This document shows positions 1 through 64,000 of a DNA stretch of 64,000 bases, one piece after another; the stretch's first letter is position 1; each line of letters begins with the position of its first letter. The notes beneath the pieces were generated by a model. That model did no database searches, was not told where the DNA came from, and was given only the letters and a program-made list of their open reading frames with translations. The position numbers were made by a program, and so were the translations under genes. This DNA is from an uncultured delta proteobacterium (GTDB lineage Bacteria > Desulfobacterota > Binatia > UBA9968): contig CAVUZH010000005.1 of assembly GCA_963745835.1 (NCBI GenBank), forward strand, positions 96,001-160,000, read 5' to 3'.

Positions 1-1538
1 CCGATGCAGGCAAGACGACCCTCACAGAAAAACTTTTATTGTACGGTGGCGCCGTAGAGACGGCGGGTGCCGTGCGCGCAGGTAGGAATCAGCGCCATGC
101 CACCTCGGACTGGATGGACTTAGAGCAGGAGCGAGGCATTTCGATTACTGCAAGCGCCCTGGAGATCGAGTACCAGGGATTCCGGCTCAACCTGTTAGAC
201 ACACCCGGGCACCAGGATTTCAGCGAAGATACTTACCGCACTCTCATGGTCGCCGATAGCGCAGTCATGGTGCTCGATAGCGCCAAAGGGATCGAAGCTC
301 AAACAGAGAAGCTTTTCCAGGTGTGCCGGATGCGCGGCATTCCGATCTTGACCTTTATCAACAAGCTGGATCATTTCGGGCGGGATCCTTTGGAACTGAT
401 GGACGAGATCGAGCGGGTTTTGGGAATCGCAACCGCGCCAATCAATTGGCCCATCGGCATGGGATCGACATTCCAAGGCGTATATGACCTGCAACATCGC
501 CGGGTTCTCCAGTTCGAAAGGACCGAGCGCGGGCAGTGGCGGGCCCCGGTCGCGGTCAGAAGCCTGGAAGACCCATCGCTCCCTGGGCTTTTGGGCGAAA
601 CGCTCAGTGGTGAGCTGCGTGAACACATCGCGCTTCTGACCGGAGCAGGCAACGCCTTTGACCGGCGGCGGTTTCTGGCAGGAGATCTCACACCTGTCTT
701 CTTTGGCAGCGCGCTCAATAATTTCGGTGTCGAACCGTTTCTGGATGCGCTCTTGAATCTAGCGCCTGAGCCCAGCGCGTTTGAGAAGAACGGAACTGTG
801 CTTCAGCCCAGAAACGAATCCTTCACCGGATTTGTTTTTAAGATCCAAGCTAACATGGATCCGCGGCATCGTGATCGGATGGCCTTTCTGCGCATTTTGT
901 CCGGTCGTTTTGAAAAAGATATGACGGCCTATCACTCCCGATTGCAACGGGAGGTGCGGCTGTCGCGAGCGTACCGGATCTTTGCCCGAGAACGGGAGCC
1001 GGTGCGGGAGGCGTTTGCCGGCGATATCATCGGCGTCATCAATCCGGGTCTATTCGTTATTGGCGACACAGTAACCACGGGAGAGCCAGCGGAGCTCATT
1101 GATATCCCGCGTTTTCCCCCGGAACACTTCGCAGTTCTCGTTAACCAAGAGATTGTTCGTTATAAGCAGTTCCACAAGGGATTGTCACAATTGGAGGAAG
1201 AGGGTGCGGTCCAGGTCCTGTATGCCGCAGGAGGTGCCCGCCGCGAGCCGATTCTCGCGGCTGTGGGAGCCCTACAGTTCGATGTCGTTTTGGCTCGCTT
1301 ACGGCAAGAGTATGGTGTTGAGGCCAGAATCGAGCGGCTGCCATTCACATGTGCTCGCTGGATCGAGGGCCAAAGCATAGAGCGAATGACTCTGGGCAGT
1401 GGCGTATTGCGCTGCCGCGATCGCAACGGCGAGACGGTGGTGCTTTTCGCGTCCGATTGGCATCTTGAATATTTTCGCAAAGAGAACCCGGATATTGAAA
1501 TTGTCACGGTGGGCTCGCCCTGGATGACCAAAAATTAA
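1..1538 (+). CDS. prfC: Peptide chain release factor 3 (5'-truncated by window edge)
   Basis: Frame opens at window start as DAGKTTLTEKLLLYGG; RGISIT, LLDTPGHQDFSEDTYR, NKLD, FFGSAL and FKIQANMDPRHRDR motifs typical of RF3. Confidence 0.97.
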   Translation, partial: DAGKTTLTEKLLLYGGAVETAGAVRAGRNQRHATSDWMDLEQERGISITASALEIEYQGFRLNLLDTPGHQDFSEDTYRTLMVADSAVMVLDSAKGIEAQTEKLFQVCRMRGIPILTFINKLDHFGRDPLELMDEIERVLGIATAPINWPIGMGSTFQGVYDLQHRRVLQFERTERGQWRAPVAVRSLEDPSLPGLLGETLSGELREHIALLTGAGNAFDRRRFLAGDLTPVFFGSALNNFGVEPFLDALLNLAPEPSAFEKNGTVLQPRNESFTGFVFKIQANMDPRHRDRMAFLRILSGRFEKDMTAYHSRLQREVRLSRAYRIFAREREPVREAFAGDIIGVINPGLFVIGDTVTTGEPAELIDIPRFPPEHFAVLVNQEIVRYKQFHKGLSQLEEEGAVQVLYAAGGARREPILAAVGALQFDVVLARLRQEYGVEARIERLPFTCARWIEGQSIERMTLGSGVLRCRDRNGETVVLFASDWHLEYFRKENPDIEIVTVGSPWMTKN

Positions 1539-1675
1539 AACACACCATTCGTAACGCGCCGGCTTCCTAACGATCCGCGCTTGGCGCCAGAACATCGTCT
1601 CGATAAATTAGCAGCCTTGATGAAAGCAAAATACCCTGCGGTTAAATCTGTCATGTAGGGCGAAAGTCGGGATCT

Positions 1676-3715
1676 GTGAAAGCTGGATTGAACTTCATAC
1701 TGGAAAAGCGGGCCAGTCGATCCAAAGCACGGGCGGCAAAGTTCTTCACTCTTCATGGCGAGGTCCAAACTCCGATCTTCATGCCTGTCGGAACCCAGGC
1801 AGCCGTCAAAGGCCAGACTCTCGACAATTTGAAGGCGGCTGGCGCGCGGGTGCTTCTGGTCAATACCTATCACTTGCTGCTTCGCCCGGGGGCTGATGTT
1901 CTGAAGAGCTTCGGCGGCATTCACAGCTTCATGAATTGGCATGGGCCGGTGCTCAGCGACTCCGGCGGTTTTCAGATCTTTTCTTTGCCGCGCTTAAGAG
2001 AGATCAACGAAGAAGGCGCTCGTTTTAAAAGTTACGTCGATGGACAGTCTTATCTCCTGTCGCCTGAATCGAGCATCGAGATGCAGAAAGCGATCGGCAG
2101 CGATATCATGATGGCGCTCGATGTGTGCATCCCTGCGACGGCGCCCTATGCTCAAGCTCAATCCGCGATGGAGATCACCCATGGTTGGGCCCGGCGTTCG
2201 CTGCGCGCCAGAGGCGATTCGGATCAAGCTCTGTTCGGAATCGTTCAGGGCGCCTGTCATGCCGAACTCAGGATCATCAGCGCCGAATTCTCAAGCAGCC
2301 TTCCCTTTGACGGACTGGCCATTGGAGGTTTGGCAGTAGGCGAAACTCATCGCGAGCGCTACGATGTGACGGCGCTGGTCACCGAACGACTGCCGGAGAA
2401 TCTCCCTCGTTATCTCATGGGAGTGGGGACGCCGATCGATATTCTCGAGAGCGTTCACCGCGGCGTCGATATGTTCGATTGTATCATTCCCTCTCAACTG
2501 GCGCGTCGCGGAGTGGCGTTCACGTCGCGAGGCAAGCTGCAGATGCGCCGGTCGGTGCACAAGTTTTCACAAGAACCGCTGGATACTCGGTGCGATTGCA
2601 GGAGCTGCCAACAGCATTCGCGCGGCTACATCCACCATCTCATCAAGTGCGACGAGGTTTTAGGGTGGCATCTTCTAGGCGTTCACAACATGACTTTCTA
2701 TCAGCGCCTGATGAGCGAAATGAGAAAGAGCATCTTGGCCGATGACTTTCTCTCTTATTACGAGACTAAACGATTCGAGTTAACGCGCGGCGACGAAGAC
2801 AATCCCGTAAGCCGCCCGCGAAAAAGCCCCAAGAGATCTCAGCCCACCCGCCTGGGCGATTATGAAATCCACACGTCCGCGCAGGGTTTCTCCAGCATAC
2901 GCCAGATCAGCTCGGGCGAGATCATGCACTCGGTGAATGCTCCGGATGACGAGGCCAATAGACTCTATGTGGAGCAGTCATGTCTTGCCGGCCGGTCACT
3001 GGAGCAGGAGAGCGAGAGAACCGAGCTGGTCATCTGGGATGTCGGCCTCGGCGCTGCGTTCAACGCCATGGCGGTGATTCACTGTTTTGAAAGTAGTTTG
3101 GCTAAGCCAGGCGCGCTGGTTAGGCGATTGCGTCTAGTCAGCTTCGAATGGGATTTCGATCCGCTCCTGCTTGCTCTGAGATACCCGAGCCGCTTTCCCC
3201 ATCTTCGACACGGCGCGCCTTACCATATTCTTGAAAACGGCAAATGGAAACATGATTCGAAACTGCTCCGGTGGGAGCTTCTCAAAGGCGACTTCAGGGA
3301 TTTCATCGAATCGGCGAAAGCTCCCGATTTTATTTTTTACGACCCGTTCTCATATAAGACAGACGACGCGCTTTGGACGTGGCAAATTTTTTCGCGGATG
3401 GTTAAACGTGCCGGGTCGAAATCCACGGAACTCTATACGTACTCAGCTTCGACTGCGGTTCGAGGAGCTCTCTTGGCAGCGGGCTTTTTTGTCGCGCAAG
3501 GCATCGGCATAGGGCCTAAGTCGGATACCACGATCGGTTTTACCAGCGTAAGCGGGTCGCAAGATCATCCGCTCTCTCCTCGACTGCTAGAGCAATCATG
3601 GCTCATGCGTTGGCGCCGAAGCGATGCGAAATTTCCTGCGACCATGGGAGAGCAAGAAAAGTCTCATTTCGAGAGACTCATTGAAACCCATCCGCAGTTT
3701 TCAGGGAAACTGTAG
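1676..3715 (+). CDS. tgt: tRNA-guanine transglycosylase fused to C-terminal MnmC-type SAM-dependent methyltransferase domain
   Basis: N-terminal ~375 aa: TPIFMPVGT, DSGGFQ, LDVC, GGLAVGE, MGVG, DMFDC, Zn site CDCRSC...H. C-terminal ~280 aa: GEIMHS, WDVGLGAAFN, FYDPFS...LWT, TYSASTAVRGALLAAGF resemble the MnmC methyltransferase domain. Confidence 0.92.
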   Translation: MKAGLNFILEKRASRSKARAAKFFTLHGEVQTPIFMPVGTQAAVKGQTLDNLKAAGARVLLVNTYHLLLRPGADVLKSFGGIHSFMNWHGPVLSDSGGFQIFSLPRLREINEEGARFKSYVDGQSYLLSPESSIEMQKAIGSDIMMALDVCIPATAPYAQAQSAMEITHGWARRSLRARGDSDQALFGIVQGACHAELRIISAEFSSSLPFDGLAIGGLAVGETHRERYDVTALVTERLPENLPRYLMGVGTPIDILESVHRGVDMFDCIIPSQLARRGVAFTSRGKLQMRRSVHKFSQEPLDTRCDCRSCQQHSRGYIHHLIKCDEVLGWHLLGVHNMTFYQRLMSEMRKSILADDFLSYYETKRFELTRGDEDNPVSRPRKSPKRSQPTRLGDYEIHTSAQGFSSIRQISSGEIMHSVNAPDDEANRLYVEQSCLAGRSLEQESERTELVIWDVGLGAAFNAMAVIHCFESSLAKPGALVRRLRLVSFEWDFDPLLLALRYPSRFPHLRHGAPYHILENGKWKHDSKLLRWELLKGDFRDFIESAKAPDFIFYDPFSYKTDDALWTWQIFSRMVKRAGSKSTELYTYSASTAVRGALLAAGFFVAQGIGIGPKSDTTIGFTSVSGSQDHPLSPRLLEQSWLMRWRRSDAKFPATMGEQEKSHFERLIETHPQFSGKL

Positions 3716-3835
3716 AATTAGATAGGCAACTTTCCGATATCGCACACAGAGCGGTCATTGATTCTTGAGCAAGGCGGAAGTCGTTGTTGTTGAACGGCCG
3801 CTCCCTGCGGGTTTCGAAGAACCGGCGTGTTCCTC

Positions 3836-4672
3836 TTATACCGCGATCATCTCGATCCGCTGGAGCTCTTCTTTGGAGAGCGCGAACTGCTCGGCTTGCA
3901 GGTCTTCTCTCATATGTTGTTCGTTCGTGGTTCCGGTCAACGGCAACATGCCAATCTGCATGGCGAACCGGAAGATGATCTGCGCGGCAGTGGCGCCTAA
4001 CCGTGTGGCGATTTGTTGAACTTGCGGAGCAGCGAGAACTTTTCTGTTGGCGGTCAACAGTGAAAAGCCTTGATAGATGATGCCGTGGCTTTGGCAGATC
4101 TCTCTGACGTCTTTATCCCATGCGAGCGCCGCATAGCAGCGGTTCTGCACCACCATCGGTTTATGATCCGCCTGTTCACATAACTCGGTGAGTTGCCCGG
4201 CCGTGATGTTGCTAATGCCGATCATTTTGGTTTTCCCCGATTGATAAAGCGCTTCCATCGCCGACCAGACCTCCCAATCCGCTTCTCCCAAACCCCGCCG
4301 CGAAAAAGGCGCGTGCAAAACGTAGGAGTCCACATAATCGGTGGCCAGGTGAGCCAATGAGCTGGCAAAGGACTGCTGAACCTGTGTGGTGAGATCGGCG
4401 CTGGGATCGTAAGGCGTCCGATGGTCCTGGCCCTCGGCTGGAGTAAACTTGGTCTGAAGAAAGAGGCTGTTCCGCTTAGTGCCCTGCTGCTGCAGCGACT
4501 TCAGCGCTTCACCTACTAGAGCTTCCTGATAATGGATTAATTGATTGGCGGTATCGATGGCTTTGAAGCCGGCTGCTACGGCCATTATCACCAATTCGGA
4601 AGTGGCCTCTTTTTTCCATGCCGTACCATACATAAGAGAGGGCACGGCCACATTATTATAAGCGCGCAACAT
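3836..4672 (-). CDS. Aldo/keto reductase
   Basis: YGTAW, GFKAIDTA...Y, LFLQTK, DSYVLHAP, IGISN AKR motifs. Confidence 0.9.
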   Translation of the reverse strand: MLRAYNNVAVPSLMYGTAWKKEATSELVIMAVAAGFKAIDTANQLIHYQEALVGEALKSLQQQGTKRNSLFLQTKFTPAEGQDHRTPYDPSADLTTQVQQSFASSLAHLATDYVDSYVLHAPFSRRGLGEADWEVWSAMEALYQSGKTKMIGISNITAGQLTELCEQADHKPMVVQNRCYAALAWDKDVREICQSHGIIYQGFSLLTANRKVLAAPQVQQIATRLGATAAQIIFRFAMQIGMLPLTGTTNEQHMREDLQAEQFALSKEELQRIEMIAV

Positions 4673-4811
4673 GATTTTCTCCCTGCCGCGGTTAATCAGT
4701 TTCTACCAAAAGGTGCGCTCGAAATCGACGTGCTGACTCGAAACTCACTTGAATGCCCAGTACCATTTCAACCGCAGAAGAAAACCGTCCTTCGTTGAGG
4801 AGCTAGGCTGG

Positions 4812-5807
4812 TTAACGACGGCCATAGAGTTTGTCGATGAAGCCGCTGCTTCGAAGTTGATCGACGAAGCGCAAGTCGACAAAATCTTCGGCTTTGGCCT
4901 TTGCCGCCTTGGGATCCCATGAGGATTGCACTTCCAGTGTGTTTCTCAGTCCCTCCACGGTCGGGTAGGTATCCTCGACAAAAAGCTGGCTGTATGCCGA
5001 ATAAGCCCCTTCAAGAATGGCGCGACTAGGCCCACGGGTGTATTTGCTCATGATTTTGATGGATTCTTCCTTGTTCATTTTAAAGAAGTGAACCCCCGCT
5101 GCAATCGCCTCGACCATACGCTGGACCGCATTGGGTTGCTCGCGAATCATCTGCCTGCTCGTAACCGTGCAAGTATAAAGAAACGGCACTTTGAGCGCTG
5201 CCATGTCGATGACGACCTTGAGGCCGTTACGTTCTCCTTGGATTTTCTCGGCATCGCTAACGATGGTGAAGTCGGTCTGCCCCGCGATCACCGAAGCGAT
5301 GCGCGCCGGACCGCCGCCGACGGTGATCGCCTTGATTTGATTATAGGGAATGCCAACCTGTTTGAGCGCGAGACGCAGGGCAAAATCCGCCGCGGTTCCC
5401 GGAATATGCACCGCCGCCGTTCTGCCTTTTAACTCCTCCCGTGATTTGATGTTGGTTTTGCCGACGACGTAGTAAGGTAAAGTGTTGACCACCCCATTGA
5501 CGATTGCGATGTCGCCGCCGGCGATTCTGCCGTTAATCGCCGAAGTTCCTACTGCTTCGGTAAAACTCAAATCACCCGCCAAAAGGCTCTGGATGCCCCG
5601 GGTGCTGCCGTCGATGAAGACCAGGTCGATATCCAAGCCGTATTTTTTGAACAGTCCTGCTTCCTTGGCGATCCAGGCCGGCACGGACGAGCTCGGAGAG
5701 TCGGAGATGTAAGCTGACAGCAGCTTGCTCTGCGCCGGCGCGCTTGTTCCAACGATTACTGAAAGACAAAAGAATAAAATCAAGCCGCCAACAGAAGCAA
5801 TTTTCAT
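4812..5807 (-). CDS. ABC transporter substrate-binding protein (NMT1/SsuA/TauA-like)
   Basis: Signal peptide; WIAKEAGLFKKYGLD, ELKGRTAAV..PG and FVDLRF pattern of class II binding proteins. Confidence 0.88.
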   Translation of the reverse strand: MKIASVGGLILFFCLSVIVGTSAPAQSKLLSAYISDSPSSSVPAWIAKEAGLFKKYGLDIDLVFIDGSTRGIQSLLAGDLSFTEAVGTSAINGRIAGGDIAIVNGVVNTLPYYVVGKTNIKSREELKGRTAAVHIPGTAADFALRLALKQVGIPYNQIKAITVGGGPARIASVIAGQTDFTIVSDAEKIQGERNGLKVVIDMAALKVPFLYTCTVTSRQMIREQPNAVQRMVEAIAAGVHFFKMNKEESIKIMSKYTRGPSRAILEGAYSAYSQLFVEDTYPTVEGLRNTLEVQSSWDPKAAKAKAEDFVDLRFVDQLRSSGFIDKLYGRR

Positions 5808-6002
5808 AGTGTCCTCAACTGCAAATGATGACTAAGCCCGATCGTCAACGATCTTTATTGCGCATTCGCCAGGGCCCGTCCAATGAGACGTTCCTTTAAG
5901 CCACACAATTAGTGAGGAGCATGAATAGCTGCTGCAATATATCAAGCAGGCATACCATCATGCTTGGTCTTCGAGCGGCGGTCATTTGTCGTGCAACTCT
6001 AC

Positions 6003-7091
6003 TCAGCCAGCGTGTCTGGATAGAGCGGGCATAACCTGGCCGGCAAGGAGTTTGATAGATTCCTCGTAATCCGGGCCGAGCTTGGCAAAAGCAACCTGAT
6101 CGTAACCAAGCCTTCCCGCGGCTCCGACCAACTCGATAATCTGATCCCTGACTTCTTCCGGCCTGCCCGCAGCGTAATAGGTCTTGACCATATGTTCGGT
6201 GACCAGCTCAGAAGCTTCCTCCACGGTGGCTCCCGTTTCGAACGCTCTTTTAAGGCTAAGTACTTGCTCCCGGGTCACGCCCATTTTGCCATACTCATCG
6301 GCGGTGAAACCCAAAGCCTCCCATTGTAGAATTGAATGAGCCACCTGGCGCTTGGGAAACTCGATCGCTTTAACCCGGTTGCTGGAGATCGACACGTTAA
6401 GTTCACATACTTTGCGCAATCGTTTTGCGGGGTCGATTTCCTGTGCGGCATGATCCGCGGCGGCGAGCATGCCGGGGAGCCGTCCAGCCTTGAGCATCGG
6501 AATATACGTTCCCGAGCTGATTAATCCGTCCATGATGCGGCCGCACATTCGCAGCGCCTGCGGGCCATTGCCGCCGCCGTAAAACTTAAAACGCGATCGC
6601 GGTTTGAAAGCGAGGCGAAACCTTCCGCTCGGATTAAGATGGTAAAATTCTTGAAGGAATGGGTAGTCAGCATAGTTCAACTCCTGACCGCTCAATGCCT
6701 GCCGCAGCAGCTGAACTGTTTCGCTGACCATGGCAACAGGCCGAAGAGGCTGAACGTGCTGGGGGGACTGTCCGAGGTCGCCCCTGGCTATCCCCACGCT
6801 TATCTCCCGATCTTCGCACAGCTCGGAAAGAGCGCCGAGCGAGTCGGCGACATCCAAGGGGTTATGAAAGTACGGCACCATGATCGCGGTGCCGAGGCGG
6901 ATCGGTACCTGTGAGGCAATCGCCGTGAGCACGACAATCTGACCGCGGTAACGAATATTATCGTTGACCCAGATCTGCTGAAAACCGTTGTCGGCGGCGA
7001 GATGAGCCAGTCGAACCAAATCTCGAACCGTATATTGATTAGCTAGATGAGTGACAAATTGCAGCCCGAGCTCTCCATTGAAAATTGCCAT
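6003..7091 (-). CDS. LLM-class (luciferase-like) flavin/F420-dependent oxidoreductase
   Basis: GFQQIWVND, IRLGTAI, SVGIARG, GPQALRMCGRIMDG, AGRPEEV motifs; start placed at ATG 7091 after a GGAG element. Confidence 0.85.
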   Translation of the reverse strand: MAIFNGELGLQFVTHLANQYTVRDLVRLAHLAADNGFQQIWVNDNIRYRGQIVVLTAIASQVPIRLGTAIMVPYFHNPLDVADSLGALSELCEDREISVGIARGDLGQSPQHVQPLRPVAMVSETVQLLRQALSGQELNYADYPFLQEFYHLNPSGRFRLAFKPRSRFKFYGGGNGPQALRMCGRIMDGLISSGTYIPMLKAGRLPGMLAAADHAAQEIDPAKRLRKVCELNVSISSNRVKAIEFPKRQVAHSILQWEALGFTADEYGKMGVTREQVLSLKRAFETGATVEEASELVTEHMVKTYYAAGRPEEVRDQIIELVGAAGRLGYDQVAFAKLGPDYEESIKLLAGQVMPALSRHAG

Positions 7092-7352
7092 GTCTCTACT
7101 CCGCCGTTTACTGCATCTATGACATGCTCGTGCTGTGTGCGGCAAGCAGATTCAGAATGACCAAGTTTGCATAAAATTGTGATCGAGCAAACTCGCAGAG
7201 TTTTTCGGGTCGAGGTCTGAAAAGGCAGGACCGGATTTACCCGACCGATCGCCTTACGGTGCGTGAGATATGAAAGGTAAGAGCGCTACACTCTATCCGA
7301 AACCAGAGCATTCATCCGCTCTCAAACCGGTGAACCGGCTAGGGTTTAGCGC

Positions 7353-7586
7353 TTATCTTTCTTCGAAAAGATCCGGTTTGCCATCATCGATCCACTTCAT
7401 GGCGAAATCGTATCCCCGTGATATGGCATCGTCTGCCGTGTCGAAGCGGCCGCCATAATCAGTAAACGTCTTTACTCCCGCGTCAGCGCCCTGCTTCGAA
7501 ACCACCCATGTAAATGTCCACTGATGCGTGTGCGGAACGCGTAAGGCGCTCACTCGAATAACGTGTCCGTTGTAATGGGCTTCCAT
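7353..7586 (-). CDS. Small hypothetical protein (KWIDDGKPDL family, copy 1)
   Basis: GGGGAGAG RBS before ATG 7586; C-terminus FDTADDAISRGYDFAMKWIDDGKPDL matches the paralog at 34787-35020. Confidence 0.7.
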   Translation of the reverse strand: MEAHYNGHVIRVSALRVPHTHQWTFTWVVSKQGADAGVKTFTDYGGRFDTADDAISRGYDFAMKWIDDGKPDLFEER

Positions 7587-8007
7587 TGCTCTCCCCAATT
7601 TTCAAAATCGGCTTACAACGTTCTCGTTAGATTTCTATAAAGTCTAGCACTCAGGGCCAGGAGAAAAAGATAGGCGCCACACATTGATAAAACGGTGGGG
7701 TTTTAGCCTAAGGCGAGTTGCCGCCGATCATCTGTCCGTCAGAACGAGGCGGTTGCTTGTCCCAAATCCGAGTCTGAAAGAGCCGCAAAACTCCAGGTGT
7801 GATACAAGACGGCAAGCGTCACCTGAACAAGAGAAATCCATCGTTTAACTGCCTCAGGCTAGGCGCTGTGAACCTGGCTTCGCTCCAGTGCGCATCTGCT
7901 AGCCTGGTGCGCTTAATCGACTACAGCTGCAAGACGATTCGCTCATTAGCATTGCTCGCTCCGTGTACGACAAAATTAGATGCGATTCGGAGACATCTGT
8001 TTTCTCT

Positions 8008-8023
8008 TGGCATCTCGCTTGCT
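8008..8023 (+). promoter_or_regulatory. Sigma54 -24/-12 promoter candidate upstream of hemerythrin gene
   Basis: TGGCAT-CTCGC-TTGCT matches TGGCAC-N5-TTGCW; 140 nt upstream of ATG 8163. Confidence 0.65.
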
Positions 8024-8162
8024 GCGCTAGACTTTCATCACGATGCGCTGGACGCCCTGAAAAATTTACCGCCTCAGCAAAACAAACTGCTTTTAACGGA
8101 ACGCATTTAGCCGTCAATTGGGAAACGTACTAACTGTGCTCGAGCGAGTTCAAGGAGGTTTG

Positions 8163-8597
8163 ATGGATGCATTAGAACTTTTGAAACAGGATCACGCGAG
8201 AGTAAAAAAATTATTCGACAAAGCTGAAAGCGCTGATGACCGGGAGCAGAAACGCATTTTCAGTCAAATCAAAAGTGAGTTGGAGATGCATGCCCATCTC
8301 GAAGAGAACATTTTCTATCCTGCCATGCAGAGATACGATGAACTAAAAGAGATGATCGTCGAGTCGCTCAAAGAACACAATAATATGAAAACGCTCCTCC
8401 AGAAGATGGCTACTCTCTCCGATCCTCAAGATTTCGAAGACAAGCTTGAGGAGCTGATCGATAACGTCGAACATCACGCCGAAGATGAAGAAGAGGCAAA
8501 GATGTTCCCGAAGGTCCGTGAGCTTGTCAGTATCAACGAACTGCAGAAACTAGGATCTCAACTCCAGGCAGCCAAAGGCCAGCGTAAAGCGAGCTGA
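8163..8597 (+). CDS. Hemerythrin/HHE cation-binding domain protein
   Basis: AAGGAGG RBS; MDALELLKQDH, HAHLEENIFYPA, EH, HHAEDEE..MFP motifs. Confidence 0.9.
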   Translation: MDALELLKQDHARVKKLFDKAESADDREQKRIFSQIKSELEMHAHLEENIFYPAMQRYDELKEMIVESLKEHNNMKTLLQKMATLSDPQDFEDKLEELIDNVEHHAEDEEEAKMFPKVRELVSINELQKLGSQLQAAKGQRKAS

Positions 8598-8661
8598 GCA
8601 GTCTGAGGGCAACAGATTGATTCCGGCGCGGGGATGTGAGTTGTAATAGACTGTGATGACT

Positions 8662-10023
8662 TTAACCGCGGGCGGGAAATTCGATTTTGAAAGTCGTTCC
8701 GGCTCCCTCTTCGCTTTCGACAGTGATGGCGCCGTTATGATCGTCGAGAATAGTTTTTACGATAAACAATCCGAGGCCAGTGCCCTCGGTATTGGCCGAG
8801 CCTTCGAGACGCTTGAACTCCCGAAACAGATTAGGCAACTCTCGTTTAGGAATTCCGATGCCGCTATCCTTGATGCTCAGCGAAATCTTGCCTGCGATCA
8901 TCCGCGAAGTTAGAGCGATGGCGCCTCCCGGCGGCGTGTATTTGATGGCGTTGTCGATCAGATTCCAAAGCACCCTCTCTAACTGATTCTGATCGCCATG
9001 ACAGGGCTTTAGATCATCCGCAAGTTCCACTCGAACATCCAGATCTTTCTTACGGAGGGCGACGGTTTGCTGCCGTATGACGTCTCTCAGTATGGGATTG
9101 ATCTCGACCGCAGTCTTACTGGCTTCCGCCTTGGGTGTCACTAGTTCAGACACGTTCAAAAAGCCGATGACCAGGTTTACTATACGATCGATGTTTTCGC
9201 GGATGCATTTGAGCGACAGAGTTTGCTCAGCCGGGTTGGGTTGTCCGCCGAAGGAGCCGGCGAGCAATTCGGCATGGCCGAGAATGACCGAAAGCGGCGC
9301 TTTAACATCATGCGCAAGGGCACACACCACCTGACGTTTGAATTCTTCGGTTTGTTTTAGCTGTTCGATCCGTCGCTTATCTCGTTTCACCTCATTGGTG
9401 AGATGGCCGTACAGAACCGATATGCCGAGCATGAAAGGAACTCGCAGTAGCAGGTCCGAGTTGATAGCCGAGATATCGATTTGCTGCGAGCTAATGAAGA
9501 TCAGAAAGACGGCACTTAACAATGTGCAACCAACCACAATATGGATCAGATTTTCCCCGGTTGCGGCGATGAACACGCAAAAGAAAAAGAGCGCCAGCAA
9601 GTCCCACGGCGCGCTCTGAGTCAATCCGATGGCAGCAAGAATGAGGATCGAGTCAAACGTTAGAAGTTTCGCCTCAATGTTGTTCCCTGCAAAGATCTTG
9701 AGCGGCAGTCGCTGCAGTGCCGCGGCTGAGATAATGCAAAGAACTATTAGCGCCAAGGGCAGCGGAGCGCCGAGACTCCACGCTTGACTGGATAAGATTA
9801 AATAGGATGTACCGACCGCAACAAACCACTGGAGTGCGATAAGCGCATTGCGGTTTTCTGCCGGCGTAGTCTTTGTGTCCTTGCAGGTCAAATCATTCCT
9901 GAAAAGACCTATGATCTGATCGGCAAGGTCGGCTAGTGAGTCTCTTCGTGCGATGTCAGACATTTTACTATTTTGCGAGCCCAATCCGAGTCTCAGCCAA
10001 GTCAGTTTGAGCATTTCAACCAT
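8662..10023 (-). CDS. Membrane-bound sensor histidine kinase (start uncertain)
   Basis: Several N-terminal TM helices; H-box AHDVKAPL, N-box NLIDNAIKY, G1 DSGIG, G2 GTGLGL. Confidence 0.9.
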   Translation of the reverse strand: MVEMLKLTWLRLGLGSQNSKMSDIARRDSLADLADQIIGLFRNDLTCKDTKTTPAENRNALIALQWFVAVGTSYLILSSQAWSLGAPLPLALIVLCIISAAALQRLPLKIFAGNNIEAKLLTFDSILILAAIGLTQSAPWDLLALFFFCVFIAATGENLIHIVVGCTLLSAVFLIFISSQQIDISAINSDLLLRVPFMLGISVLYGHLTNEVKRDKRRIEQLKQTEEFKRQVVCALAHDVKAPLSVILGHAELLAGSFGGQPNPAEQTLSLKCIRENIDRIVNLVIGFLNVSELVTPKAEASKTAVEINPILRDVIRQQTVALRKKDLDVRVELADDLKPCHGDQNQLERVLWNLIDNAIKYTPPGGAIALTSRMIAGKISLSIKDSGIGIPKRELPNLFREFKRLEGSANTEGTGLGLFIVKTILDDHNGAITVESEEGAGTTFKIEFPARG

Positions 10024-10098
10024 TGAGCCACCAGGAATCTGCGGTCGGCGCTGGCTTCAAAGCGGGTTAGATCAATGATGGATCGTCGATACCTGGCG

Positions 10099-10114
10099 AG
10101 CAACCGATGTGCCA
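10099..10114 (-). promoter_or_regulatory. Sigma54 -24/-12 promoter candidate upstream of histidine kinase
   Basis: Minus strand reads TGGCAC-ATCGG-TTGCT, a perfect consensus match. Confidence 0.75.
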
Positions 10115-10587
10115 GAATGCAAGTTACAGTGTGTTCAATGACTTACGTTCAAGAAAACCAGCTCATTTGTGACAAAATGGTTAATACTCGGAAAAGACGG
10201 CCAAAACTGAGCCTTCAGCTCAGGATGAGTAAAGTCGCAGAGGAAGTCGCAGCTCATCGAAATCTGTGTTCTTGTCTTGCTGAACCCACAAGTGCTGGGG
10301 GGAGATTTCGTTGAGTCGCCTTGTGGCGAGACATTATTGATGAAAACACCGGCACACCCGGACCCAACAGTAATCGAAATGAACTTTATTTATGAGTCGA
10401 AAAGACGACAGCGATACGACGACGCTTGCAGCGAACAGACTAGCCCCGCTTATGAGCTGGCCAGAATTCTTTTAAGGGCAAGTCGGATGATGGTGCTCGG
10501 ATCGGATCAAAGCCCAGTTGTGAAATTACAATACTCGGTGGCGGGTTGACCCCTTATAATGACTATTATGATCAATGAATGATTGGA

Positions 10588-11021
10588 ATGGATAAGGGCA
10601 CTCTTAAATCGGGCTCACTACGGCGCTCCTGATTGCGCTTCCGGCATGCGCCAGTCACAAGCCTTCACTTCATCCGAACGAACACTTGATGCGGGTCGGA
10701 TCTAGCGTTGCCGAGCGTGACATCGATCTATGCATCCAACAGGCAGAAGTTGCTCGCGAAGGTCAAAAGAATCTTGCGGAAAACGGCGCCGTTAGCACGC
10801 CCGGCAGCGCTGCTATCGGAGCAGTCGCTGGCGGTGCAGGCGGTGCAGTGGTCGGTCAGGCCGGCCAAGGGCGCGGCCATAGGAGCGGCAAGCAGCGCTG
10901 CCGCAAGCCTAATGTATTCTCTTTATGAGGACTTTTCGGACCCAATAAGCCAGCCCCGTCTTACGAGGGACTCGTTGACCGGTGCCTTCGCGAAAACGGC
11001 TACGAGCCGGTGTGGAAGTAG
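10588..11021 (+). pseudogene. Glycine-zipper lipoprotein, multiply frameshifted
   Basis: Pieces across frames: LLIALPAC (lipobox), HPNEHLMRVG..VAERDIDLC, GAVAGGAGGAV / GAAIGAA, and SYEGLVDRCLRENGYEPVWK-stop (TAG 11019-11021). Start approximate. Confidence 0.65.
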
Positions 11022-11155
11022 TGTGGTCCGGGGGTGGATCCCCTAAGGGAGTTCACACCTGGTAAAGTAACCTGATGTCTCGCCGATGATACGAAAGTAC
11101 GCTAAAGTACATCTAAAAAGTGGCTTACAGGAGATGGATATGTCAAGGGCAAAAA

Positions 11156-11401
11156 TGTGGATAAGTCGCGATAGCACTCTTTTTTTGTTGATCAGCAGCT
11201 TGGAAAATACTTGACAATGATAGCCAACTCTCTACAGGGGTATAAAATATCAGATCTCTAGGCAGATTTTCTTAAGATCATGAATTTAAACAACAATTGA
11301 TGTCCAATTTTTGGGCATTTTGCTCAAAGCCCGCTCTGTACCGCGTCTCCCACTCGCTGAACCAAATTATCCACAAAGTTATCCACAGTTTCGGTGGAAA
11401 A
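11156..11401. other. DnaA-box cluster flanking an AT-rich segment
   Basis: TGTGGATAA 11156-11164; TTATCCACA 11367-11375 and 11379-11387; near-match GGTGGAAAA 11393-11401; AT-rich tract with GATC sites between. Confidence 0.6.
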
Positions 11402-11534
11402 TCACGCTGCGTGGGCTGAAGATTACGTCGAAGGGGAGCGTCTGTCGCAACTATGGGATTCGACCGTGCGTCTGAATCAGTGTTCCCTTAGAGTCTCCCC
11501 GAATCGATTGGAGCGTCCAATAAGACGAATCCTT

Positions 11535-12289
11535 TCAATCCTTGCGGTGAGGCGGAGCCGGTGGATTCTCAGGCGGTTCGTAAGTGACGCTTCCTCGTCA
11601 GCCAACACAATATCGTCTGTGCCGCCATAGGGTTCCTGGTTAGGAATCGTGCCGGGCAGGACATCCTGCGTCTCTTCTTCTTTCCAGCGATCCTCACGCT
11701 TCCAAGCCAACCGTTCGATCTCTAAGTGATCAACTATTTCTTGCACTCCGGCTACATCGGTCAGGATGTGGAGTAAGATAGAGTGCTCCGCCTCGCTCGG
11801 GAGCGCGCCTTCGAGATAGACCGCCCCATTGCGAGCGATAAGCTGAAGCTCGTGCATATCGACCTGACCGTCTCCGCTGACGAGCGCCCGTAAGTGATCC
11901 TGCAATTCTTCGTCATCCATCAACTCGAGGTCTGGTGGTAGCGGTCCGCTAGGGGGAGGGTCTCCTTCGGCTGACTCTTCTTCCTGTCCGGCTGCATCCC
12001 GCCTCTTCTTCGGAAGCGCAATTACCGCAGAAAGTGGTCGTTGGATTCGCCTCGAGACGCTCCTCGCCGATCGGTTGGCGACAATGTTGCCGAGTCTGTC
12101 CTGCTGTCGCTCTTTCAATGCTTCCAAGAAACAGGCGCACACTGAGGTTGTTTCAGGGATCACGATTTCGGGCTGCAGATCGCCCGCAAGCTTTTTTGAC
12201 AGCTCTTGCTGTCGCGATAGTTCATCGATTAAAACGCGCCGTTCACGCTGTAATCGATCGGTGACCGATCGCACGAAACGTTCGTCCAT
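11535..12289 (-). pseudogene. Degraded TraR/DksA C4 zinc-finger plus BON-domain protein
   Basis: GGAGG RBS; coiled-coil N-terminus; alternate frame CRQPIGEERLEANPTTTFCGNC; BON segment GAVYLEGALPS...GVQEIVDHL; alternate-frame end VTYEPPENPPAPPHRKD-TGA at 11535-11537. Confidence 0.65.
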
Positions 12290-12948
12290 GATGTCCTCCG
12301 TAGTTGTTGAACGGACAGCGAACCGTGGTGTTTAATCAACCTGCGCGCCCGTTGCTGCGAGGATGATATACTTGAGGATTATCGCAAGCCGCATACTAGG
12401 AACACCCTGCACGGGCGGCGGTGTAGACGTGAACCATCGCGAACATCCATGCGGGCAACATGTCGGTGCGCAAACAAAAAAAATCGAGCAATAGTTCGCC
12501 TCATCGACGGTCACGCTTAGTAAAGTCTAGATCTAAGTTTCGATATCACACGGACATCTCGAGGAGTTGCTTCATCTGAGCCCGCGGGCCTGTAACAAAA
12601 ACCGGACTTGGCTTAATCCCAATTGCTTCAGAGAAGAGATAGAAAGTCACGACCAAGTTCACCTTCATGGAGATGCTCATTCTTGATTTCTTCGCGTTCG
12701 CTGCACCGCGACGCGCGAATCTGCCGGACGCGATGATCAAGCTGAATGCAGGTACGCACTTGCGGCAAAATAAACTGTTCGGGAAAGGACCGGGAGAGTG
12801 CAACGGCTACCGGATTTGAGGTGGCAATCTAAAATGAAGTTAGCGGCCGCAGCTCACCGTCGATTCGAACCTGGACTTTTGCGCCTTGCGAGCTGGATTT
12901 CGAAGAAGCGTAACCGTGATACAGAAAATGAAGGCGAGAGCATCAAAG

Positions 12949-13455
12949 TTAACCTGAGCAAGCCAATGCGAGCACCTGATTGTTTCGCGAGATCAGCTGT
13001 GAGCCAATATCGGTAGCTTGTAACTCGTCAGTTTCGAGGCCGAGATTCTTTGCTTCCAGGTGACACGCGTAGCATACGATCATGTTCAGTAAGATCAAAC
13101 CATCTTCTTGGGTTCTCACCAAATAGGCCTTGTTGTTCAGGAGAATGCCCTCGCAATGATCGCATGTTGAATTTGTCTCGATATCTGCAGAGTGAAGCGG
13201 CTCGGGGCGCTCTCTTGTTTTACCAAGATCTGATCGCTCCTGAGACGCCGCCGCCGAGTTCTTTACATATGGTAATGCGTTCAGCTGCTCTTGCGATCGC
13301 TGGGCTGCATATAGATTGCGGTGAGTTGCCTTGAAGCGGAGAAAACTTTGTTCAACAAGACGACGGGAAATCTCGATGGAGCGTTTTGTCCTTGATTTGA
13401 TGTCACCGAGCCGGGCGAAAAGTTGGTCCCGGTCGATTGCCTTGCTGCGGACCAC
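12949..13455 (-). CDS. Hypothetical protein with CxxC-x27-CxxC putative Zn site
   Basis: AAGGAGG RBS before GTG 13455; CDHC...CYAC motif. Confidence 0.55.
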   Translation of the reverse strand: MVRSKAIDRDQLFARLGDIKSRTKRSIEISRRLVEQSFLRFKATHRNLYAAQRSQEQLNALPYVKNSAAASQERSDLGKTRERPEPLHSADIETNSTCDHCEGILLNNKAYLVRTQEDGLILLNMIVCYACHLEAKNLGLETDELQATDIGSQLISRNNQVLALACSG

Positions 13456-13796
13456 GATGCTTTCCTCCTTATTTAAATAATTCGCCTTTTGCGGAGCAAT
13501 AAACGGACCCAACCGTAAGTTAATGGAATTTATGAGAGTTACAGCGAGAGCGAAGCCGAAGCTGGAAGTTTTAGATGACATAAATGTACAGCCTGGACAA
13601 AAAATGCAGCCTGGCGCAAGCCGGGGGTTGTTAATTTGCTGTTCTAATATCAGCCCGAGATGGAATCCGGGCAACGCATGAGGGTAAGTGGGCGAAGGCG
13701 CGGACCGATTTGTAAGCGGACTGTGAAGAAAGTTGCTTGTCGGTATTTTTAATCGTGTTGAGCTACGATCGCGCAGAGTACTGCTTCATGAGTGTT

Positions 13797-14357
13797 TCAA
13801 TGCTGCAGCAACTCGGTAGAAGCAATTCGCTTATTCGCTCGTTCAAATACTTCTCTGGCATGCTCAATGTCGTAGGGCCGTTCCTCAAATGTGAGCGGGT
13901 CCCATTCGCTGCGCGGCACGGCGAAGAAGTCGCCGCCATAAACATGGATCGCTGCTGTGATCTGATCAAGCGGATTGGTAACTGAATGGATTACCGCCTC
14001 GCCAAGAGGGATAGTTTCCTTGAGACCAAGCGTCTTTCCGCCTTGAACAATGAGACCGCTTTCGCTTCTGCGATAGAAAGCGTTGTCTTCCCGTCCGGAA
14101 TATATTCCAATCACAGCCCACATTCGATGATCATGCGGATAGAGTGACATACCCGGTCCCCACAGTACGTTGAGAATCGTCAAAGTTTCGGCGCAGTAAA
14201 GGGATTGGAGACCCGACAACTTGGGCTCTCCGAGCGATCTCAAAAGCTCCTGTGGTTGACTCACTGCCTGCGCCACGATTTCCCTCACCGCGGCGTGCGG
14301 GTTTTTTTCCCGAAGAGCACTACGACACGTTTCTATGAAGGCTTCGAGTTCGAACAT
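13797..14357 (-). CDS. Cysteine-dioxygenase-like cupin
   Basis: AAGGAG RBS; WGPGMSLYPHDH..WAVIG, IHSVTNP and AIHVYG cupin metal motifs. Confidence 0.85.
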   Translation of the reverse strand: MFELEAFIETCRSALREKNPHAAVREIVAQAVSQPQELLRSLGEPKLSGLQSLYCAETLTILNVLWGPGMSLYPHDHRMWAVIGIYSGREDNAFYRRSESGLIVQGGKTLGLKETIPLGEAVIHSVTNPLDQITAAIHVYGGDFFAVPRSEWDPLTFEERPYDIEHAREVFERANKRIASTELLQH

Positions 14358-14795
14358 GAGGGAATCTCCTTCGAAGGAGATTCGATTCCTATCGGGGGTG
14401 CATTCCCTTTTTAACTCGCCGGCGCGGGAAGTCAAGTTAGTTTTCACTGAGTACATGCTCTACACCATTTCAAATGAGCTGCGCTTTCTGACGTGCAGCC
14501 TCGAGTGCAGCAATCTGGATATCAAACCTTAAGGATGGCGGGGCGTTGATGAACTCGATCCGGATTTATTGAATTCTGAAATTCAGAAAATGCGTACAGT
14601 TCGGTCTGATGTATGAGGATCAAGCACACAAGTCAGTCAGGATAGGTTGACTCGCGTGACTCGTTTCAGTTTTCTGCGGCTCCGATCGTCCCATATGTAG
14701 AACAAGTAGGCGCTCTTCCATAGCTGAGTAGCGTCAGTTGGGCTTCCACCAATAAATTTTTACAGTGAATCAGAAGATCTACGTTTCGATCCTGC

Positions 14796-14811
14796 TGGTA
14801 TGCGCATTGCA
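14796..14811 (+). promoter_or_regulatory. Sigma54 -24/-12 promoter candidate upstream of treZ
   Basis: TGGTAT-GCGCA-TTGCA, GG-N10-GC spacing preserved. Confidence 0.6.
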
Positions 14812-14954
14812 CAAACTGAGAACGCAGAGGCGATTCTGCGTCCCTAGCCTTTGTCGTCCTTCTAATTCCATTCGAACTTTTTGCAGGTCATCGTTAGAGT
14901 TCGATAGATGCGAAACTTCTGAAAGGAAATTTTGTAGGCGACACACGGGAGTCG

Positions 14955-16848
14955 ATGAAAGCGGCAACAATCAGTCCAGGAGTTTACAACCGGCGATTTC
15001 CTGTTGGAGCCGAACCGGCGACGGATGGAGTTTACTTTCGCGTCTGGGCGCCGCAAGCGAAACGAGTCGAGCTCTTGATCGGCGCCGCCGACTCCTTGCA
15101 GCCGGAGGAACTAGAGCCCGAAGCGCAGGGGTACTTTTCCGGTTTTGCGCCCGGGTGCGCTGGAGGCGATCTCTACCGTTTTCGCATAGATGGACGAGAG
15201 CAATTGCTGCCGGATCCAGCGTCCCGATTTCAGCCCGAAGGTCCGTTTGGCCCGTCGATGATCGTAGATGCGTCTCAATTTGAATGGCACGATGCTCAGT
15301 GGAACGGCGTAGGCCTCGCCAATCAGGTTATCTATGAGATGCACATCGGCACTTTTACTCTCGAAGGCACCTGGCAAGCTGCCAGCCGGCAGTTGCGCGA
15401 ATTAAGCATGCTCGGCGTGACCGTGCTCGAGATGATGCCGATCAATGATTTCTGCGGCAGCTTTGGATGGGGCTATGACGGCGTGAATTTTTTCGCACCC
15501 ACACGGCTGTATGGCGCACCCGACGATTTGCGCGGGTTTATCGATGAAGCGCATCGCGCCGGTCTCGCGGTCATCCTGGACGTGGTTTACAATCACGCTG
15601 GCCCAATGGGAAACTTCTTGAAAGATTTCTCGAAAGATTACTTTACCAACCGCTATGAAAACGAATGGGGTGAAGCGATCAACTTCGATGGTTCTAACTC
15701 GGGTCCGGTGCGGGAGTTCTTTCTCACTAATGCGCGTTACTGGATTTCCGAATTTCACTTTGACGGCCTGCGCTTAGATGCCACACAGGCGCTGTTCGAT
15801 GGGTCTGAGAAACACATCCTTGCCGAGCTGGTCGAAACCGCGCGCCAGGCAGCGGCGCCAAGATCAATCATCGTCATCGGCGAAAACGAACCTCAAAACA
15901 GCAAGCTCATGCGTCCTGCTGAGGAGCAGGGTTACGGCCTCGACGGGTTGTGGAACGATGACTTTCATCATACCGCGATGGTGGCTTTGACCGGGCACAA
16001 TGAAGCATATTACGCAGATTACCTCGGTAATCCGCAGGAGTTCATTTCCGCTGCCAAACACGGTTACCTCTATCAGGGACAGTACTACCGCTGGCAAGAG
16101 AAGCGCCGCGGCACCTCAACGATGGGGATCAAGCCCGCGGCTTTTGTCAACTATCTGCAGAATCACGATCAAATTGCTAATAGCGGTCGGGGCTGGCGGC
16201 TCCAACATATGACGGACCCTGCGCTCTACCGGGCAATTACTGCCTTGTTTCTTCTCTGTCCGCAAACGCCGATGCTGTTTCAAGGACAGGAGTTCGCCGC
16301 TTCGACTCCGTTTGCTTATTTCGCCGATCATCAAGGCGAGCTCGGCGAAAAAGTAAAACAAGGCCGGAGGGAATTCTTGCATCAGTTTCCCAGCCTCGCG
16401 ACAGAGGCGATCCAAGCGCAACTTCCCGATCCGACGGATCCGCAGGTTTTTGCCTCGTGCAAGCTCGATTTTTCGGAACGAAGTCGCCATCACGAGACCT
16501 ATGCGTTGCATCAGGATCTTCTTCGTCTGCGCCGCGCGGATGCTGCCTTTAATTCGCAGCAGGCTCGAGCAGTAGACGGAGCCGTGCTCGGCGATCGCGC
16601 GTTGCGTATTGAGATTCTTTGCGCCGGATGGCAAAGATCGCCTGCTGCTGATCAATCTGGGAATCGATACGATGCTCGGGCCGGTTCCGGAGCCGCTACT
16701 CGCCCCTCTCCCTGGCACTACCTGGCAGGTTCTTTGGTCGAGTGAGAACCCGCGCTACGGCGGCACCGGCGCACTGCCGGTGGAAAATGAAAGCGGCTGG
16801 TTGATAATTGGCAAGAGCGCCGTTGTCCTCGCGGATTGTTCTGAATGA
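14955..16848 (+). CDS. treZ: Malto-oligosyltrehalose trehalohydrolase (GH13); single frameshift near 16603
   Basis: FRVWAP, PDPASRFQPEG, YEMHIGTFT, WGYDG, DVVYNH, GLRLDATQ, WNDDFHH, QNHDQ; C-terminus continues in ORF 16609-16848 (LRFF...RLLLINLG). Confidence 0.92.
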
Positions 16849-18875
16849 ATCCTCTTCTTGTGCGCACGCTCACCGATATCCCGAAGATAAAGCTCGATCC
16901 ACCGGAGCTTACTCATCACCCGGAATGGCTCGTGACCAATGGCCTTGGCGGTTATGCCTCGGGAACGGTATCCGGGGCGATGACGCGCCGCTATCATGGT
17001 CTGTTGATCGCGGCGTTTCCGGCGCCCTTGGGAAGAATGATCCTGTTAAACGATCTCGATGAAGAGGTTCACCTTCCCAATAATCGCGTTGTCCATCTAA
17101 GTACCCGCTATGGTGATTCCGCCGAGCCCACTGCAGAGTTGCTTGAGTTCCGCCTCGAAATGGGTCTGCCGGTTTGGCGTTATCAGATAGATAATAATTG
17201 GATACTCGAAAAGTGGCTTCATCTGCCCTATCGGCAGAACACGGTTTTTATCACCTACAAAACGCTTGATTGCTCCGATGACATCCGGCTCAAGCTGCGG
17301 CCGTTGATCCAGTTTCGCGGTCACAGCGATGATGTCGACGCGCAACCCAAAGATCCCTATGTGCTGAGTGTGTTGGAAGATCAATATCAGATCTCGACGG
17401 GAAACCTGCCGCCCCTGCGTCTGCTGATCTACGCTAAAAGCGAGTTCGTCATCGAAAGAAAAAAAATTGAAAAGGTACGCTACCTGCGCGAAGAACAGCG
17501 CGGCTATCATGTGATCGGCGATCTTTGGACTCCCGGCACCTTTGTTCTCGATGTAGTCGCCAGCGAAGAGAGTACCCTGGTGGCTTCGACGGAGTCGTGG
17601 GAAGTCATGCGCGCCATGCGACCCGCCGATGCGCTGGCAGCTGAACGTGATCGCCGCGCGCGCCTGATTGCATTAGCCGATAGCAGAGCTCAGTCAGGAT
17701 TCGCCGCCGAGTTAGTGCTGGCCGCGGATCAATTCATTACCGTACCGACGGGCCGCCTCGCCGATCAGACTCGTACCCAGGCTGCGGGCGACGAAATGCG
17801 CACAGTTATCGCCGGTTATCATTGGTTCACCGACTGGGGACGCGACACCATGATCAGTCTGGAGGGCCTGACGCTTGTCACCCGGCGTTTTCTCGAAGCC
17901 GGGTGGATATTGCGCAATTTCGCCAAGAGCATCCGACACGGATTGATTCCCAATCTATTTCCGGAGGGAAGCCGCGAGGGACTCTACCATACGGCGGATG
18001 CCACTCTATGGTTCTTTCATGCGATTGAGCGCTATGTTCAAGCCACCGGCGACCGCTGGACTCTTAGGTTCCTCCTCCCCAAACTGATCGAGATCTTCGA
18101 GGCGCACATCCGTGGAACTTTGTTCGGCATCAGCGTCGATCCCGACGACGCGCTGTTGCGCCAGGGCGAAGAAGGATACCAACTGACGTGGATGGACGCT
18201 AAAGTTGGCGATTGGGTTGTCACTCCGCGCCGCGGCAAGGCCGTTGAAATCGATGCACTCTGGTACAACGCCCTGCGCCTTCTGCAAAAATGGGTCGCGG
18301 AAGAAAACGATCAGAAGAAGGCGCGCGACATAGGCGCTTGGGCCGACAAAGCTAAAGACTCGTTCAACAAAAAATTTTGGTGCGCGGCGGAGGGTTATCT
18401 TTACGACGTCATCGATAGCCCTCAAGGCGACGATGCCGCCTGCCGGCCGAATCAATTGCTGGCCATCTCCCTGGATCATCCAATTCTCGAGTCAGGTCGC
18501 TGGGAGCCGGTCCTGAGAACGGTCCAACAGCGTCTTCTGACTCCATTCGGATTGCGCTCGCTTGCCGCAAACCATCCGGATTACAAGTCAAGATATTTTG
18601 GCGACATTCGCGCGCGCGATGCCGCTTATCATCAAGGGACCGTTTGGGCCTGGTTGATCGGCCCGTTAATCGATGCGTGGCTCAAAGTTTATCCCGAAGA
18701 TCGCACCGGCGCGCACGAGCTTTTACGTGGACTTATTCCGCACATGAATGAGCACGGTATCGGTTCGATCAGCGAGGTCTTCGATGCGGAACAACCGTGG
18801 ACTCCCCACGGCTGTATAGCCCAGGCGTGGAGCGTTGCCGAGGTGTTGCGCTGCTGGGTCAAGACGGCGCCGTGA
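16845..18875 (+). CDS. Glycogen debranching enzyme (amylo-alpha-1,6-glucosidase)
   Basis: EWLVTNGLGGYASGT, TRRYHGLL, IAGYHWFTDWGRDTMI, TWMDAK, YHQGTVWAW, QAWSVAE; ATGA overlap with treZ. Confidence 0.93.
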   Translation: MNPLLVRTLTDIPKIKLDPPELTHHPEWLVTNGLGGYASGTVSGAMTRRYHGLLIAAFPAPLGRMILLNDLDEEVHLPNNRVVHLSTRYGDSAEPTAELLEFRLEMGLPVWRYQIDNNWILEKWLHLPYRQNTVFITYKTLDCSDDIRLKLRPLIQFRGHSDDVDAQPKDPYVLSVLEDQYQISTGNLPPLRLLIYAKSEFVIERKKIEKVRYLREEQRGYHVIGDLWTPGTFVLDVVASEESTLVASTESWEVMRAMRPADALAAERDRRARLIALADSRAQSGFAAELVLAADQFITVPTGRLADQTRTQAAGDEMRTVIAGYHWFTDWGRDTMISLEGLTLVTRRFLEAGWILRNFAKSIRHGLIPNLFPEGSREGLYHTADATLWFFHAIERYVQATGDRWTLRFLLPKLIEIFEAHIRGTLFGISVDPDDALLRQGEEGYQLTWMDAKVGDWVVTPRRGKAVEIDALWYNALRLLQKWVAEENDQKKARDIGAWADKAKDSFNKKFWCAAEGYLYDVIDSPQGDDAACRPNQLLAISLDHPILESGRWEPVLRTVQQRLLTPFGLRSLAANHPDYKSRYFGDIRARDAAYHQGTVWAWLIGPLIDAWLKVYPEDRTGAHELLRGLIPHMNEHGIGSISEVFDAEQPWTPHGCIAQAWSVAEVLRCWVKTAP

Positions 18876-18963
18876 TCAAATAGCCGAAGCCCAGGGTGAC
18901 TTCCAGCCTTGCCGTACATTAGCTAAAATTTTGGCCCGTAGTTGACCGTAGCTACCTCTCTAT

Positions 18964-19011
18964 ATACCGGAATACCGGATACCGGATAACACCGGAATAC
19001 CGGATACCCGG
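18964..19011 (+). repeat. Short tandem repeat (ATACCGG/AATACCGG, ~6 units)
   Basis: ataccgg aataccgg ataccgg ataacaccgg aataccgg atacccgg. Confidence 0.8.
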
Positions 19012-19169
19012 CCGCGCGATCCATTCAGCTTTCCGCTTTCCGAATTACTAATCTCCTTTGCTGTCCCGGTTAAGGGGGGATTCATTCACCGCTTGTCCCA
19101 AAATTAGAATGTAGACAGCCCAAGTGTCGGCATTTGTAGTGAATATCGCATGAATAAACTTCCGTTTTT

Positions 19170-19185
19170 TGGCATATGCTTTGCG
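19170..19185 (+). promoter_or_regulatory. Sigma54 -24/-12 promoter candidate upstream of CBS-ku-ligD run
   Basis: TGGCAT-ATGCT-TTGCG, 34 nt before ATG 19220 with AGGAGG RBS between. Confidence 0.72.
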
Positions 19186-19219
19186 GCCCTGAGTCAGAAA
19201 GAAAAGGAGGTGTTCTACC

Positions 19220-19651
19220 ATGCAGATCAGAGACATCATGACGAGAGAGGTCGAAGTCGTACCAGGTGATGCTCCGGTGCGCGAAGCCGCCGCCAAGATG
19301 AAACAGCTCGACGTCGGAGCAATACCCGTCTGCGACGGGCAGAAGTTAACCGGTGTGCTAACCGATCGTGATATCGCGGTGCGTCTGGCTGCGGAAGGAC
19401 GCAACCCGTCAGAAACTCGGGTCTCCGAAATCATGACCCGGGATCTCTATTATTGTTTTGAGGATCAGGACGTCGAAGAAGCGGCTACGGTAATGGAAGC
19501 AGGCCAGATACGGCGCCTGCCGATACTCGATCAAGATCGGCAACTGGTGGGTATAGTTTCTCTCGGTGATATTTCGGTTCGGTCGGATGAAAAAACGGCG
19601 GCGGCCGAGGCTCTCGAAGGAATCTCAGAGCCGGCGGCGCCGAGACGATGA
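19220..19651 (+). CDS. CBS-domain (Bateman) protein
   Basis: IRDIMT, VGAIPV, GVLTDRDI, IRRLPI, GIVSLGDI; strong RBS. Confidence 0.92.
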   Translation: MQIRDIMTREVEVVPGDAPVREAAAKMKQLDVGAIPVCDGQKLTGVLTDRDIAVRLAAEGRNPSETRVSEIMTRDLYYCFEDQDVEEAATVMEAGQIRRLPILDQDRQLVGIVSLGDISVRSDEKTAAAEALEGISEPAAPRR

Positions 19652-19884
19652 ATGGCACCCGATTCCGCCTCGCCGTGACACTCCCTCAGCAATCATTTGA
19701 TGAACTCATCAAGTCGAGAAGGAATGCCTATGACTATCGATCGGCTCAAGCGTGACAAAAAGCGCGGTGCGGGGCGAGTCCGCACGTCGGGTGACCGGAC
19801 GCGCGGCGAAACTGTGAAAATAAAGCCTAAGGACGAACACGCCTGCAGAACTAAAAACATCAAACCGCGGCGGGTGTAATAGCA

Positions 19885-20784
19885 ATGGCTCGTTCAAACA
19901 AAACAATCGCTCACAAGAAAAAGACGAAGGCTGCCGCAAACAAGTCCGCCGGACGAGCGCTGTGGAAAGGGTCGATCAATTTCGGCCTGGTGAATATACC
20001 GGTAGCGCTTTATCCCGCGGAAACATCAAAATCGCTGGACTTAGATATGCTTGATCGGCGCGATTTCTCGCCGATCAAGTATCAACGCATTAACAAAAAG
20101 ACCGGCAAGGAAGTTGCCTGGGATCAAATCGTCAAAGGTTACCAGTATCAAAAGGGCGAATACGTCACTCTTAGTGATGAGGAATTGCGCAGCGCCAATG
20201 TCGAGGCAACTCAATCTGTAGATATTCTCGATTTCGTCGCAGGCGATGAGATCAGCCCGGTATATTTCGATAGGCCGTACTACTTGGAACCGCTGAAAAA
20301 CGGGCGGCGCGCCTATATGCTTCTGCGTGAGGTGTTACTCAAATCCAACAAAGTCGCCATCGCCAGAGTGGTCATTCGCACCCGTGAGCATCTCGCGGCG
20401 GTGATTCCGCAGGCCCACGTGCTGATTCTCAACCTGCTCCGCTTTCAACATGAACTGCGCGATAGCAAAGGGCTGGATATTCCCGTGTCGGACAGCAAAG
20501 GTCGGGCAATCAGCGCCAACGAATTGCAGATGGCTGAGCGGTTGATCGAGGCTATGTCGGGCCCGTGGAATCCGGCAAAGTATCGCGACGAGTACCGCGA
20601 AGATGTGGAGAATCTGATTGAAAAGAAAATCAAAAGCGGCCGGCCGCGCGCGGTCTCAACCGACAGTAAAGGTCCGGCGCGCAAAACCGGAGGCAAGGTG
20701 GTCGATATCATGAGTTTGCTCCAGCGCAGCGTGGCTCAGACCCAGAAAAAGGACGATGCTCCACGGCGGCGAAAGGCGAGCTGA
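19885..20784 (+). CDS. ku: Non-homologous end-joining protein Ku
   Basis: RALWKGSINFGLVNIPV, IVKGYQY, YFDRPYYL, YRDEYR, VVDIMSLLQRS and basic tail. Confidence 0.96.
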   Translation: MARSNKTIAHKKKTKAAANKSAGRALWKGSINFGLVNIPVALYPAETSKSLDLDMLDRRDFSPIKYQRINKKTGKEVAWDQIVKGYQYQKGEYVTLSDEELRSANVEATQSVDILDFVAGDEISPVYFDRPYYLEPLKNGRRAYMLLREVLLKSNKVAIARVVIRTREHLAAVIPQAHVLILNLLRFQHELRDSKGLDIPVSDSKGRAISANELQMAERLIEAMSGPWNPAKYRDEYREDVENLIEKKIKSGRPRAVSTDSKGPARKTGGKVVDIMSLLQRSVAQTQKKDDAPRRRKAS

Positions 20785-20957
20785 AGGAGTCCCAGAAATT
20801 CACTAATGAACCGAAAGCGAAAACCGACACCGGTTTACACGGACATCAACTTTCGTTTCATTGTCAAACTGATCTGAAGCTTCTTGAGTAACACGTAAGC
20901 GCATAGATCAAGAGCATTGCGGCTCATCTGTTACGGCGCGACTTGCTCTTCTGAATC

Positions 20958-22949
20958 ATGAAACGCAGTAATCCCAATGCTTCAGCGAGGGCGGATTCCG
21001 AACGGGAACCTGATTTGCGCAGCGATCGCCGTAAAGGAAATAAAAAAGCTACCGCGGCGCTGATCAAACGCGCGCGAAAATCTCCGCTGCCGGAGTTCGT
21101 AGCGCCGCAATTAGCGACGTTGGTAGATCGCGTGCCGCAGGGCGACGATTGGCTGCACGAGATAAAGTTCGACGGTTACCGAATCCTGTGCCGGATCAGC
21201 GATGGCAAGATTTGCTTGATCACGCGTAATCGACAGGACTGGACTGAACGGCTGAGTTTCCTAGCCCAGGCTGCGACGGAACTCCCGGTCGAACACGCGC
21301 TTCTCGACGGCGAGGTCGTGGCTCTCAACGAAAACGGCACCACTAACTTTCAGCTACTGCAAAATTCTCTTTCAACCCATGCCAGTGATAATTTAGCCTA
21401 TTACGTTTTCGATTTACTTCATCTGAATGGCAATGATCTGATGCCGTTGCCGTTGCTTACGCGCAAAGAAACCTTGGCGGAAATCGTGAAGGCGAAATCA
21501 GCTTCGTCCCCGATTCGCTATAGTGAGCACTGGCTGGGCCAGGGCGATCGGCTCTACGATGAAGCTTGCCGCTCCGGGCTCGAGGGGGTGATTTCTAAAA
21601 AAGCCCACGAACCTTATCGTTCCGGTCGCAGTCGCGATTGGCTCAAAACCAAATGTGTCCAAAATCAAGAGTTTGTCATTGGCGGTTTCACCGATCCCGC
21701 CGGATCACGCGCCGGGCTCGGCGCTCTTCTCGTTGGGGTTCACGACGAGCGCGGCCGTTTGGTTTTCGCCGGTAAGGTCGGCACCGGATTCAGCCGCCAA
21801 AGTCTCACCGAGCTGCGCAATCGACTAGATCCGCTGGTTTTGAAGGCACCGCCTTTCGTCAATCCACCTAGGGGCGCGGAGGCAAGAGGCGTTCACTGGG
21901 TCAAACCCGAACTTATCGGCGCCGTCTCATTTGCCGAATGGACTAGCGATAACATGCTACGCCATCCATCATTTCAAGGCTTGCGCGAAGACAAGCCGCC
22001 GGTAGCGATTACGCGCGAGCGCGTCTCGGGCACAAACAATTCCAATGCTTCCAAGCCTGACGAGACCGTAGAGATTGCCGGCGTAAAATTGACTCACGCC
22101 GACCGCATTCTCTACCCGGAGCAAGGCATCACCAAACGTGAGCTCGCTCTTCATTTCGAACAAATTGCCGCTTGGATTCTACCCCATGTGGCAGGCAGGC
22201 CGTTGACGCTTGTGCGCTGTCCCGAAGGCCAAAGTAAAGAGTGCTTCTACCAGCGACACGTCACCGATTCCGCCAGCGAGTGGATCCGTCCGGTTCCGAT
22301 CAAGGAAAGAGGCAAGCTGGTGAATTACGTGGCCGTTGATAATCTCCAGGGATTGATCGCGCTGGTGCAAATGGGAGTGCTGGAGCTGCATACCTGGGGC
22401 TGCACCACCGATCATATAGATCGACCCGATCGGCTGATCTTCGATCTGGATCCGGACCCGGAGATTGCTTGGGAGCCTCTCAAGCAGGCGGCGCAATCGT
22501 TGCGCGCCTATCTTGGCGACTTGGGATTGCCGAGCTTTCTCAAAACCACCGGCGGCAAGGGTCTTCACGTTGTCGTTCCGCTTGTCCCGAAGATCGACTG
22601 GGAGACTGCCAAAGAATTTTCCAAGCAGATTGCGCAGCGCATGGTGCATCGAGGGCCAGACCGTTACACCGCGACTATGTCGAAGGCCAAGCGACGGGGA
22701 AAAATCTACATTGACTATTTACGCAACGCCAAGACCGCCACAGCTGTCGCCGCCTATTCAACTCGGGCGCGCGTCGGCGCGCCGGTGTCGATGCCTTTGC
22801 GCTGGGAGGAGCTTGGCGCCGATATCCGCGGCGATCACTTCAATCTGCGCAACACACCCGAACGCTTGGCACGTCTTCGTAAAGATCCCTGGCACGAGTA
22901 CGAATCGGCACGCCGCGCGATTACACTGGCGCTGATCAAAAAACTGTGA
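20958..22949 (+). CDS. ligD: ATP-dependent DNA ligase D (ligase + primase-polymerase domains; no phosphoesterase domain)
   Basis: HEIKFDGYR, LDGEVV, YVFDLL, EGVISK, WLKTK; polymerase motifs LVRCPEG, FDLDP, KTTGGKGLH, DYLRN. Confidence 0.95.
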   Translation: MKRSNPNASARADSEREPDLRSDRRKGNKKATAALIKRARKSPLPEFVAPQLATLVDRVPQGDDWLHEIKFDGYRILCRISDGKICLITRNRQDWTERLSFLAQAATELPVEHALLDGEVVALNENGTTNFQLLQNSLSTHASDNLAYYVFDLLHLNGNDLMPLPLLTRKETLAEIVKAKSASSPIRYSEHWLGQGDRLYDEACRSGLEGVISKKAHEPYRSGRSRDWLKTKCVQNQEFVIGGFTDPAGSRAGLGALLVGVHDERGRLVFAGKVGTGFSRQSLTELRNRLDPLVLKAPPFVNPPRGAEARGVHWVKPELIGAVSFAEWTSDNMLRHPSFQGLREDKPPVAITRERVSGTNNSNASKPDETVEIAGVKLTHADRILYPEQGITKRELALHFEQIAAWILPHVAGRPLTLVRCPEGQSKECFYQRHVTDSASEWIRPVPIKERGKLVNYVAVDNLQGLIALVQMGVLELHTWGCTTDHIDRPDRLIFDLDPDPEIAWEPLKQAAQSLRAYLGDLGLPSFLKTTGGKGLHVVVPLVPKIDWETAKEFSKQIAQRMVHRGPDRYTATMSKAKRRGKIYIDYLRNAKTATAVAAYSTRARVGAPVSMPLRWEELGADIRGDHFNLRNTPERLARLRKDPWHEYESARRAITLALIKKL

Positions 22950-23006
22950 CCGGATAAATTGCCAACGGCTGGGCTGCGCTCGCAGCAAGAAGTGAAAGGA
23001 GGTCGT

Positions 23007-23732
23007 ATGAAAGACACTGTAATTTTTCTCGCCGGCGCCGCATTTGGAGCCGGTATGATGTATGCCCTCGATCCCGATGCTGGAAGGCGTCGCCGCGCTC
23101 TGACCCGCGATCAGTTAGTAAGGGCTCGGGTAAAGACGCGCGAAACCGCATCGGCTACAGCCCGGGATCTCCTCAATCGCAGCTACGGCATCATGACCGG
23201 AGCGCGCTCTCGCTTGTTTCAAGGCGAGGTTGACGATGAAGTACTCGAGCAAAGAGTTCGCTCCAAGTTTGGCTACGTCGTGCGCAATCCTTCGGCCATT
23301 CAAGCGCGAGTCGACTCCGGGCGTGTGACTTTAACTGGCGCGGTGCGCGCCGATGAAGTGGATCAATTGATCGCCGAAGTCTCCGCGGTGCGAGGCGTGA
23401 CCGCCGTGGAGAACCGTTTGGACGTACATCATGAAGCGGCCCATGTGCCGGAACTGCAAAGCGGCGATAAACCCAGGCCAAGCCGGCCGCGGCTTGACAT
23501 CTTTCAACGGCGCTGGTCGCCGGCGACGCGCCTGCTAATCGGCATCTCCGGCGCTGCGATCATATATGCCGTTGCTCGGCCGCATTTTCTCTGGAGCGCC
23601 TTATTATCGTTAGGGCTGGCGGGTTACGCCTCTGCGGGCGCCGATGCTGGGCGCGCCCTGTTGCCGCGCCGGCTCAAAGGAAAGCAGGTTAATGCGCTGT
23701 ATGACCCTTTGAGCACGAGCTGGAGTAGTTAA
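23007..23732 (+). CDS. BON-domain membrane protein
   Basis: AGGAGG RBS; GAGMMYALDP..GRRRRA N-terminus; BON core GRVTLTG...VRGVTAVENRL. Confidence 0.85.
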   Translation: MKDTVIFLAGAAFGAGMMYALDPDAGRRRRALTRDQLVRARVKTRETASATARDLLNRSYGIMTGARSRLFQGEVDDEVLEQRVRSKFGYVVRNPSAIQARVDSGRVTLTGAVRADEVDQLIAEVSAVRGVTAVENRLDVHHEAAHVPELQSGDKPRPSRPRLDIFQRRWSPATRLLIGISGAAIIYAVARPHFLWSALLSLGLAGYASAGADAGRALLPRRLKGKQVNALYDPLSTSWSS

Positions 23733-23851
23733 TCACCGGACGCCGGCCACGCTGGCCGAGCAACCTGCAGGCGGGTTTTAGCTGGTTCTGCAGCATTGTC
23801 AGCCTGGCTTTAGATTTCTTGACCCCGAAAAAATTCGAAAGGGACCGGGTT

Positions 23852-25597
23852 ATGACCACCGCAGCCGATGTTCTTATCGAAGCCATTCAAGATTGGGGAG
23901 TCGATGTCATTTTCGGTCTGCCCGGGGATGGCATCAACGGCATCATGGAGGCGTTGCGCAACCGGCAGGAGCAGATCCGCTTTATTCAGGCTCGTCACGA
24001 AGAAGCGGCGGCATTCATGGCTTGCGCTTATGCCAAATACACGGGCAAGCTCGGCGTCTGCTTGGCGACCTCGGGTCCCGGCGGCATCCATTTACTGAAC
24101 GGACTCTATGACGCCAAGCTTGACGGCCAACCAGTGCTAGCGATCACGGGGCATCACTATCATGATCTGATTGATACTCATGCGCAGCAGGACGTCGACC
24201 TCGATCGTGTCTTCATGGACGTCACGGTCTACAACACCCGAATCATGGGACCGGCGCATGTCGAACAGGTGACTCATCTGGCGTGCCGCACGGCGCTCAG
24301 TTATCGCGGCGTCGCGCACATCAACTTTCCGGTCGATCTGCAGGAGCAGAAGTTAAAGGAGCACTCAAAGCGCAATATTCCAGGGCACACGTCAAAAATA
24401 TTCTCGAGCAAAGCAGGGTTGCCCGAAGAGAAAGATCTGCGCGCCGCCGCTGAAATTCTCAACTCTGGAAAAAAAATCGCGATCATGGCGGGACAGGGCG
24501 CGCTGGCGGCAACCGACGAGCTGGAGGAACTGGCCGGCACGCTGGCGGCGCCGATTATCAAACCGCTCTTGGGCAAGGCGGCGGTTCCCGACGATAGCCC
24601 TTTTACCACCGGTGGCGTTGGCCTGCTCGGCACCAAACCGTCACAGGAGGCATTAGAGGAATGCGACACGTTGCTGATGATCGGCACGTCATTTCCGTAT
24701 ATCGAGTTCCTACCCAAGCCGGGGCAGGCGCGCGGGGTGCAGATCGACATCAATGCGGCGCGCATCGGGCTGCGTTATCCAATCGAAGTGGGGCTGGTCG
24801 GAGACAGTCGTCTCACCTTGAGACAGCTATTACCGATGCTCAAGCGCAACGAAGACCGGAGCTTTCTCAAGAAAGCCCAAGATGGAATGGTCGAGTGGTG
24901 GAAGCTGATGGAAGAGCGAGGCACCCGAACCGATAAGCCGATGAAACCGCAAGTAGTGGCCTGGGAGTTGGGCAAGAGATTAAAGTCCGATGCCATTGTC
25001 TCGGCGGATTCAGGAACTATCGCAACCTGGTTTGCGCGGCAGATTCGTGTCCGGCGCGGGCAGAAGTATTCGTTGTCGGGCACACTCGCGAGCATGGCCA
25101 ATGGCCTGCCATATACGATCGCCGCGCAAATCGCTTATCCCGAGCGACAGTGCGTTGGCTTTGTCGGCGATGGCGGCTTTTCCATGCTGATGGCCGAGTT
25201 CGCTACCTGCGTGAAGTATCGGTTGCCGGTCAAAATCATCGTGATCAAGAATAATACTTTGGGCATGATCAAGTGGGAGCAAATGGTCTTCTTGGGCAAT
25301 CCTGAATACGGTTGCGAGCTGCAGCCGATCGATTTTGCCGCGTTCGCGCGCGCCTGCGGCGGCACCGGTTTTACCATCGAAGAGCCGGCGTCATGCGGCG
25401 CTATTCTCGACCAAGCTCTGGCGGTTCCCGGGCCGGTGATTATCGACGCGGTGGTGGATCCTTTCGTGCCACCGATGCCGCCGAAAATCACTTTCGCTCA
25501 GGCCAGTCATTTTGCCGAATCCCTGGCGCGAGGCGAACCTAACCGATCGAAGATCGCATGGACTGTTCTTTCGGACAAAGTGCGAGAGCTGATTTGA
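23852..25597 (+). CDS. poxB: Pyruvate oxidase/dehydrogenase (ThDP- and FAD-dependent, PoxB family)
   Basis: FGLPGDGIN, RHEEAAAF, SGPGGIHLLNGLYDAK, GDGGF...KNN ThDP motif. Confidence 0.88.
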   Translation: MTTAADVLIEAIQDWGVDVIFGLPGDGINGIMEALRNRQEQIRFIQARHEEAAAFMACAYAKYTGKLGVCLATSGPGGIHLLNGLYDAKLDGQPVLAITGHHYHDLIDTHAQQDVDLDRVFMDVTVYNTRIMGPAHVEQVTHLACRTALSYRGVAHINFPVDLQEQKLKEHSKRNIPGHTSKIFSSKAGLPEEKDLRAAAEILNSGKKIAIMAGQGALAATDELEELAGTLAAPIIKPLLGKAAVPDDSPFTTGGVGLLGTKPSQEALEECDTLLMIGTSFPYIEFLPKPGQARGVQIDINAARIGLRYPIEVGLVGDSRLTLRQLLPMLKRNEDRSFLKKAQDGMVEWWKLMEERGTRTDKPMKPQVVAWELGKRLKSDAIVSADSGTIATWFARQIRVRRGQKYSLSGTLASMANGLPYTIAAQIAYPERQCVGFVGDGGFSMLMAEFATCVKYRLPVKIIVIKNNTLGMIKWEQMVFLGNPEYGCELQPIDFAAFARACGGTGFTIEEPASCGAILDQALAVPGPVIIDAVVDPFVPPMPPKITFAQASHFAESLARGEPNRSKIAWTVLSDKVRELI

Positions 25598-25610
25598 AAG
25601 GGGGGAGCCA

Positions 25611-26345
25611 ATGCCGCAGATCATCGTAAGCCGCGACGAGCTGCAACAGCGAGTTAATGACGGGGCGCATCTCGTCGAAGTCTTGCCGGCCAAAGAATTT
25701 GCCCGGGCGCATCTGCCGCGGGCGATCAACATTCCTTTGGCAAAACTCAGCGAGAAGACAATTGCGAGCCTGGATAAGAAAAACGCCACGATCGTTCATT
25801 GCTATGATTACCAGTGAGACCTGGCTCCCAGAGCCGCGTCGCGGCTCGAGAGTTTTGGCTTCGAAAAAGTTTTTTACTATAAACCGGGAAAAGCCGATTG
25901 GTTGGCGCACGGATTGCCAGCGATCCGAGAGAATCGAGAGCCAAAAACTATCTGGGTCATGGACCATATGCAGCGCGAATTGCCGACATGCGGACTCGAC
26001 GAACCTGTTGGGCAGGCCGGCGCGCGAGCGGAGCAGCGCGGCTACTCTGTCTGCCCGGTGGTGAACGAAAACGGAATCGTTCTTGGCGTTATCGGTAAAC
26101 ACGATTGGGATACCGATCCGACCGCATCGGTGCAGCAGCTCATGGATTCCGCGCCGACAACTCTGCGTCCGAGCGATCCGCTGGAAAAGGCGCAACAGTT
26201 GCTCCAGAAAATCGATCACGGAGCTGTGCTCATCACCGACTCAGACGGAAAGCTGCTCGGGGCATTTCTCGGCGCCGCAAACAATGAAGAAGCCGGCCGC
26301 AAACAGCAGGGGCCGCAATCAGAGGTCCGGTCTCGACGAGGATAA
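25611..26345 (+). CDS. Rhodanese-CBS fusion protein with in-frame TGA at 25815-25817 (predicted selenocysteine, CxxxxU)
   Basis: ORFs 25611-25817 and 25902-26345 share one frame; read-through gives HCYDYQ-U-DLAPRAASRLESFGFEKVFYYKPGKADWLAHGLP, completing the rhodanese fold, followed by a CBS pair. Confidence 0.8.
25831..25847 (+). promoter_or_regulatory. Candidate bacterial SECIS hairpin
   Basis: GAGCCGC-GTC-GCGGCTC perfect stem; apical G(U) loop starts 20 nt after the TGA. Confidence 0.6.
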
Positions 26346-26490
26346 GAGCTCTCGTGACGCGCTGGGCTCCAAGGGGCATTTCGCCGGATTCATTTGTCGT
26401 TCCTGAACGTTTAACGATTTTGTGGCGCGGACCATCAAACATCAGTTCAGGTCGATTAGGCGCAGGCAAATTAAGCAAGGATGATTCTCA

Positions 26491-27357
26491 TTGAAGCGGC
26501 CGCGATCTGGATGGATTAATGGATTAGTCGTAATTGGCGAATTCTGTTTCTTGCTCTGGCTTGAGCGCCGCCGGCCGTTGCGCCGGCCCGTTGAACCGAA
26601 ACTCAGGCGCAGCGCAAGGAATCTTTCGGTTGCGGTGTTGAGCGGAGTTGCCCTGCAAGTCACTGAGCGGCCGCTTATCGCTGCGCTCGTTTCTACTGTC
26701 GAGCGCCGACGGTGGGGGTTACTCAAACTGTGGTCGATGCCGCGCTGGCTCGAAGCGCCGCTTGCGGTGGCGTTGATGGACTACACGCTTTATCTCTGGC
26801 ATGTACTCATGCATCGATCATTCTGGCTGTGGCGGCTGCATCTTCCTCATCACGTCGATCTCGATCTCGACGCTTCGACCGCGCTGCGCTTTCACTTCAG
26901 CGAGCTTGTGGTTTCGATCGCTTGGAGGGGTGGCCAGGTAGTGTTGATTGGGGTTTCTCCATCCGCCTATTCCGGTTGGCAGAAGCTGCTGATGTTTTCC
27001 ATCCTATTCCACCATTCCAATGTCGAGTTACCGATTGAGCTCGAGCGTTGGCTCAGCCGGATTATTGTCACGCCGCGTTTGCACGGTATCCATCATTCGA
27101 TTATTCGCGACGAGACCGACTCGAACTGGTCGAGCGGATTGACATTGTGGGACTGGTTACATGGCACCTTGAAGGTCAATGTGCCGCAGCAAGCAATCAC
27201 CATCGGCGTTCCTGCCTACCGACAAAGTCGGGACGTGAGTCTTCGGAAGATTATTCTGATGCCGTTCGTAAGCCAGCCGCCCAGCTGGCAACTGCCCGGA
27301 AATGGAGAGCCTCGACGAGAAGCTTTGCCGGCGCGCCGCAGCCAACTGATGGTATGA
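26491..27357 (+). CDS. Sterol desaturase/fatty-acid hydroxylase family protein
   Basis: His boxes WHVLMH, HLPHH, FHHSN, HGIHH; DSNWSSGLTLWDWLHGT; TM segments. Confidence 0.9.
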   Translation: MKRPRSGWINGLVVIGEFCFLLWLERRRPLRRPVEPKLRRSARNLSVAVLSGVALQVTERPLIAALVSTVERRRWGLLKLWSMPRWLEAPLAVALMDYTLYLWHVLMHRSFWLWRLHLPHHVDLDLDASTALRFHFSELVVSIAWRGGQVVLIGVSPSAYSGWQKLLMFSILFHHSNVELPIELERWLSRIIVTPRLHGIHHSIIRDETDSNWSSGLTLWDWLHGTLKVNVPQQAITIGVPAYRQSRDVSLRKIILMPFVSQPPSWQLPGNGEPRREALPARRSQLMV

Positions 27358-27366
27358 GGAGATGAC

Positions 27367-27436
27367 GGAGTGATGGAGTACTGGAGCGATGGGTTACAAG
27401 AGCATCGAAGTCCAATACTCCAACACTCCAGTACTC
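27367..27436. repeat. REP-like inverted repeat built of GGAGT/ACTCC units
   Basis: GGAGTGATGGAGTACTGGAGCGATGG ... CCAATACTCCAACACTCCAGTACTC; a related hairpin lies at 32820-32863. Confidence 0.65.
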
Positions 27437-27462
27437 GAGCTGTCAAAAAAGGAAGGTGCGCT

Positions 27463-28004
27463 ATGAACCTGGAATTGAGCCGAAACGGAAAGCTAACTCC
27501 GCAGCAGCTACGTCAACAGCTCCAGGAAGGGGAGACTTCGGATTTGCGGCGGCGGCGCGGTGTTATTGGCTTGTCGCTGGTCGTATGGGATGTATGACGG
27601 CGGTGACTTTGTTGCAGACCGGCATCGTCAAGCACCTTCCCGATCCGCCGATGGGCAATTTCGATTCGGACCGAGTGAACTCGTCAGATACGGCTTATCG
27701 CCTTGGTGCTCCGGACGGCTCGATTTCGCTGGCGAGTCTAGCCGCAAATATTCCGATTGCGGCATTTGGCGGCGTCAATCGCGTGCAAACCAAACCTTGG
27801 GTTCCGCTGGGCGCAGCGCTGAAAGCGGCGGGTGAGGCGCTGGCAGCCGGTTGGTATTTCTATCAGATGCCGGCAAAGGAAAAGGCGTGGTGCGGCTACT
27901 GCATCGTGGGCGCCCTGGCAAACATTGGTATCGCGGTTCTAACCATACCGGAGGCTCGAAAAGCCATCGCTGTTTTGATGAGTGAAACTACAAAAGCGCA
28001 ATGA
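27463..28004 (+). CDS. Vitamin K epoxide reductase (VKOR) family protein; frameshift near 27582
   Basis: LRRRRGVIGLSL joins MGCMTAVTLLQTGIVKHLPDPP...FDSDRVNSS...KAWCGYC (CxxC). Confidence 0.8.
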
Positions 28005-28044
28005 TCGGGTTAGGCGCCAAACGCGGTGAAACGACGGAGGAGAG

Positions 28045-28218
28045 ATGAAAAGACCTGTGGAGCCGGACCCAGTACGGCCTGAACGAAAAAACGTCGATGT
28101 CGAACGCCGAGCTGATAACAATGAGAGTGAAGAGCGCCCGCGCAGCCAAAACCGCGGCAGGCGTGGGTCCGGGATGGAGCGCGAGCCCTCGACGCGAAAA
28201 GATCGCGGCCGATCGTAA
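28045..28218 (+). CDS. 57-aa highly charged hydrophilic small protein (below ORF-track cutoff)
   Basis: GGAGGAG RBS; MKRPVEPDPVRPERKNVDVERRADNNESEERPRSQNRGRRGSGMEREPSTRKDRGRS-TAA; co-oriented with neighbours. Confidence 0.55.
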   Translation: MKRPVEPDPVRPERKNVDVERRADNNESEERPRSQNRGRRGSGMEREPSTRKDRGRS

Positions 28219-28336
28219 CTGACATCGTACAAACGATTCATTCCGGATCGGCAACAACCGGGGGAGGCTTTCCCTTGCGAACGTCTTCAACACTAAAGTC
28301 ACGCACGTAAAAGCTGGCTCTTAGCTCGCCTAGAAA

Positions 28337-29080
28337 GTGTGTCCGTTGATCTCGATTATTATTCCCGCGCGCAATGATGCCGTTGCCTTGCAACGCACCC
28401 TCGATCATTTGCAGCAGTTGACCGGAATCGCTGGCGTAGAAATCCTCGTAGCCGCATCGGGTGACTTGAGATCAACCGAACGAGCGGTAGCGGGCCGCGC
28501 GCACTCGATTTGGCCGGCGCGGTCGAGCCGTTCGGCGCTGATGAACTCGGCCGCTAATATCGCAAGCGGCGATATCCTGTTTTTCCTCCATGCCGACTCT
28601 TGGCCGCCACGGGATGCCTTAGCGCGGATACACTCGCTGCTGCAAGATCCGAAAATTCTTGGCGGCGCGTTCGAGCACCGCTTTCTCGAAACGAGCTGGA
28701 GCCTGCGTGCGATCAGTTGGATCAACCGGCGGCGCTACTGGCTCACGCGCAACTACTATGGCGATCAGGGAATCTTCGTGCGCGCAAGCGTTTTTCGGAA
28801 TCTCGGCGGCTATCGCGATCTTGGCTTGATGGAGGATCTCGATCTGAGCCAGCGCTTGAAGCGGAGCGGCCGGACGGCGTTGATTCGCAGTCCGCTGGTG
28901 ACTTCCGGCCGTCGATTTGTTGATCGTGGTCCGTGGCGTACGTTCGCTTTTATCGTCTGGTTGCTTTTTCTTCATACGCTGCGGTTTGATACGCAACGAT
29001 ATGCGCGGCGTTGGCAAGGGCCGCCCGATGGGTTTCCCGGCAGCCGGTGGAGCCGAGTCAGGTGGAGAATCGGTATATGA
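28337..29080 (+). CDS. GT2 glycosyltransferase (TIGR04283-like)
   Basis: ISIIIPARND, LFFLHADS, GGAF, YGDQGIFV, GGY...MEDLDL, TSGRRF. Confidence 0.85.
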   Translation: MCPLISIIIPARNDAVALQRTLDHLQQLTGIAGVEILVAASGDLRSTERAVAGRAHSIWPARSSRSALMNSAANIASGDILFFLHADSWPPRDALARIHSLLQDPKILGGAFEHRFLETSWSLRAISWINRRRYWLTRNYYGDQGIFVRASVFRNLGGYRDLGLMEDLDLSQRLKRSGRTALIRSPLVTSGRRFVDRGPWRTFAFIVWLLFLHTLRFDTQRYARRWQGPPDGFPGSRWSRVRWRIGI

Positions 29081-30219
29081 GAGCAGTGGGCGGTGAAGGT
29101 GCGATCTTGATCACCGGAAGCACCGGCTTTATCGGCCGGCATGTCACGCGCCGGCTGTACCAAGCTGGACGACGGGTGATTGCGCTCGGCCGCAGCCAAG
29201 GCGGTGTCCCTGGCACAAAACGATTGAAGAGTCTCTTGGCAATACCAGCCGGCGACAACGGCCTGGAAATGATCGAGAGCGATCTCACTCAGCCGGCCGC
29301 AGGCCTTGGGTTGTCTGAAATCGCGCGATTGCGCGCCAACGTGCAAACGGTCATTCATTGTGCCGGCGACACCAGTTTTTTTCCTAGAACAACAGCGGAC
29401 TCACGGACAATATTCATCGATGCTCCTTTGGCGTTGCTCCAAGCGCTCCTTGCGGGGCGCCTGGAACGCTGGTGCCAGATCTCCACAGCCTTTGTTTGTG
29501 GCCGGCGTGGCGGCGCCGTCTTCGAATCCGAAGGCGCGGTGGGGCAAAAGTTTCACAACCCCTATGAGGAGATCAAGCTCGAGTCCGAGATCGCGTTCAA
29601 AGAATTTTGCGCAAGACTCGGAATCGATCTGCGGATTCTAAGACCCAGTGTCGTCATTGGTCCGGAGTCCTCGACCCAAGGCGGAAGCCCGTCGAGTTTA
29701 CTGTATCAATTCATCCGTTTAGCAGCGGCGCTTTCGGGGTGCGACAAAGGAGCGCAACCTGCCGTGCGCATTCCGGGACGGCCGGCCGCTCATTTCAACA
29801 TCGTTCCGATAGAGTACGTGAGCGCAGCCATCGAGGTGTTGTGTGAGCAGCCCGCCGCCGCGGGCGGAACCTTTCACCTGGTTGTTTCACAGCCGCCAAC
29901 GCAAGAAGCGATGTTGCAGATGATCACTTCCCGGCTAGGTGCCAATGGATTGAGATTGATCGATGAACGCCGCGAACCGATGCTCGGTGCATCATCGCTG
30001 GAAAATAGAGTGGCGCGCATGCTCTCGCCGTACCGGGAATATCTCGAGCAGGATGTCAGCTTCGATGATAGCGCCGCGCGTTCCCTGCTGGGCCCCGCAG
30101 GGATCACTTGTTCAAGGCTCGATGAGAAAACGATCGATGATCTCGTCGCTATGGCTTTGTCTCAAATCTGCCAGCGCGTTCCCACCCGATCTCGCCGCCA
30201 AGCGCCTAGCCGCGCCTAA
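29077..30219 (+). CDS. Extended SDR / thioester-reductase-like NAD(P)-binding protein
   Basis: ILITGSTGFIG, IHCAG, STAFVCG, NPYEEIK (YxxxK), RPSVVIG; ATGA overlap with the GT2 gene. Confidence 0.85.
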   Translation: MRAVGGEGAILITGSTGFIGRHVTRRLYQAGRRVIALGRSQGGVPGTKRLKSLLAIPAGDNGLEMIESDLTQPAAGLGLSEIARLRANVQTVIHCAGDTSFFPRTTADSRTIFIDAPLALLQALLAGRLERWCQISTAFVCGRRGGAVFESEGAVGQKFHNPYEEIKLESEIAFKEFCARLGIDLRILRPSVVIGPESSTQGGSPSSLLYQFIRLAAALSGCDKGAQPAVRIPGRPAAHFNIVPIEYVSAAIEVLCEQPAAAGGTFHLVVSQPPTQEAMLQMITSRLGANGLRLIDERREPMLGASSLENRVARMLSPYREYLEQDVSFDDSAARSLLGPAGITCSRLDEKTIDDLVAMALSQICQRVPTRSRRQAPSRA

Positions 30220-30426
30220 TTGCAACGGCGTCTCTGTTGTGAACGTTTGGAGACCGAGTTGAAGTGGCTTAATGATTCTTCAGTTTTGCCTCCACAGGTG
30301 ACGTATTGTCACAGCCGCGCGGATTTCCTCCGAGGCTCAGATTCTAGAGAGCATTCTCAGCTCGGCAATGGAGTGCGATTAACGGATCAAACATTCAGCG
30401 CGAAATTTTTCTAATCTCGTTCCTGC

Positions 30427-32217
30427 TCAGCTCTCTTGGCGGTGCTTGGCCGGCCCTGTTGCTCGCGAAAGATTATAAGCGGTATTCACCAGTGAGATAT
30501 GGCTGAATGCTTGGGGAAAATTACCGAGGAGCCGTCGTGTTCCCGGATCGTATTCTTCGGACAGCAACCCCACGTCATTGCGCAGCTCCAGAAGCCGCTC
30601 GAAGAGTTTTAAAGCATCCTCTTGTCGGCCGAGCATCGCAAAATTATCCACCAGCCAAAAAGTGCAGGCGAGAAAGGCCGCCTCGCCTGGCGGCAGGCCA
30701 TCGACGTGTTCTTTTGTCGGATAGCGCAAGACGAAACCGTCGATCACCAAGTCGCGCTCGATAGCCTCGACCGTGCCTTTTACGCGCGGGTCGCTGGCCG
30801 GCAGAAATCCCACCAGCGGTATCATCAAGAGACTCGCATCGAGATCTTTCCCGCCGTAATACTGCACGAAGGTATTGCTTTCGCGATCGAAGCCCTTGTG
30901 AAAAATTTCCTGTCGCATGGTCTCGCGAAGGGCCCGCCAGCGTTCCACCGGCCCCTCCAGACCAAAGCGCTCGACCCCCTTGATCATGCGGTCCACGGCA
31001 ACCCAGGCCATGATTTTGGAGTGCGTGAAATGCCGGCGTGGGCCGCGCATTTCCCAAATTCCTTCATCGGGTTCGCGCCAGCAGGTTTCGAGAAAATCCA
31101 TCAGCGCGCGCTGCACGCGCCAGGCATTTTCATTGGCGTCCAGTCCGGCGCGCCGCGCCAGGTGCATGGTGTCCATCAACTCGCCGTAGACATCCAGCTG
31201 GAATTGTTGCCATGCCGCGTTGCCGGTCCGGACCGGAGCCGAGCCCTCGTAGCCCGGCAGCCAGGCTAATTCCATCTCGGTCAATCTGCGCTCGCCCGCC
31301 AAGCCGTACATAATATTGAGCTGTGACGGTTTGCCCGCCACCGCCCGGAGCAGCCACTCTCGCCAGGCGCAGGCTTCATCGGTGTAACCCGCCAGCATCA
31401 AAGCATACAACGTAAACGTGGCATCTCGCACCCAACAATAACGATAGTCCCAATTGCGCACGCCGCCGAGCTGTTCGGGAAGCGAGGTGGTCGGCGCCGC
31501 GACGATGCCACCCGTAGGCGCATAGGTGAGCGCTTTGAGCGTGATTAGCGATCGCAAGACGGCCTCGCGCCATGGTCCGGAGTAGGTGCAGCGGTTCGAC
31601 CAATCTTTCCACCAAGCTTCGGTGTGCGAGATAACTTCCTCCGCATTGATCATTGAAGGGGTGTCCTCATAGGAGGGATGCCACATCAGCACGAACGGAA
31701 CTCGCTCACCTTCAGATACGGTAAACTCAGCTTCGGTCCGGAAATTTTCGCCACGCAGTGGCACCGCGGTCTGCAGGTCCAAAGTATCGGGCCCGCCCAC
31801 TGCGCGAATTCCATACTCGGTACGGCGCACCCAGGGCACAATCGAGCCGTAGTCGAAACGGATGATGAGCTGCATTTGCATGCGCACTTTGCCGCGTCTG
31901 CCGATCACCATGCGCACCAGATCCGGTTCTTGACTGCGCGGCGGCATGCAATCGATCAAGGTGACGGCGCCGTCGTCGGTCTCATAATCGGTTTCAAGCA
32001 CCAGGGTGCCTTCGCGATATCGACGCTGGATCTGTCGAGTCGCGCTTGCCGGAGAGATTAACCAGCGGCCATGATCTTCACTCCCGAGCAGCGCCGAGAA
32101 ACAGGCGCCAGAATCGAAACGCGGAAAGCAGAGCCAATCTATCGAGCCATTGCGCGCCACCAAAGCGGCGGTATGGCAGTCGCCTATCAATGCGTAATCT
32201 TCAATCGGTACTGACAT
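30427..32217 (-). CDS. Glycoside hydrolase family 15 (trehalase/glucoamylase-like)
   Basis: IEDYALIGD, PRFDS, AAPTTSLPE, RNWDYRYCWVRD, QLDVYGE, GIWE, LLSEE, GNFPQAFSH. Confidence 0.94.
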   Translation of the reverse strand: MSVPIEDYALIGDCHTAALVARNGSIDWLCFPRFDSGACFSALLGSEDHGRWLISPASATRQIQRRYREGTLVLETDYETDDGAVTLIDCMPPRSQEPDLVRMVIGRRGKVRMQMQLIIRFDYGSIVPWVRRTEYGIRAVGGPDTLDLQTAVPLRGENFRTEAEFTVSEGERVPFVLMWHPSYEDTPSMINAEEVISHTEAWWKDWSNRCTYSGPWREAVLRSLITLKALTYAPTGGIVAAPTTSLPEQLGGVRNWDYRYCWVRDATFTLYALMLAGYTDEACAWREWLLRAVAGKPSQLNIMYGLAGERRLTEMELAWLPGYEGSAPVRTGNAAWQQFQLDVYGELMDTMHLARRAGLDANENAWRVQRALMDFLETCWREPDEGIWEMRGPRRHFTHSKIMAWVAVDRMIKGVERFGLEGPVERWRALRETMRQEIFHKGFDRESNTFVQYYGGKDLDASLLMIPLVGFLPASDPRVKGTVEAIERDLVIDGFVLRYPTKEHVDGLPPGEAAFLACTFWLVDNFAMLGRQEDALKLFERLLELRNDVGLLSEEYDPGTRRLLGNFPQAFSHISLVNTAYNLSRATGPAKHRQES

Positions 32218-32503
32218 CAATTCTCCCGCTGCCTCTGTTCCTTCTGCCTGATGAGAAAGCCCGAGCTAGCGATTGCTCTGAGGTATTGATCAATGTTGCG
32301 CTCAGCCGTGTTCCGTTTCGTGTTCGTTTCAATTCCGATCAGGTGTCCTGGAGCGGCCGTCGCCTAAGAACCTTAAGATCCTTTGGAGCGGGTTGTTAAA
32401 GTTTCTGTGAAAAAGTTGCTCCGTTTATGTCTGCTTAGATTGTGCTTGCTAACAAGATAGCGTCCAAGATGCGTATTTTGAAGATGTGAACCTGAAACTG
32501 GGA

Positions 32504-32665
32504 TCAATGTTTGAGGATGATGTAGACGCTGGTGATGCCGGGAACATAGCCTAGCACCGTAAGCAAAATATTCTGCCGGAATTGCCTCGTGAGTCCCACT
32601 TCGAGGAACACGCCCAGCGCGGCAAGACGACAGCCAAGATGATCTTCAATGGATCTGTAGCAGTA
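32504..32665 (-). pseudogene. YqaE/Pmp3 (UPF0057) small stress membrane protein, frameshifted, start not evident
   Basis: DPLKIILAVVLP / PLGVFLEVGLTRQFRQNILLTVLGYVPGITSVYIILKH-TGA matches the Pmp3 pattern after one frame change. Confidence 0.7.
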
Positions 32666-32929
32666 AAGGATGTGGCGCGTCGACAGTTCGTGCTGGCGGT
32701 TGCCGTCACCGTGCTAACTCTCACGATACTGCGTGGCGTGGAGTTCCTAGAACGCCGAATTAACAAGTCGACAGATGAACGATAACTCTAGGTGATTGTT
32801 AAGCTCGGTATGTTCGACCGGAGGTGTGGTGCAGTGTTGCTCACGCAGTCACTACACCACTCCAGCCGGTAAGATCTCGTCTCGTTACTTCTTGCGGCCC
32901 GCCAGAACAATCTCGCGTCGGGCAACTGA

Positions 32930-34432
32930 TCAGCCCGGGCTTTTACCGTCAGGATTTTTCAATGCGACAAAGACACTGTTGCCGCCGCGCTGGATCAAGA
33001 AGAGCAGGTTCGCGCCCGGCTTGGCTTGATCGAGAGCCTTGCGCAATTCAGCGGCGTTGCCGATCTTCCTGCGATCTACTTCCAGAATCACGTCACCGCG
33101 CTGAAGACCAGCCTCAGCGGCCGCGCTTTGCGGTTCAACCGAGCTGATAACCACTCCGTCGGCGCGGTTCAATCCCAGAGTCTTGGCTAATTCGGGCGTC
33201 ATGTTCTGGACGGTCATGCCTAAATTCCCGGATTGCGGCGCGGAAGCAACCACTTCCTCCTCTTTCAACTCCGCAATCTTGACGCTGAGCGGCATGCGCT
33301 GCTTATCTCTCAGGACCGTCATATTCACGTTTTTGCCTACCTCGATGCGAGCGACAATAGCGGGCAGCTTACTGGAATCGTCGATCCTTTCTCCGGCAAA
33401 CTCGACGATCACGTCGCCCGCTTGCACGCCGGCCTGAGCCGCAGGACTACCCTCGACCACGCTCGAGACCAGCGCCCCCTGGTTCTTTTCCAGTCCAAGA
33501 GCTTGAGCGATCTCCGGAGTGACTCTCTGAATGCTGACTCCCAACCAACCGCGAGTGACTTTTCCTTTCTTGATCAATTCAGGCAAGATCTCTTTCGCCG
33601 TGTTGATTGGAATGGCAAAGCCAATCCCGAGATTGCCTCCGGTACGGCTGAAAATCGCCGTGTTGATGGCGATCACTTCGCCGCGCAGGTTGACCAAAGG
33701 CCCGCCCGAATTTCCAGGATTGATCGAAGCGTCGGTTTGAATGAAATTATCATAAGGGCCGGCGCCAATCTGCCTGCCTTTGGCGCTGACCACACCCGCT
33801 GTCAAGGTATTATCCAAACCGAACGGACTGCCCATCGCAACCACCCACTCGCCCACTTCAAGCCGGCTCGAATCGCCTAAAGGCGCTACTGGAAGGTTTC
33901 CCTTTCCTTCGGTGACCTGGATCACCGCTAGATCGGTTTTTGGATCCCGACCCACTACTTTGGCGTCGAACTCCCGTTGGTCCGAGAGTTTCACGGTGAT
34001 TTTATCCGCGTTCTCGACAACATGATTATTGGTCAAAACCAATCCTTTCTGGTCGATGATAAAACCGGAACCGAGACCCCGGCGCGGAGCTGTTTGCGGA
34101 CCTCCAGGCGCGCCAAACTGATCGCCGAAAAACCGACGCCAGAACTCGCTGAAGGGATCGTTTCCACCGAAGGGCTCCTGTCCGCCGAAGGGATCCGGGG
34201 ACGGAGACGGCTGCCCGCGAGTTGGTCCCTTGGGAGCCCCCTGTGTTGTCGAAATATTGACGACAGCCGGCGCTAATTTTTCCGCTAGCTGCACGAAATC
34301 AGGTAACCCGGTTTGTTTGGCAGTTTGTGCCTGAGCTGCTGCTGCGCCGTACGCTGTCGATCCAGCCGGGCCGAGCAAGCAAAACAAGCCGATAGCGCTC
34401 GATATGATTTTGGTTCTGCGATACGAAAACAT
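32930..34432 (-). CDS. HtrA/DegP-DegQ serine endoprotease with two PDZ domains
   Basis: GGAGG RBS; signal peptide; GSGFII, TNNHV, DLAV, IQTDASINPGNSGG; two PDZ domains. Confidence 0.95.
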   Translation of the reverse strand: MFSYRRTKIISSAIGLFCLLGPAGSTAYGAAAAQAQTAKQTGLPDFVQLAEKLAPAVVNISTTQGAPKGPTRGQPSPSPDPFGGQEPFGGNDPFSEFWRRFFGDQFGAPGGPQTAPRRGLGSGFIIDQKGLVLTNNHVVENADKITVKLSDQREFDAKVVGRDPKTDLAVIQVTEGKGNLPVAPLGDSSRLEVGEWVVAMGSPFGLDNTLTAGVVSAKGRQIGAGPYDNFIQTDASINPGNSGGPLVNLRGEVIAINTAIFSRTGGNLGIGFAIPINTAKEILPELIKKGKVTRGWLGVSIQRVTPEIAQALGLEKNQGALVSSVVEGSPAAQAGVQAGDVIVEFAGERIDDSSKLPAIVARIEVGKNVNMTVLRDKQRMPLSVKIAELKEEEVVASAPQSGNLGMTVQNMTPELAKTLGLNRADGVVISSVEPQSAAAEAGLQRGDVILEVDRRKIGNAAELRKALDQAKPGANLLFLIQRGGNSVFVALKNPDGKSPG

Positions 34433-34786
34433 TTTGTCTCCTCCGTTGTCGATCTAGTCTATGAATTCAACTTGGCAATGAACCACACCATCGACGCGCC
34501 ACTAAGTCTGGCTCCTAGACACGCAGCCAGCATTGGTCGTCTTGTCGCGTGGGCTCGGTAAAACATTTCACGCCGCCGCAGATGGAACAAGAGATGACGC
34601 AGCAGTTTTAGACTAGCAGACAGGTTAGAAATTTACAGGCCGCGCGAGATTTCAGTTTGGACGCGCCCGAGGGCTCCCTTCAGATCCTTTCAGTGATTGA
34701 ATTTTTGCCGATCCCTGGCATATACCAAAGCTAACCTTCGAGGTTCATGGCTCTTCTGCTTTGACTCCTCAGAAGGAGAATACCTC

Positions 34787-35020
34787 ATGACCGGCACCTA
34801 CAAATTGCACCTCATCACATCGACGGCCCAACTTGATCCGAAAACAAGGAGATCTAACCCCAAAGTTTCAATCCTTTGTCCGAGCGAACGGGGCAAACAA
34901 CTCATGAAGAGAGTCATGTTAAAAAAAAGCTTTGAAACACCAGAAGAGGCAGAACGGGAGGGTGTGGCGTTTGCACAGAAATGGATCGACGACGGCAAAC
35001 CCGATCTTCCGCAACCATAG
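34787..35020 (+). CDS. Small hypothetical protein (KWIDDGKPDL family, copy 2)
   Basis: AAGGAG RBS; FETPEEAEREGVAFAQKWIDDGKPDL matches the paralog at 7353-7586. Confidence 0.7.
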   Translation: MTGTYKLHLITSTAQLDPKTRRSNPKVSILCPSERGKQLMKRVMLKKSFETPEEAEREGVAFAQKWIDDGKPDLPQP

Positions 35021-35095
35021 ATCAACCACTAACCGAAGGAGCGACATCCGCGCCGCGGCCTCGGACTTGGCATCATGGATCCACGACTCTGCTGG

Positions 35096-36355
35096 CTATC
35101 GCGCCGCAGGTTCAGCGGCCGACCTGAGCGATCCATAGTACGCAGTCACGTCGCGCATCTGCTGCGGCGTTAGCCGGCCGGCAACCCGATGCATAATGTG
35201 AGCGTAAGGCGTGCCGCCGCGGCTTTGTTTGTTGAACAGTTCGAGCTGCAGAGCGAGGTATTCTGAATGTTGCCCGGCGAGCTCGGGGTAAATTGGGTTT
35301 CGCCGAAGACGGTTGGGACCATGACAGGCGCTGCATGCGGGAACCCGCCGGCTCGGGATGCCGCGCATGGCGATCTCTCTGCCGCGTTCAATAGCCGGGG
35401 CGATTTCCTCCGACACCGGCGCTGGAGGCGGCGCCGGTAAGTTGCCATAGTACTGCGCGATCTCGCGCATGTCTTTCGCTGTCAAGCTGGCGGCAAGCGG
35501 CTGCATAATTCCGCTGTGACGCTCGCCGCGTGCGAATGCCAGAAGCGACGCAAAGAGGTAATCTGTTCGCTGCCCCGCAAGGATCGGAAACACGCTCAAG
35601 TCCCGGGTGCGATTATCGACAATGTGACAGCGCGCGCAGTTATCAGTGATGATGCGAGGCGCTTGTTTCGACTCGGTCAGATCGTCAATAGTTGCGGCTG
35701 GCGCCTTCAAGCTGCGCGCCACCTTCAGATACTCTTGCGCGGTGAGTTTGGGAATTTTCAGCAGAAACGCGACCACGGCCCAGACTTCGTCATCGCGCTG
35801 TTGCGCCGGCCATGCCGGCATCCCGGTAAATTTGACGCCATGCTTGACGATATAAAAGAGCTCCTCCGGCTGCCATTTGGGAATCTCCGGCGGCAGGTGC
35901 GGCGGGTGCGGCGTCATATGACCTGCGATGACCGGTTGGGGCAGATGCGGCCCGCCATGGCACGGCCGGCAGCCAAATTCATAATGAGTCGCGCCTTTAG
36001 CGACGAGAGCGGCGTCATCAAGTTTTGGAGCGTTCATGCCGAGAGAATGGGTGATAACGGAACGGCGCATGGTGAAATTCAGCAACCATGCGGTGATCGG
36101 CCAGTGCCCGGAGCTGGCCTTGATCGGCATGATTCCTGATGCGGCGAACAAGAAGCCGCCCAAGGCGGCGACCACGGCGAATGCAATAGCTTTAAAAACC
36201 CAATGCTTTGCCTTATGACCGGGTCGATCTTTCAGCGCCTCCGTACTTCCGGCGCTCATCGAGGGCGCGGCGTCTCTGTGTAAGAATTGAACCAGCGTGA
36301 TTACCGCCGCGGCAACGAACGCGCAGATCAAGACGGTGTTCCTGAATAACTGCAT
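35096..36355 (-). CDS. Membrane-anchored tri-heme c-type cytochrome (c4/c553-like domains)
   Basis: Heme motifs CRPCH, CARCH, CSACH; TGMPAW and PxLAGQ motifs; TAATG overlap with ctaG. Confidence 0.88.
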   Translation of the reverse strand: MQLFRNTVLICAFVAAAVITLVQFLHRDAAPSMSAGSTEALKDRPGHKAKHWVFKAIAFAVVAALGGFLFAASGIMPIKASSGHWPITAWLLNFTMRRSVITHSLGMNAPKLDDAALVAKGATHYEFGCRPCHGGPHLPQPVIAGHMTPHPPHLPPEIPKWQPEELFYIVKHGVKFTGMPAWPAQQRDDEVWAVVAFLLKIPKLTAQEYLKVARSLKAPAATIDDLTESKQAPRIITDNCARCHIVDNRTRDLSVFPILAGQRTDYLFASLLAFARGERHSGIMQPLAASLTAKDMREIAQYYGNLPAPPPAPVSEEIAPAIERGREIAMRGIPSRRVPACSACHGPNRLRRNPIYPELAGQHSEYLALQLELFNKQSRGGTPYAHIMHRVAGRLTPQQMRDVTAYYGSLRSAAEPAAR

Positions 36356-36987
36356 TAAGAAGGCTCCACCGGCGCGAGCATAGGTTCGCGCAGCAAACGA
36401 ATGGTCAGCCACAGACCGCCGAGCAGATACGAAAGGCCGCCGACAAGCAGCATGATCGCGCCGCCGAGATGTTGGTCATCGATAGCCGTAAGCCCGGAGA
36501 ATTCTCCGGCATGGGCATAAAGCGGACGTGGGCTGAGCGCCAGCAGCGCGCCCAGCAAGGTCATGTGCATGGCGGTGAGCAGGAGAGCGACCAGTCCGGC
36601 GGCGCTGCGGTTGCTCCGGCGCGCGGAGTTGCCGCCGAATGCCGATAGCCAGACAAAAACACCGGCGACGAAAAACATTCCTTGCTCGATGATCAACACC
36701 ACCGTGTGGTGACGCGCCGCATGGTGCAACGCCGGCGCATGCCAAGCCCAGACCACAACAAGCTCGAGAATAGATGCGGGGATCGGGGCGAACAGCCGTG
36801 GAGCCTGCCGGGTTGCATCGAAGCGACCGCCGGCGATACCCAGTGCAAGCACGGGCGCGGCCACGGCGACCACGCCCATGTGCATCAGCATGTGCGCAAA
36901 GAACGCCTGGCGCGCGAGCTGCGGCAGCGGCCCCAGCCAGACGGCAGCCAGGATCAACAATCCGCCGGCTATGACACCGCGGCGCAT
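36355..36987 (-). CDS. ctaG: Caa3-type cytochrome c oxidase assembly factor (Caa3_CtaG family)
   Basis: AHMLMHM, WAWHAPALH, HMTLLGALL, DQHLGG; within oxidase operon. Confidence 0.82.
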   Translation of the reverse strand: MRRGVIAGGLLILAAVWLGPLPQLARQAFFAHMLMHMGVVAVAAPVLALGIAGGRFDATRQAPRLFAPIPASILELVVVWAWHAPALHHAARHHTVVLIIEQGMFFVAGVFVWLSAFGGNSARRSNRSAAGLVALLLTAMHMTLLGALLALSPRPLYAHAGEFSGLTAIDDQHLGGAIMLLVGGLSYLLGGLWLTIRLLREPMLAPVEPS

Positions 36988-37373
36988 CAGTAACAGCTCC
37001 GGACGAATACCGCGACCAGTGCCGCGTAGACGACAGCCACCGCGCTCAGCGCCGACAGCAGCAGGGTGGCAAAACCCAGGAAACGGTGCCGGTCCTCGGG
37101 CGTGTCATCATCGTGCGGCAGGTTAGCCTGGCCGAAGCTATGCCTATGATGGCCATTCCAACCAATGACCCCAATGGCAGCGAGTGCCAGCGCGGTGTAG
37201 ACGCCAATGGCGATGCGCGCGCTGTCCAGCGGACCGCCGAGCCCGACAACCTTGGCGCACCACACCGCGGCGGTGCCGTAGCACAGCAGGAAATGCGCCG
37301 CCCAAATCACCGGCGAGGCGGTGAGCAGCCACAGGCTTTCTTTTGCTTCAGGCAGCTCTTTTCGAGTGGTCAT
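36987..37373 (-). CDS. Small membrane protein of the oxidase operon
   Basis: Three TM helices; SPVIWAAHFLLCY; overlaps ctaG start. Confidence 0.8.
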   Translation of the reverse strand: MTTRKELPEAKESLWLLTASPVIWAAHFLLCYGTAAVWCAKVVGLGGPLDSARIAIGVYTALALAAIGVIGWNGHHRHSFGQANLPHDDDTPEDRHRFLGFATLLLSALSAVAVVYAALVAVFVRSCY

Positions 37374-37390
37374 TATGATCTACAGAGCAA

Positions 37391-37650
37391 CAGTTCAAAT
37401 CGTTCAATCGCATTTGCTCTGTTCAATCGCTCTGCTCCGTTCAAGCCGTGCTCCACGTATTCCGATTGTTCCAGCCAACCGAGGGCAACGTTTAGCTTTC
37501 CTGCGACGAATAGCTGGATGCTTGGCCTCTTGCCTTTACGAGTGAACTCCGTTGTCCTGAGTTTGCGCTAGCTTTGTGGTGCTTAACTCTCCGCGCGATC
37601 TTCTCTGCAACGATTTGAACGACTGGAACTGCTGGAACTGTTTGAACGCA
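37391..37650. repeat. GTTCAA/TTGAAC-arm palindromic element (copy A)
   Basis: Left arm of GTTCAA units (37391-37444), ~160-nt core, right arm of TTGAAC/TGGAAC units (~37607-37650). Confidence 0.7.
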
Positions 37651-37656
37651 TTTACT

Positions 37657-40191
37657 TTAGGTTGCCAGCGGAAAACCGGCGATTACAGCGATCGTGATCG
37701 CAGCGGTCAGCGCGGTGAAATGCCAGTAAAGCGCCACGTTGCTGATGTCGCTGTCATAGCGGGCCGTCATTCGTCCGGCGATCCGGCGCGCCAAGCAGTA
37801 CAGTTGCATAATCACGCCTACCAAAACTTGAGTCGCGGTCCAGATCACAAGTATCCACACGGTCGCCGGATAGACATGACTCGTCGGATCGAGCCCGGTG
37901 AACCACGGCGCTGCGATCAGCGCGGCTGCGCCGGCTATGGCCAAGCCAACGGCGATTAACACGCTGCCGTAAAAGCCAACCGCGCTATCATTTCTATTCC
38001 AGCGACGCGCCAGCAACGTGAGCAGCCAGGCTCCCAGCAAAAGGACCGCCGCCAGTCCCGGCCAGAACACGCCGGGCCCCGGCGCCGGCTTCGGCGGAAA
38101 GTCGGTGCGCACCGTCCAGAAGAAAAAATAGCCGAACACGAGCGACATGAATGCGCTTAGCATCGCCAGCATCGTGATGAACATCGCCCACCATCCGACC
38201 GATTCGCGCCCCGACATATAGAGCGGCAAGGTTAGGCCCAGACCGACATCCTTTTTTTCTTTTTCAGGAATGAGCGCTGTCCCGGTCCATAACCAGTAAA
38301 TGATGACGCAAAGCGCCAGCGCCAGGCTAAGCATCGCCGGCCACCACCAGTGATAGGTGCCGAAGATGAAAAAGCCGCCGGTCGTCAGAGCGGCCCAAAG
38401 AGTGATGAATGATGAACCGGGAAGCCTGGCGCATTGCTGGGGCTGCGCGTCGATGACCGAAGTGATGATGGTTTCCCGTCTCCCTTCTTCGGCATCCGGC
38501 AAATAGAAGCGGCCTTGATCGATGTCGCGCACAAAATTCGCTTGATCCCAGAGCGGGTAGCGGCTGTCAATCTCCGGAATGGAGCGAATACCCCAGGACT
38601 TGCCGGGCATCTCTTGAGCCCACTCAATCGTGCCGGCCTGCCACGGATTGCGCGCCGCGTAAGGCTGCTTCTTCTTTGGCCGCACGATGTCCCAGAAAAC
38701 GACGCCAAGACCGGCGGCAAGAATGAAAGCGCCGATCGTAGTCGTCAGGTTGAGCGCGTCAAATCCGAGACCGGCCGGATAGGTGAAAACACGCCGTGGC
38801 ATGCCGCGCAAGCCGGTTATATGCATCGGCAGAAAGGCGATGTTGAAGCCGGTGAACGCCAGCCAGAAGGCGATCTTGCCGAGTTTGTCCGAGAGCATTT
38901 TGCCGTTGATCAGTGGGAAGAAATAATAACAACCAGCGAGAATCGGGAAGAGCGCGCCGCCGATCAGGACGTAGTGGAAGTGGGCGACGACGAAAAAGGT
39001 GTCGTGCGCCTGAAAATCAAACGGCGCCACCGCAACCATCACGCCGGTCAATCCGCCGAGCACGAAAATCACCAGGCTGCCGAAGGCGTAAAGCATCGGT
39101 ACCGAACGGACCACACGCCCCGCCGCCAGGGTCGCGATGAAGCAGAAAATCTGCACGCCGGTGGGCAGCGCTACCGCCTGAGAAGCGGCGGCGAACAAGC
39201 CGATCGAGATTCCCGGAAGCCCGGTCGTGAACATGTGATGCACCCACAGTCCAAAGCTTAGAAAACCCGTGCCCACCGCCGCCAGCACAATCCAGCTGTA
39301 GCCGATGATCGGCCTGCCCGCGAAGGTCGGCACGATCATCGCAATCAGCGCGACCGAGGGCAGAAAGATGATGTAGACCTCCGGGTGACCGAAGAGCCAG
39401 AAGAGATGCTGCCACAGCAGCGGGTCGCCGCCGCCCGCGGGATTAAAAAATGGCCAATGAAACGCTCGCTCGACTTCCAAAAGCATGCTGCCGGCAATAA
39501 GCGGCGGAAACGCGAAGACGATCATCGCCGCCGCCACCAGGACGTACCAGACATAGAGCGGGACGAGGTTGATGCGCATCCCCGGAGGCCGGGTTTTGAG
39601 CGAGCCAACCACCATCTCGACGGCGGCGGCAATGGCGGCAATTTCGATGAACGAAAATCCCAACAGCCAGATATCCGCGCCGATGTCCGATTGATAAGTC
39701 GAAGTAAGCGGCGGGTACATGAACCAGCCGCCGCGCGGCGCGGCGTTGAAAAAGATCGAACCGCACAAAAATATCCCGCCCAATAAGAAGCACCAGAAGC
39801 CGAAGGCCGACAAACGCGGAAAAGGCAGGTCGCGCGCGCCCAGCATCTGCGGCAGGAACAATACGGCTATCGCCTCGAAGATAGGTATCGCAAAAAGAAA
39901 CATCATCACCGAACCGTGAACGGTGAACGCCTGGTTATAAAGCTCGGCGGAGAGAAAGTCGTTATTGGGCACCGCTAATTGAATGCGCATGAGGAGCGCC
40001 AGCACACCGCCAAAAAGCAGAAACAGCAAGGTCATGCCGGTATACCAAAGCCCGACGTCCGAATTGTTGACCGAGGACCAGTAGCGAAAACCTGACGGTG
40101 TTTCCCACGTTTTCTCCAGCCGCTGCGCCTGCGCCCGCTGGATCTCGTCGGCCGGCGCCACAGCGAGAGGTTCGATGTCGGATTGGTTCAT
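37657..40191 (-). CDS. ctaD: Cytochrome c oxidase subunit I fused to subunit III (A1-type)
   Basis: HGSVMMF, GWFMYPPL, FGHPEVY, WVHH, HFHY, GMPRR; C-terminal subunit III-like part ending ALYWHF. Confidence 0.94.
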   Translation of the reverse strand: MNQSDIEPLAVAPADEIQRAQAQRLEKTWETPSGFRYWSSVNNSDVGLWYTGMTLLFLLFGGVLALLMRIQLAVPNNDFLSAELYNQAFTVHGSVMMFLFAIPIFEAIAVLFLPQMLGARDLPFPRLSAFGFWCFLLGGIFLCGSIFFNAAPRGGWFMYPPLTSTYQSDIGADIWLLGFSFIEIAAIAAAVEMVVGSLKTRPPGMRINLVPLYVWYVLVAAAMIVFAFPPLIAGSMLLEVERAFHWPFFNPAGGGDPLLWQHLFWLFGHPEVYIIFLPSVALIAMIVPTFAGRPIIGYSWIVLAAVGTGFLSFGLWVHHMFTTGLPGISIGLFAAASQAVALPTGVQIFCFIATLAAGRVVRSVPMLYAFGSLVIFVLGGLTGVMVAVAPFDFQAHDTFFVVAHFHYVLIGGALFPILAGCYYFFPLINGKMLSDKLGKIAFWLAFTGFNIAFLPMHITGLRGMPRRVFTYPAGLGFDALNLTTTIGAFILAAGLGVVFWDIVRPKKKQPYAARNPWQAGTIEWAQEMPGKSWGIRSIPEIDSRYPLWDQANFVRDIDQGRFYLPDAEEGRRETIITSVIDAQPQQCARLPGSSFITLWAALTTGGFFIFGTYHWWWPAMLSLALALCVIIYWLWTGTALIPEKEKKDVGLGLTLPLYMSGRESVGWWAMFITMLAMLSAFMSLVFGYFFFWTVRTDFPPKPAPGPGVFWPGLAAVLLLGAWLLTLLARRWNRNDSAVGFYGSVLIAVGLAIAGAAALIAAPWFTGLDPTSHVYPATVWILVIWTATQVLVGVIMQLYCLARRIAGRMTARYDSDISNVALYWHFTALTAAITIAVIAGFPLAT

Positions 40192-40203
40192 GACATTAAA
40201 TTA

Positions 40204-40316
40204 CGTTGAAGCCGTTCAACTGCGTTGCTCAGTTCAATCGCTATGCTCCGTTCAAATCGCCGGAATCCCTAAGACGCTTTGAATGCGTTGAATGATTTGA
40301 TCGATTTGAACAAAAC
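40204..40316. repeat. GTTCAA/TTGAAC-arm palindromic element (copy B)
   Basis: GTTCAATCGCTATGCTCCGTTCAA at 40232-40255 differs by 1 nt from 37421-37444; TTGAA(T/C) units on the right. Confidence 0.7.
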
Positions 40317-40320
40317 GTTT

Positions 40321-41298
40321 TCACTCGAGTCCTTTCAAGTACACCGCCATGGCTTGCAGTTCTTCTTTCGGCAGCATGCCGAATTGCGGCATGAGCACTC
40401 CCGGTTTGGTGTGTTCGGTGCGGGCGATCCACTGAACCAAAGCATCGACATCGTTCGGCAAAGTGCCGGCGCCGATGCTCAGCCGCCCGCCCACATGGGT
40501 AAGATCGGGTCCTACCACTCCGTTGGCCGGTGTGCCGCGGACCATGTGGCAAGCGCCGCAGCCATTGGCGAGAAATAGCTCTTCACCTCGCGCCGCCAGC
40601 GGCGCGTTGGGTGATTGCGCCGGCGCCGATTGGTGCGCCAGCCAACGGGCGAAGTCCTCCTTCTCGTGGACGACAACGTCGAAGCTCATCAACGCATGCG
40701 AAGTGCCGCAGTATTCGGCGCACGCGCCGCGAAAAACACCGGTTTTGGTCGGCGTCAAAGCAAGCCGTGTCAACCGTCCGGGGATCATGTCGATTTTGCC
40801 GCCTAGCGAGGGAATCCAAAAGGAGTGAATGACGTCCGGGCTTTCCAGATGAAACTCCACCGGCTCTCCGACCGGCAGGCGGATCTCGTTGGCCAATATT
40901 ACCGGTTCGCCGGCCGATAATTGATAGCGTACCCGCCACCACCACTGCTCTCCGGCCACGGCAATTTTCAGGCTGCCTTCCGGCGCCGGCGCCAACAACG
41001 CTGGTAGCGGAGCTAAACCATAGACAAGCAGGGCGGTCAACGCGATCGTCGGAACAATCGCGCCGCCGCCGATGATCAATAAATTGGACCGTCGCTGGTT
41101 ATGCGTTTCGGGGGAGGCGCCGACTGCCCATATCGCCAAGGCGATTACCGCGATCCAGATCACAGTGCCAGCGATCGTCATCCACCAGAAGATTTCGGCA
41201 ATGCGCTGAGCGGCGGGGCCTGCCGGATCGAGCGTCGATTGCGGACCGGCGCACCCCGCGAGCAACAGCATGCATATCAGGACGATACGCCGAGCCAT
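40321..41298 (-). CDS. ctaC: Cytochrome c oxidase subunit II with C-terminal cytochrome c (caa3-type)
   Basis: Lipobox LAGC; QWWW; DVIHSFW; CuA motif CAEYCGTSHALM; heme CGACH. Confidence 0.94.
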   Translation of the reverse strand: MARRIVLICMLLLAGCAGPQSTLDPAGPAAQRIAEIFWWMTIAGTVIWIAVIALAIWAVGASPETHNQRRSNLLIIGGGAIVPTIALTALLVYGLAPLPALLAPAPEGSLKIAVAGEQWWWRVRYQLSAGEPVILANEIRLPVGEPVEFHLESPDVIHSFWIPSLGGKIDMIPGRLTRLALTPTKTGVFRGACAEYCGTSHALMSFDVVVHEKEDFARWLAHQSAPAQSPNAPLAARGEELFLANGCGACHMVRGTPANGVVGPDLTHVGGRLSIGAGTLPNDVDALVQWIARTEHTKPGVLMPQFGMLPKEELQAMAVYLKGLE

Positions 41299-41551
41299 GT
41301 CATTAGCGCCGTGGTAGCTGATGCGAGTGGGAAGAAGGTCGATGGCGGGATGCCTTTCGATTACGCTTGAGCGCCGATCCGAGCTGCGATTACGAAATGG
41401 ATTTTTGTATCAAAAGCGAGAAACGGTTCCAACGTAAAATCCAGCTTTGGGACGATCATTTTAGAACGTTGCTTTAAGGTCTCAGGATCGCTCTTAGTAT
41501 CGCGTGTGCCGGATAACTTTCCGTGGCGAGTACATATCGCAACGTGCATCG

Positions 41552-41567
41552 AGCAAGACATGTTCCA
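41552..41567 (-). promoter_or_regulatory. Sigma54 -24/-12 promoter candidate for the oxidase operon
   Basis: Minus strand TGGAAC-ATGTC-TTGCT. Confidence 0.6.
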
Positions 41568-41615
41568 GAATCTGTCAACTCACTTTACGATTCTGGCGGA
41601 ATCAGGCTTGAACGG

Positions 41616-41631
41616 CGGCATAAGCATTGCT
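41616..41631 (+). promoter_or_regulatory. Sigma54 -24/-12 promoter candidate for the TIGR02587/88 operon
   Basis: CGGCAT-AAGCA-TTGCT, 50 nt before GTG 41682. Confidence 0.65.
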
Positions 41632-41681
41632 CTGAGTAGCCGAGCGAATTCTGCTCTTCAATAAATAACTGGAGAGATGCC

Positions 41682-42534
41682 GTGGGTGTTCAGCGCAGCC
41701 AATCAATATCGCCTGAAAGAATTGCCGCCCAGTCCTTCTTCATCGGACTGGCGCGTGCCTTTGGCGGCGCCCTGATTTTTTCTTTACCGATTCTGATGAC
41801 AATGGAAATGTGGTGGCTGGGGTTTTCCATCGATGAGTTCAGGCTCGCCTTGTTGCTGTTGTTGAGCATCCCTCTATTGATCGGCCTCTCTCATTACATG
41901 GGTTTCGAGGACACCTTCGGTTTCAAAGATGACGCGCTTGATGCCTTTGTCGCTCTAGCGGTGGGCTTCGTCACCGGCGCAGTGACGCTCAGCCTTTTCT
42001 CGGTCATCGGATTTGACATATCGGCTTCCGAGTTCATTGGAAAAGTTTCTATCCAAGCGGTTCCCGGCAGCATCGGTGCGATGTTCGCGCAGAGCGAGCT
42101 GGGCGGCAAAGAAGGAAAGAAGGAAGAGAAAAGACGTCACGCGGGTTATGGCGGTGAAATATTTATCATGGCTGCGGGCGCTCTATTCCTTGCTTTCAAT
42201 GTTGCCCCCACCGAGGAGATGATTTTGATCGCGCACCAAATGAGCATCGGGCACTCGATCGCACTCGTCGTAGTCTCACTGCTGATCATGCATGCGTTTG
42301 TTTATGCCCTGGAATTTCAGGGAACGGCGTTGCTACCGCCTGGAACTCCGTTCTGGAGCGTCTTTCTTCGCTTTACCATCGTCGGCTACGCCGTTGCGCT
42401 GATGATGAGTCTCTACATGCTTTGGACTTTCGGACGCACCGAAGGTTTGGCTTTCCACCAAACGATATCGATTCTAGATCGTGCTCGGGTTTCCGGCCGC
42501 TGTTGGCGCGGCCGCGGCAAGGCTGATACTCTAG
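41682..42534 (+). CDS. TIGR02587-family integral membrane protein; frameshift near 42477
   Basis: RAFGGALIFSLP..MTMEMWWLG, FNVAPTEE; alternate frame ends IVLGFPAAVGAAAARLIL-TAG 42532-42534. Confidence 0.85.
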
Positions 42535-42546
42535 CAAGGATCAACA

Positions 42547-43020
42547 ATGGCAGCGCGCACCGATCACACAGCTAAGGGGAGACAAGGTTCCAAGATGCCG
42601 GCGCTTGCTCAGGCGCGATCCGCTTCTCAGGAGCAGCAAGAGAAGGAGGCCATTCCGATCTGGGAATGGATTGTCGCCGGAGTTGGTTTGGTGTTGGTGG
42701 CCGGCGTGATCGGCTTTTTGATCTATGAAGCTTTCAGCCGCGATCGGGTGCCGCCCGATGTAAAGCTCTCAGTGGATTCGGTGGTTGAGACCCGAAACGG
42801 CTATCTAGTTAAAATCATCATAATTAATGAAGGCGGCATGACGGCAGAGGGCGTCGACATTGAAGGGGAGCTCAGGAGAGGCACAGAGCCGGTCGAACGA
42901 AGCCGGACAACGATCGATTATCTGCCGCCGCGCTCAGAGAAGAAGGCCGGTCTATTCTTTACGCGAGATCCTCGGCAGCTCGACCTTCAGGTGCGTTCTT
43001 TGGGGTATGAAGAACCTTGA
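42547..43020 (+). CDS. TIGR02588-family protein
   Basis: EW..GLVLV TM, NEGGMTAEGV, IDYLP, GLFFTRDP, GYEEP; follows TIGR02587 partner. Confidence 0.85.
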   Translation: MAARTDHTAKGRQGSKMPALAQARSASQEQQEKEAIPIWEWIVAGVGLVLVAGVIGFLIYEAFSRDRVPPDVKLSVDSVVETRNGYLVKIIIINEGGMTAEGVDIEGELRRGTEPVERSRTTIDYLPPRSEKKAGLFFTRDPRQLDLQVRSLGYEEP

Positions 43021-43318
43021 AACCTAGAGCGTGTTTAGCGTTAGTTGCCGCAACCGCACTTATTCGGATTATCAACTGGGTTTAGTTTATTAGACAAGTA
43101 GCCTTGCCGGCCATTGTAATCATGAAGGCGAGCTAAGTGTCGATAGGCGGCTTCTCGATGTGATCTTTGGTCAATTCGGCTCGAATCATATCTTCATCGA
43201 GGCATAATCGCTGTCCGGTAAAAACAGAACTTCCTGAACCTGGGATGAATATCCTAGGGCTAACTGCCGCCGGTGGGCTGTCAGTGCGAGGAGACCAAAA
43301 AAATTGGAAAGAGGCAAA

Positions 43319-44317
43319 ATGGACAAGGCTGAAGTGGTGGTGATTACCGGTGCATCGGCGGGAGTTGGGCGGGCAACGGCGCGCGCCTTCGCCCAACGCG
43401 GAGCAAAAATTGGATTAGTAGCGCGGGGTCGGGATGGCTTGGAAGGCGCGCGCAGGGAGATCGAGAAGGCAGGCGGCAAAGCCTTGGTATTGCCCACCGA
43501 TGTTGCCAGCCCGGAGCAGGTCGAAGCTGCTGCACAAGCCGTGGAAGAAAACTTCGGGCCCATCGATATCTGGATCAACAACGCCATGGTTTCAGTTTTT
43601 TCGCCGATCAAAGAAATGACTCCGGAAGAATTTAAACGGGTCACGGATGTTACTTATCTTGGCGCTGTGCATGGAACTTTATCGGCGCTGCGGCGCATGT
43701 TGCCGCGCGACCGCGGCGTCATCGTCGAAGTCGGTTCCGCTCTGGCATATCGCGGTATCCCGCTGCAGGCTGCCTATTGTGGCGCCAAGCACGCCTTGCA
43801 GGGATTCGTTGATTCTTTGCGCTGCGAACTACTGCACGATCAAAGCCGTGTCCGGGTGACGATGGTTCAGCTGCCGGCGCTCAACACGCCGCAGTTCTCG
43901 TGGGTTAAAAGCCGGCTGCCGCGCAAACCGCAACCAGTGCCGCCGATTTTTCAACCTGAAGTTGCCGCTGATGCGATCGTCTGGGCAGCGCTTCATGATC
44001 GTCCCGAGCTTTACGTCGGCTGGCCGTCGGTGAAAGCCATCGTTGGCAATAAGATTGCGCCGCGCTTGGCCGACTGGTATCTGTCACGGCAGGGCTATGA
44101 AGCGCAACAAACCGACGAGCCGGTCGAATCGGGGCGCGTCGATAATCTATGGCAGCCGGTTGCCGGCGATCATGGTGCGCACGGAGATTTCGACGCCCGC
44201 TCCAGCTCTTCAAGTTGGCAGTTTCAGCTCGCCAAGCATAAGACCAGCTTCGCTTTAGCGGGGCTGACAATTGCCGCCGCTCTGCTGGCGTTTGCTAAAG
44301 GCAGTCGCCGAGCATGA
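43319..44317 (+). CDS. Short-chain dehydrogenase/reductase
   Basis: ITGASAGVGRA, WINNA, YCGAK (YxxxK), PPIFQPE. Confidence 0.93.
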   Translation: MDKAEVVVITGASAGVGRATARAFAQRGAKIGLVARGRDGLEGARREIEKAGGKALVLPTDVASPEQVEAAAQAVEENFGPIDIWINNAMVSVFSPIKEMTPEEFKRVTDVTYLGAVHGTLSALRRMLPRDRGVIVEVGSALAYRGIPLQAAYCGAKHALQGFVDSLRCELLHDQSRVRVTMVQLPALNTPQFSWVKSRLPRKPQPVPPIFQPEVAADAIVWAALHDRPELYVGWPSVKAIVGNKIAPRLADWYLSRQGYEAQQTDEPVESGRVDNLWQPVAGDHGAHGDFDARSSSSSWQFQLAKHKTSFALAGLTIAAALLAFAKGSRRA

Positions 44318-44357
44318 CTAAGTAGCGAAAACTGCCGCGGACGAATTTGGAGAAATC

Positions 44358-45527
44358 ATGAAACCAGTTTTGCTAATTAGCCTACTTGCTTGTTTCTTGT
44401 TCGCTTGCGAAAAAAAGGAAGCTAAAGCCCCGACGCCGCCAGAGGCCACGCCGCCGGCAGTTGAGGAAAAGAAAACGGTCTCTGCTGAACGACCGCCGCC
44501 TGCCGCCGGACCGGGATCGTACGCCGATGTGGTCGAGCGCGCCGGTCCCGCCGTTGTCACAATTCGCGCCGCCAAACGCGCGCGCGCGCCGCAACAGCAC
44601 CCGTTTTTTAACGATCCGCGATTTCGTGATTTTTTCGGCGGCATTTTTCCTGGAGCCGCCGACACCCCTCCGAGAATCCAGATGGGGTTGGGTTCGGGAG
44701 TCATCGTCTCACCGGACGGCACCATCCTGACAAACCATCACGTCGTCGACGGCGCTCAGGAAATTCAGGTCGAGCTCACCAACCACCGCTTATTTAGTGC
44801 GAAAGTTGTCGGCTCCGATCCGCCGAGTGATCTCGCCGTTTTGAAAGTCGATGGAAAAGATCTGGCTGTGTTGCCCTTAGCTGATTCGGATCGCGTGCGG
44901 GTCGGCGATGTCGCTCTCGCCATCGGCAATCCGCTGGGCGTAGGTCAAACTGTGACGGCGGGGATTATCAGCGCCAAAGGACGCTCCACTGGTCTGAGCG
45001 ACGGCAGTTTCGAAGATTTCTTGCAAACCGATGCGCCGATCAACCAGGGTAATTCGGGTGGGGCACTGATCAACACCCGGGGCGAGTTGGTCGGCATCAA
45101 TTCGCAAATCTTGTCACCCTCAGGCGGCAACATCGGTATCGGCTTTGCCATTCCGTCAAATATGGCCCGCAACGTCTCGGAGCAGTTGATCAAGACCGGA
45201 AAGGTTCGCCGCGGTCAGCTCGGTGTCGCGATTGAGCCGGTGACCCCGGAGTTAGCCTCTAAGCTCGGTATGAAGGAAGTTCGGGGCGTGATGGTCGGTG
45301 CCGTGAGTCCTAACAGCCCAGCGGCACGGGCGGGAATTCGCGAAGGCGACGTCATCTTAGCGTTTAACGGAACGCCGGTGACAGATGGAAATACTCTACG
45401 AAATCGGGTTGCGAGCACGCCACCGGGAAATGCGGTAAAACTCACGACATCGCGGGAGGGTCGCGAGCAAGAGGTGGAGGTCACCCTAGGCGAGTATCAG
45501 CCGGCCACGGCACAACGCCGCAGGTAG
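44358..45527 (+). CDS. Lipoprotein HtrA-family serine protease with one PDZ domain
   Basis: Lipobox LFAC; GSGVI, TNHHV, DLAV, QTDAPINQGNSGG; single PDZ. Confidence 0.92.
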   Translation: MKPVLLISLLACFLFACEKKEAKAPTPPEATPPAVEEKKTVSAERPPPAAGPGSYADVVERAGPAVVTIRAAKRARAPQQHPFFNDPRFRDFFGGIFPGAADTPPRIQMGLGSGVIVSPDGTILTNHHVVDGAQEIQVELTNHRLFSAKVVGSDPPSDLAVLKVDGKDLAVLPLADSDRVRVGDVALAIGNPLGVGQTVTAGIISAKGRSTGLSDGSFEDFLQTDAPINQGNSGGALINTRGELVGINSQILSPSGGNIGIGFAIPSNMARNVSEQLIKTGKVRRGQLGVAIEPVTPELASKLGMKEVRGVMVGAVSPNSPAARAGIREGDVILAFNGTPVTDGNTLRNRVASTPPGNAVKLTTSREGREQEVEVTLGEYQPATAQRRR

Positions 45528-45680
45528 TTGTTTCTGCACGCGTTGAAAAAAGTTTGTGCGGCGCGCAGCCCGGATTGTGCCGCCAAGATTTGAGTACGGA
45601 TGTTTGAAGTGGTCTCTGATAACGAGTTGAGTTGTGCTTGTTGTCGGCTGGATTCGAAGGCCAGAAGTCGTCTTACCGAT

Positions 45681-46049
45681 TCAAGCGTTAAGAAGAGCCT
45701 TCAATTGAGAAGTGTCCACCGGCTTGCGAAGGAAATGGTGGAATTCGGATCCGGTTTGTTTTTGCCGGGCGGTCTCTTCTTCGAACCCGGTAAGGGCGAT
45801 AAACTTCGTCGTCTGCAGTTCCTTAAATTGTTTGAGTCGATTCAGTAGCTCATAACCGCCGATATCCGGAAGTCCAATATCGAGGATGATGATGTCAGGC
45901 GAAAACTCACCGGCGACTTCTATGGCTGTGCGACCATTGAAAGCCGTTCGAACCTTGTAGCCGGACATCTCCAGCAAGATCGCCGTCGACTTACAGGCCA
46001 CCTGTTGATCGTCGACTAAGAGGACCTTACGGATGGCTGTGTCTTTCAT
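45681..46049 (-). CDS. Stand-alone response-regulator receiver protein
   Basis: VLLVDD, LDIGLP, ALTG, KP motifs. Confidence 0.88.
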   Translation of the reverse strand: MKDTAIRKVLLVDDQQVACKSTAILLEMSGYKVRTAFNGRTAIEVAGEFSPDIIILDIGLPDIGGYELLNRLKQFKELQTTKFIALTGFEEETARQKQTGSEFHHFLRKPVDTSQLKALLNA

Positions 46050-46251
46050 ACATTTGGCCTTCCCTACCCGTGCTGTTCATCACGGATTCGAATGGTTCCT
46101 GAAACAACCTTCCTGTCGAATGTAATTTGTGTCCTGATTTTCGGATTGCAAGTCCCATTCGTAGCTTTTTTTAAACAGTTATACTACGCGCTCACAACGC
46201 TATCAGGTGAATTTGGCCTTAACCATGCGCTCTGAAAAAAAAGGAATTCAG

Positions 46252-46267
46252 TGGCATACGCCTTGCT
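46252..46267 (+). promoter_or_regulatory. Sigma54 -24/-12 promoter candidate upstream of SRPBCC gene
   Basis: TGGCAT-ACGCC-TTGCT. Confidence 0.72.
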
Positions 46268-46338
46268 CAAATTTTGGCCCATCAGGTATGAGCCTGAGCG
46301 TCGTGCTTGGCTTAGCTTTAGCTATGAGGAGAACCACA

Positions 46339-47118
46339 ATGACAACCGATACCGAAGAGTACAACCACTACTCGTCCGCAGCTCTTGATCAGGATCGGCG
46401 GGGCGCCAGATCTCAGAACATAAGTGAAACCGAGCGTTGGGTGTCGCTCGTCATCGGTGGCGGGCTCCTAGCCCTCGGACTAAAGCAGGGAATTCGCGAA
46501 CGTCTGATGCTTGCCGTCACTGGCGGTGCATTACTCTACCGCGGCGCAACAGGGCAGTGTCCACTGTATAAAGTTGCTGGAATCGATACCTCGACAAGTC
46601 GTCCGCGCCATGGCGTCAGCGTACCGCACGGACGCGGCGTGAAGGTCGAGAATGCCGTTCTCATCAACAAATCACCGGAGGAGTTGTATCGCTTCTGGCG
46701 CCAATTCGAGAACCTACCGAGATTTATGGATAATCTGGTTTCCGTAAAAACCGAAGATGGCCAGCGCTCCCACTGGGTTGTCAAGGCGATTGGTAACGCA
46801 GAGATCTCCTGGGATGCGGAGATTGTTAACGACGTACCCAATGAGCTAATCGCCTGGCGTACAGTGGAAAATTCTGACGTTGATCACGCCGGTTCGGTTC
46901 GCTTCGAAGGGACCGAGCGGGGCACCAGAGTCAAAGTGACCATGGAATACCGGCCACCCGCAGGCAAGGTAGGAGTGGGTCTGGCAAAACTCTTTGGTCA
47001 AGAACCGCGGCAGATGATTGAAAGCGATCTGCGACGCTTCAAACAGCTGGTGGAATCAGGTGAAGTGGTGTCCGTTGAAGGACAGTCTCACGGTGGGAGC
47101 GTCGATCGCAGCATATAG
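46339..47118 (+). CDS. DUF2892 + SRPBCC (cyclase/dehydrase-like) protein
   Basis: GAGGAG RBS; NISETER..RGATGQCPLY; ENLPRFM, SHW, WDAEI, DLRRFKQLVE. Confidence 0.9.
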   Translation: MTTDTEEYNHYSSAALDQDRRGARSQNISETERWVSLVIGGGLLALGLKQGIRERLMLAVTGGALLYRGATGQCPLYKVAGIDTSTSRPRHGVSVPHGRGVKVENAVLINKSPEELYRFWRQFENLPRFMDNLVSVKTEDGQRSHWVVKAIGNAEISWDAEIVNDVPNELIAWRTVENSDVDHAGSVRFEGTERGTRVKVTMEYRPPAGKVGVGLAKLFGQEPRQMIESDLRRFKQLVESGEVVSVEGQSHGGSVDRSI

Positions 47119-47273
47119 ATCGACCTGTAAACGGCTGCGTCAAGCCGACTAGCAGATCCTTTAATGCGCCATCGCCGCTGAGGGCGGCAAATGTAACCGC
47201 GAGTAAGGTTCCAGAGGAACAGATTAGCGAGCGGTGACCGCCATCAAACATTCGTTGAGCGATCATCTTGTTT

Positions 47274-47520
47274 TAATCCCGAATTCCGCAGTTCAGGGTG
47301 AGACAGCGATCAAGGGACGAACCCTCCGGAACGAAGGCAATAGGTCTGTGGCTGATAGTGGCCTGCAAGCTCCAGTCCTTAGCGGACGCTTGAGAAATTG
47401 CCAGCCCAGGGCCAAGCACCATAGACGGCATTGAAATTATTCGCCTCTGTGCCTTCGCTCCTCCGTGCTCGCCCCTTGATCACTCTGCAGGGATCCATCT
47501 CGACTGCGGAATCCGGGTTA
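47274..47520. mobile_element. MITE-like element with ~18-bp terminal inverted repeats (copy 1)
   Basis: Ends TAATCCCGAATTCCGCAGT ... ACTGCGGAATCCGGGTTA; homologous inverted copy at ~58418-58653. Confidence 0.7.
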
Positions 47521-47587
47521 ATTCTTGCGCTTCGTAACTAGCGCGTGATCACGAATCTCTTCAGCCAGGTGCTGAAAAAAGCCTTTT

Positions 47588-47713
47588 GCAGGCTGCTCAA
47601 AAAGATCCAGGTGCGAGGCGCGCGAAAATCGACGAGCGGAGGCATACTTACAGTACGTTGCAGCGAGGCGATTGAGCGTCAACGAAGCATATGGGTCTTT
47701 TTCAACAGCCTGC
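47588..47713. mobile_element. Short MITE-like element with ~20-bp imperfect terminal inverted repeats
   Basis: GCAGGCTGCTCAAAAAGATC ... GGTCTTTTTCAACAGCCTGC (17/20 complementary); abuts the amidase stop codon. Confidence 0.65.
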
Positions 47714-49134
47714 TAGGCACTGGCGTTTGCAGGGCGGCGCGTGTGCCAATCGGTCCCGTTCTGGAATGCCAACGCTAGGTTCAGAACGGTTTGATCAGCG
47801 AACCAACTGCCGATCAGTTGCATGCCGATCGGCAAGCCCTCGATATTAATGCCGCAGGGAATTGAGCAGCCCGGCAAGCCGAGCATGCTCGGAAAGCGCA
47901 GAAGATTGGAATGATTGTAGCTGGCGTGGCGCGTGTCGTCGCCGTTGCCTTTTACGCCGTCCGCTATCAGCGGCGCGGCCCTGGCCGTGGTCGGCGAGGC
48001 GATGATAGCCACCTGCTCGTAAGCCGTTCGCAGCGCTTCACGAATTCGCTGCCGGGCACGCTGTACCGTGAGATACTCGGAGGCGGTGATGGTCATTCCC
48101 ACGGCGATGCCGCGGCTCACGTGCGGCACAAAGTCCTGATGCCGCTCGCGAAACCAGCGTCGGTTAATCCCGGCGCTCTCGGCCGAGCTGGTCATCATCG
48201 AGGTCATCGCCGCGTAGCTTACCTCAGGAACGTTCAACTCGACGATCTCGCATCCTGCGCCGGCAAAGACTTCAAGTCCTGTGTCGAATGCCTGCCTCAC
48301 TTCATGATTGACGCCTTCGAGAAAACGCCGGAGGATGCCGATTCTAAGTTGCTTGACGTTGGCGTCGAGCCGCGCCGTATATGCGGCGGTATCTTGGTGA
48401 ACGCTGGCCGGATCACGCGCATCGAAACCGGCCACCGGATCCAGACCCAGCGTAATATCCTTTACTGAACGCGCGAACAGGCCAACGTGATCCTGGCTCC
48501 AGGCGCCGCGAAACGAACCGGTCCGGCTAATGATGCCGAAGGTCGGCTTGAAACCGACGATGCCGCAGTACGATGCCGGTCGGCGCACTGACGAGCCGGT
48601 CTCGGTGCCGTAGGAGAGCGGGCCGATGCCGGCCGCAACAGCAGCTGCCGAGCCGCCGCTGGATCCGCCGGCAATATGCTCGATGTTCCAGGGATTATGA
48701 ACCGGCCCGAAATGGGATAACGTCGATGTCCCGCCGTGGCCGAACTCGTCCAGGTTTGTTTTTCCGATGATGATCGCTCCGGCTGCGCGCAGGCGCTCTA
48801 CCACAGCTGAGTCCGTTTCGGGAACCCAATCAGCCAAGATTTTCGAACCTGCAGTCGTGCGCACGCGCGCCGTCGCAAATAAGTCTTTGATCGTCACCGG
48901 TACCCCATGAAGAGGACCTCGATAGCCCCCGCGAGCGATTTCCTCATCGGCTTTCTTCGCTTCGGCAATGGCCTGCTCGCCGGGGACGGTGATAAAGGCA
49001 TTGAGCTTGCTCTCCAATCGCTCCAAGCGGTTCAGAGCCGCATTGACTGCTTCCGACGATGACAGCTCGCGAGTCGCAAGAAGCTCGGAAAGTTCGGTCA
49101 GATTCAATTCGCAAATATCAGCGACAGGCATCAT
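47713..49134 (-). CDS. Amidase-signature family enzyme (GatA/AtzE-like)
   Basis: GPLHGVPVTIKD, GKTNLDEF, GGSSGGSAAAVAAG, GTETGSSVRRPASYCG; TGATG overlap with upstream small gene. Confidence 0.92.
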   Translation of the reverse strand: MMPVADICELNLTELSELLATRELSSSEAVNAALNRLERLESKLNAFITVPGEQAIAEAKKADEEIARGGYRGPLHGVPVTIKDLFATARVRTTAGSKILADWVPETDSAVVERLRAAGAIIIGKTNLDEFGHGGTSTLSHFGPVHNPWNIEHIAGGSSGGSAAAVAAGIGPLSYGTETGSSVRRPASYCGIVGFKPTFGIISRTGSFRGAWSQDHVGLFARSVKDITLGLDPVAGFDARDPASVHQDTAAYTARLDANVKQLRIGILRRFLEGVNHEVRQAFDTGLEVFAGAGCEIVELNVPEVSYAAMTSMMTSSAESAGINRRWFRERHQDFVPHVSRGIAVGMTITASEYLTVQRARQRIREALRTAYEQVAIIASPTTARAAPLIADGVKGNGDDTRHASYNHSNLLRFPSMLGLPGCSIPCGINIEGLPIGMQLIGSWFADQTVLNLALAFQNGTDWHTRRPANASA

Positions 49135-49322
49135 CAAGCCTTACTCGTGGTTGGTTGAAGTTGCTGCGAAACCCATGGAGTGCCTTGAGCGAACTCTTCC
49201 AGCTCGGCGACGATTCTGTCGAGATCCTCGATTTCGGCGGCGATTGCATCCAGGTAGACTTGAGAAAGATCCACGCCGGCGAGAAGCGCCAAACGATGGG
49301 CGATTTTTTCTGTGGTTTTCAT
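49134..49322 (-). CDS. 62-aa GatC/AtzG-like small amidase partner
   Basis: RLALLAGVDLS...I...D..VAEL helical pattern; translationally coupled to amidase. Confidence 0.65.
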   Translation of the reverse strand: MKTTEKIAHRLALLAGVDLSQVYLDAIAAEIEDLDRIVAELEEFAQGTPWVSQQLQPTTSKA

Positions 49323-49444
49323 GTCCTAGTCATTTTCGGTTTGCTAAAACAGCGCGGTAGAGCATCATCTCACTTATCTAGCCACGAGGCACGAAGAGCA
49401 CGAAGTAAACTCACCAATCCGTTATCCTTCGTGAACTTCGCATG

Positions 49445-49653
49445 CTCCTTCGAAATCGCGGCTGAGGTGAAGAGATGCGAGTCCACAAGACCGTCACCCC
49501 GGATGTTTTAATCGGGGGTCCAGTCCGAATTCCGCCTGGATTCCCGCTACAAGCATGCGGGAATGACAGGCTCGTCCGAGAATTAGCGACTTGAAGGACG
49601 TACTTCATTGTCATTTTCTGTGGGCGAGCGGAAGATCATGAATCCACTTCGTG
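49445..49653 (+). repeat. ~210-bp intergenic repeat, copy 1 (contains ATTCCCGC-N8-GCGGGAAT REP core)
   Basis: Near-identical to 51682-51890. Confidence 0.85.
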
Positions 49654-49701
49654 ATGAAACTTTTCCCGTTCTCTTATAGGAAGGCGGTCTGCCGAAATCG
49701 G

Positions 49702-51552
49702 CTATTTCTTTCCGACAGCCGCACGCTGATCCGGTCCGGCATCGGCATAGCCCGGCTGTACCAACGAATCGATGAAATAGCGCCCGCCGTTGGCGACGAT
49801 CTCAGCGCCGCGCTTTAGCGCTGCTGACAGAGCCTCCGGCGTCGATACCGGCTCTTCGCTTTCGAAGCCTTGCGCCCGCGCCATCGCCACCAAGTCCACT
49901 CGAGGGTTATCGATGCGCTGGCCGATCCAGCGATTTTGCGGCGGCCGGTCGCGCATCTGCGCAACCCGCTCCTGATGCATTTCGTCGTTGTAGTATGACC
50001 GGTTATCGGCGGCCACGATCATCACCGGAATCTCGAAATGGGAAGCAGTCCAAAGCGCGTTGACTCCCATGAGATAGTCGCCATCGCCGATCACACCGAC
50101 GGTGATGCGATCACTATCTTTGAGCGCCAGCGCCGCGCCGATGGTGTGCCCGGGTCCGGTACCGACGGCGCCACCGCCGTCATTCCCCATAAACGACAAG
50201 GGCCCGTCAAACTCGTAAGCTTCGCCGGGCCAGCCGATCGGCAGGCGCGCGAAGGTCACCGGTTTTCCTTTGGCGAATTCCCGGACAGTCATTGCCATGT
50301 CCCATAACGTCATTGGCTGCCCCGGCGCCGGTGAAGATTTTGATAAACTTGCATCGTTCCAGTGCGAGATCTCTTTCATCTCCGATCGGGGTTTGGCTTT
50401 GGGAGTTTTATTGGCGTCGAGGTCCTCGAGCATCTGCGCGACGAACTGATCGGGCTCTGCGAAAATTGGAATATCGACGGCTGCCAACGCCTGATGATCC
50501 ATGCTCCAACCATTGGTGCGAACGCTATCGAGAGAAACATGGATGATTGTTTTGTCGCTGGGAACCTGGGTTTGCGCATTGCCAAGGCTAAGACGAAACA
50601 CGCCGGCGAGATCGAGCCAATCCAAACTGATAATCAGGTCTGCCTTTTCAATGAGAGCGGTAGCGTCTTTGCTCGGGCGCAGGCACGGCGCGGCCAAGTG
50701 CAGCGGATGAGTAGTCGGAAAAGACGCCGGGTCGTTGCTGCTGGTCAGTACGGCGGCGCCAATCGTCTCGGCAAAGCGCACCCGGTTATCCCAGTCGGCT
50801 TGCTTGCGTGAAACCCGGCCCATGAGAATCAGCGGAAACTTTGCCTGCTTGATCGCCGTCAAGGCCTTCTGCAGGGATTCTTTGGGGACCGCGGGGCTCG
50901 GCGGGGCGGTGAACCGCGCCGCATCGGGAACCGCAAGCTCCTCGGTGAGCGGCGCCTCCTGCAGCCCGGCATCGAGACAAATGTAGACCGGGCCATAGGG
51001 TGGGGTCCGCGTTATCTGGTTCGCCCTTAGTACCGATTCCACAGCCGCCTGCGGTGAGGCCGGTTGATCATCCCATTTAGTATAGTCGCGAATGATCGAT
51101 GCTTGATCCTTGGCGGTGTGAATCCAGTCGATCCAGGGCCGGCGCCGATGGGCGTCCACGGGACCGGTGGCGCCGAAGATGATCATCGGCGTACGGTCGC
51201 ACCACGCGTTGAAGATCGGCATCGCCGCATGCATCAGCCCGACATTGGCGTGCAGCGCCACGGCCATTGGCTCCTCAGTGACTTTGCCGTACCCGTCGGC
51301 AATCGAAACGGCATGCTCCTCGTGCAGGCAAATGACCATCTGCGGATTGCTGTTGCCGAGATAGTTCACGATGCTGTCGTGGAATCCGCGATAGCTGGCG
51401 CCGGGAACCAGCGCAATATATTTCAGGTTCAACCTGCGCGTGACCTCAGCGACGACGTCGCTGCCCCACTTCATCTGCGGTTTGCCGAGATTCTCCGGCC
51501 GGTCGATGCCGGAGTCTTTGGATTGCCGAGTTTTGGTCGTTTCTGACTTCAC
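49702..51552 (-). CDS. Thiamine-diphosphate-dependent enzyme (ALS/benzoylformate decarboxylase-like)
   Basis: PGASYRGFHDS, CLHEEHAV, GDGD..MG...NRSY ThDP motif; AAGGAG RBS. Confidence 0.9.
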   Translation of the reverse strand: MKSETTKTRQSKDSGIDRPENLGKPQMKWGSDVVAEVTRRLNLKYIALVPGASYRGFHDSIVNYLGNSNPQMVICLHEEHAVSIADGYGKVTEEPMAVALHANVGLMHAAMPIFNAWCDRTPMIIFGATGPVDAHRRRPWIDWIHTAKDQASIIRDYTKWDDQPASPQAAVESVLRANQITRTPPYGPVYICLDAGLQEAPLTEELAVPDAARFTAPPSPAVPKESLQKALTAIKQAKFPLILMGRVSRKQADWDNRVRFAETIGAAVLTSSNDPASFPTTHPLHLAAPCLRPSKDATALIEKADLIISLDWLDLAGVFRLSLGNAQTQVPSDKTIIHVSLDSVRTNGWSMDHQALAAVDIPIFAEPDQFVAQMLEDLDANKTPKAKPRSEMKEISHWNDASLSKSSPAPGQPMTLWDMAMTVREFAKGKPVTFARLPIGWPGEAYEFDGPLSFMGNDGGGAVGTGPGHTIGAALALKDSDRITVGVIGDGDYLMGVNALWTASHFEIPVMIVAADNRSYYNDEMHQERVAQMRDRPPQNRWIGQRIDNPRVDLVAMARAQGFESEEPVSTPEALSAALKRGAEIVANGGRYFIDSLVQPGYADAGPDQRAAVGKK

Positions 51553-51681
51553 TGGATTCGTCTCCTTGTGGATTAAGCGAGCTTCTTGAAGTTGGTAATT
51601 AAATCTATGCTCTAAATGAATTTCTCACCACCAAGAATACGAAGCCACAAAGTTAAGACTTTATTATTTTAACTTCGTGAT

Positions 51682-51890
51682 CTCCTTCGAAAATTGCGGC
51701 TGAGGTGAAGAGATGCGACTCCCCAAGATCGTCACCCCCGAATGTTTTAATCGGGGGTCCAGTCCGAATTCCGCCTGGATTCCCGCTAGAAGCATGCGGG
51801 AATGACAGACTCGTCCGAGAATTAGCGGCTTGAAGGACGTACTCCATTTTATTCTCTGTGGGCGGGTGTAAGCTCATGACACACTTCGTG
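51682..51890 (+). repeat. ~210-bp intergenic repeat, copy 2
   Basis: Direct-orientation copy of 49445-49653. Confidence 0.85.
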
Positions 51891-51945
51891 GCCTGGTGGT
51901 AAATATCTCGTCACGGTTAGGTGAGGGGCCGAGGTTGTCAAATCA

Positions 51946-52980
51946 TTATGCTTGGCCGCGGGTCTTTAGAGACTCAGCAAGCTCGCGTAGATATTCTTCC
52001 TGTTCTTTGCCCTGGTATAACGCCAGCGAACCGTTGTCTTTCAGCGGTATGCCGCCAAAAAAGTGAAACGCATGGCCGTCCCAATCGTAAAATTCATCGC
52101 CGCGCTGATAGATCTCCTTCCATTTGTAGCCCACCGGGCTGCGGTGTAAACCCGTTCGGGCCGGAAAGGCGTCTTCTTTGTCGCGCGAATCTTTGAGCGT
52201 CTCCTTCGGTCCTTCTTCTTCGGGTAATCCTTCCCACATGCGCCGGTAGTTGGGAAAGAACTCCTCTTCCCGAACCGTCAGCGCGGTATGCATGTCCCAC
52301 CACGGGCTGTGTCCGGCGATCCGCTCATCGACCTGCTCGACCAGCTTGTAAATCAGCCGAGCGCCGGCCCTTAGACGCAACACCAGCGTTCCCTCGGCAG
52401 CCCTGGCATTACGCTCCACTCCTACGCCGCAGTATTTTTCAAAGAAAGCTGCGGTTCTTGCTAGATCACGCGAGCCGTAAACAGCGTGGCTGATACGGCC
52501 GACTCTCTCTGAAGTGGCTATCTCCATGGCGCCTTCCGGCATATTCACAGGCGCCCAGAACTCATACTGATTACCGTCCGGATCGGCGAAATAGATGACC
52601 GTGCCTTCCTCCCCCTCGGCCGCTGTCTTAACCGGTTCGGTGTGAGGGATTTTGTGCTGATCAAGCCGGCGCAGGTGCAGGTCGATGTCTTCGTGACGAA
52701 TGTAGAAGCCGCACCGCGGAAGATCCTTGCCCAGTTCTTTTGCCGGCGGGTAAACCTCAGGCTGAAGGAACGCGCCGATGCGGCACGATCCGCCCTCCCA
52801 CCACATGAAGCAAAAGATCGGGGTGTTTTTCTTTCTCATGTTGGTGGTCAGGCCGTTGATTGGCCTGATGGGAAGGCCGGTGGCATTAAGCGCCCAGTGA
52901 GTCCACGCCGGCAGGTCATTGGTGCCGACGACGTAGTGATCGATCCAATGAACTGCGCCTTTCGGCTCATCGTTAGCCAT
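51946..52980 (-). CDS. Two-domain VOC/glyoxalase-family protein
   Basis: GGAGG RBS; IDHYVV, YFADPDGNQYE, ISHAV, HTAL, FYDWDGH. Confidence 0.8.
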   Translation of the reverse strand: MANDEPKGAVHWIDHYVVGTNDLPAWTHWALNATGLPIRPINGLTTNMRKKNTPIFCFMWWEGGSCRIGAFLQPEVYPPAKELGKDLPRCGFYIRHEDIDLHLRRLDQHKIPHTEPVKTAAEGEEGTVIYFADPDGNQYEFWAPVNMPEGAMEIATSERVGRISHAVYGSRDLARTAAFFEKYCGVGVERNARAAEGTLVLRLRAGARLIYKLVEQVDERIAGHSPWWDMHTALTVREEEFFPNYRRMWEGLPEEEGPKETLKDSRDKEDAFPARTGLHRSPVGYKWKEIYQRGDEFYDWDGHAFHFFGGIPLKDNGSLALYQGKEQEEYLRELAESLKTRGQA

Positions 52981-53064
52981 AAATCCTCCGTTACAAAAAA
53001 GCAGGTGTTTCAATCCGAGCGGTACTAGACTGAGAAAACGGTGTCAAGCGTTGCCGATAAACAC

Positions 53065-53166
53065 GAACGTTCAACAGTTCAATAGTTCAACAGTTCAAGG
53101 TCCGATTAGCTGCGATGCTCGAAAGCCGTCAAATTCGATCCATTGAACTTTGAACGGTTGAACTTT
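53065..53166. repeat. GTTCAA/TTGAAC-arm palindromic element (copy C)
   Basis: GTTCAACA GTTCAATA GTTCAACA GTTCAAG ... TTGAACT TTGAACGG TTGAAC. Confidence 0.75.
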
Positions 53167-53182
53167 AATGGCCAGCTTTCTT

Positions 53183-54313
53183 CTAAACTCCATACAGCGC
53201 CGCGGCGTTCTCGCGGATGACCTTACGCTTCATCTCCGGCGGCAAGTGAGCTGAGTCTTTCTCGATAAAATCCTTGGAAAACGGCCAGGTGCTGTCCGGA
53301 TGCGGATAATCCGAACCCCACATGATGTGACCGTCGCCGAAGAACTGGATCAAGTGCAGTCCCACCAGATCGGTCTGATAGGTTGCCCAAACTTGACGCT
53401 TGAAAATCTCACTGGGCATGTTCTTCAGAGGTATGTCTTCGGACTTCTTTCTTTCGAATTGTCGCTTGTAACGGTAATCCATTTCTTGCACGACGAACGG
53501 GATCCAGCCGATCGCGGATTCGGCAAGGCAGAATTTCAATTTCGGATGTCGTTCCAAAGTTCCGAAGTTGAACATGTTTACGAATGGATTAAAAAACGAA
53601 GTGGCGCCGTTGCTAAGACCCATATCGAACACGCCTTGGCGCTCGCCCGGTTTCACCGCATCGATGGTCGCCCGAACCGTTCCGGACTGCACGCTGCCGC
53701 CGACATGATAGGAGACGACGATGCCGGCTTCCTCGGCAGCGGCCCAGAATACATCCCACGGCTTCAGATTCATTTCGAGAGTGACATCATTAACCAGGAA
53801 GTTGGCTTCGCGAAATCCCAGCTTCGCCACCCGGACCACTTCATCCGCGGCGTCCTGAGGATCGACAGGAGAGAGCATGGCCACCGGGAAGAATCGCCTG
53901 GGCGCGGCTTTGCCGAATTCCAGCGCCCAATCGTTGTACGCTCGAACACAGGCATTTCTCAGCTCGGGTTCGCCGACCTGCATGGCGATAATCGGTGGAA
54001 ACATGAGCGAAGCTTCGACGCCGTCGCGATCCATATCGGCAAGCCGTTTCTCTGGCGTGGTAGGCCGGTGCGCCTCACCGACTCCGCCTCGATCCAGAGC
54101 CAGCCTGGTCCGGTTGGATTTGGCAAACCAGCGCTCGCCACGATACTCGGCCCAGGTCTCGCCGTCGCAAACCCAGTATTCGCCCTTTTCACCCCGATCT
54201 TCCACGTGGGGGCCGCGCTCGCGCAAAGACTCAGGCAGGCGCGCTGTCCAAAGGTCCCTGGGCAAGTATCCTAAATCGATATGATCGTCGGCTGAAATCA
54301 TCGTGTACGTCAT
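53183..54313 (-). CDS. Amidohydrolase_2 family metallo-hydrolase/decarboxylase
   Basis: ISADDH, RLADMDRDGV, YNDW, YH, AESAIGW, MWGSDYPHPDSTWP. Confidence 0.9.
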   Translation of the reverse strand: MTYTMISADDHIDLGYLPRDLWTARLPESLRERGPHVEDRGEKGEYWVCDGETWAEYRGERWFAKSNRTRLALDRGGVGEAHRPTTPEKRLADMDRDGVEASLMFPPIIAMQVGEPELRNACVRAYNDWALEFGKAAPRRFFPVAMLSPVDPQDAADEVVRVAKLGFREANFLVNDVTLEMNLKPWDVFWAAAEEAGIVVSYHVGGSVQSGTVRATIDAVKPGERQGVFDMGLSNGATSFFNPFVNMFNFGTLERHPKLKFCLAESAIGWIPFVVQEMDYRYKRQFERKKSEDIPLKNMPSEIFKRQVWATYQTDLVGLHLIQFFGDGHIMWGSDYPHPDSTWPFSKDFIEKDSAHLPPEMKRKVIRENAAALYGV

Positions 54314-54405
54314 GAGCTTTCTCCTTGAAACTGGCAGCGCACAGGGCGGCCCTCCTTAACCATTCAATTCGGTTTATCCGTTGTTTCGAATCATTGCCGT
54401 CCCTT

Positions 54406-55026
54406 CTATGGATTACCTGGCGGTTGATCTTGTGGCGAGTTCATCACGTGTTGAATCAAACGGTCCAGTTCTTCATAGGGCTGCGCGCCTACCATCAAAT
54501 AGCGGCCGGCAAGAAATGTCGGCACGGCATTGACACCGTAGGCGGCGCACCGGCGCCAGTCTTCATCCACTGCATCTTTGTAGGCGCGGCTTAGCAAAAC
54601 ATCGGTGGCTTCATCTGCCGGCAAGCCGTTTTCTGCCGCGATCTTAGCGAGAACGTCGGCTTTGCCGATATTCTTGACGTCGACGAAGTAGGCGCGGAAG
54701 AGAGCATCGGTGATCTTTTCTTCCATGCCTTTGGTTCCGGCCCATTTCGCCAGCTCCTGAGCCAAACGGCTGTTGTACGACATGTCACGATCAGGATTGA
54801 ACGGCAGTCCTTCGCGATCCATGTTCACTTTCATCTTGCGGTTTCGCGCAATGATCTCCGGCCCGCGTTGGTTACCTTCCACCGGAGTCTCGGGATGAAG
54901 CGGAAACTGAGTAAACTTGATTTTCAATCCATACTGATTTTTAAGTTTCTCGACACGCCCGGTGACGAGATAGCACCAGGGTCAGACAAAGTCGGAGAAA
55001 ACTTCGAGAACTAATGGATCGGGCAT
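54406..55026 (-). CDS. DsbA/FrnE-like thioredoxin-fold protein with in-frame TGA at 54982-54984 (predicted selenocysteine, UxxC)
   Basis: GAGGAGG RBS, ATG 55026; MPDPLVLEVFSDFV-U-PWCY continues in frame into ORF 54406-54927 (FPLHP, GVNAVPTF, GAQP). Confidence 0.85.
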
Positions 55027-55045
55027 AAGACCTCCTCTTCGGATT

Positions 55046-55318
55046 CGTTCAACCGTGAGATTTCGTTCAACCGTTCAACGGTTCAATAGTTCAACGCCAG
55101 ATGGTTCGAACCGTTCCAACAGTTCCAATCGTTCCAACGGTTCCAAATGTTTCAGAGGTCATCAAGCCAATGCCGGCTCTTAGTGCGAGTGTAAACGTTT
55201 GAATTAGAGCGCCGGAATTCTCCGAAGTCTCACCAATCGAACAACTTGGCATCTGGAACATAAATCCGTTAAACATCCGGCCTTGGAACGACTGGAACCA
55301 TTGGAACCGGTGGAACTA
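55046..55318. repeat. GTTC(C)AA/TTGGAAC-arm palindromic element (copy D)
   Basis: About ten GTTC(C)AA units 55046-55150 and four TGGAAC units ~55282-55318 around a unique core. Confidence 0.75.
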
Positions 55319-55388
55319 TCGCTATATCGATTCTATGTTTGTTACTCCGTGGAAGTCAAAGCATCCGTGCGGAAAATCCAGGCGCAAG

Positions 55389-55418
55389 TTGACAATACTT
55401 CATATGCAGAGATAGTTT
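55389..55418 (+). promoter_or_regulatory. Sigma70-type promoter candidate upstream of LLM-pca operon
   Basis: TTGACA-N18-TAGTTT ending 10 nt before ATG 55429; no Shine-Dalgarno seen. Confidence 0.45.
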
Positions 55419-55428
55419 CCAGAACTGT

Positions 55429-56437
55429 ATGGCGCTACGGTTTTCTTTAGCGGGCAATGCCGCGGAGCGCAGTTTTAAGGATCAAGTGGAGCGCGCGGCT
55501 TTGATGGAAGAGCTTGGCTACCACGGGATCTTCTTTAGCGAATCGCTCATGAGCGGGCTCGATCCGTTCCAGGTCCTTGCGATTGCCGCGATGCGCACCA
55601 AGCGGATTAAGCTTGGTACGGCCATCATGACCATGACTTTTCGTGAGGCGGTGGTGCTTGCCAATCAGTCGGCGACCTTGAACGAGATCTCCGACGGCCG
55701 CGCTGTCCTCGGCTTGGGCACCGGCGACGGCACCACCTACACGATGGCGCGCACCGCCGTGCCGCTGGAGAAGTTTGAAGAGGGCACACGGATCATTCGC
55801 GAGCTGGTAAACGGCCGCACCATCCACATTCCTAAGGGCAAGGAACGGGAAGCCGGCGAAATTCCCCTGCGTGCCGGAAAATTTCCCGTGCCGATCTGGA
55901 TTGCGGCAGCGGGACCGCGCGCTCTCAGAGCCGCCGGGCGTGTCGCCGACGGTGTGATCCTAGGCTGCGGATTCGATCTCGGAGTCCTGAAGTGGGCGCG
56001 TGAGCAGATCACCCTGGGCGCTCGTGATGTTGGACGAGATCCTGAGGAAATCGAATATGTCGGCGCCGGAATCGCATGCGTCGACGAGAACGGTGACCAG
56101 CGCGCCGGAGACGGCTCGGAGCCGACTGGCCAACCGGGCGCATCAAAATTTTCGCTTTACGCTGGAAACGGTTCCGCCCGAAGAACGGCCGGGTGTAGAG
56201 AAATTCATGAAGCATTTCGATGTCACCAAAAAAATTGATCAACGTTCCGATCCTGCTCTGGTCACTGATTATTTAGCGCAAAGATTTGCCATCGCTGGCA
56301 CTCCGGAAGAGTGCGTCGAGCGGATTAAAGAACTCGAGCACGCGGGGATTGGTAATTTTTTGCTAACACTGCCGCCTAGGGGTTACTATGACGTTATGCA
56401 TAAATGGGCCCGGACAGTTGTGCCGCAATTCTCTTAA
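55429..56437 (+). CDS. LLM-class flavin-dependent oxidoreductase; frameshift near 56100
   Basis: RIKLGTAI, LNEISDGRAVLGLGTG, AAAGPRALRAAGRVADG; C-terminus in ORF 56000-56437 (IAGTPEEC). Confidence 0.85.
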
Positions 56438-56472
56438 AGCTACTTTCATTGGACTGGAGGCGTGAACGCTCG

Positions 56473-57267
56473 ATGCCTTTTGTGCAGATGGGTCAGATTG
56501 TGCATCATTTCGAGACCAAGGGGAGCAAGGACAAGTCTGCGCTGGTGTTTTCGAACTCCCTCGGCAGCGATTTGCGTATTTGGGATGCTGTAGCCGGCCG
56601 CTTGTCCGAGCACTTTCGCATCGTCCTCTACGATAAGAGAGGACATGGTCTCTCAGAGGCTTCGGAGCCGCCGTATTCTGCGAGTGATCTGGCTCGGGAT
56701 ATCGTCGGGTTGCTCGATTCATTGAAAATCGATCAGGCAGTGATTTGCGGGATTTCGGTCGGTGGCATCATCGCGCAAGCCATGGCATTGGATCATCCGC
56801 GCCGTGTGCGTGCTCTGGTGCTATGTGATACCGGGGCGCGAATAGGATCGGTAGATTCATGGCAGCAACGCATCGAGATGGTTCAGAGCGGAGGTATCCA
56901 ATCTCTTGAGACCATAACCATGGAACGCTGGTTCTCGCAGGGATTTCGCAAGCGCTGCCCCGCCGATGTGCGCGGCTATGCCAAAATGTTGCTTCAAACC
57001 ATGGTGCAGGGGTACGTCGGTACTTGCTGCGCGCTGCGCGACGCCGATTTTCGCGGGGACGTGTCCCGGCTTGAGCAACCGACGTTGGTGCTGTGTGGCG
57101 CGGAAGATATCGCGACCCCACCGGAGCTTGGACAGGAACTGGCTGGTTTGATTCCCCGCAGCCGATTTTCTTCGATTGCAAATGCGGGTCATCTGCCGTG
57201 CGTGGAACAGCCGGCGGCGGTTGTAGAATGCATGATGGATTTTTTTCGGGAGGTGCAAATTGTCTGA
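56473..57267 (+). CDS. pcaD: 3-oxoadipate enol-lactonase
   Basis: VFSNSLGSDLRIWD, YDKRGHGLS, GISVGG, GAEDIATPP, GHLPCVEQP; in pca cluster. Confidence 0.92.
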   Translation: MPFVQMGQIVHHFETKGSKDKSALVFSNSLGSDLRIWDAVAGRLSEHFRIVLYDKRGHGLSEASEPPYSASDLARDIVGLLDSLKIDQAVICGISVGGIIAQAMALDHPRRVRALVLCDTGARIGSVDSWQQRIEMVQSGGIQSLETITMERWFSQGFRKRCPADVRGYAKMLLQTMVQGYVGTCCALRDADFRGDVSRLEQPTLVLCGAEDIATPPELGQELAGLIPRSRFSSIANAGHLPCVEQPAAVVECMMDFFREVQIV

Positions 57268-57646
57268 CGATCTATTTGATAAAGGCATGGCGGCGCGCAA
57301 GGCGGTGCTCGGTGCGGAATATGTCGCCCGGGCGGAAGCCAATAAGAGCCATTTTGACGCAGACTTTCAGCGCTACGTTACTGAGAACGCCTGGGGCGCG
57401 GTCTGGGCCCGTCCGGGACTCCAAAAGAATATCCGCAGTATGCTCACCATCGCCATGTTGGCTGCGCTGGGCCGGCATGAAGAATTGGGCGCCCATATCC
57501 GCGCGACACTCAATACCGGCGTAACTCGCGAAGAGGTCAAGGAAGTTCTGTTGCAAGTGGCGGTCTATGCAGGCGCGCCGGCGGCGAACAGCGCGTTTGC
57601 TATTGCCAAACGAATTTACGAAGAGATTGAAGAAGGAAAGAAATAG
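57260..57646 (+). CDS. pcaC: 4-carboxymuconolactone decarboxylase
   Basis: GMAARKAVLG, FQRYVTENAWGAVWARPGL, HIRA, YAGAPAANSAF. Confidence 0.93.
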   Translation: MSDDLFDKGMAARKAVLGAEYVARAEANKSHFDADFQRYVTENAWGAVWARPGLQKNIRSMLTIAMLAALGRHEELGAHIRATLNTGVTREEVKEVLLQVAVYAGAPAANSAFAIAKRIYEEIEEGKK

Positions 57647-57700
57647 TAAAAGGACAATAGCAACAGAGACACTCATTCTCGATGATCGGAACAGGTGATT

Positions 57701-58417
57701 ATGAAAATCCAACCATACAAACAGCGTGACTGGAAATCCCACCCGCCTTTCACGTTCGCGGCGTACGGCTCGTCGGTCAAGCGCGGACCGTTGCAAAAGC
57801 TCGTGCCAATAAACCAGACTTTGTCGGAGATTACCGGCCCATTGTTTAACGACATCAAACTCGAGAGTGGTGAGAATGATCTCACACGCAACCCGGAGAC
57901 TGGGAAAGAAGCACTGGGCGAGCGCATCATCGTGGTCGGTAGGGTGATCGACGAAGATGAACGACCGGTTCCGCATTCGCTGATTGAAATCTGGCAAGCC
58001 AATGCCGCCGGTCGTTATCGCCATCCGGTGGATCAGCACAACGCGCCGCTGGATCCGAACTTTATCGGCGCGGGACGCTGCGTCACCAATGAAAAAGGGG
58101 AATATCGCTTTTTAACCATCAAGCCGGGCGCCTATCCGTGGCTCAATCACGCCAATGCCTGGCGTCCGGCCCATATTCATCTATCGCTCTTCGGGCCGAG
58201 TTTCGTCACCCGTTTAGTTACGCAATTCTTTTTTCCAGGCGATCCTCTTCTGGACATGGATCCGATTCTAAATTCGATTCCCACTAAGGCGGCCCGCCAG
58301 CGGCTGGTTGCGGATTATGCTCACGATGTTACGGAGCCGGAATTCGCGTTGGGATATCGATTCGATATCGTCTTGCGCGGCCGTCAAGCCACTCCATTCG
58401 AGCAGAACCGGCGATGA
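57701..58417 (+). CDS. pcaH: Protocatechuate 3,4-dioxygenase beta subunit
   Basis: LSEITGP, GERIIV, EIWQANAAGRYRH, PGAYPW, WRPAHIH. Confidence 0.96.
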   Translation: MKIQPYKQRDWKSHPPFTFAAYGSSVKRGPLQKLVPINQTLSEITGPLFNDIKLESGENDLTRNPETGKEALGERIIVVGRVIDEDERPVPHSLIEIWQANAAGRYRHPVDQHNAPLDPNFIGAGRCVTNEKGEYRFLTIKPGAYPWLNHANAWRPAHIHLSLFGPSFVTRLVTQFFFPGDPLLDMDPILNSIPTKAARQRLVADYAHDVTEPEFALGYRFDIVLRGRQATPFEQNRR

Positions 58418-58653
58418 ACCCATATATCGCAGAAGAGGTCGACTGTGTACTGAGCGAGCGGCAAGCCTGGAGGAGCGAAGGCACAGAAGCGAACACTTTC
58501 AATGCCTTTTATGGTACTTGGTTTAGGGCTAATAATTTTTCCGGGAGCCCGCTCGAGCAACCGAAGATTGCAGGCCGCTACAAGCCACTGGCCCATTGTC
58601 TTATATTGAAGGGCTGCGCTCGATTGCAGTGTCATTTTGAACTGCGGAATCGT
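58418..58653. mobile_element. MITE-like element (copy 2, inverted relative to 47274-47520) between pcaH and pcaG
   Basis: Shares GGAGGAGCGAAGGCACAGA, TTTCAATGCC, TTGCAGGCC and TGAACTGCGGAAT blocks with the reverse complement of copy 1; flanked by CGATGAA direct repeats. Confidence 0.72.
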
Positions 58654-58655
58654 CG

Positions 58656-59222
58656 ATGAAGCAAACGCCATCCCAGACAGTCGGGCCTTTTTACTCCATC
58701 GGCCTCACCGATCGAGCGATGAACACGCTAGTTGGCGAGAGTACTCAGGGCGAGCGCATTCGTATCGAAGGACGAATCATCGACGGCGATGGCAAGCCCG
58801 TGCCGGACGCAATGATTGAGATCTGGCAGGCCAATGCCGCCGGGCGCTACAATCATCCGGACGATAAACAGGAGAAACCATTGGATCAGAGCTTCACCGG
58901 CTGGGGCCGTTCGGGAAGCGAGCCGAGTGGGTCCTATTTCTTCGAGACGATCAAGCCTGGGCCGGTGCCCGCCTCGGACGAATCCGTCCAAGCGCCGCAC
59001 ATCAACATGACCGTATTTGCCCGGGGCATGCTGGTGCACGCCTTCACCAGAATCTATTTCAGCGACGAACCAGCCAACGAAACCGATCCGGTTCTAAATT
59101 CGATAGAAAAAGAGCGCCGGCAGACTTTGATCGCAAACCGCCGGGAAGAAAGCGGCAAAGTCGTTTACCGTTTCGACATTCGTCTTCAGGGTGAGAATGA
59201 AACGGTTTTCTTCGACATGTGA
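58656..59222 (+). CDS. pcaG: Protocatechuate 3,4-dioxygenase alpha subunit
   Basis: TPSQTVGPF, EIWQANAAG, QAPHI, FARG, TRIYF, FDIRLQGENETVFFD. Confidence 0.96.
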   Translation: MKQTPSQTVGPFYSIGLTDRAMNTLVGESTQGERIRIEGRIIDGDGKPVPDAMIEIWQANAAGRYNHPDDKQEKPLDQSFTGWGRSGSEPSGSYFFETIKPGPVPASDESVQAPHINMTVFARGMLVHAFTRIYFSDEPANETDPVLNSIEKERRQTLIANRREESGKVVYRFDIRLQGENETVFFDM

Positions 59223-59241
59223 CGTCCGCTAGCTTCGAACC

Positions 59242-60589
59242 ATGCGTGTGCTCGACTCAGCGATTTTCAGCCCGCTGTTTTCAGATGCGGAAATCTCCGC
59301 TGTGCTCACGGATGAGGCCTTTGTCAGCGCGCTGGTCGAAGTCGAAGTCGCGCTTGCTCGCGCACAAGCCAGGGTCGGGGTTATTCCTGCCGCTGCGGCA
59401 GAGCAGATCTCGAGAGTAAAAGCCGCCGACATCGATATCACTGCCCTGACAAAGGGAACGATTCGCTCCGGGTTTCCGATCATCGCCTTGGTGCAGCAAA
59501 TCCGCCGGCAGGCGGGTGAGGAAGCGGCGCCCTACGTGCACTGGGGCGCGACCACCCAGGACATCATGGATACCGCCTCTGTGCTGCAGATGCGCGCGGC
59601 TATCGAACTTTTCAAACCGGCGATTCTCAATATCATCCGACGTCTGAGCGAACTGGCGCAGCGGCATCGTACTACCGTGATGGCTGGGCGTACCCATGGG
59701 CAGCAGGCGCTGCCGATCACTTTCGGGCTGAAAGTCGCCAGCTGGATTGCGCCAATGCTTCGCCATATTGAACGCCTCGACGAGATTTTGCCGCGCCTGC
59801 TTGTTATCCAATTCGGTGGCGCGGCAGGCACCTTAGCGGCTCTGGGGGACAAAGGTCTGGCCGTTAGCGAAGCATTGGCAGACGAGCTCAAGTTATCCGT
59901 GCCGGTAATGTCGTGGCATGCTCAGCGCGACAGCTTGGTAGAATTCGGTGGTTGGCTCAGCCTGGTGACCGGATGCCTCGGGAAAATGGCGCAGGATGTT
60001 ATCCTGCTGGCCCAAACCGAAGTTGGCGAAGCAGCCGAATCAGGCGAGCAGGGCAGGGGTGGGAGCAGTACGATGCCGCAAAAAAGCAATCCGATCACCA
60101 GCGAGCTCATGCTCGCCGCGGCGCGCACCAATGCTTCCTTGCTATCCGCGCTGCATCACGCGCAAATCCAAGAGCACGAACGGGCGACTCACGGCTGGCA
60201 AGTCGAATGGCTGACTTTGCCGCAAATGATGATCATTACCGGGGGCGCGCTCAAGCATGCCCTCGATCTAGCGCAGAATCTGCAAGTGGATGAGGCGGCG
60301 ATGCGGGTTAATATGGTCCGGGCTAACGATGTTGTCCTTGCCGAGGCGGCGGTATTCGCGTTGGCCAAGTGCGATGCCGCGGGCTAAAGCGGAGGAGTTG
60401 GTTAAAAATGCCTGCGGCATTGCAATGTCTGAAGCTAAACCTTTGATCGACGTGATCAAAGAGACGGTGGCGGTTCCCGACGGCACAGTCGACTGGCAAG
60501 CGCTGGCAGATCCCGCCAATTACCTGGGTGAAGCGGAGAAGATTATCGACAGGGTTTTGGACCGCGCAAACGAACTTTTATCAAAATGA
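59242..60589 (+). CDS. pcaB: 3-carboxy-cis,cis-muconate cycloisomerase; frameshift near 60370
   Basis: HWGATTQD, GRTHGQQALP, QFGGAAGTL, GGSSTMPQKSNP; C-terminus DPANYLG in the shifted frame. Confidence 0.9.
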
Positions 60590-62162
60590 AACATACTCCT
60601 CCCGCAACATTGAACGAGCTGCTTCAGAGCCGAGTCAAACAGCATCCCGAGAAACTGGCGCTGATCTTCAAAGACGAGCAGTGGAGCTATGCCGGATTTC
60701 AACGCGAAGTCGATCGGATCGCCAACGGTTTCATCCGGATCGGCGTCAAAAGAGGCGACCGGATCGCTTTCGTGCTGCCGAACTGCGCCGAGTTTCTGTT
60801 TGCGGTTTTCGCCGTGACCAAGATCGGCGCCGTGTTCGTGCCGCTCAATCCGCAGTACACCGCCGAGGAGGCGGAATATGTACTGCAGCATTCCGAAGCA
60901 TCGGTCGTTATTACGTCGCCGGAACTGTTGCCGCTGATCGATGCGGTGCGAGACAAGTTACCCGATCTGAGCCGAGTGATCGTTACCGGCGAGGGTGGCA
61001 CGGCGACATCGTTGTCGTGGAAGGATTTTCTCTCCGGGGCGCTGCGGATCACGATTTGAAGATCGCCATCGATCCCGAGGATCTCGCATCGATTACCTAC
61101 ACTTCCGGGACCACGGATCGTCCCAAAGGGGTGATGCTGTCCCAGTACGCCTACGCGTTTGCGCCGCGCATGCGGGCGCAGGGCTTGGGCTGGAATGAGA
61201 ACGACCGAGTGCTGTGCGTCCTGCCGCTGTTTCACGTCAATGCGCTTTGCCATACCTGCATCGCCATGCTGTCGGTCGGCGGCAGCATAGTGCTGACCGA
61301 GAAATTCAGCGCATCGCGTTTTTGGAGCGAGGTGCGCGAATACTCGATCACGACCTCGAGTATCATGCGCACGATCCCGCAGATTCTTCTGAGTCTTCCG
61401 GAGCGATCCGATGACGGCAATAACCCGTTGCGCTTGGTGGTGACTTTGCTGTCGCCCGAAATGCATTTGCGATTCGAAGAAAGATTTAAGCTGAAGGCGG
61501 TGCCGTCGTACAGTCTCACCGAGGATATTTTGAGTGTCATCGGACCGACCGATATGCCCACGGAAAAGCTCGGTAGTTGCGGCGTGCCGCTGGCGCCGGA
61601 AGTTCATAGCGTGGCGATTCACGATGAAGCCGGTCGTGCGCTCCCGCCCGGTAAGGCGGGAGAAATCGTTAAACGAAGCCCCACGGTGATGAAAGGCTAC
61701 TATAAAAATCCTGAAGCGTCGGCCAAGGCATTGAAAGACGGCTGGCTCTACACCGGCGATCTCGGTTACCTCGATCACGGACGGCTATCTCTACTTTGTC
61801 GACCGGGTCAAGGACATGGTCCGGCGCGGCGACGAAAACATTTCTTCGGAAGAAGTCGAGCGCGTGCTCAATTCCCATCCGCAGGTCGCCGAGTCCGCGG
61901 TGATCGCAGTGCCGGATCCGATTCGCGGTGAAGAAGTCAAAGCTTACATCGTGCTCAAATCGCCGGCGACGCCTGAAAGCGTGCCTCCAGAAAAGATTTG
62001 GGAATTTTGTAAACCGCATCTAGCGGCTTACAAGGTGCCGCGTTATCTCGAGTACCGAGGCGAGCTGCCGAAGACGCCAAGCTCCAAGGTGCAGAAAAAT
62101 ATTTTGCGCGACGAGAGCAAGCAACGGCAGTGCGACGAGTATTTGACCGCTTACGGAACTAG
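60586..62162 (+). CDS. Acyl/aryl-CoA ligase (CaiC-like AMP-binding enzyme); frameshifts near 61035, 61780 and probably 62125
   Basis: YTSGTTDRPKG, PLFHVNA, SYSLTE, GYYKNP, TGDLG, RVKDMVRRG.ENISSEEVE, LPKTPSSKVQK; likely end VFDRLRN-TAG at 62160-62162. Confidence 0.85.
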
Positions 62163-62275
62163 CATCCTAAACGAGACCGTCGTACGAAATTGCCGTTTGG
62201 GTTTCATGTTTCAATTGACAGCTGCTGAATGGGAAACCTGAAATCACAAATTGTGATTTCAAGTTGGGAGCGGTC
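62163..62275 (+). pseudogene. Remnant of an ORF6N DNA-binding domain gene
   Basis: ILNETVVRNCRLGFMFQLTAAEWE / LKSQIVISSW resembles the ORF6N pattern LN.AV.RN..RF..DFMFQLT..E...LKSQ.V.SSW. Confidence 0.55.
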
Positions 62276-62563
62276 CCCGTGGTGGAATTCAGGAAAAATT
62301 CTTTAAGGGAATGCGTTTGGACCAGAGCTACAAAGGCCAGCGACATTATTCCAGCAAGCAGAGCTGATTCGCTCTCGACTAAACAACAGAAGCCGTACTT
62401 CATTTCGACGTTTCGGGAATTCTCGAAACGTGGAAGTTCCCGCTCAGATTGTCTTCCTTCAAACTGATGAACGATTGAACCGTTGAACGGCTGCGATCTC
62501 CAAAGTGGGTAGTTCCAGGGGACCAGTGAATAACTCACGCCAGACCCTTATGACGCAACAAGA

Positions 62564-63138
62564 TCAGAGGCTTCGGATCACGCGACATGGATTTCCGGCA
62601 GTAACCACTCCGGCGGGCAGATCACGATCCACGACGCTGCCGGCTCCAACCGTAGTGTCGGCGCCTATACTTACCCCGGGACAGACAATCACGCCGCCGC
62701 CGAGCCAGACCGCGCGCCAATGTTGATTGGATAGGCTGACTCCGGCCCAGTCGCGCGTGTGGCCGCATCAGGTGGATGATCGGCGGTCAACAGCTGCACA
62801 TAGGGACCGAGTTGAGCTTGCTCGCCGATAGTTATTTGCGCCGAGTCCAAAAATACCGGGCCGAAATTTACAAACACTCCCGCGCCAAGCGTGATCTGCG
62901 TCCCGTAATCACAATAGAAAGGCGGCTCGATCGCGGCATCAGGGCCGGTATACCCGAGCAGCTCGCGCAGCAACGCAGCTCGACCACTACTGTCGGCAGG
63001 ATCACTCGCGTTGTAACGTGCAAACAGGCGCCGCGCACGCACCCGCGCGGCGACAAGCTCCGGGTCGATTGCCAAATACAGCTCCCCGCGAAGCATCTTG
63101 CTGCATTGGATCTGGACAGGGTTGGAGGTCTTATCCAT
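62564..63138 (-). CDS. maa: Maltose/sugar O-acetyltransferase; frameshift near 62715
   Basis: KMLRGELY, IEPPFYCDYG, ITIG..QLGP.VQLLTADHP; shifted frame VWLGGGVIVCPGVSIG...GAGSVV..DLP..GNPCRVIR. Confidence 0.85.
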
Positions 63139-63596
63139 AGAATCAAGTATAGCGACTGCGCCGGAAGATATCAGAAGAGCACGAGTTTTCAGGGGCTGGG
63201 CGCTCACGTAATCACTTGAGGTACTGGAACACATCGACCTGAAGTCTGATCAGCGGCTCGAATCATGGGCATTAAAATTTTGCCGACCTGGGTGAACCGG
63301 CCGCAGAACGACTTTATTGGGTCCGGACCGGATCTACAAAGACAAAGCGGAAACAAAGAGTTCCAAGCCGTCGCCGCCAGCCGGAAATAATTCGGCGGCA
63401 CGTCGCCGAAATGGAAGTACACGAGGTCGGATCAGCGTCTGCGTAAATTGGACGAGCGCAGTGTTTACGGTTTGCTCAGAGGATTCCGAACTGTTGCCGC
63501 GCATTTTTTGCAAGGCGCAACTGACCGCCCCACGCGTAAGAATCGACTCGGGCGAAATCGAAATGGCGGCTACTGACCTTCGGAGGTCGGAACCTT

Positions 63597-64000
63597 TTAC
63601 TGTGTGAAAAGTTTTTGAAACTCCTTTCGCTTTTCCGCATATTCGTTCTTACTAAAATCATCCATCGGAATAAATTGTATTTTGTCTGCTTCGGGCAGCG
63701 GCGGATAAATTCCTTTTCGGTTGACGAATTCGCCCATCTTCGCCAGGATCTTCATGCTTTCCTCACTCAGAAAATAGTCGATGAACGCCTTGCCCGCATT
63801 TGGATGGGGCGCTTTGTTGCTGAGTAGAACATAGTGCCCATCGCCCATCATCTTGCCCAATCTCACATAATCTACCGGCGCACCCTTTTGCGCGTAGGTG
63901 TAGGCGTAAATAACATAAGTGATAGCCGCCAGTGCCTCGCCTCCGGTGACCCGTTCGGCAGCGGGAATAAACGATTCGCCAAAGAGAGGTTTCATGCCCG
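63597..64000 (-). CDS. ABC transporter extracellular solute-binding protein (Fe3+/thiamine-type), 5'-truncated by window edge
   Basis: KGAPVDY, APHPNAGKAFIDYFLSEE C-terminal motif. Confidence 0.8.
   Translation of the reverse strand, partial: GMKPLFGESFIPAAERVTGGEALAAITYVIYAYTYAQKGAPVDYVRLGKMMGDGHYVLLSNKAPHPNAGKAFIDYFLSEESMKILAKMGEFVNRKGIYPPLPEADKIQFIPMDDFSKNEYAEKRKEFQKLFTQ

Follow-up and report, generated by a model that had tools for sequence, protein, structure and literature searches.

A second tRNA-guanine transglycosylase joined to an MnmC2-like methyltransferase in Binatia and other bacteria, with possible N-methylation of preQ1 beside queuosine

The window, a stretch of 64,000 nucleotides from an uncultured member of the Binatia, carries a gene in which an intact bacterial tRNA-guanine transglycosylase (Tgt) is joined to an MnmC2-like methyltransferase. 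The fused Tgt is a paralog that is extra to the canonical Tgt of the same genome, and the two domains hardly ever occur separately. I propose that the Tgt domain would insert preQ1 and that the tethered methyltransferase would then N-methylate it, as a branch beside queuosine, a reading that the sequence comparisons make plausible but leave somewhat short of probable. A TGT-MnmC2 fusion (COG0343/PF01702 + MnmC2) is already listed, among four other MnmC2 fusion types, in one sentence of the accessible text of a preprint, which attaches no function or comparative analysis to it (bioRxiv 10.1101/2023.12.21.572861). New here is the status of the fused Tgt as a paralog beside a canonical queuosine operon. 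The synthesis of queuosine is generally seen as a settled, linear route that uses a single Tgt, and a widespread second Tgt that is only ever joined to an amine methyltransferase points to unexplored 7-deazaguanine RNA chemistry.

An earlier sequence-only reading had described a 679-aa ORF that combines a Tgt, complete in its characteristic motifs and zinc site, with an MnmC-like methyltransferase, and this description was confirmed, with all of its motifs present. The single ORF holds, in this order, an intact bacterial Tgt, a 25-residue linker and an MnmC2/DUF752-type SAM N-methyltransferase, with the following features (Zm, Zymomonas mobilis numbering):

1676..3715, + strand: whole fusion gene, 679 aa plus stop, with a GTG start; the N-terminus matches the homologue consensus
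1724..2767, + strand: Tgt domain, residues 17-364 (Pfam TGT, E 4e-138; TIGR00430, 436 bits)
1958..1969, + strand: DSGG, residues 95-98; D95 is the equivalent of Zm Asp102 and invariant in 38 fusion sequences
2117..2128, + strand: LDVC, residues 148-151; D149 corresponds to Zm Asp156 and C151 to Zm Cys158
2324..2344, + strand: GGLAVGE preQ1-pocket loop, residues 217-223 (Zm 229-235), invariant in 38 fusion sequences
2468..2512, + strand: DMFDC (265-269) followed by IIPSQLARRG; D268 corresponds to the nucleophile Zm Asp280
2591..2692, + strand: zinc site C306, C308, C311 and H337, all invariant in 38 fusion sequences
2786..2860, + strand: basic linker, residues 371-395, predicted to be disordered (AlphaFold2 pLDDT <50 at 381-388)
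2861..3541, + strand: MnmC2/DUF752-like class I SAM N-methyltransferase domain, residues 396-622 (PF05430, 54 bits; 3VYW, E 3.5e-10)
3035..3064, + strand: SAM motif I, WDVGLGAAFN, with D, G, G and N invariant
3338..3352, + strand: motif IV, YDPFS; the invariant D556 corresponds to the catalytic Asp in the DxF motif (D178 in E. coli MnmC, D193 in Aquifex)
3542..3712, + strand: family-specific helical C-terminal extension with the HPQF motif at its end (3689-3700)

A Pfam scan of the fusion protein returned TGT and Methyltransf_30 (PF05430) only, the latter at residues 521-621 with an E-value of 1.8e-14 and 54.2 bits against a gathering score of 22. In the AlphaFold2 model both domains are well folded (mean pLDDT 90.6), while linker residues 381-390 reach a mean pLDDT of only 46; with a pTM of 0.59 and the linker disordered, the model yields no fixed mutual arrangement of the two domains. 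The fusion is a real gene and not an assembly artefact, because both domains co-occur across database clusters, genome loci and metagenome loci alike: the TGT and Methyltransf_30 pair was present in 120/120 database clusters among the matches listed, 73 uninterrupted ORFs of >640 aa were found in 80 genome loci and the window (the window's own included), and 72 of 80 metagenome loci had both domains in the same frame with no intervening stop.

Moreover, the fusion of the two domains is near-obligate. The 80 metagenome loci comprised 72 fused genes, one frame-shifted gene, one that truly stands alone and six cut by contig ends. Among the best 120 proteins nearest to the Tgt domain, 114 had both domains and the other six were truncated or off frame, and no stand-alone Tgt of the fused type was present among them. 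True stand-alone methyltransferases of the fused clade are rare (locus L218, and perhaps L164, where the 1044 bases upstream hold no Tgt), and a separate methyltransferase clade exists that is purely stand-alone. A set of 68 short, seemingly stand-alone methyltransferase representatives was also considered, many of which turned out to be pieces of fusions or fusions with a wrongly called start. The carriers belong to the Binatia, the Opitutales and other Verrucomicrobiota, the Riflebacteria and the Bdellovibrionota, a patchy and transfer-like distribution that resembles that of an accessory module.

That the fused Tgt is a paralog follows from the genome itself, in which a canonical 365-aa Tgt lies in a queA-tgt-yajC-secD operon (G000:C16) and thus holds the queuosine-pathway position that the fused copy does not fill. 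Since this operon is accompanied by queF and queG, ordinary queuosine is probably still made in the organism. A second Tgt locus was likewise found in 39 of the 40 other fusion genomes (38/39 when the unpublished G003 is left aside), and, within the class to which the window belongs, in 14/16 fusion genomes. The fused Tgts were monophyletic in the tree (support 0.91, stem 0.88) and share 65-72% identity between phyla, while the canonical copies from those genomes share 45-54%. QueF scored above its cut-off in 33/39 fusion genomes; three more gave sub-threshold matches and the remaining three gave none. Of these six, the five searched for QueA (all but G024) each had it.

With respect to its active site, the fused Tgt closely resembles the solved bacterial enzymes (Z. 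mobilis, E. coli-type and T. maritima structures), whose chains align to it with E-values of 1e-104 to 1e-102 and with which it has in common the TIM-barrel, the equivalents of Asp102, Asp156 and Asp280, the GGLAVGE loop, the zinc site and the preQ1-type Cys158 and Val233 (Zm). Its TIGR00430 score lies above the cut-off of 306.75 for the Tgt equivalog, the canonical Tgt of the same genome reaching 511 bits (NCBIfam). D95, D149, Q191, GGLAVGE, D268 and the zinc ligands showed no variation in 38 fusion sequences, and the preQ1-type base pocket (Asp156, Cys158, Leu231, Val233 and Glu235) is present together with the CxCxxC...H zinc site. Also unaltered in the fused copies are T40, K45, N63, Q100 and D149, the residues of the uracil-33 and guanine/preQ1 pockets. 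Asp280 is described as the nucleophile of Tgt catalysis and Asp102 as catalytic too (PMC6165067). Because catalytic, base-pocket and zinc residues are invariant, the fused Tgt looks catalytically active.

In contrast to the bacterial enzymes, the fused Tgt lies apart from the queA-tgt operon as a second copy, forms its own clade and always bears a C-terminal methyltransferase, and it departs from them on the IIPSQLARRG helix, with I270 at Zm V282, Q274 at Zm R286 and R278 at Zm N290. Most members also differ at Zm R289 and E157: the former position is occupied by Gln in 90% of the 73 fused sequences compared, while the window's copy retains Arg (R277), and the latter, V150 in the window, is Gln in 97% of fused copies and Glu in canonical copies. 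The positions of Val282, Arg286 and Arg289 are V, R and R at 100% in 21 canonical copies, and those of R286 and R289 are Arg in all three kinds of solved Tgt chain compared, so that the canonical ribose-34/phosphate-35 pocket helix (Val282, Arg286, Arg289) is lacking from the fused Tgt. Pocket roles for this helix, in the region of Val282, Arg286, Arg289 and Asn290, are given in two papers (PMC5395182, PMC6165067).

The methyltransferase domain has as its best solved relative the Aquifex aeolicus DUF752/MnmC2 protein (3VYW), a stand-alone nm5U34 methyltransferase, and shares with it motif I, the SAM-ribose-binding Glu and the Asp of DxF motif IV. The hallmarks of N-methyltransferases are all kept, namely motif I, the motif II Glu (SFE), the motif III Asp (GDF) and the DPF motif IV (motifs as defined in PMC3527978, motif IV also in PMC3648344). 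Unlike the Aquifex enzyme, the fused domain has the HPQF C-terminal extension, a Tgt partner and a substrate that is only putative. It scored 64-67 bits with the MnmC2 equivalog-domain model NF033855, under the cut-off of 136 (NCBIfam), and six stand-alone methyltransferase relatives scored 63-85 bits. The sequence of the domain offered no residue by which a pocket for nm5U could be told from one for preQ1.

MnmC2 is an enzyme that N-methylates the aminomethyl group on nm5(s2)U34, and preQ1 is 7-aminomethyl-7-deazaguanine. In the proposed sequence of events, the Tgt-paralog domain would first exchange guanine for preQ1, most likely at G34 of tRNA, although the altered ribose-34/phosphate-35 pocket may permit another subset or site; the MnmC2-like domain would then methylate the new aminomethyl nitrogen using SAM. 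The flexible basic linker would hold the methyltransferase near the Tgt domain, and such tethering would give methylation the advantage when it competes with QueA for preQ1 as the intermediate. Part of the RNA would end up carrying N-methyl-preQ1, with the canonical Tgt, QueA and QueG continuing queuosine. Points that count against this proposal are the incomplete presence of QueF in fusion genomes, the single gene copies of the four GUN tRNAs, the absence of a fixed domain arrangement from the AlphaFold2 model and of que genes from the conserved neighbourhood, and a sequence that does not tell an nm5U from a preQ1 substrate. The sequence-only reading had suggested N-methyl-preQ1 in place of queuosine; its chemical analogy is sound, but with queA-tgt, queF and queG present the modification is better placed possibly beside queuosine.

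E. coli MnmC (MnmC1-MnmC2) provides a precedent for fused consecutive steps on one wobble base, since its MnmC2-type domain is likewise joined to the producer of its aminomethyl substrate (PMC3648344). There, however, the partner is an FAD oxidase and not a transglycosylase, the domain order is reversed, and the domains pack rigidly against each other over 1578 square angstroms where the present protein has a flexible linker (PMC3648344). The chemistry proposed here is that of phage DpdA2 and DpdM: a Tgt-family enzyme inserts preQ1 in DNA and a methyltransferase then methylates the amine to give mdPreQ1, the phage proteins being separate and their substrate DNA (PMC10516641). Kinship with DpdM was considered and rejected, as DpdM is a DUF3109 metal-binding protein with a CxxxCxxCC motif that is unrelated to class I methyltransferases (PMC10516641), and the fusion protein had no DUF3109 match in the Pfam scan. 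The fusion may nevertheless, by analogy, work like DpdM without being a member of its family.

The main alternative, of which I am doubtful without considering it remote, is that two independent wobble enzymes have been joined, the C-terminal domain being the organism's MnmC2 that acts on the nm5(s2)U34 which MnmEG produces by the ammonium route, and the N-terminal domain a second preQ1 Tgt working on GUN tRNAs, so that the fusion would only co-regulate or co-localise them. The gene complement suits this well: the fused domain is the sole PF05430 protein of the window's genome, in which mnmE, mnmG and mnmA are present and no MnmC1, MnmM or MnmL was found, and the complement is similar in most fusion genomes. 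Among 39 others, the fused domain is the sole PF05430 member in 31, and MnmM was found in 0 and MnmL in 7; since mnmG was found in 36, the ammonium route to nm5s2U and the fused domain would together complete the known pathway, as in Aquifex, whose MnmC2 needs no MnmC1 (PMC3527978). The authors who list the fusion also class it, in the text available, as an MnmC2 fusion (bioRxiv 10.1101/2023.12.21.572861).

What this alternative leaves unexplained is the retention of an intact Tgt paralog beside a canonical Tgt in nearly all fusion genomes, as well as the near-total absence of the separate parts. Tethering would bring no kinetic gain, because Tgt and MnmC2 target different tRNAs, and the score of the fused domain is half of what the curated MnmC2 model requires. 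Furthermore, no PF05430 match was found in 19/20 class-mates without the fusion, and G040 (Pseudobdellovibrionaceae) carries both the fusion and a separate MnmC2-like gene adjoining an MnmL/YtqA gene; judged from this gene content, the fusion is not a replacement of a stand-alone MnmC2. A pure convenience fusion, which had been offered at the outset as the alternative, is less likely given the paralogy and the near-obligate fusion, while its nm5s2U component retains the standing just described.

It is unlikely, though not negligibly so, that the same two-step logic serves another target (another G34 tRNA, another RNA or DNA), or that the amine methylated is another one, for example the secondary amine in epoxyqueuosine or queuosine. 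Among the 48 tRNA genes of the genome, Asn, Asp, His and Tyr are each represented once and no additional GUN tRNA occurs; with these single copies, two Tgts with identical targets would be rivals for only four tRNAs, and eleven further G34 tRNAs are available. The accessory-like distribution would also agree with another target, but the unaltered pocket residues T40, K45, N63, Q100 and D149 and a score beyond the curated Tgt(34) equivalog cut-off argue against it, and no feature marks the fusion as a DNA enzyme. Very unlikely indeed is a catalytically dead Tgt domain that binds the anticodon loop and delivers the methyltransferase: eukaryotic QTRT2, of which solved chains exist, is a non-catalytic Tgt paralog and thus a precedent, yet invariance of all catalytic, base-pocket and zinc residues in 38 fusion sequences from several phyla would be unexpected for a pure binding module.

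Returning to insertion and N-methylation of preQ1, it is plausible, though put forward here with clear reserve, that the fusion constitutes a horizontally mobile, self-sufficient module that writes N-methyl-preQ1 (7-methylaminomethyl-7-deazaguanosine) in parallel to queuosine, possibly on other G34 tRNAs or at another RNA site, for which the altered ribose-34/phosphate-35 pocket leaves room. The cellular RNA repertoire of 7-deazaguanines would then gain a branch that has up to now been met in phage DNA alone, where N-methyl-preQ1 occurs naturally as mdPreQ1 and is made by an unrelated enzyme (PMC10516641). If N-methyl-preQ1 is the product, it would count as a new ribonucleoside of natural origin, placed at the wobble position or close to it, and as a case of convergence with the phage DNA modification. 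A literature search matched no paper on N-methyl-preQ1 in RNA, from which its absence from print does not follow. If the domain is only an MnmC2, the annotation would still be corrected, as these proteins are neither housekeeping Tgts nor curated MnmC2 equivalogs.

The gene upstream of the fusion, at 3-1538, is RF3/prfC (PF16658), as the sequence-only reading had noted. This adjacency is local only: when all ORFs at 80 related loci were clustered, neither a conserved neighbour nor a neighbourhood link to que genes emerged, and no Rfam families, the preQ1 riboswitch included, or tRNA genes were found in the window. The most frequent real neighbour was a GTPase-like ORF, present at 9 of the 80 loci. 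As a side observation, public records name these fusion proteins plain 'Tgt'.

The fusion gene and its two domains are laid out as follows (window positions for the gene, protein residues for the domains):

1676-3715, + strand: fusion gene, a single open frame of 679 codons with a GTG start
Residues 17-364: TGT domain (Pfam, E 4e-138)
Residues 521-621: Methyltransf_30 domain (Pfam, E 1.8e-14)

The sequence-only reading had described a bacterial Tgt joined to an MnmC-like methyltransferase. Profile searches upheld both Pfam domains and the Tgt part as an equivalog (436 bits, above the curated NCBIfam cut-off of 306.75), but the curated NCBIfam cut-off for MnmC2 (136 bits) was missed, with 64 bits for the whole protein, well below it, and 67 bits for the methyltransferase domain scored alone. 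The Tgt motifs it had named were located at residues 95-98, 148-151, 217-223 and 306-311, plus H337, and the gene upstream is indeed RF3/prfC. The fusion is real. Both domains occur in all 120 database clusters listed (66-96% identity). Of the 80 best genome loci, 78 have the Tgt part immediately upstream without a change of frame, the remaining two being a contig-end cut and a frame change within the Tgt part. An aldo/keto reductase, an NMT1/THI5-like binding protein and a luciferase-like monooxygenase, without relation to the fusion, follow downstream (window 3836-7145, - strand).

The two parts hardly ever separate. Of 80 metagenome loci reached through the methyltransferase, 72 were fused with no stop between the parts, one was frame-shifted, six were cut and one (locus L218) was truly stand-alone; of the 120 proteins nearest to the Tgt domain, 114 held both domains, and the other six run into the methyltransferase and end, or lose frame past the linker. 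The L218 gene (4968-5846, + strand) is a rare stand-alone member of an otherwise fused clade, with a 381-aa ORF immediately upstream and no tgt within 5 kb upstream.

An AlphaFold2 model built on a 38-sequence alignment folded both domains confidently (mean pLDDT 90.6), joined by a basic, disordered linker at residues 371-395 (pLDDT <50 at 381-388); the low pTM of 0.59 means that the model predicts no fixed arrangement of the domains relative to each other. The Tgt part aligned readily to solved bacterial Tgt chains, placing D95, D149, C151 and D268 at Z. mobilis Asp102, Asp156, Cys158 and Asp280. The nearest solved relative of the methyltransferase part is Aquifex MnmC2/DUF752 (3VYW, E 3.5e-10); the MnmC proteins of E. 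coli and Y. pestis come next. By the motif definitions in the consulted passages of PMC3527978 and PMC3648344, it retains motif I, the motif II Glu, the motif III Asp and the catalytic DxF, as DPF; the subfamily also has a helical C-terminal extension of its own, which ends in HPQF.

The fused Tgt is a paralog. A search for the second tgt and for the queA and queG or queH genes that had been proposed for profiling covered the window's genome, which has 25 contigs totalling 7.28 Mb and an even G+C of 52.5-55.6%. The second tgt lies in a queA-tgt-yajC-secD operon (365 aa, 47% identical to the fused Tgt; 511 bits, with QueA at 424 bits). The genome also has queG, and queH gave no match. With queF also present, ordinary queuosine is very likely made, judging from gene content. 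A further Tgt locus was found in 39 of 40 other fusion genomes (38 of 39 if the unpublished G003 is left out), a Riflebacteria MAG being the sole one with the fused copy alone. The fusion occurs in 16 of 121 genomes sampled from the window's class (16 of 120 if the unpublished G273 is left out), and canonical Tgt was also seen in 14 of these 16. In the fusion-bearing genome G032, canonical tgt shows up as four overlapping fragments that carry TGA, TAG and TAA stops (G032:C14:24338-25380), either a decaying gene or poor assembly.

The fused domains grouped as one clade (support 0.91, stem 0.88 substitutions per site) when a tree was built with 73 fused Tgt domains and 21 canonical ones taken from the same genomes. 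When the window's genome is compared with those of Verrucomicrobiota, Bdellovibrionota and Riflebacteria, the fused domains share 65-72% identity and the canonical Tgt copies 45-54%. The fusion was found in one of six other members of the window's family and in one of 151 genomes of a phylum-wide sample. High identity combined with this patchy distribution fits either a single horizontally spread module or stronger constraint, or the two together. Among the alignment positions, seventeen were fusion-specific, that is, conserved at ≥85% in each set and different between fused and canonical. Four lie in the helix right after the nucleophile (V282 to I, R286 to Q, R289 to Q and N290 to R, in Z. 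mobilis numbering confirmed by alignment to solved chains), and R286 and R289 are Arg in all three kinds of solved bacterial Tgt chain among the matches listed. A fifth switch, E157 to Q, carries less weight, as His occupies this position in the T. maritima chain. The window's own copy breaks the family pattern at two of the fusion-specific positions: V150 (window 2120-2122; Z. mobilis E157) stands in place of the Gln of 97% of fused copies, and R277 (window 2504-2506; Z. mobilis R289) in place of the Gln of 90%.

I tentatively favour, with slightly less than even confidence, a methyltransferase that acts on the base inserted by the fused Tgt. The Tgt domain would insert preQ1, the tethered methyltransferase would act on the inserted base, and the tether would favour methylation of the preQ1 intermediate over QueA. 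A catalytically intact second Tgt beside the canonical one, in four phyla and with a near-obligate amine N-methyltransferase, is easily explained in this way. Against it stand the single genes for each of the four GUN tRNAs in the window's genome, the lack of any que-linked neighbourhood around the fusion loci, and the six fusion genomes out of 39 in which QueF does not pass its cut-off, although QueA was present in all five of these six that were tested. Three Riflebacteria fusion genomes (G024:C50, G030:C47 and G038:C37) each have two full-length copies of mnmG within a few kb of one another; QueF gave no match in any of them, and QueA was found in the two tested, G030 and G038. Methylation of preQ1 is known from phage DNA as mdPreQ1, according to passages of PMC10516641, where its maker DpdM is a DUF3109 enzyme unrelated to the fusion's methyltransferase. 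No paper naming N-methyl-preQ1 in RNA was found in the literature searched.

That the methyltransferase is instead a plain MnmC2 acting on nm5s2U is possible but somewhat less likely. The fusion is the sole PF05430 protein of the window's genome, where no MnmC1 at cut-off, MnmM or MnmL was found and where mnmE and mnmG, also proposed for profiling, are both present with mnmA. It is likewise the sole PF05430 match in 31 of 39 other fusion genomes, which have mnmG above cut-off in 36, MnmL in 7 and MnmM in none, so that an Aquifex-like ammonium route closed by the methyltransferase domain would be a complete known pathway. However, 19 of 20 class-mates without the fusion have no PF05430 match whatsoever, and the fusion is no replacement for a stand-alone MnmC2. 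The extra Tgt and the methyltransferase are gained and lost together, and a second Tgt kept next to the canonical one is hard to explain if the domains serve unrelated tRNAs. No sequence feature was found that distinguishes a pocket for nm5U from one for preQ1, which counts against methylation of inserted preQ1; a different target or a different amine seems unlikely. It is highly improbable that the fused Tgt is a non-catalytic module, D95, D149, C151, D268, Q191, GGLAVGE and the zinc ligands being invariant across 38 fusion proteins.

A single sentence of bioRxiv 10.1101/2023.12.21.572861, with no analysis, includes MnmC2-TGT fusions among four additional types of MnmC2 fusion, and public records call the proteins simply Tgt. 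New here are the paralogy of the fused Tgt, the near-obligate linkage, the pocket-helix substitutions, the finding that the fusion does not displace MnmC2, and its co-occurrence with other MnmC2-like genes. The fusion is a variant of known families, possibly with a new function.

A separate, purely stand-alone clade of methyltransferase relatives exists alongside the fusion in Oligoflexia genomes, G023 having two copies and G039 one. In two Oligoflexia genomes a stand-alone methyltransferase relative divergently adjoins leuS, which may be plain synteny:

Locus L222: 4616-5437, - strand, methyltransferase relative; 5486-7828, + strand, leuS
Locus L223: around 4596-5429, - strand, methyltransferase relative; 4745-7870, + strand, leuS

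Genome G040 carries, besides the fusion, a more distant MnmC2-like gene (235 aa) that diverges from a neighbouring MnmL/YtqA radical-SAM gene (TIGR01212, 249 bits); a passage of the same preprint links MnmC2-MnmL pairing to mnm5s2U synthesis:

Locus L224 (G040:C24): 1350-2057, - strand, MnmC2-like gene; 2081-3037, + strand, MnmL/YtqA gene

Two class-mates with the fusion have an extra ORF matching the methyltransferase part only:

G253:C498:4321-5196, 45% identity
G235:C310:8195-8959, 39% identity

Follow-up and report, generated by a model that had tools for sequence, protein, structure and literature searches.

Genes and predicted promoters of the locus

The DNA analysed (the window, a stretch of 64,000 nucleotides) belongs to Candidatus Binatia, an uncultured soil bacterium, the genome assembly of which is 97% complete and 9% contaminated. 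The gene names proposed in an initial annotation held throughout, and comprised a hemerythrin, a histidine kinase, TreZ and a debranching enzyme, CBS, Ku, LigD and BON proteins, CoxAB, the TIGR02587/TIGR02588 pair, an SRPBCC protein and a stand-alone receiver (Table 1); judged only from gene order, the CBS-ku-ligD run would be co-transcribed. Seven sites with an intact GG-N10-GC core, all intergenic, were oriented towards named genes, and the predicted +1 was placed some 12 nt beyond the GC in each case.

Table 1. Genes, predicted sigma-54 sites and enhancers of the island, with the candidate activator EBP-A
Feature	Position	Strand	Remarks
Candidate distal enhancer	7757..7776	.	11.6 bits; 241 bp upstream of 8008 site
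Sigma-54 site, hemerythrin gene	8008..8023	+	18.1 bits; predicted +1 near 8034
Hemerythrin (HHE) protein	8163..8597	+	Pfam PF01814
Orphan membrane histidine kinase, HisKA-HATPase	8662..10023	-	PF00512, PF02518
Sigma-54 site, kinase	10114-10099	-	20.7 bits; predicted +1 near 10088
DksA-like/BON gene	11477-12289		Downstream of 12398(-) copy; Pfam: only BON
Degenerate site, TAG for TGG	12383..12398	-	8.2 bits; doubtful
treZ enhancer	14686..14705	.	10.4 bits, top 1% of controls; 100 bp upstream of promoter
Sigma-54 site, treZ and debranching enzyme	14796..14811	+	13.2 bits; predicted +1 near 14822
TreZ and glycogen debranching enzyme	14955..18875	+	TIGR02402 over cut-off; PF06202
Tandem enhancer pair, CBS-ku run	19061-19080 and 19093-19112	.	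8.3 and 4.4 bits; 32 bp apart
Sigma-54 site, CBS-ku-ligD-BON-pyruvate oxidase run	19170..19185	+	18.3 bits; predicted +1 near 19196
CBS, Ku, LigD, BON, pyruvate-oxidase-like TPP enzyme, rhodanese-CBS	19220..26345	+	TIGR02772, TIGR02776 over cut-off
Alternative cytochrome c oxidase unit: coxB, coxA, small membrane protein, CtaG, cytochrome c	35096..41271	-	
TIGR02587 enhancer	41405..41424	.	14.4 bits; 201 bp upstream of promoter, inside oxidase-unit leader
Sigma-54 site, oxidase unit	41567-41552	-	TGGAAC variant; 15.2 bits; predicted +1 near 41541
Sigma-54 site, TIGR02587/TIGR02588	41616..41631	+	20.3 bits; predicted +1 near 41642
TIGR02587 and TIGR02588 membrane proteins	41682..43020	+	Both over NCBIfam cut-off
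Stand-alone receiver protein	45681..46049	-	PF00072
Weak enhancer, SRPBCC promoter	46129-46148		
Sigma-54 site, YgaP-SRPBCC gene	46252..46267	+	21.5 bits; predicted +1 near 46278
YgaP-SRPBCC gene	46339-47118	+	Downstream of 46252 site
EBP-A, NtrC-family, 450 aa	G000:C22:374965-376317	-	Receiver, AAA+ with GAFTGA, Fis-type HTH (HTH_8)

Enrichment and conservation of the -24/-12 sites

Scored with a matrix trained only on sigma-54 sites outside the window, the seven sites gave 13-21 bits (13.2 to 21.5), and the 14,257 intergenic bases held seven sites of at least 13 bits as against a mean of 0.30 and a maximum of three in 300 shuffles. The sequence, place and orientation originally claimed were confirmed. 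A site preceded seven of the 18 island units, none of the 12 flank units (as had been remarked of the flanking catabolic genes) and 139 of 3307 units in the rest of the genome; the 11 island units with no site of their own included the GH15 gene, both htrA genes and the SDR gene. A naive consensus search of the whole window was weak by itself, with nine matches against 4.8 expected and six of 100 shuffles reaching nine, so that it is where the sites lie and which way they point that carries the signal. In a training-free spacer test, TGGYAY-Nk-TTGC occurred 146 times at k = 5 as against 37-74 times at the other 15 spacings. GG and GC lay exactly 10 nt apart in consensus context in seven of eight sites, the exception being the copy assigned to the DksA-BON gene, the sequence of which does occur where it had been placed but the function of which is doubtful.

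Sites were also kept upstream of orthologues in relatives (genomes are denoted by G numbers): the hemerythrin site in G001 and G004, the treZ site in G004, G007, G019 and also G024 (it was absent directly upstream in G010, G020 and G022), the CBS-ku site with a changed spacer in 5/5 genus relatives, the oxidase site with its -12 TTGC in 5/5, and the SRPBCC site in 4/4 genus orthologues of 63-91% identity. On these sequence comparisons the seven are judged to be real sigma-54 promoter sites, and would be used as such. The window kinase, predicted to be a sigma-54 target, retained its site in three of five genus orthologues and in none of 13 homologue loci of other genera, and its orthologue occupied a different neighbourhood in G002 and G007; the stand-alone receiver gene had no sigma-54 site in its own direction (best score -2.9). 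The earlier suggestion that these two proteins serve as inputs to the regulon is supported for neither.

Sigma factors and activators of the genome

Similar gene sets belong to SigB, RpoS or EcfG general-stress regulons in other bacteria, and sigma-54 requires an enhancer-binding protein. A profile search of the genome returned a single rpoN gene (489 aa, E 5e-62) and about 25 enhancer-binding proteins (26 activator loci, one duplicated), with no activator match inside the 64-kb window, as the initial annotation had stated. Among the genome's proteins, none exceeded the family cut-offs for RpoS, SigB or EcfG/PhyR: RpoD-like paralogues scored 254 and 235 against an rpoS cut-off of 378.7, the top SigBFG score was 133 against 234, two weak PF22029 matches were plain ECFs without a receiver, and none of the 13 ECF-type proteins scanned passed any named cut-off (two further matches lay outside the scan). 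The SigB-type promoter motif GTTT-N12/14-GGGWA occurred 3-5 times in sense as against 4-5 times in antisense at those spacings, and the EcfG-type motif GGAAC-N16/17-CGTT was not enriched in the genome. The sigma-70-family alternatives present, two RpoD-like paralogues and at least 13 ECF factors, may account for some of the stress response. An RsbRST stressosome is also present, despite SigB scoring below cut-off.

A shared upstream enhancer

A search for common upstream activator sites yielded a palindrome, TGTCYCR-N4-YGRGACA, often paired at a spacing peak of 31-32 bp, for which the EM log-likelihood was 130, three shuffles giving 18-23. With a threshold of 9 bits it was present in 35 of 122 held-out regions as against 2.9% of 2042 control regions, and it preceded 13 of 17 stress-marker promoters and none of 32 other sigma-54 promoters, thereby placing a typical stress output set under one control element, with the proviso that these gene classes were drawn after the data had been seen. 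As a motif it is degenerate, with no copy forming a perfect palindrome, and it was not enriched genome-wide where a sigma-54 site was lacking. In a class-wide sample of csbD loci none of 25 carried it at 9 bits, and other families would therefore need another activator.

Among the window promoters the enhancer was strong at three (two of these distal), weak at three and absent upstream of one, that of the oxidase; a copy reaching 9 bits lay within 140 bp of the treZ promoter only. Relatives retained it at hemerythrin (229-235 bp, in G001 and G004, both close relatives), at treZ (10.0-11.4 bits in G002, G004 and G007), at TIGR02587 (10.7-15.0 bits at 186-245 bp in 5/5) and, in weak form, at three of four SRPBCC orthologues, while the CBS-ku pair recurred at 66-68 and 97-100 bp in 5/5 genus relatives and ku units in G010 and G028 were preceded by 31-bp pairs. 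The TIGR02587 enhancer could serve both divergent promoters.

EBP-A as candidate activator

Comparison of activator loci pointed to EBP-A, coded on a contig other than the window's, as the best candidate for the cognate activator. Its receiver, as read from sequence, has an acidic pocket and a phospho-Asp (D9-D10, D53, T81, K103), and its scores fell under every named cut-off (AtoC 447 of 714, NtrC 409 of 559, ZraR 386 of 760). A sigma-54 site of its own together with an enhancer of at least 10 bits was present at 10 of 13 EBP-A orthologues and at none of 15 sister-clade loci, the arrangement being kept in four genera, and the EBP-A promoter heads a glgE-treS-glgB run. In G018 and G024 the gene lies amid stress genes with sites, its neighbours in G024 being csbD, treZ, debrancher, CBS and ku; no histidine kinase adjoins it in G000, G006 or G028.

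The recognition helix co-varied with base 2 of the enhancer, which was 45 G and 7 T near activators with an SRSSLYRK helix and 3 G and 21 T near those with SLS[ST]LYRK, with whole-genome G/T samples of 46/15 in G018 and 4/23 in G015; kin are not independent, and by a quick tree the helix contrasts that count as independent number about two. This rule was devised after a first test had failed, enhancer-like sites numbering 7/27 in a genome lacking EBP-A as against 10/29 in one possessing it (p 0.57). The T variant goes with the sister clades and not with EBP-A, the sister-clade activators lying behind a PAS kinase homologue and near USP- and CBS-like genes.

Spread of the predicted wiring beyond the window

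A sigma-54 site preceded csbD in 20 of 29 Binatia genomes from seven families, with 0, 1, 0 and 2 matches at wrong spacers and none in antisense, and was found at 3/10 csbD loci in Acidobacteriota and 4/15 in Gemmatimonadota. TIGR02587 carried a sigma-54 site at 7/11 Binatia/deltaproteobacterial and 0/31 alphaproteobacterial loci and the EcfG motif at 0/11 Binatia-like and 15/31 alphaproteobacterial loci, suggesting a promoter swap, with sigma-54 serving the former and EcfG the latter. Outside the window, 7/27 stress-marker units had a site as against 139/3307 (odds ratio 8, p 1e-4), a count made with a 200-bp operon rule by which extended runs were split, for example that from EBP-A to glgE (207-bp gap). 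Predicted targets included three CsbD, a long catalase, Ku/LigD, TreZ/GlgX, BON, DUF4142 and DUF2382. Some 130 upstream regions scored at least 13 bits genome-wide, and judged by its predicted sites sigma-54 is not dedicated to stress in this genome, because nitrogen (glnK/amtB), envelope/cell-wall and secretion genes use it, as do ABC binding proteins, and 20 of the 27 marker units lack a site. A literature search found no description of this sigma-54 stress wiring.

Proposed circuit and alternatives

As predicted from sequence, the island is likely to form part of a general-stress/dormancy regulon that extends across the genome and is run by the single sigma-54 and EBP-A. The original proposal that this lineage directs its stress and dormancy response through sigma-54 came through all the computational checks suggested with it, and is supported by the presence of rpoN and activators, the enrichment and conservation of the sites, the shared enhancer, and the finding of no stress sigma over cut-off. 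Sigma-54 polymerase would sit closed on the -24/-12 sites until the EBP-A receiver was phosphorylated by a kinase, presumably upon a stress signal; EBP-A would bind its low-affinity palindromes, often pairs three helical turns apart, open the promoters using ATP, and drive its own promoter in positive feedback. The gene products may have the same roles under stress as their homologues.

It is unlikely, though deserving of some weight, that real sigma-54 promoters merely form a large mixed sigmulon under several activators with no single stress master switch, as the range of genes and the number of activators listed above might suggest, and as the large, mixed sigmulons of D. vulgaris and G. 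sulfurreducens outlined in the available text of PMC4641369 exemplify. Four of the seven window promoters have weak or distal enhancers only, and promoters with the enhancer are found, too, around a second activator family beside a stressosome and Flp pilins; however, those flanks carry the enhancer at only 5/13 sites, four of the five being one duplicated cassette, and both the division of stress-marker from other promoters by the enhancer and the self-regulation of EBP-A in four genera argue against this reading. A low-oxygen or energy-limitation programme of NmpR/DosR type, in place of general stress, is distinctly improbable: the island does carry hemerythrin, alternative oxidase and pyruvate oxidase, the sister-clade neighbourhoods fit, and M. 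xanthus NmpR runs, via sigma-54, an oxygen-utilisation regulon including hemerythrin, but the breadth of the predicted targets and the tie of the T variant to the sister clades argue otherwise, and the NmpR site given in the same partial source, GCGCA-N5-TGCGC, differs from the shared enhancer (PMC11841059).

There is very little probability that the true stress sigma is an RpoD-like paralogue or ECF switched on by sigma-54, as in the Borrelia RpoN-RpoS cascade, with the island sites secondary. The 522-aa RpoD-like paralogue is preceded by a site of 21.9 bits together with an enhancer pair, and the 509-aa one by an imperfect site with a 13.3-bit enhancer; the majority of marker units have no direct site, and GGAAC-N17-CGTT overlaps the oxidase site. 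Yet in other genera no site at any of 12 homologue loci reaches 11 bits, 2/5 relatives retain the CGTT as against 5/5 for the -12 TTGC, and EcfG- and SigB-like motifs are not enriched at their spacings. Chance matching, to which the marginal naive search lends itself, has a negligible probability, being opposed by the intergenic excess, the spacer-specific enrichment and the conservation of sites despite spacer divergence; it is refuted for the seven sites and plausible for the 12398 copy.

With regard to the sigma-54/EBP-A circuit, we lean, on balance, towards regarding Binatia as exhibiting a further general-stress architecture, with no stress sigma and a self-amplifying sigma-54 activator that would fire dozens of pre-loaded promoters, an Arg/Leu helix residue with a G/T enhancer base separating it from a sister, probably low-oxygen, regulon; its promoter part would span the class and recur in some Acidobacteriota and Gemmatimonadota. 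For the way in which abundant uncultured soil bacteria, many without RpoS, SigB or EcfG, switch to a stress-resistant state, a concrete circuit is offered here, which names the promoters, gives the sequence of an enhancer, and proposes both a master activator and a rule linking helix residue to enhancer base. Its parts are testable in vitro or in E. coli with no culturing of the organism, and the transcripts of EBP-A and its targets could mark the stress state in soil metatranscriptomes.

Comparison with known systems

Trehalose/glycogen and BON genes are outputs of EcfG, RpoS and SigB general stress regulons, and at glnAp2 NtrC is a self-regulated receiver-AAA+-HTH activator with GAFTGA and tandem palindromic enhancers upstream. 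EBP-A resembles NtrC in all these respects, but differs in falling under named cut-offs, lacking an adjacent kinase and having dozens of predicted, dispersed stress targets. Binatia shares the TIGR02587 gene with EcfG systems, and csbD, catalase and ku-ligD are likewise common outputs, being controlled by EcfG in Sphingopyxis according to the portion of PMC7083833 available; unlike such regulons, the one described here has no such sigma over cut-off in its genome, is predicted to use -24/-12 promoters needing an ATP-driven activator, and would be controlled by phosphorylation rather than anti-sigma release or proteolysis.

Most of the confirmed targets of M. xanthus Nla28 are regulators, pilA and defence loci; its sites are 8-bp direct repeats, and the promoters are for the most part intragenic (PMC9765219). 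The NmpR regulon comprises seven promoters and relies on a different site, and the csbD/ku/treZ set is absent from these partial descriptions of both (PMC9765219, PMC11841059). The D. vulgaris sigmulon is similar in its roughly hundred promoters and many activators, one of which, DVU3305, is labelled general stress response, but its five stress-response operons, as given in that source extract, contrast with one enhancer at no fewer than 13 classic stress-marker promoters here (PMC4641369). In Borrelia Rrp2-RpoN-RpoS, too, an alternative sigma factor of the sigma-70 family has a sigma-54 site ahead of its gene, a feature found here only in G000 and G006, whereas stress genes in the present genome carry predicted sigma-54 sites directly, in contrast to the cascade as excerpted in PMC4014564.

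Reading-frame irregularities

TreZ has 596 aa in the window, whereas its open frame runs to 652-706 aa in each of six relatives, and the window copy is probably frameshifted at its 3' end. Since this TreZ is also short, the decay attributed to the DksA-BON gene, in which a Cys-rich, DksA-like zinc-finger stretch was read by eye in another frame, may be an assembly frameshift.

Sigma-54 Sites in the Window and the Genome

With genes called by a home-made codon model and a sigma-54 matrix trained on upstream regions outside the window, all eight of the motifs listed in the initial annotation were recovered at their positions. Seven scored 13.2–21.5 bits, were intergenic, and pointed at the hemerythrin, kinase, treZ, CBS-ku-ligD, oxidase, TIGR02587/88 and SRPBCC genes of the stress and desiccation island; the eighth, at 12398, is doubtful, its invariant GG being broken and its score 8.2 bits. 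Shuffled intergenic DNA yielded a mean of 0.30 sites (maximum 3; 300 shuffles) compared with the seven observed, and sites preceded 7 of the 18 island transcription units but none of the 12 units of the catabolic flanks, where none had been noted originally. A plain consensus search of the window was marginal (9 matches versus 4.8 expected).

Across the genome (G000; 7.28 Mb, 97.1% complete, 9.33% contaminated), whose nearest named matches for an island gene were Candidatus Binatia MAGs (84–87% identity), the motif occurred in 146 copies at the correct spacer compared with 37–74 at 15 other spacers. Scores of 13 bits or more were reached by 130 of 4584 upstream regions, compared with 38 for antisense and 13 for shuffles, a comparison made partly circular by the training of the matrix on these regions. 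The −24 element in the genome-wide matrix was mostly TGGCAT (T 69%), the textbook form being TGGCAC.

Pfam analysis of the 123 first genes located behind sites outside the window identified stress-type products (three CsbD, a long catalase, a ferritin-like protein, two hemerythrins, DUF4142, DUF2382, BON, LigD polymerase, GlgX, SRPBCC, holin-X and two YihY) together with PII, AmtB, ABC binding proteins, secretion and cell-wall genes. A search of the genome for DUF892 found none. The reverse test, also conducted outside the window, placed a site at 7/27 marker units (CsbD, Ku, BON, hemerythrin, GH13 and PRC; two markers lacking a gene call were dropped) versus 139/3307 other units. The link between sigma-54 and stress markers is strong, yet far from complete because sites precede just this fraction of the marker units.

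Sigma Factor Inventory and Conservation of Sites

The inventory comprised one rpoN and 26 activator loci (one duplicated), with RpoS, SigB and PhyR not found in the genome over the cut-offs; none of these activator loci falls in the window, as originally remarked. One activator and its neighbour recur, equally long and with corresponding sites, on a second contig, which is probably an assembly duplicate or contamination. The 19 sigma-70 hits included one RpoD, one RpoH-like protein, and two RpoD-like paralogues scoring under the RpoS and SigB cut-offs, while none of the 13 ECF-type proteins scanned reached a named-family cut-off (two further hits lay outside the scan). EcfG- or SigB-type promoters were rejected, the corresponding motifs not being enriched at the expected spacings. 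A natural control was provided by 80 named TIGR02587 loci, in which a sigma-54 site preceded 7/11 Binatia-like versus 0/31 alphaproteobacterial genes, and the EcfG motif 0/11 versus 15/31, respectively.

Sites were likewise kept upstream of other orthologues in relatives: at CBS-ku in all five genus relatives, with changed spacers, at SRPBCC in 4/4 orthologues, at the oxidase in 5/5 relatives, at hemerythrin in 2/2 loci, and at treZ in three of the six loci having upstream DNA. For csbD, a site was present in 20 of 29 Binatia genomes from seven families (spacer controls 0–2, antisense 0); the counts in other phyla were 4/15 in Gemmatimonadota, 3/10 in Acidobacteriota, 0/11 in Verrucomicrobiota and 1/25 in Bacteroidota. 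One acidobacterial locus, whose genome was flagged as unpublished, was excluded, and no claim depends on it.

Several minor observations accompanied these comparisons. Four gemmatimonadotal loci (L142, L162, L187, L199) carried YGGAAY-N5-TTGC 13–133 nt upstream of TIGR02587, possibly a sigma-54 variant resembling the window oxidase site, and TGGCAY-N5-CTGC was located 22–36 nt upstream of the same gene in two Verrucomicrobiota and one Bacteroidota (L173, L175, L184), phyla whose csbD loci mostly have no site. A record labelled uncultured Enterobacteriaceae (L165) has a GC content of 55% and six sigma-54 sites, and its proteins reach 77% identity with those of G000; its taxon label looks wrong. 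A small hydrophobic ORF in the window has no site, and its homologue in another genome (G018) has a consensus site ~90 nt upstream.

A Shared Enhancer and a Candidate Activator

A search for the shared upstream activator site envisaged in the initial annotation proved productive. Dyad counting upstream of 129 promoters returned TGT-N12-ACA words, and expectation maximisation (EM) from four seeds converged on TGTCYCR-N4-YGRGACA, with a log-likelihood of 130 compared with 18–23 on shuffles. At 9 bits or more this enhancer was present at 35/122 held-out promoters versus 2.9% of 2042 controls, with pair spacing peaking at 31–32 bp; it occurred at 13 of 17 stress-marker promoters and at none of 32 others, classes drawn after the data were seen. 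Within the window, treZ has a clear copy and CBS-ku a conserved tandem pair; the copies at TIGR02587 (conserved 5/5) and hemerythrin are distal, those at SRPBCC and the kinase are weak, and the oxidase has none upstream. The enhancer is degenerate and gave no signal when counted genome-wide apart from sigma-54 sites, and it was present at 0/25 csbD promoters of the class-wide sample. Three loci of Binatia family f11 (L214, L215, L216) shared a TCTACA-(A/C)-CTT-ACAA-like element upstream of their csbD sites, a candidate enhancer for another activator.

The candidate master activator, the NtrC-family protein EBP-A, has its own sigma-54 site and tandem enhancer, heads glgE-treS-glgB, and is 96–100% identical in 6/7 genus relatives (28 candidates scored per genome). 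The enhancer accompanied its own promoter in 10/13 orthologues; a sister clade of activators had sigma-54 sites and lacked such an enhancer in 15/15 cases. In another genome (G024), the neighbours of EBP-A include csbD, treZ, debrancher, CBS and ku genes, most with sites. A metagenome scan with EBP-A returned mostly generic activators, with 4/78 loci exceeding 60% identity among the matches listed.

Two alternative activators were weighed. One would lack a DNA-binding domain and act from solution; the missing end of two short activator frames was located in an adjacent ORF, and the shared enhancer counts against such a mode of action. A second activator family (family B) was rejected as the binder, a consistent enhancer not being found in its flanks. 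Presence or absence of the enhancer in a genome with the sister clade only (G015) compared with G018 was not significant, G015 having as many enhancer-like sites. Inspection after this failed test revealed that base 2 of the enhancer differed (G015, 4 G and 23 T; G018, 46 G and 15 T), and around activator genes it followed the recognition helix: with SRSSLYRK there were 45 G and 7 T, with SLS[ST]LYRK 3 G and 21 T. In a quick tree, Leu-helix activators formed two clades apart from each other with Arg forms outside both, and there are therefore about two independent helix–enhancer contrasts. We infer an Arg–guanine contact. At another locus (L073), a sister activator without a receiver in the called frame has promoters carrying the T-variant enhancer on its flanks; these precede PaaA-like and hemerythrin genes and may constitute a low-oxygen regulon.

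Candidate Inputs, Proposed Wiring and Literature

Neither input suggested originally was borne out: the site at the window kinase was kept solely in the closest relatives, the gene itself being in another neighbourhood in two other genomes (G002, G007), and the stand-alone receiver gene has no sigma-54 site. A sigma-54 site and enhancer pair do precede an operon (L365) coding for an NtrC-family activator, RsbR/S/T/X-like stressosome proteins and two hybrid kinases, although no SigB exceeds its cut-off in this genome; the operon may serve as an input or a feedback module. Upstream of both RpoD-like paralogues lies a site or near-site plus enhancer, that of the 522-aa protein being kept in G006. 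A lineage-wide cascade through such a site was rejected, none being found at 12 homologue loci of other genera.

The observation of sigma-54 sites in the island is confirmed, and the proposal that a stress and dormancy response may run through sigma-54 is supported, with the candidate activator placed outside the window; both conclusions are drawn from comparative genomics.

The individual parts are known already. The wiring was not described in the literature searched, most subscription journals being outside its scope, as far as the accessible portions of the sources extend (including PMC7083833, PMC4641369, PMC3162934, PMC8657755, PMC4371752, PMC11841059, PMC8262859 and PMC9765219). The accessible parts of a survey from 2025 covering the sigma-54 regulons of 33 classes (PMC12316311) mention neither Binatia nor CsbD nor general stress, and three terms gave no hit in the possibly incomplete text of 11 supplements. 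The Binatota genome paper contained no occurrence of sigma or RpoN.

RNA Data and Gene Models

RNA data came from 24 runs, each available as assembled contigs and none with a word share above 0.24; four of these runs were compared with the window. Contigs beginning at 19100 and 19139 reach further upstream than the predicted CBS start; such cover may be read-through or DNA, and the contigs therefore give no transcription start. Several apparent frameshifts in the window probably reflect errors of long-read assembly and not decay: TreZ frames are longer in relatives, and related-strain RNA contigs show indels at two of the positions and near a third. The in-frame TGA of the rhodanese-CBS gene recurs in 5/5 matching homologue loci, and the genome has a tRNA-Sec; a selenoprotein within the stress run is probable.

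Coordinates of features in the window and elsewhere in the genome (G000)
Feature	Location	Strand	Detail
EBP-A	C22:374965-376317		
RpoD-like paralogue	C22:379943-381511		522 aa; under all named cut-offs
RpoD-like paralogue	C15:142005-143534		509 aa; under all named cut-offs
Stressosome operon (L365)	C25:176062-190153		
Sister activator locus (L073)	C14:387000-396000		
Activator plus neighbour	C12:1150-4316		
Activator plus neighbour	C19:541354-544520		
Small hydrophobic ORF	window 32504-32611	−	
Rhodanese-CBS gene	window 25611-26345	+	TGA at 25815
Apparent frameshifts	window 11477-12289, 14955-16745, 10607, 10869, 22960		RNA indels at 10607, 10869 and near 22960

What the first reader, a model, noticed from the sequence alone, without database searches (positions are those of the whole stretch)
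25611..26345. Hidden selenoprotein candidate: CxxxxU rhodanese fused to a CBS pair
Seen: the two annotated ORFs are in one frame separated only by TGA 25815-25817. The intervening codons give the missing end of the rhodanese fold (DLAPRAASRLESFGFEKVFYYKPGKADW). The TGA lies five residues after the active-site Cys64, and a perfect 7-bp hairpin with a G-U-C loop starts its loop 20 nt downstream, as expected for a bacterial SECIS. Read-through gives 244 aa. Established: UGA plus a downstream hairpin directs Sec insertion, and CBS pairs bind adenine nucleotides. Inference: an energy-charge-regulated Cys/Sec sulfur-transfer or redox enzyme inside the stress operon. Rhodanese selenoproteins are known in general, but I cannot place this motif and architecture among them.
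Basis: partly seen in the sequence, partly recalled or inferred. Interest (0 to 1): 0.85.

Follow-up and report, generated by a model that had tools for sequence, protein, structure and literature searches.

The report
Rhodanese–CBS selenoprotein missed by annotation
Two small neighbouring reading frames are really one gene whose internal TGA almost certainly encodes selenocysteine, and the same gene is split in this way in many soil bacteria, so a widespread selenium-containing enzyme has been missed by annotation.

Summary
ORF 25611-25817 and the frame running to 26345 are separated only by TGA 25815-25817. Read-through gives a 244-aa rhodanese + CBS-pair protein.

The TGA is a selenocysteine codon by every computational test available:
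- **Codon at the site.** In 89 parsed homologous loci it is TGA in 66 and Cys in 23, and nothing else.
- **Hairpin.** 58 of 61 distinct TGA forms carry the same GC-rich hairpin with its loop 19-20 nt downstream.
- **Synonymous sites.** They are frozen in the stem in TGA forms only: 0-0.28 bits against 1.5-1.7 bits in Cys forms that encode the same residues.
- **Sec machinery.** selA, selB, a Sec-containing selD and tRNA-Sec are in the genome.
- **Independent assemblies.** Two contigs from another study keep the TGA.

Sec lies five residues after the canonical rhodanese Cys. That is the position of the second Sec of the known selenoprotein TsoB.

No NCBIfam selenoprotein model claims the protein. 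A 2026 catalogue lists five rhodanese selenoprotein forms, none with a CBS pair or a CxxxxU motif.

Verdict: a real selenoprotein and a new variant of a known kind. Its function (redox or sulfur transfer, nucleotide-regulated) is inferred.

The parts
25600..25607 (+). Purine-rich Shine-Dalgarno-like run (GGGGGGAG) just before the ATG. The upstream TPP-enzyme gene stops at TGA 25595-25597, 13 nt before the start codon.
   Evidence: Read directly. ORF ends. No sigma-70-like promoter was found in 23400-26700, which fits co-transcription with the upstream gene but does not show it.
25611..26345 (+). Complete coding sequence of the rhodanese-CBS selenoprotein: 244 codons plus a TAA stop, with the internal TGA read as Sec.
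   Evidence: AlphaFold2 model: mean pLDDT 81.4, pTM 0.74.
25632..25907 (+). Rhodanese domain (residues 8-99), which spans the TGA.
   Evidence: Pfam PF00581, 50 bits against a cut-off of 22.2, as one stretch. In the model, helix 71-81 and strand 87-90 lie after U69.
25800..25802 (+). Cys64 codon (TGC), the canonical rhodanese active-site position at the end of the beta-strand TIVH.
   Evidence: This column is Cys in 85 of 89 homologous loci, TGA in 1, Ser in 2 and Gly in 1.
25815..25817 (+). In-frame TGA, proposed selenocysteine codon 69.
   Evidence: This column is TGA in 66, TGC in 20 and TGT in 3 of 89 parsed loci. TGA in 16 of 16 further metagenome loci that cover the site. Unchanged in two independent contigs of run X9.
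25823..25854 (+). SECIS-like stem-loop. Apical 7-bp stem 25831-25837 / 25841-25847 with loop GUC 25838-25840. Lower stem 25823-25827 / 25850-25854. It lies inside the codons for P-R-A-A-S-R-L-E.
   Evidence: Fold. The same hairpin sits at the same place in 58 of 61 distinct TGA forms. Synonymous sites in the stem are frozen in TGA forms only.
25959..26270 (+). CBS pair (about residues 117-220).
   Evidence: Pfam PF00571, two stretches, 54.3 bits. pLDDT is about 90-96 over this part. Foldseek matches nucleotide-binding CBS pairs such as AcuB, CBSX1/2 and MJ0922 at E about 1e-8.

Best explanation
Bases 25611-26345 are one gene for a 244-residue selenoprotein.

Proposed decoding (inferred): during translation, SelB carrying Sec-tRNA(Sec) binds the GC-rich hairpin whose G-U-N loop begins 20 nt after UGA 25815-25817. 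It decodes that UGA as selenocysteine 69, so the ribosome completes the rhodanese domain and continues into a C-terminal CBS pair.

Position of Sec: it sits in the rhodanese active-site loop, five residues after the canonical Cys64 (C-Y-D-Y-Q-U).

Proposed chemistry (inferred, about 50% for this version):
- U69 is the nucleophile. It either takes up sulfane sulfur or selenium, or attacks an oxidised substrate.
- Cys64 resolves the adduct through a Cys64-Sec69 selenenylsulfide.
- The CBS pair binds an adenosine-containing ligand and modulates the rhodanese domain.

Shown by computation: the Cys/Sec pair, a SECIS constraint specific to TGA forms, the Sec machinery, and the integrity of the fold. 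Inferred: actual Se incorporation, the chemistry and the ligand.
For: 1. One frame, one fold. The Rhodanese HMM matches across the TGA. Residues after the TGA are among the most conserved of the family: G93, K94, D96 and W97 are invariant. In the window the first in-frame start codon after the TGA is TTG 25902, which lies after them. The AF2 model places a helix and a strand of the rhodanese fold after U69.

2. Cys/Sec pair.
- I examined 94 loci and could parse 89. Of these, 66 have TGA, 20 TGC and 3 TGT at this column, and no other codon occurs.
- All 14 loci from the window's own taxonomic family, the window included, have TGA. Identity falls as low as 42%.
- 16 of 16 further metagenome loci that cover the site have TGA.

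3. SECIS.
- 58 of 61 distinct TGA forms have a perfect 7-9-bp stem at one place. The other three keep a weakened version.
- In 59 of the 61 the best hairpin's loop starts 19-20 nt after the TGA. The two exceptions are L062 and L122.
- Loops: GUG in 38, CGUGC or CGUGU in 13, GUC in 3, GGC in 3.
- Mean best-hairpin energy is -12.1 kcal/mol, against -7.7 in 23 Cys forms, whose hairpins have no fixed place.
- Third-position entropy of codons +6, +7, +9 and +10 is 0.00, 0.00, 0.00 and 0.28 bits in TGA forms. It is 1.73, 1.73, 1.53 and 1.63 bits in Cys forms encoding the same Ala-Ala-x-Arg-Leu. Nearby four-fold sites (+4, +14) vary freely in both groups.
- The only Cys form with the intact hairpin, L090 (TGT), is the sister of a TGA form, L088.

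4. Sec machinery in the genome. selA, selB and selD lie side by side on contig C22, and selD itself carries one in-frame TGA. tRNA-Sec(TCA) is on C13. All 25 contigs have G+C of 0.525-0.556.

5. Match between form and machinery. selB scores over its cut-off in 11 of the 13 related genomes with the TGA form and in 5 of 5 TGA-form genomes of other phyla. It does so in 0 of 4 Streptomyces genomes with the Cys form.

6. Not an assembly error. Two contigs from a different study's run (X9), one near-identical and one about 92% identical, span the site, and no difference is listed at 25815-25817.

7. TGA is an ordinary stop in this genome. The upstream TPP-enzyme gene ends with TGA 25595-25597.

8. 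Precedent for the position. In TsoB (NF045694, found with two in-frame TGAs) the rhodanese loop reads U-x4-U. Laid beside each other by eye, its two Sec residues fall at the positions of Cys64 and Sec69: both first residues follow the beta-strand.
Against: - There is no direct evidence of selenium in the protein, so every point above is comparative or structural prediction.
- The hairpin is not significant on folding energy alone (z = -1.6).
- The stem hardly varies, so there are no compensatory double changes. Only one-sided compatible changes occur (A-U to G-U, G-C to G-U).
- The homologues are related to one another, so the counts are not independent events. Two locus pairs are the same sequence reached by two routes (L016 = L043, L019 = L044).
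- selB was not found in two related genomes that have the TGA form: G007 (96% complete) and G001 (84% complete).
- G000 is a metagenome-type assembly with 9.3% estimated contamination. That the sel genes on C22 belong to the same organism as C5 rests on similar G+C and on relatives having both.
- Some relatives have decayed copies: L024 has an extra stop, and L025 and L026 have lost the CBS part. The gene is therefore dispensable in some strains.
- RNA evidence is weak. Two 151-nt metatranscriptome contigs lie on the CBS part only, and none crosses the TGA.
- The proposed chemistry and the CBS ligand were not tested. Gene neighbours are not conserved across phyla and give no functional anchor.
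Confidence: 0.9

Rival explanations
1. The gene is a pseudogene: a Cys codon (TGC or TGT) mutated to TGA and the gene is decaying.
For: TGA is one substitution from TGC or TGT. Some relatives do carry decayed copies: L024 has an extra TAG or frameshift, and L025 and L026 have lost the CBS pair. A contig in run X1 shows the same 583-base skip.
Against: The TGA is kept in 66 of 89 loci from several phyla, down to about 35-40% protein identity, with the frame and conserved residues intact on both sides. A nonsense mutation would not freeze synonymous sites in a downstream hairpin. It would also not track the presence of selB.
Confidence: 0.02
2. These are two separate genes, as annotated: a 68-residue rhodanese fragment that ends at TGA, and an independently initiated CBS protein.
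For: Gene callers produce exactly this split. At least 60 distinct 68-residue 'rhodanese' fragments and about 25 truncated 'CBS domain' proteins are in the public protein collection.
Against: A 68-residue piece lacks the last helix and strand of the rhodanese fold. The stretch between the TGA and the first possible start (TTG 25902) encodes the family's most conserved residues in the upstream frame. Cys-form homologues are single 230-residue proteins.
Confidence: 0.02
3. The TGA is read through, but not as Sec: by near-cognate suppression (Trp or Cys), or under a variant genetic code.
For: One database homologue, P0054, is recorded with Trp at this column.
Against: TGA terminates the neighbouring gene. 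The aligned residue in non-TGA homologues is always Cys, never Trp or Gly. All 16 relatives of P0054 that cover the site have TGA plus the hairpin, so its W is most likely a gene call under a TGA=Trp table (inference). A SelB-type hairpin at the canonical distance and the match with selB point to Sec.
Confidence: 0.04
4. It is a Sec protein, but its role is selenium or sulfur delivery rather than thiol/selenol redox. In this version it acts as a perselenide or persulfide carrier, for example towards SelD or cofactor synthesis, and Cys64 has no resolving role.
For: Rhodanese domains classically carry persulfides (established knowledge). The +5 column is invariant Cys/Sec, while the canonical Cys64 column is lost in 3 of 89 loci (Ser, Ser, Gly) and in 2 database proteins (Gly). 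So Cys64 is not strictly required in Cys forms.
Against: In all 66 TGA forms the Cys64 column is Cys (65) or Sec (1). That argues that the pair matters when Sec is used. The gene is not next to the sel genes, which lie on C22 while the gene is on C5. No conserved sulfur- or selenium-metabolism neighbour was found.
Confidence: 0.3

Closest known systems
TsoB, rhodanese/DsbD fusion-like selenoprotein (NCBIfam NF045694; 'form 5', motif UxxxxU, in the 2026 catalogue PMC13188914)
   Same: Its rhodanese loop has a Sec five residues after the canonical active-site position. In TsoB loci with two in-frame TGAs the loop reads F-Y-U-x4-U. Laid beside each other by eye, its two Sec residues fall at the positions of Cys64 and Sec69 here. 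One family member, L065, even has TGA at both positions.
   Different: This protein scores 17.5 bits against a cut-off of 805. TsoB is about 570 residues with a DsbD-like membrane part and two Sec residues. This protein is 244 residues, apparently soluble, has a CBS pair, and has Cys at the first position.
Rhodanese-related (seleno)protein NF041203 ('LYCAU' type, motif CxU; 'form 3')
   Same: It is a rhodanese domain in which the canonical Cys is kept and a nearby downstream residue is Sec. The same genome carries a copy with the loop L-Y-C-S-U.
   Different: The score is 15.6 bits against a cut-off of 115. Sec is at +2, not +5, and there is no CBS pair.
Rhodanese selenoproteins with Sec at the canonical Cys (catalogue forms 1, 2 and 4; motifs UxxS and UxxG)
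   Same: They share the Pfam domain and are predicted selenoproteins. Examples seen here are the SseA-like T-Y-U-Q-G-G in related genomes and L-Y-U-A-C-P in this genome.
   Different: Here the canonical position is Cys and Sec is at +5. For form 1 (WP_010941598.1, motif UxxS) I could not obtain the sequence. U-D-L-S in most family members would also read as 'UxxS', so identity with form 1 is not excluded.
BH2092 protein of Bacillus halodurans (PDB 3O3W, 3NHV)
   Same: It is the best small solved relative (E = 1.3e-7). Its rhodanese loop is C-x4-C, and both Cys residues align with Cys64 and Sec69.
   Different: It has Cys, not Sec, and is a single domain of 126-144 residues without a CBS pair. 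No function is given in the entry title.
Cys-form rhodanese-CBS proteins (for example Streptomyces, Acidobacteriota; about 230 residues)
   Same: They have the same architecture and 36-47% identity, with Cys at both positions.
   Different: They have no TGA and no conserved hairpin. The four Streptomyces genomes tested lack selB. I found no characterised member.
Bacterial SECIS of Escherichia coli fdhF (recalled from textbook knowledge, not from a call)
   Same: It is a hairpin immediately downstream of the UGA, inside the coding sequence, with a G-U in the apical loop about 20 nt from the UGA.
   Different: Here the loop is only 3-5 nt and the stem is a perfect G+C-rich helix with no bulged U. 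SelB binding was not tested.

Membership tests
Bacterial selenoprotein gene (UGA recoded by SelB and a SECIS) | In-frame UGA with conserved coding sequence on both sides | tested here: met
Bacterial selenoprotein gene (UGA recoded by SelB and a SECIS) | Homologues with Cys aligned to the UGA, and other homologues that keep the UGA | tested here: met
   66 TGA, 23 Cys and 0 other among 89 parsed loci. 16 of 16 further metagenome loci have TGA.
Bacterial selenoprotein gene (UGA recoded by SelB and a SECIS) | Stem-loop immediately downstream of the UGA, under selection | tested here: met
   The best hairpin's loop starts 19-20 nt after the TGA in 59 of 61 TGA forms, and 58 of the 61 have a perfect 7-9-bp stem there. 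Synonymous sites in the stem are frozen only in TGA forms.
Bacterial selenoprotein gene (UGA recoded by SelB and a SECIS) | selA, selB, selC and selD present in the genome | tested here: met
   All protein hits are over the curated cut-offs.
Bacterial selenoprotein gene (UGA recoded by SelB and a SECIS) | Selenium shown in the polypeptide | not testable with these tools
   Needs 75Se labelling or mass spectrometry.
Rhodanese homology domain (PF00581) | HMM score over the gathering cut-off, and Cys at the end of the central beta-strand | tested here: met
   50 bits against 22.2, residues 8-99. Cys64 follows strand 60-63 in the model.
CBS pair (PF00571 x2) | Two CBS motifs that fold as a Bateman module | tested here: met
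   Two stretches, 54.3 bits against 24. Foldseek hits CBS pairs at E about 1e-8. Ligand binding was not tested.
TsoB (NF045694) | Score over 805 bits, a DsbD-like domain, and two Sec residues (UxxxxU) | tested here: not met
   17.5 bits. There is no DsbD-like part. The first position is Cys. Only the +5 Sec position is shared.
NF041203 rhodanese-related (seleno)protein, CxU | Score over 115 bits and a CxU motif | tested here: not met
   15.6 bits. The motif here is CxxxxU.
Rhodanese selenoprotein form 1 (WP_010941598.1, UxxS) | Sequence similarity to the catalogue's example protein | not tested
   The sequence could not be obtained and the source paper (Bioinformatics 2005) is not held. Only the catalogue table rows were seen.

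The most novel reading that the evidence does not exclude
This would be a sixth, so far uncatalogued family of rhodanese selenoproteins. It is widespread in soil Chloroflexota, Actinomycetota, Binatia-labelled genomes and others, and is systematically split into two ORFs by annotation. In it the invariant, probably catalytic residue is Sec at +5, not the textbook rhodanese Cys, and it would work with that Cys as a C-x4-U selenenylsulfide redox or sulfur-relay couple under the control of a nucleotide-sensing CBS pair. If so, it would be the first Sec enzyme with a built-in CBS sensor.
Probability: 0.45. Interest if true: 0.65.

Novelty: new variant of a known kind. Interest (0 to 1): 0.55.

Why it matters
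- **Annotation.** Public collections hold this gene as a 68-residue 'rhodanese' fragment plus a truncated 'CBS domain protein' in dozens of clusters. Selenoproteome counts for soil Chloroflexota, Actinomycetota and Binatia-labelled genomes are therefore too low. A family-specific model would correct many genomes at once.
- **Mechanism.** The invariant residue of the family is the +5 Cys/Sec, not the canonical rhodanese Cys. TsoB places a Sec at the same spot. This points to a rhodanese sub-type with a two-residue C/U-x4-C/U active site whose chemistry is unknown. The Sec form marks the catalytic residue, as Cys/Sec pairs usually do.
- **RNA and protein overlap.** The SECIS lies in the codons of a conserved helix (R-A-A-x-R-L-E). 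Matched Cys forms serve as internal controls. Together they give a clean natural example of overlapping RNA and protein constraints.

Tried and rejected
- **Folding energy alone** did not single out the hairpin (z = -1.6), so I relied on comparative analysis instead.
- **Covariation counting** was not run. The stem is almost invariant, so it would say nothing. I used synonymous-site entropy against Cys forms instead.
- **Conserved gene neighbourhood as a functional clue.** I scanned the longest flanking ORF on each side of 84 and 83 loci against Pfam. No family was present in more than 6 loci: BON 6 of 84, pyridine-nucleotide disulfide oxidoreductase 4 of 84 and TPP enzyme 3 of 84 upstream; luciferase-like 6 of 83 and Usp 4 of 83 downstream. 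A tblastn of the window's neighbours found them only in close relatives, apart from a stand-alone CBS protein in 7 loci. ORF picking was crude in these high-G+C loci, so weak conservation could have been missed.
- **Structure search.** The Foldseek results were dominated by the CBS pair and added nothing on the rhodanese loop.
- **Promoter and terminator scan.** It found no promoter-like site, and terminator-like sites were no more frequent than in shuffles.
- **Reads and contigs.** Runs X1 and X4 have no cover over the TGA. RNA run X15 covers only 25911-26061 and 26089-26238. These gaps prove nothing.
- **Taxonomy of the genome** was not settled. Two loci of the same GTDB family are identical to NCBI records labelled Candidatus Binatia and Deltaproteobacteria MAG. 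Near-identical protein fragments are labelled Binatia or Polarisedimenticolaceae.
- **Literature.** The terms 'rhodanese' + 'CBS domain' + 'selenocysteine' gave 0 papers. Neither 'CxxxxU' nor 'CBS' occurs in the 2026 catalogue text. The deep-Sep paper has no 'rhodanese' or 'CBS' in its main text.
- **Papers: how much of each I saw.**
  - PMC13188914: outline, passages, and part 2 of 3 of section 7.
  - PMC9312934, PMC1088965, PMC2398784, PMC1794560, PMC5029168, PMC1976440 and PMC12013277: passages only.
  - Other papers: search listings only.
  - The TsoB paper (PMC12013261) is not held.
- **Unpublished genomes.** G018 and G012 are flagged as unpublished. Locus L022 (G018) is one of the 14 family loci, one of the 66 TGA loci and one of the 11 selB-positive relatives. 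Without it the counts are 13, 65 of 88 and 10 of 12. G012 contributes only a MoeB-like hit mentioned in passing.
Full report
**Observation.**
The window holds ATG 25611 and an in-frame TGA at 25815-25817. The same frame then stays open to TAA 26343-26345. Reading the TGA through gives 244 residues.

Pfam finds one rhodanese domain, residues 8-99, running straight across the TGA (50 bits, cut-off 22.2). It also finds a CBS pair (54.3 bits, cut-off 24). Cys64 (TGC 25800-25802) is the canonical rhodanese cysteine, and the TGA is five codons later.

A perfect 7-bp stem (25831-25837 / 25841-25847) with loop GUC begins its loop 20 nt after the TGA, and a lower stem extends it. On folding energy alone the stretch is unremarkable (z = -1.6).

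**Is the TGA kept, and what do homologues have there?**
- The public protein collection holds the closest relatives only in pieces. There are about 25 'CBS domain' proteins of 136-177 residues that start after the TGA position. There are at least 60 distinct 68-residue 'rhodanese' fragments that stop at it.
- Full-length relatives of about 230 residues (36-45% identical) have Cys in the TGA column.
- In whole genomes, 13 relatives from the same taxonomic family carry the gene at 42-93% identity, each with a TGA at exactly this codon.
- A scan of one genome per species found 97 relatives, of which the best 80 were kept.
- Together with the window's own locus, I examined 94 loci, and a motif-anchored script could parse 89. 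The column is TGA in 66, TGC in 20 and TGT in 3, and nothing else.
- Three of the five unparsed loci (L024-L026) also have the TGA but are damaged further downstream. For L099 and L100 the pattern failed.
- Two pairs of loci are the same sequence reached by two routes. By distinct 72-nt segments the split is 61 TGA and 23 Cys.
- The one database protein with Trp in this column (P0054) has 16 of 16 site-covering metagenome relatives with TGA. Its W is probably a gene call under a TGA=Trp table (inference).

**Is the hairpin a SECIS?**
- In 58 of 61 distinct TGA forms the same perfect 7-9-bp G+C-rich stem lies at the same place. The other three keep a weakened version.
- The best hairpin's loop starts 19-20 nt after the TGA in 59 of 61. 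The exceptions are L062 and L122.
- The loop begins with G-U in most: GUG 38, CGUGC or CGUGU 13, GUC 3, GUU 1. In most of the rest it is G-G (GGC 3, CGGGC 1).
- The mean stem-loop energy is -12.1 kcal/mol.
- The 23 Cys forms encode the same peptide (R-A-A-W/A-R-L-E) but have no hairpin at a fixed place, and their mean best energy is -7.7.

The decisive test is at synonymous sites:

| Codon after the TGA/Cys | Third-position entropy, TGA forms (bits) | Third-position entropy, Cys forms (bits) |
|---|---|---|
| +6 | 0.00 | 1.73 |
| +7 | 0.00 | 1.73 |
| +9 | 0.00 | 1.53 |
| +10 | 0.28 | 1.63 |
| +4 and +14 (four-fold sites outside the stem) | 1.65, 1.89 | 1.55, 1.59 |

The RNA constraint is therefore confined to the stem and to the TGA forms. 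The single Cys form that keeps the hairpin (L090, TGT) is the sister of a TGA form (L088). That fits a recent Sec-to-Cys change.

**Can the organism make Sec?**
- selA, selB and selD lie side by side on contig C22, all over their curated cut-offs, and selD itself has one in-frame TGA. tRNA-Sec(TCA) is on C13.
- The assembly has 9.3% estimated contamination, but all contigs have similar G+C.
- selB is over its cut-off in 11 of the 13 relatives with the TGA form. It was not found in G001 (84% complete) or G007 (96% complete).
- It is over its cut-off in 5 of 5 TGA-form genomes of other phyla. It is not in any of 4 Streptomyces genomes with the Cys form. One Blastocatellia genome has the Cys form and also selB.

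**Is the TGA an assembly error?**
Contigs from public soil and rhizosphere runs of other studies hold the stretch. In run X9 two contigs span the site, one with 1 difference and one with 24, and no difference is listed at 25815-25817. An RNA library (X15) has two 151-nt contigs on the CBS part only. That is weak evidence of transcription and says nothing about the TGA.

**Fold.**
An AlphaFold2 model built from 27 sequences has mean pLDDT 81.4 and pTM 0.74. Helix 71-81 and strand 87-90 follow residue 69, so the rhodanese fold needs the read-through segment. The CBS pair is modelled at pLDDT about 90-96. It resembles nucleotide-binding CBS pairs such as AcuB and CBSX.

**What it most likely does.**
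- The +5 column is invariant Cys/Sec. The canonical Cys column is Cys in 85 of 89 loci, Sec in one (L065, which therefore reads U-x4-U) and Ser, Ser or Gly in three Cys forms.
- All 66 TGA forms keep Cys or Sec at the first position.
- I therefore propose that Sec69 is the nucleophile and Cys64 its partner. In this scheme they would form a selenenylsulfide or relay sulfane sulfur, and the CBS pair would act as an adenosine-ligand sensor. This part is inference.
- Gene context gives little help. In the window the gene follows a TPP enzyme by 13 nt and lies among Ku, LigD, a BON protein, a stand-alone CBS protein, a fatty-acid hydroxylase and VKOR. That context is shared only with close relatives, and no neighbour family recurs in more than 6 of about 84 loci across phyla.

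**Comparison with known selenoproteins.**
- Rhodanese-type selenoproteins are well known. A 2026 catalogue lists five forms: UxxS, UxxG, CxU (NF041203), UxxG, and TsoB with UxxxxU (NF045694) (PMC13188914; table rows seen).
- Its text contains neither 'CBS' nor 'CxxxxU'.
- Against NCBIfam release 20 this protein reaches no family cut-off. TsoB scores 17.5 against 805 and NF041203 scores 15.6 against 115.
- I fetched TsoB loci from genomes of the same phylum. 20 of 301 genomes score over the cut-off, and every over-cut-off match has two in-frame TGAs.
- Their rhodanese loop reads F-Y-U-x4-U. Laid beside each other by eye, the two Sec residues fall at the positions of Cys64 and Sec69. The +5 Sec therefore has a precedent, in a very different architecture.
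- A solved Cys-only relative, BH2092 (PDB 3O3W, 3NHV), has C-x4-C aligned to the same two positions.
- I could not obtain the example sequence of catalogue form 1 (UxxS). Most members of this family read U-D-L/M-S, so I cannot exclude that form 1 is a relative.

**Evolution.**
On a FastTree of 89 rows the Sec/Cys label needs at least 6 changes, and well-supported branches force at least 3. Cys clades (13 Streptomyces, 6 Acidobacteriota) and single Cys forms are nested among Sec forms. The tree is unrooted, so direction is shown only for L090.

By the NCBI labels of the records, TGA forms occur in:
- Actinomycetota (32)
- Chloroflexota (15)
- Thermomicrobiota (3)
- single Binatota, Methylomirabilota, Myxococcota-labelled, Pseudomonadota-labelled and Acidobacteriota records
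- the 11 loci of the window's own family

**Verdict.**
- The finding is a new variant of a known kind: a rhodanese-CBS selenoprotein with a C-x4-U site that annotation pipelines systematically split.
- It is of solid interest to selenoprotein and sulfurtransferase specialists, but it is not a surprise in kind.
- Function is open.

Noticed in passing
G000:C15:23199-23486 (-), outside the window; fragments at G000:C20:53000-53158 and G000:C15:31960-32085: This is a second rhodanese selenoprotein candidate in the same genome. An open frame of about 380 residues, apparently membrane-spanning by eye, ends in a C-terminal rhodanese domain with the loop L-Y-C-S-U (CxU type, like NF041203). Two shorter near-copies of the rhodanese end, each with the TGA, lie elsewhere.
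   Followed up: partly
G000:C4:25655-25927 (+), outside the window: This is a third candidate: a roughly 150-residue rhodanese with an N-terminal hydrophobic leader and TGA at the canonical active-site position (L-Y-U-A-C-P-H-H). A similar gene (L-Y-U-Q-C-P-R-H) is in related genome G049 (L145).
   Followed up: partly
G000:C22:65479-70161, outside the window: selA, selB and selD are adjacent, and selD itself has one in-frame TGA (a Sec-containing SelD).
   Followed up: partly
L025 (G001), L026 (G004), and a contig of run X1 laid on window 25862 -> 26446: In some close relatives the gene is cut short. After ...E-S-F-G-F the sequence jumps to the equivalent of window position about 26446 (583 bases skipped, with 46 other letters between). 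This removes the end of the rhodanese domain and the whole CBS pair, while the TGA and hairpin remain. L024 (G005) has an extra TAG or frameshift. The gene therefore seems dispensable in some strains.
   Followed up: partly
L065 (uncultured Chloroflexi MAG contig), codons at the Cys64 and Sec69 columns: One family member has TGA at both positions (I-V-Y-U-M-D-Y-Q-U), which is the U-x4-U arrangement of TsoB, served by a single downstream hairpin.
   Followed up: no
window 19885-22949: Ku (19885-20784) and a LigD with ligase plus primase-polymerase domains (20958-22949) form a bacterial non-homologous end-joining pair. A BON-domain protein (22959-23732) follows, and a stand-alone CBS-pair protein (19220-19651) precedes them.
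   Followed up: partly
window 14955-18875: Two glycogen or trehalose-type enzymes sit side by side: an alpha-amylase family protein with CBM48 (14955-16745) and a glycogen-debranching-enzyme-like protein with GDE_N and GDE_C (16845-18875).
   Followed up: no
L027-L031 (G021, G028, G012, G032, G030): Open frames of 366-413 residues in related genomes carry a rhodanese domain 29-34% identical to this one and one in-frame TGA. They are possibly the known MoeB-type selenoprotein, since the best NCBIfam hit of the query's rhodanese part is a MoeB model. I did not look at them further. G012 is flagged as unpublished.
   Followed up: no
window 27456-28004: A VKOR-family (vitamin K epoxide reductase) membrane protein lies two genes downstream, after a fatty-acid hydroxylase family protein (26491-27357). 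VKOR is a thiol-oxidoreductase family, but the pairing is seen only in the closest relatives.
   Followed up: partly
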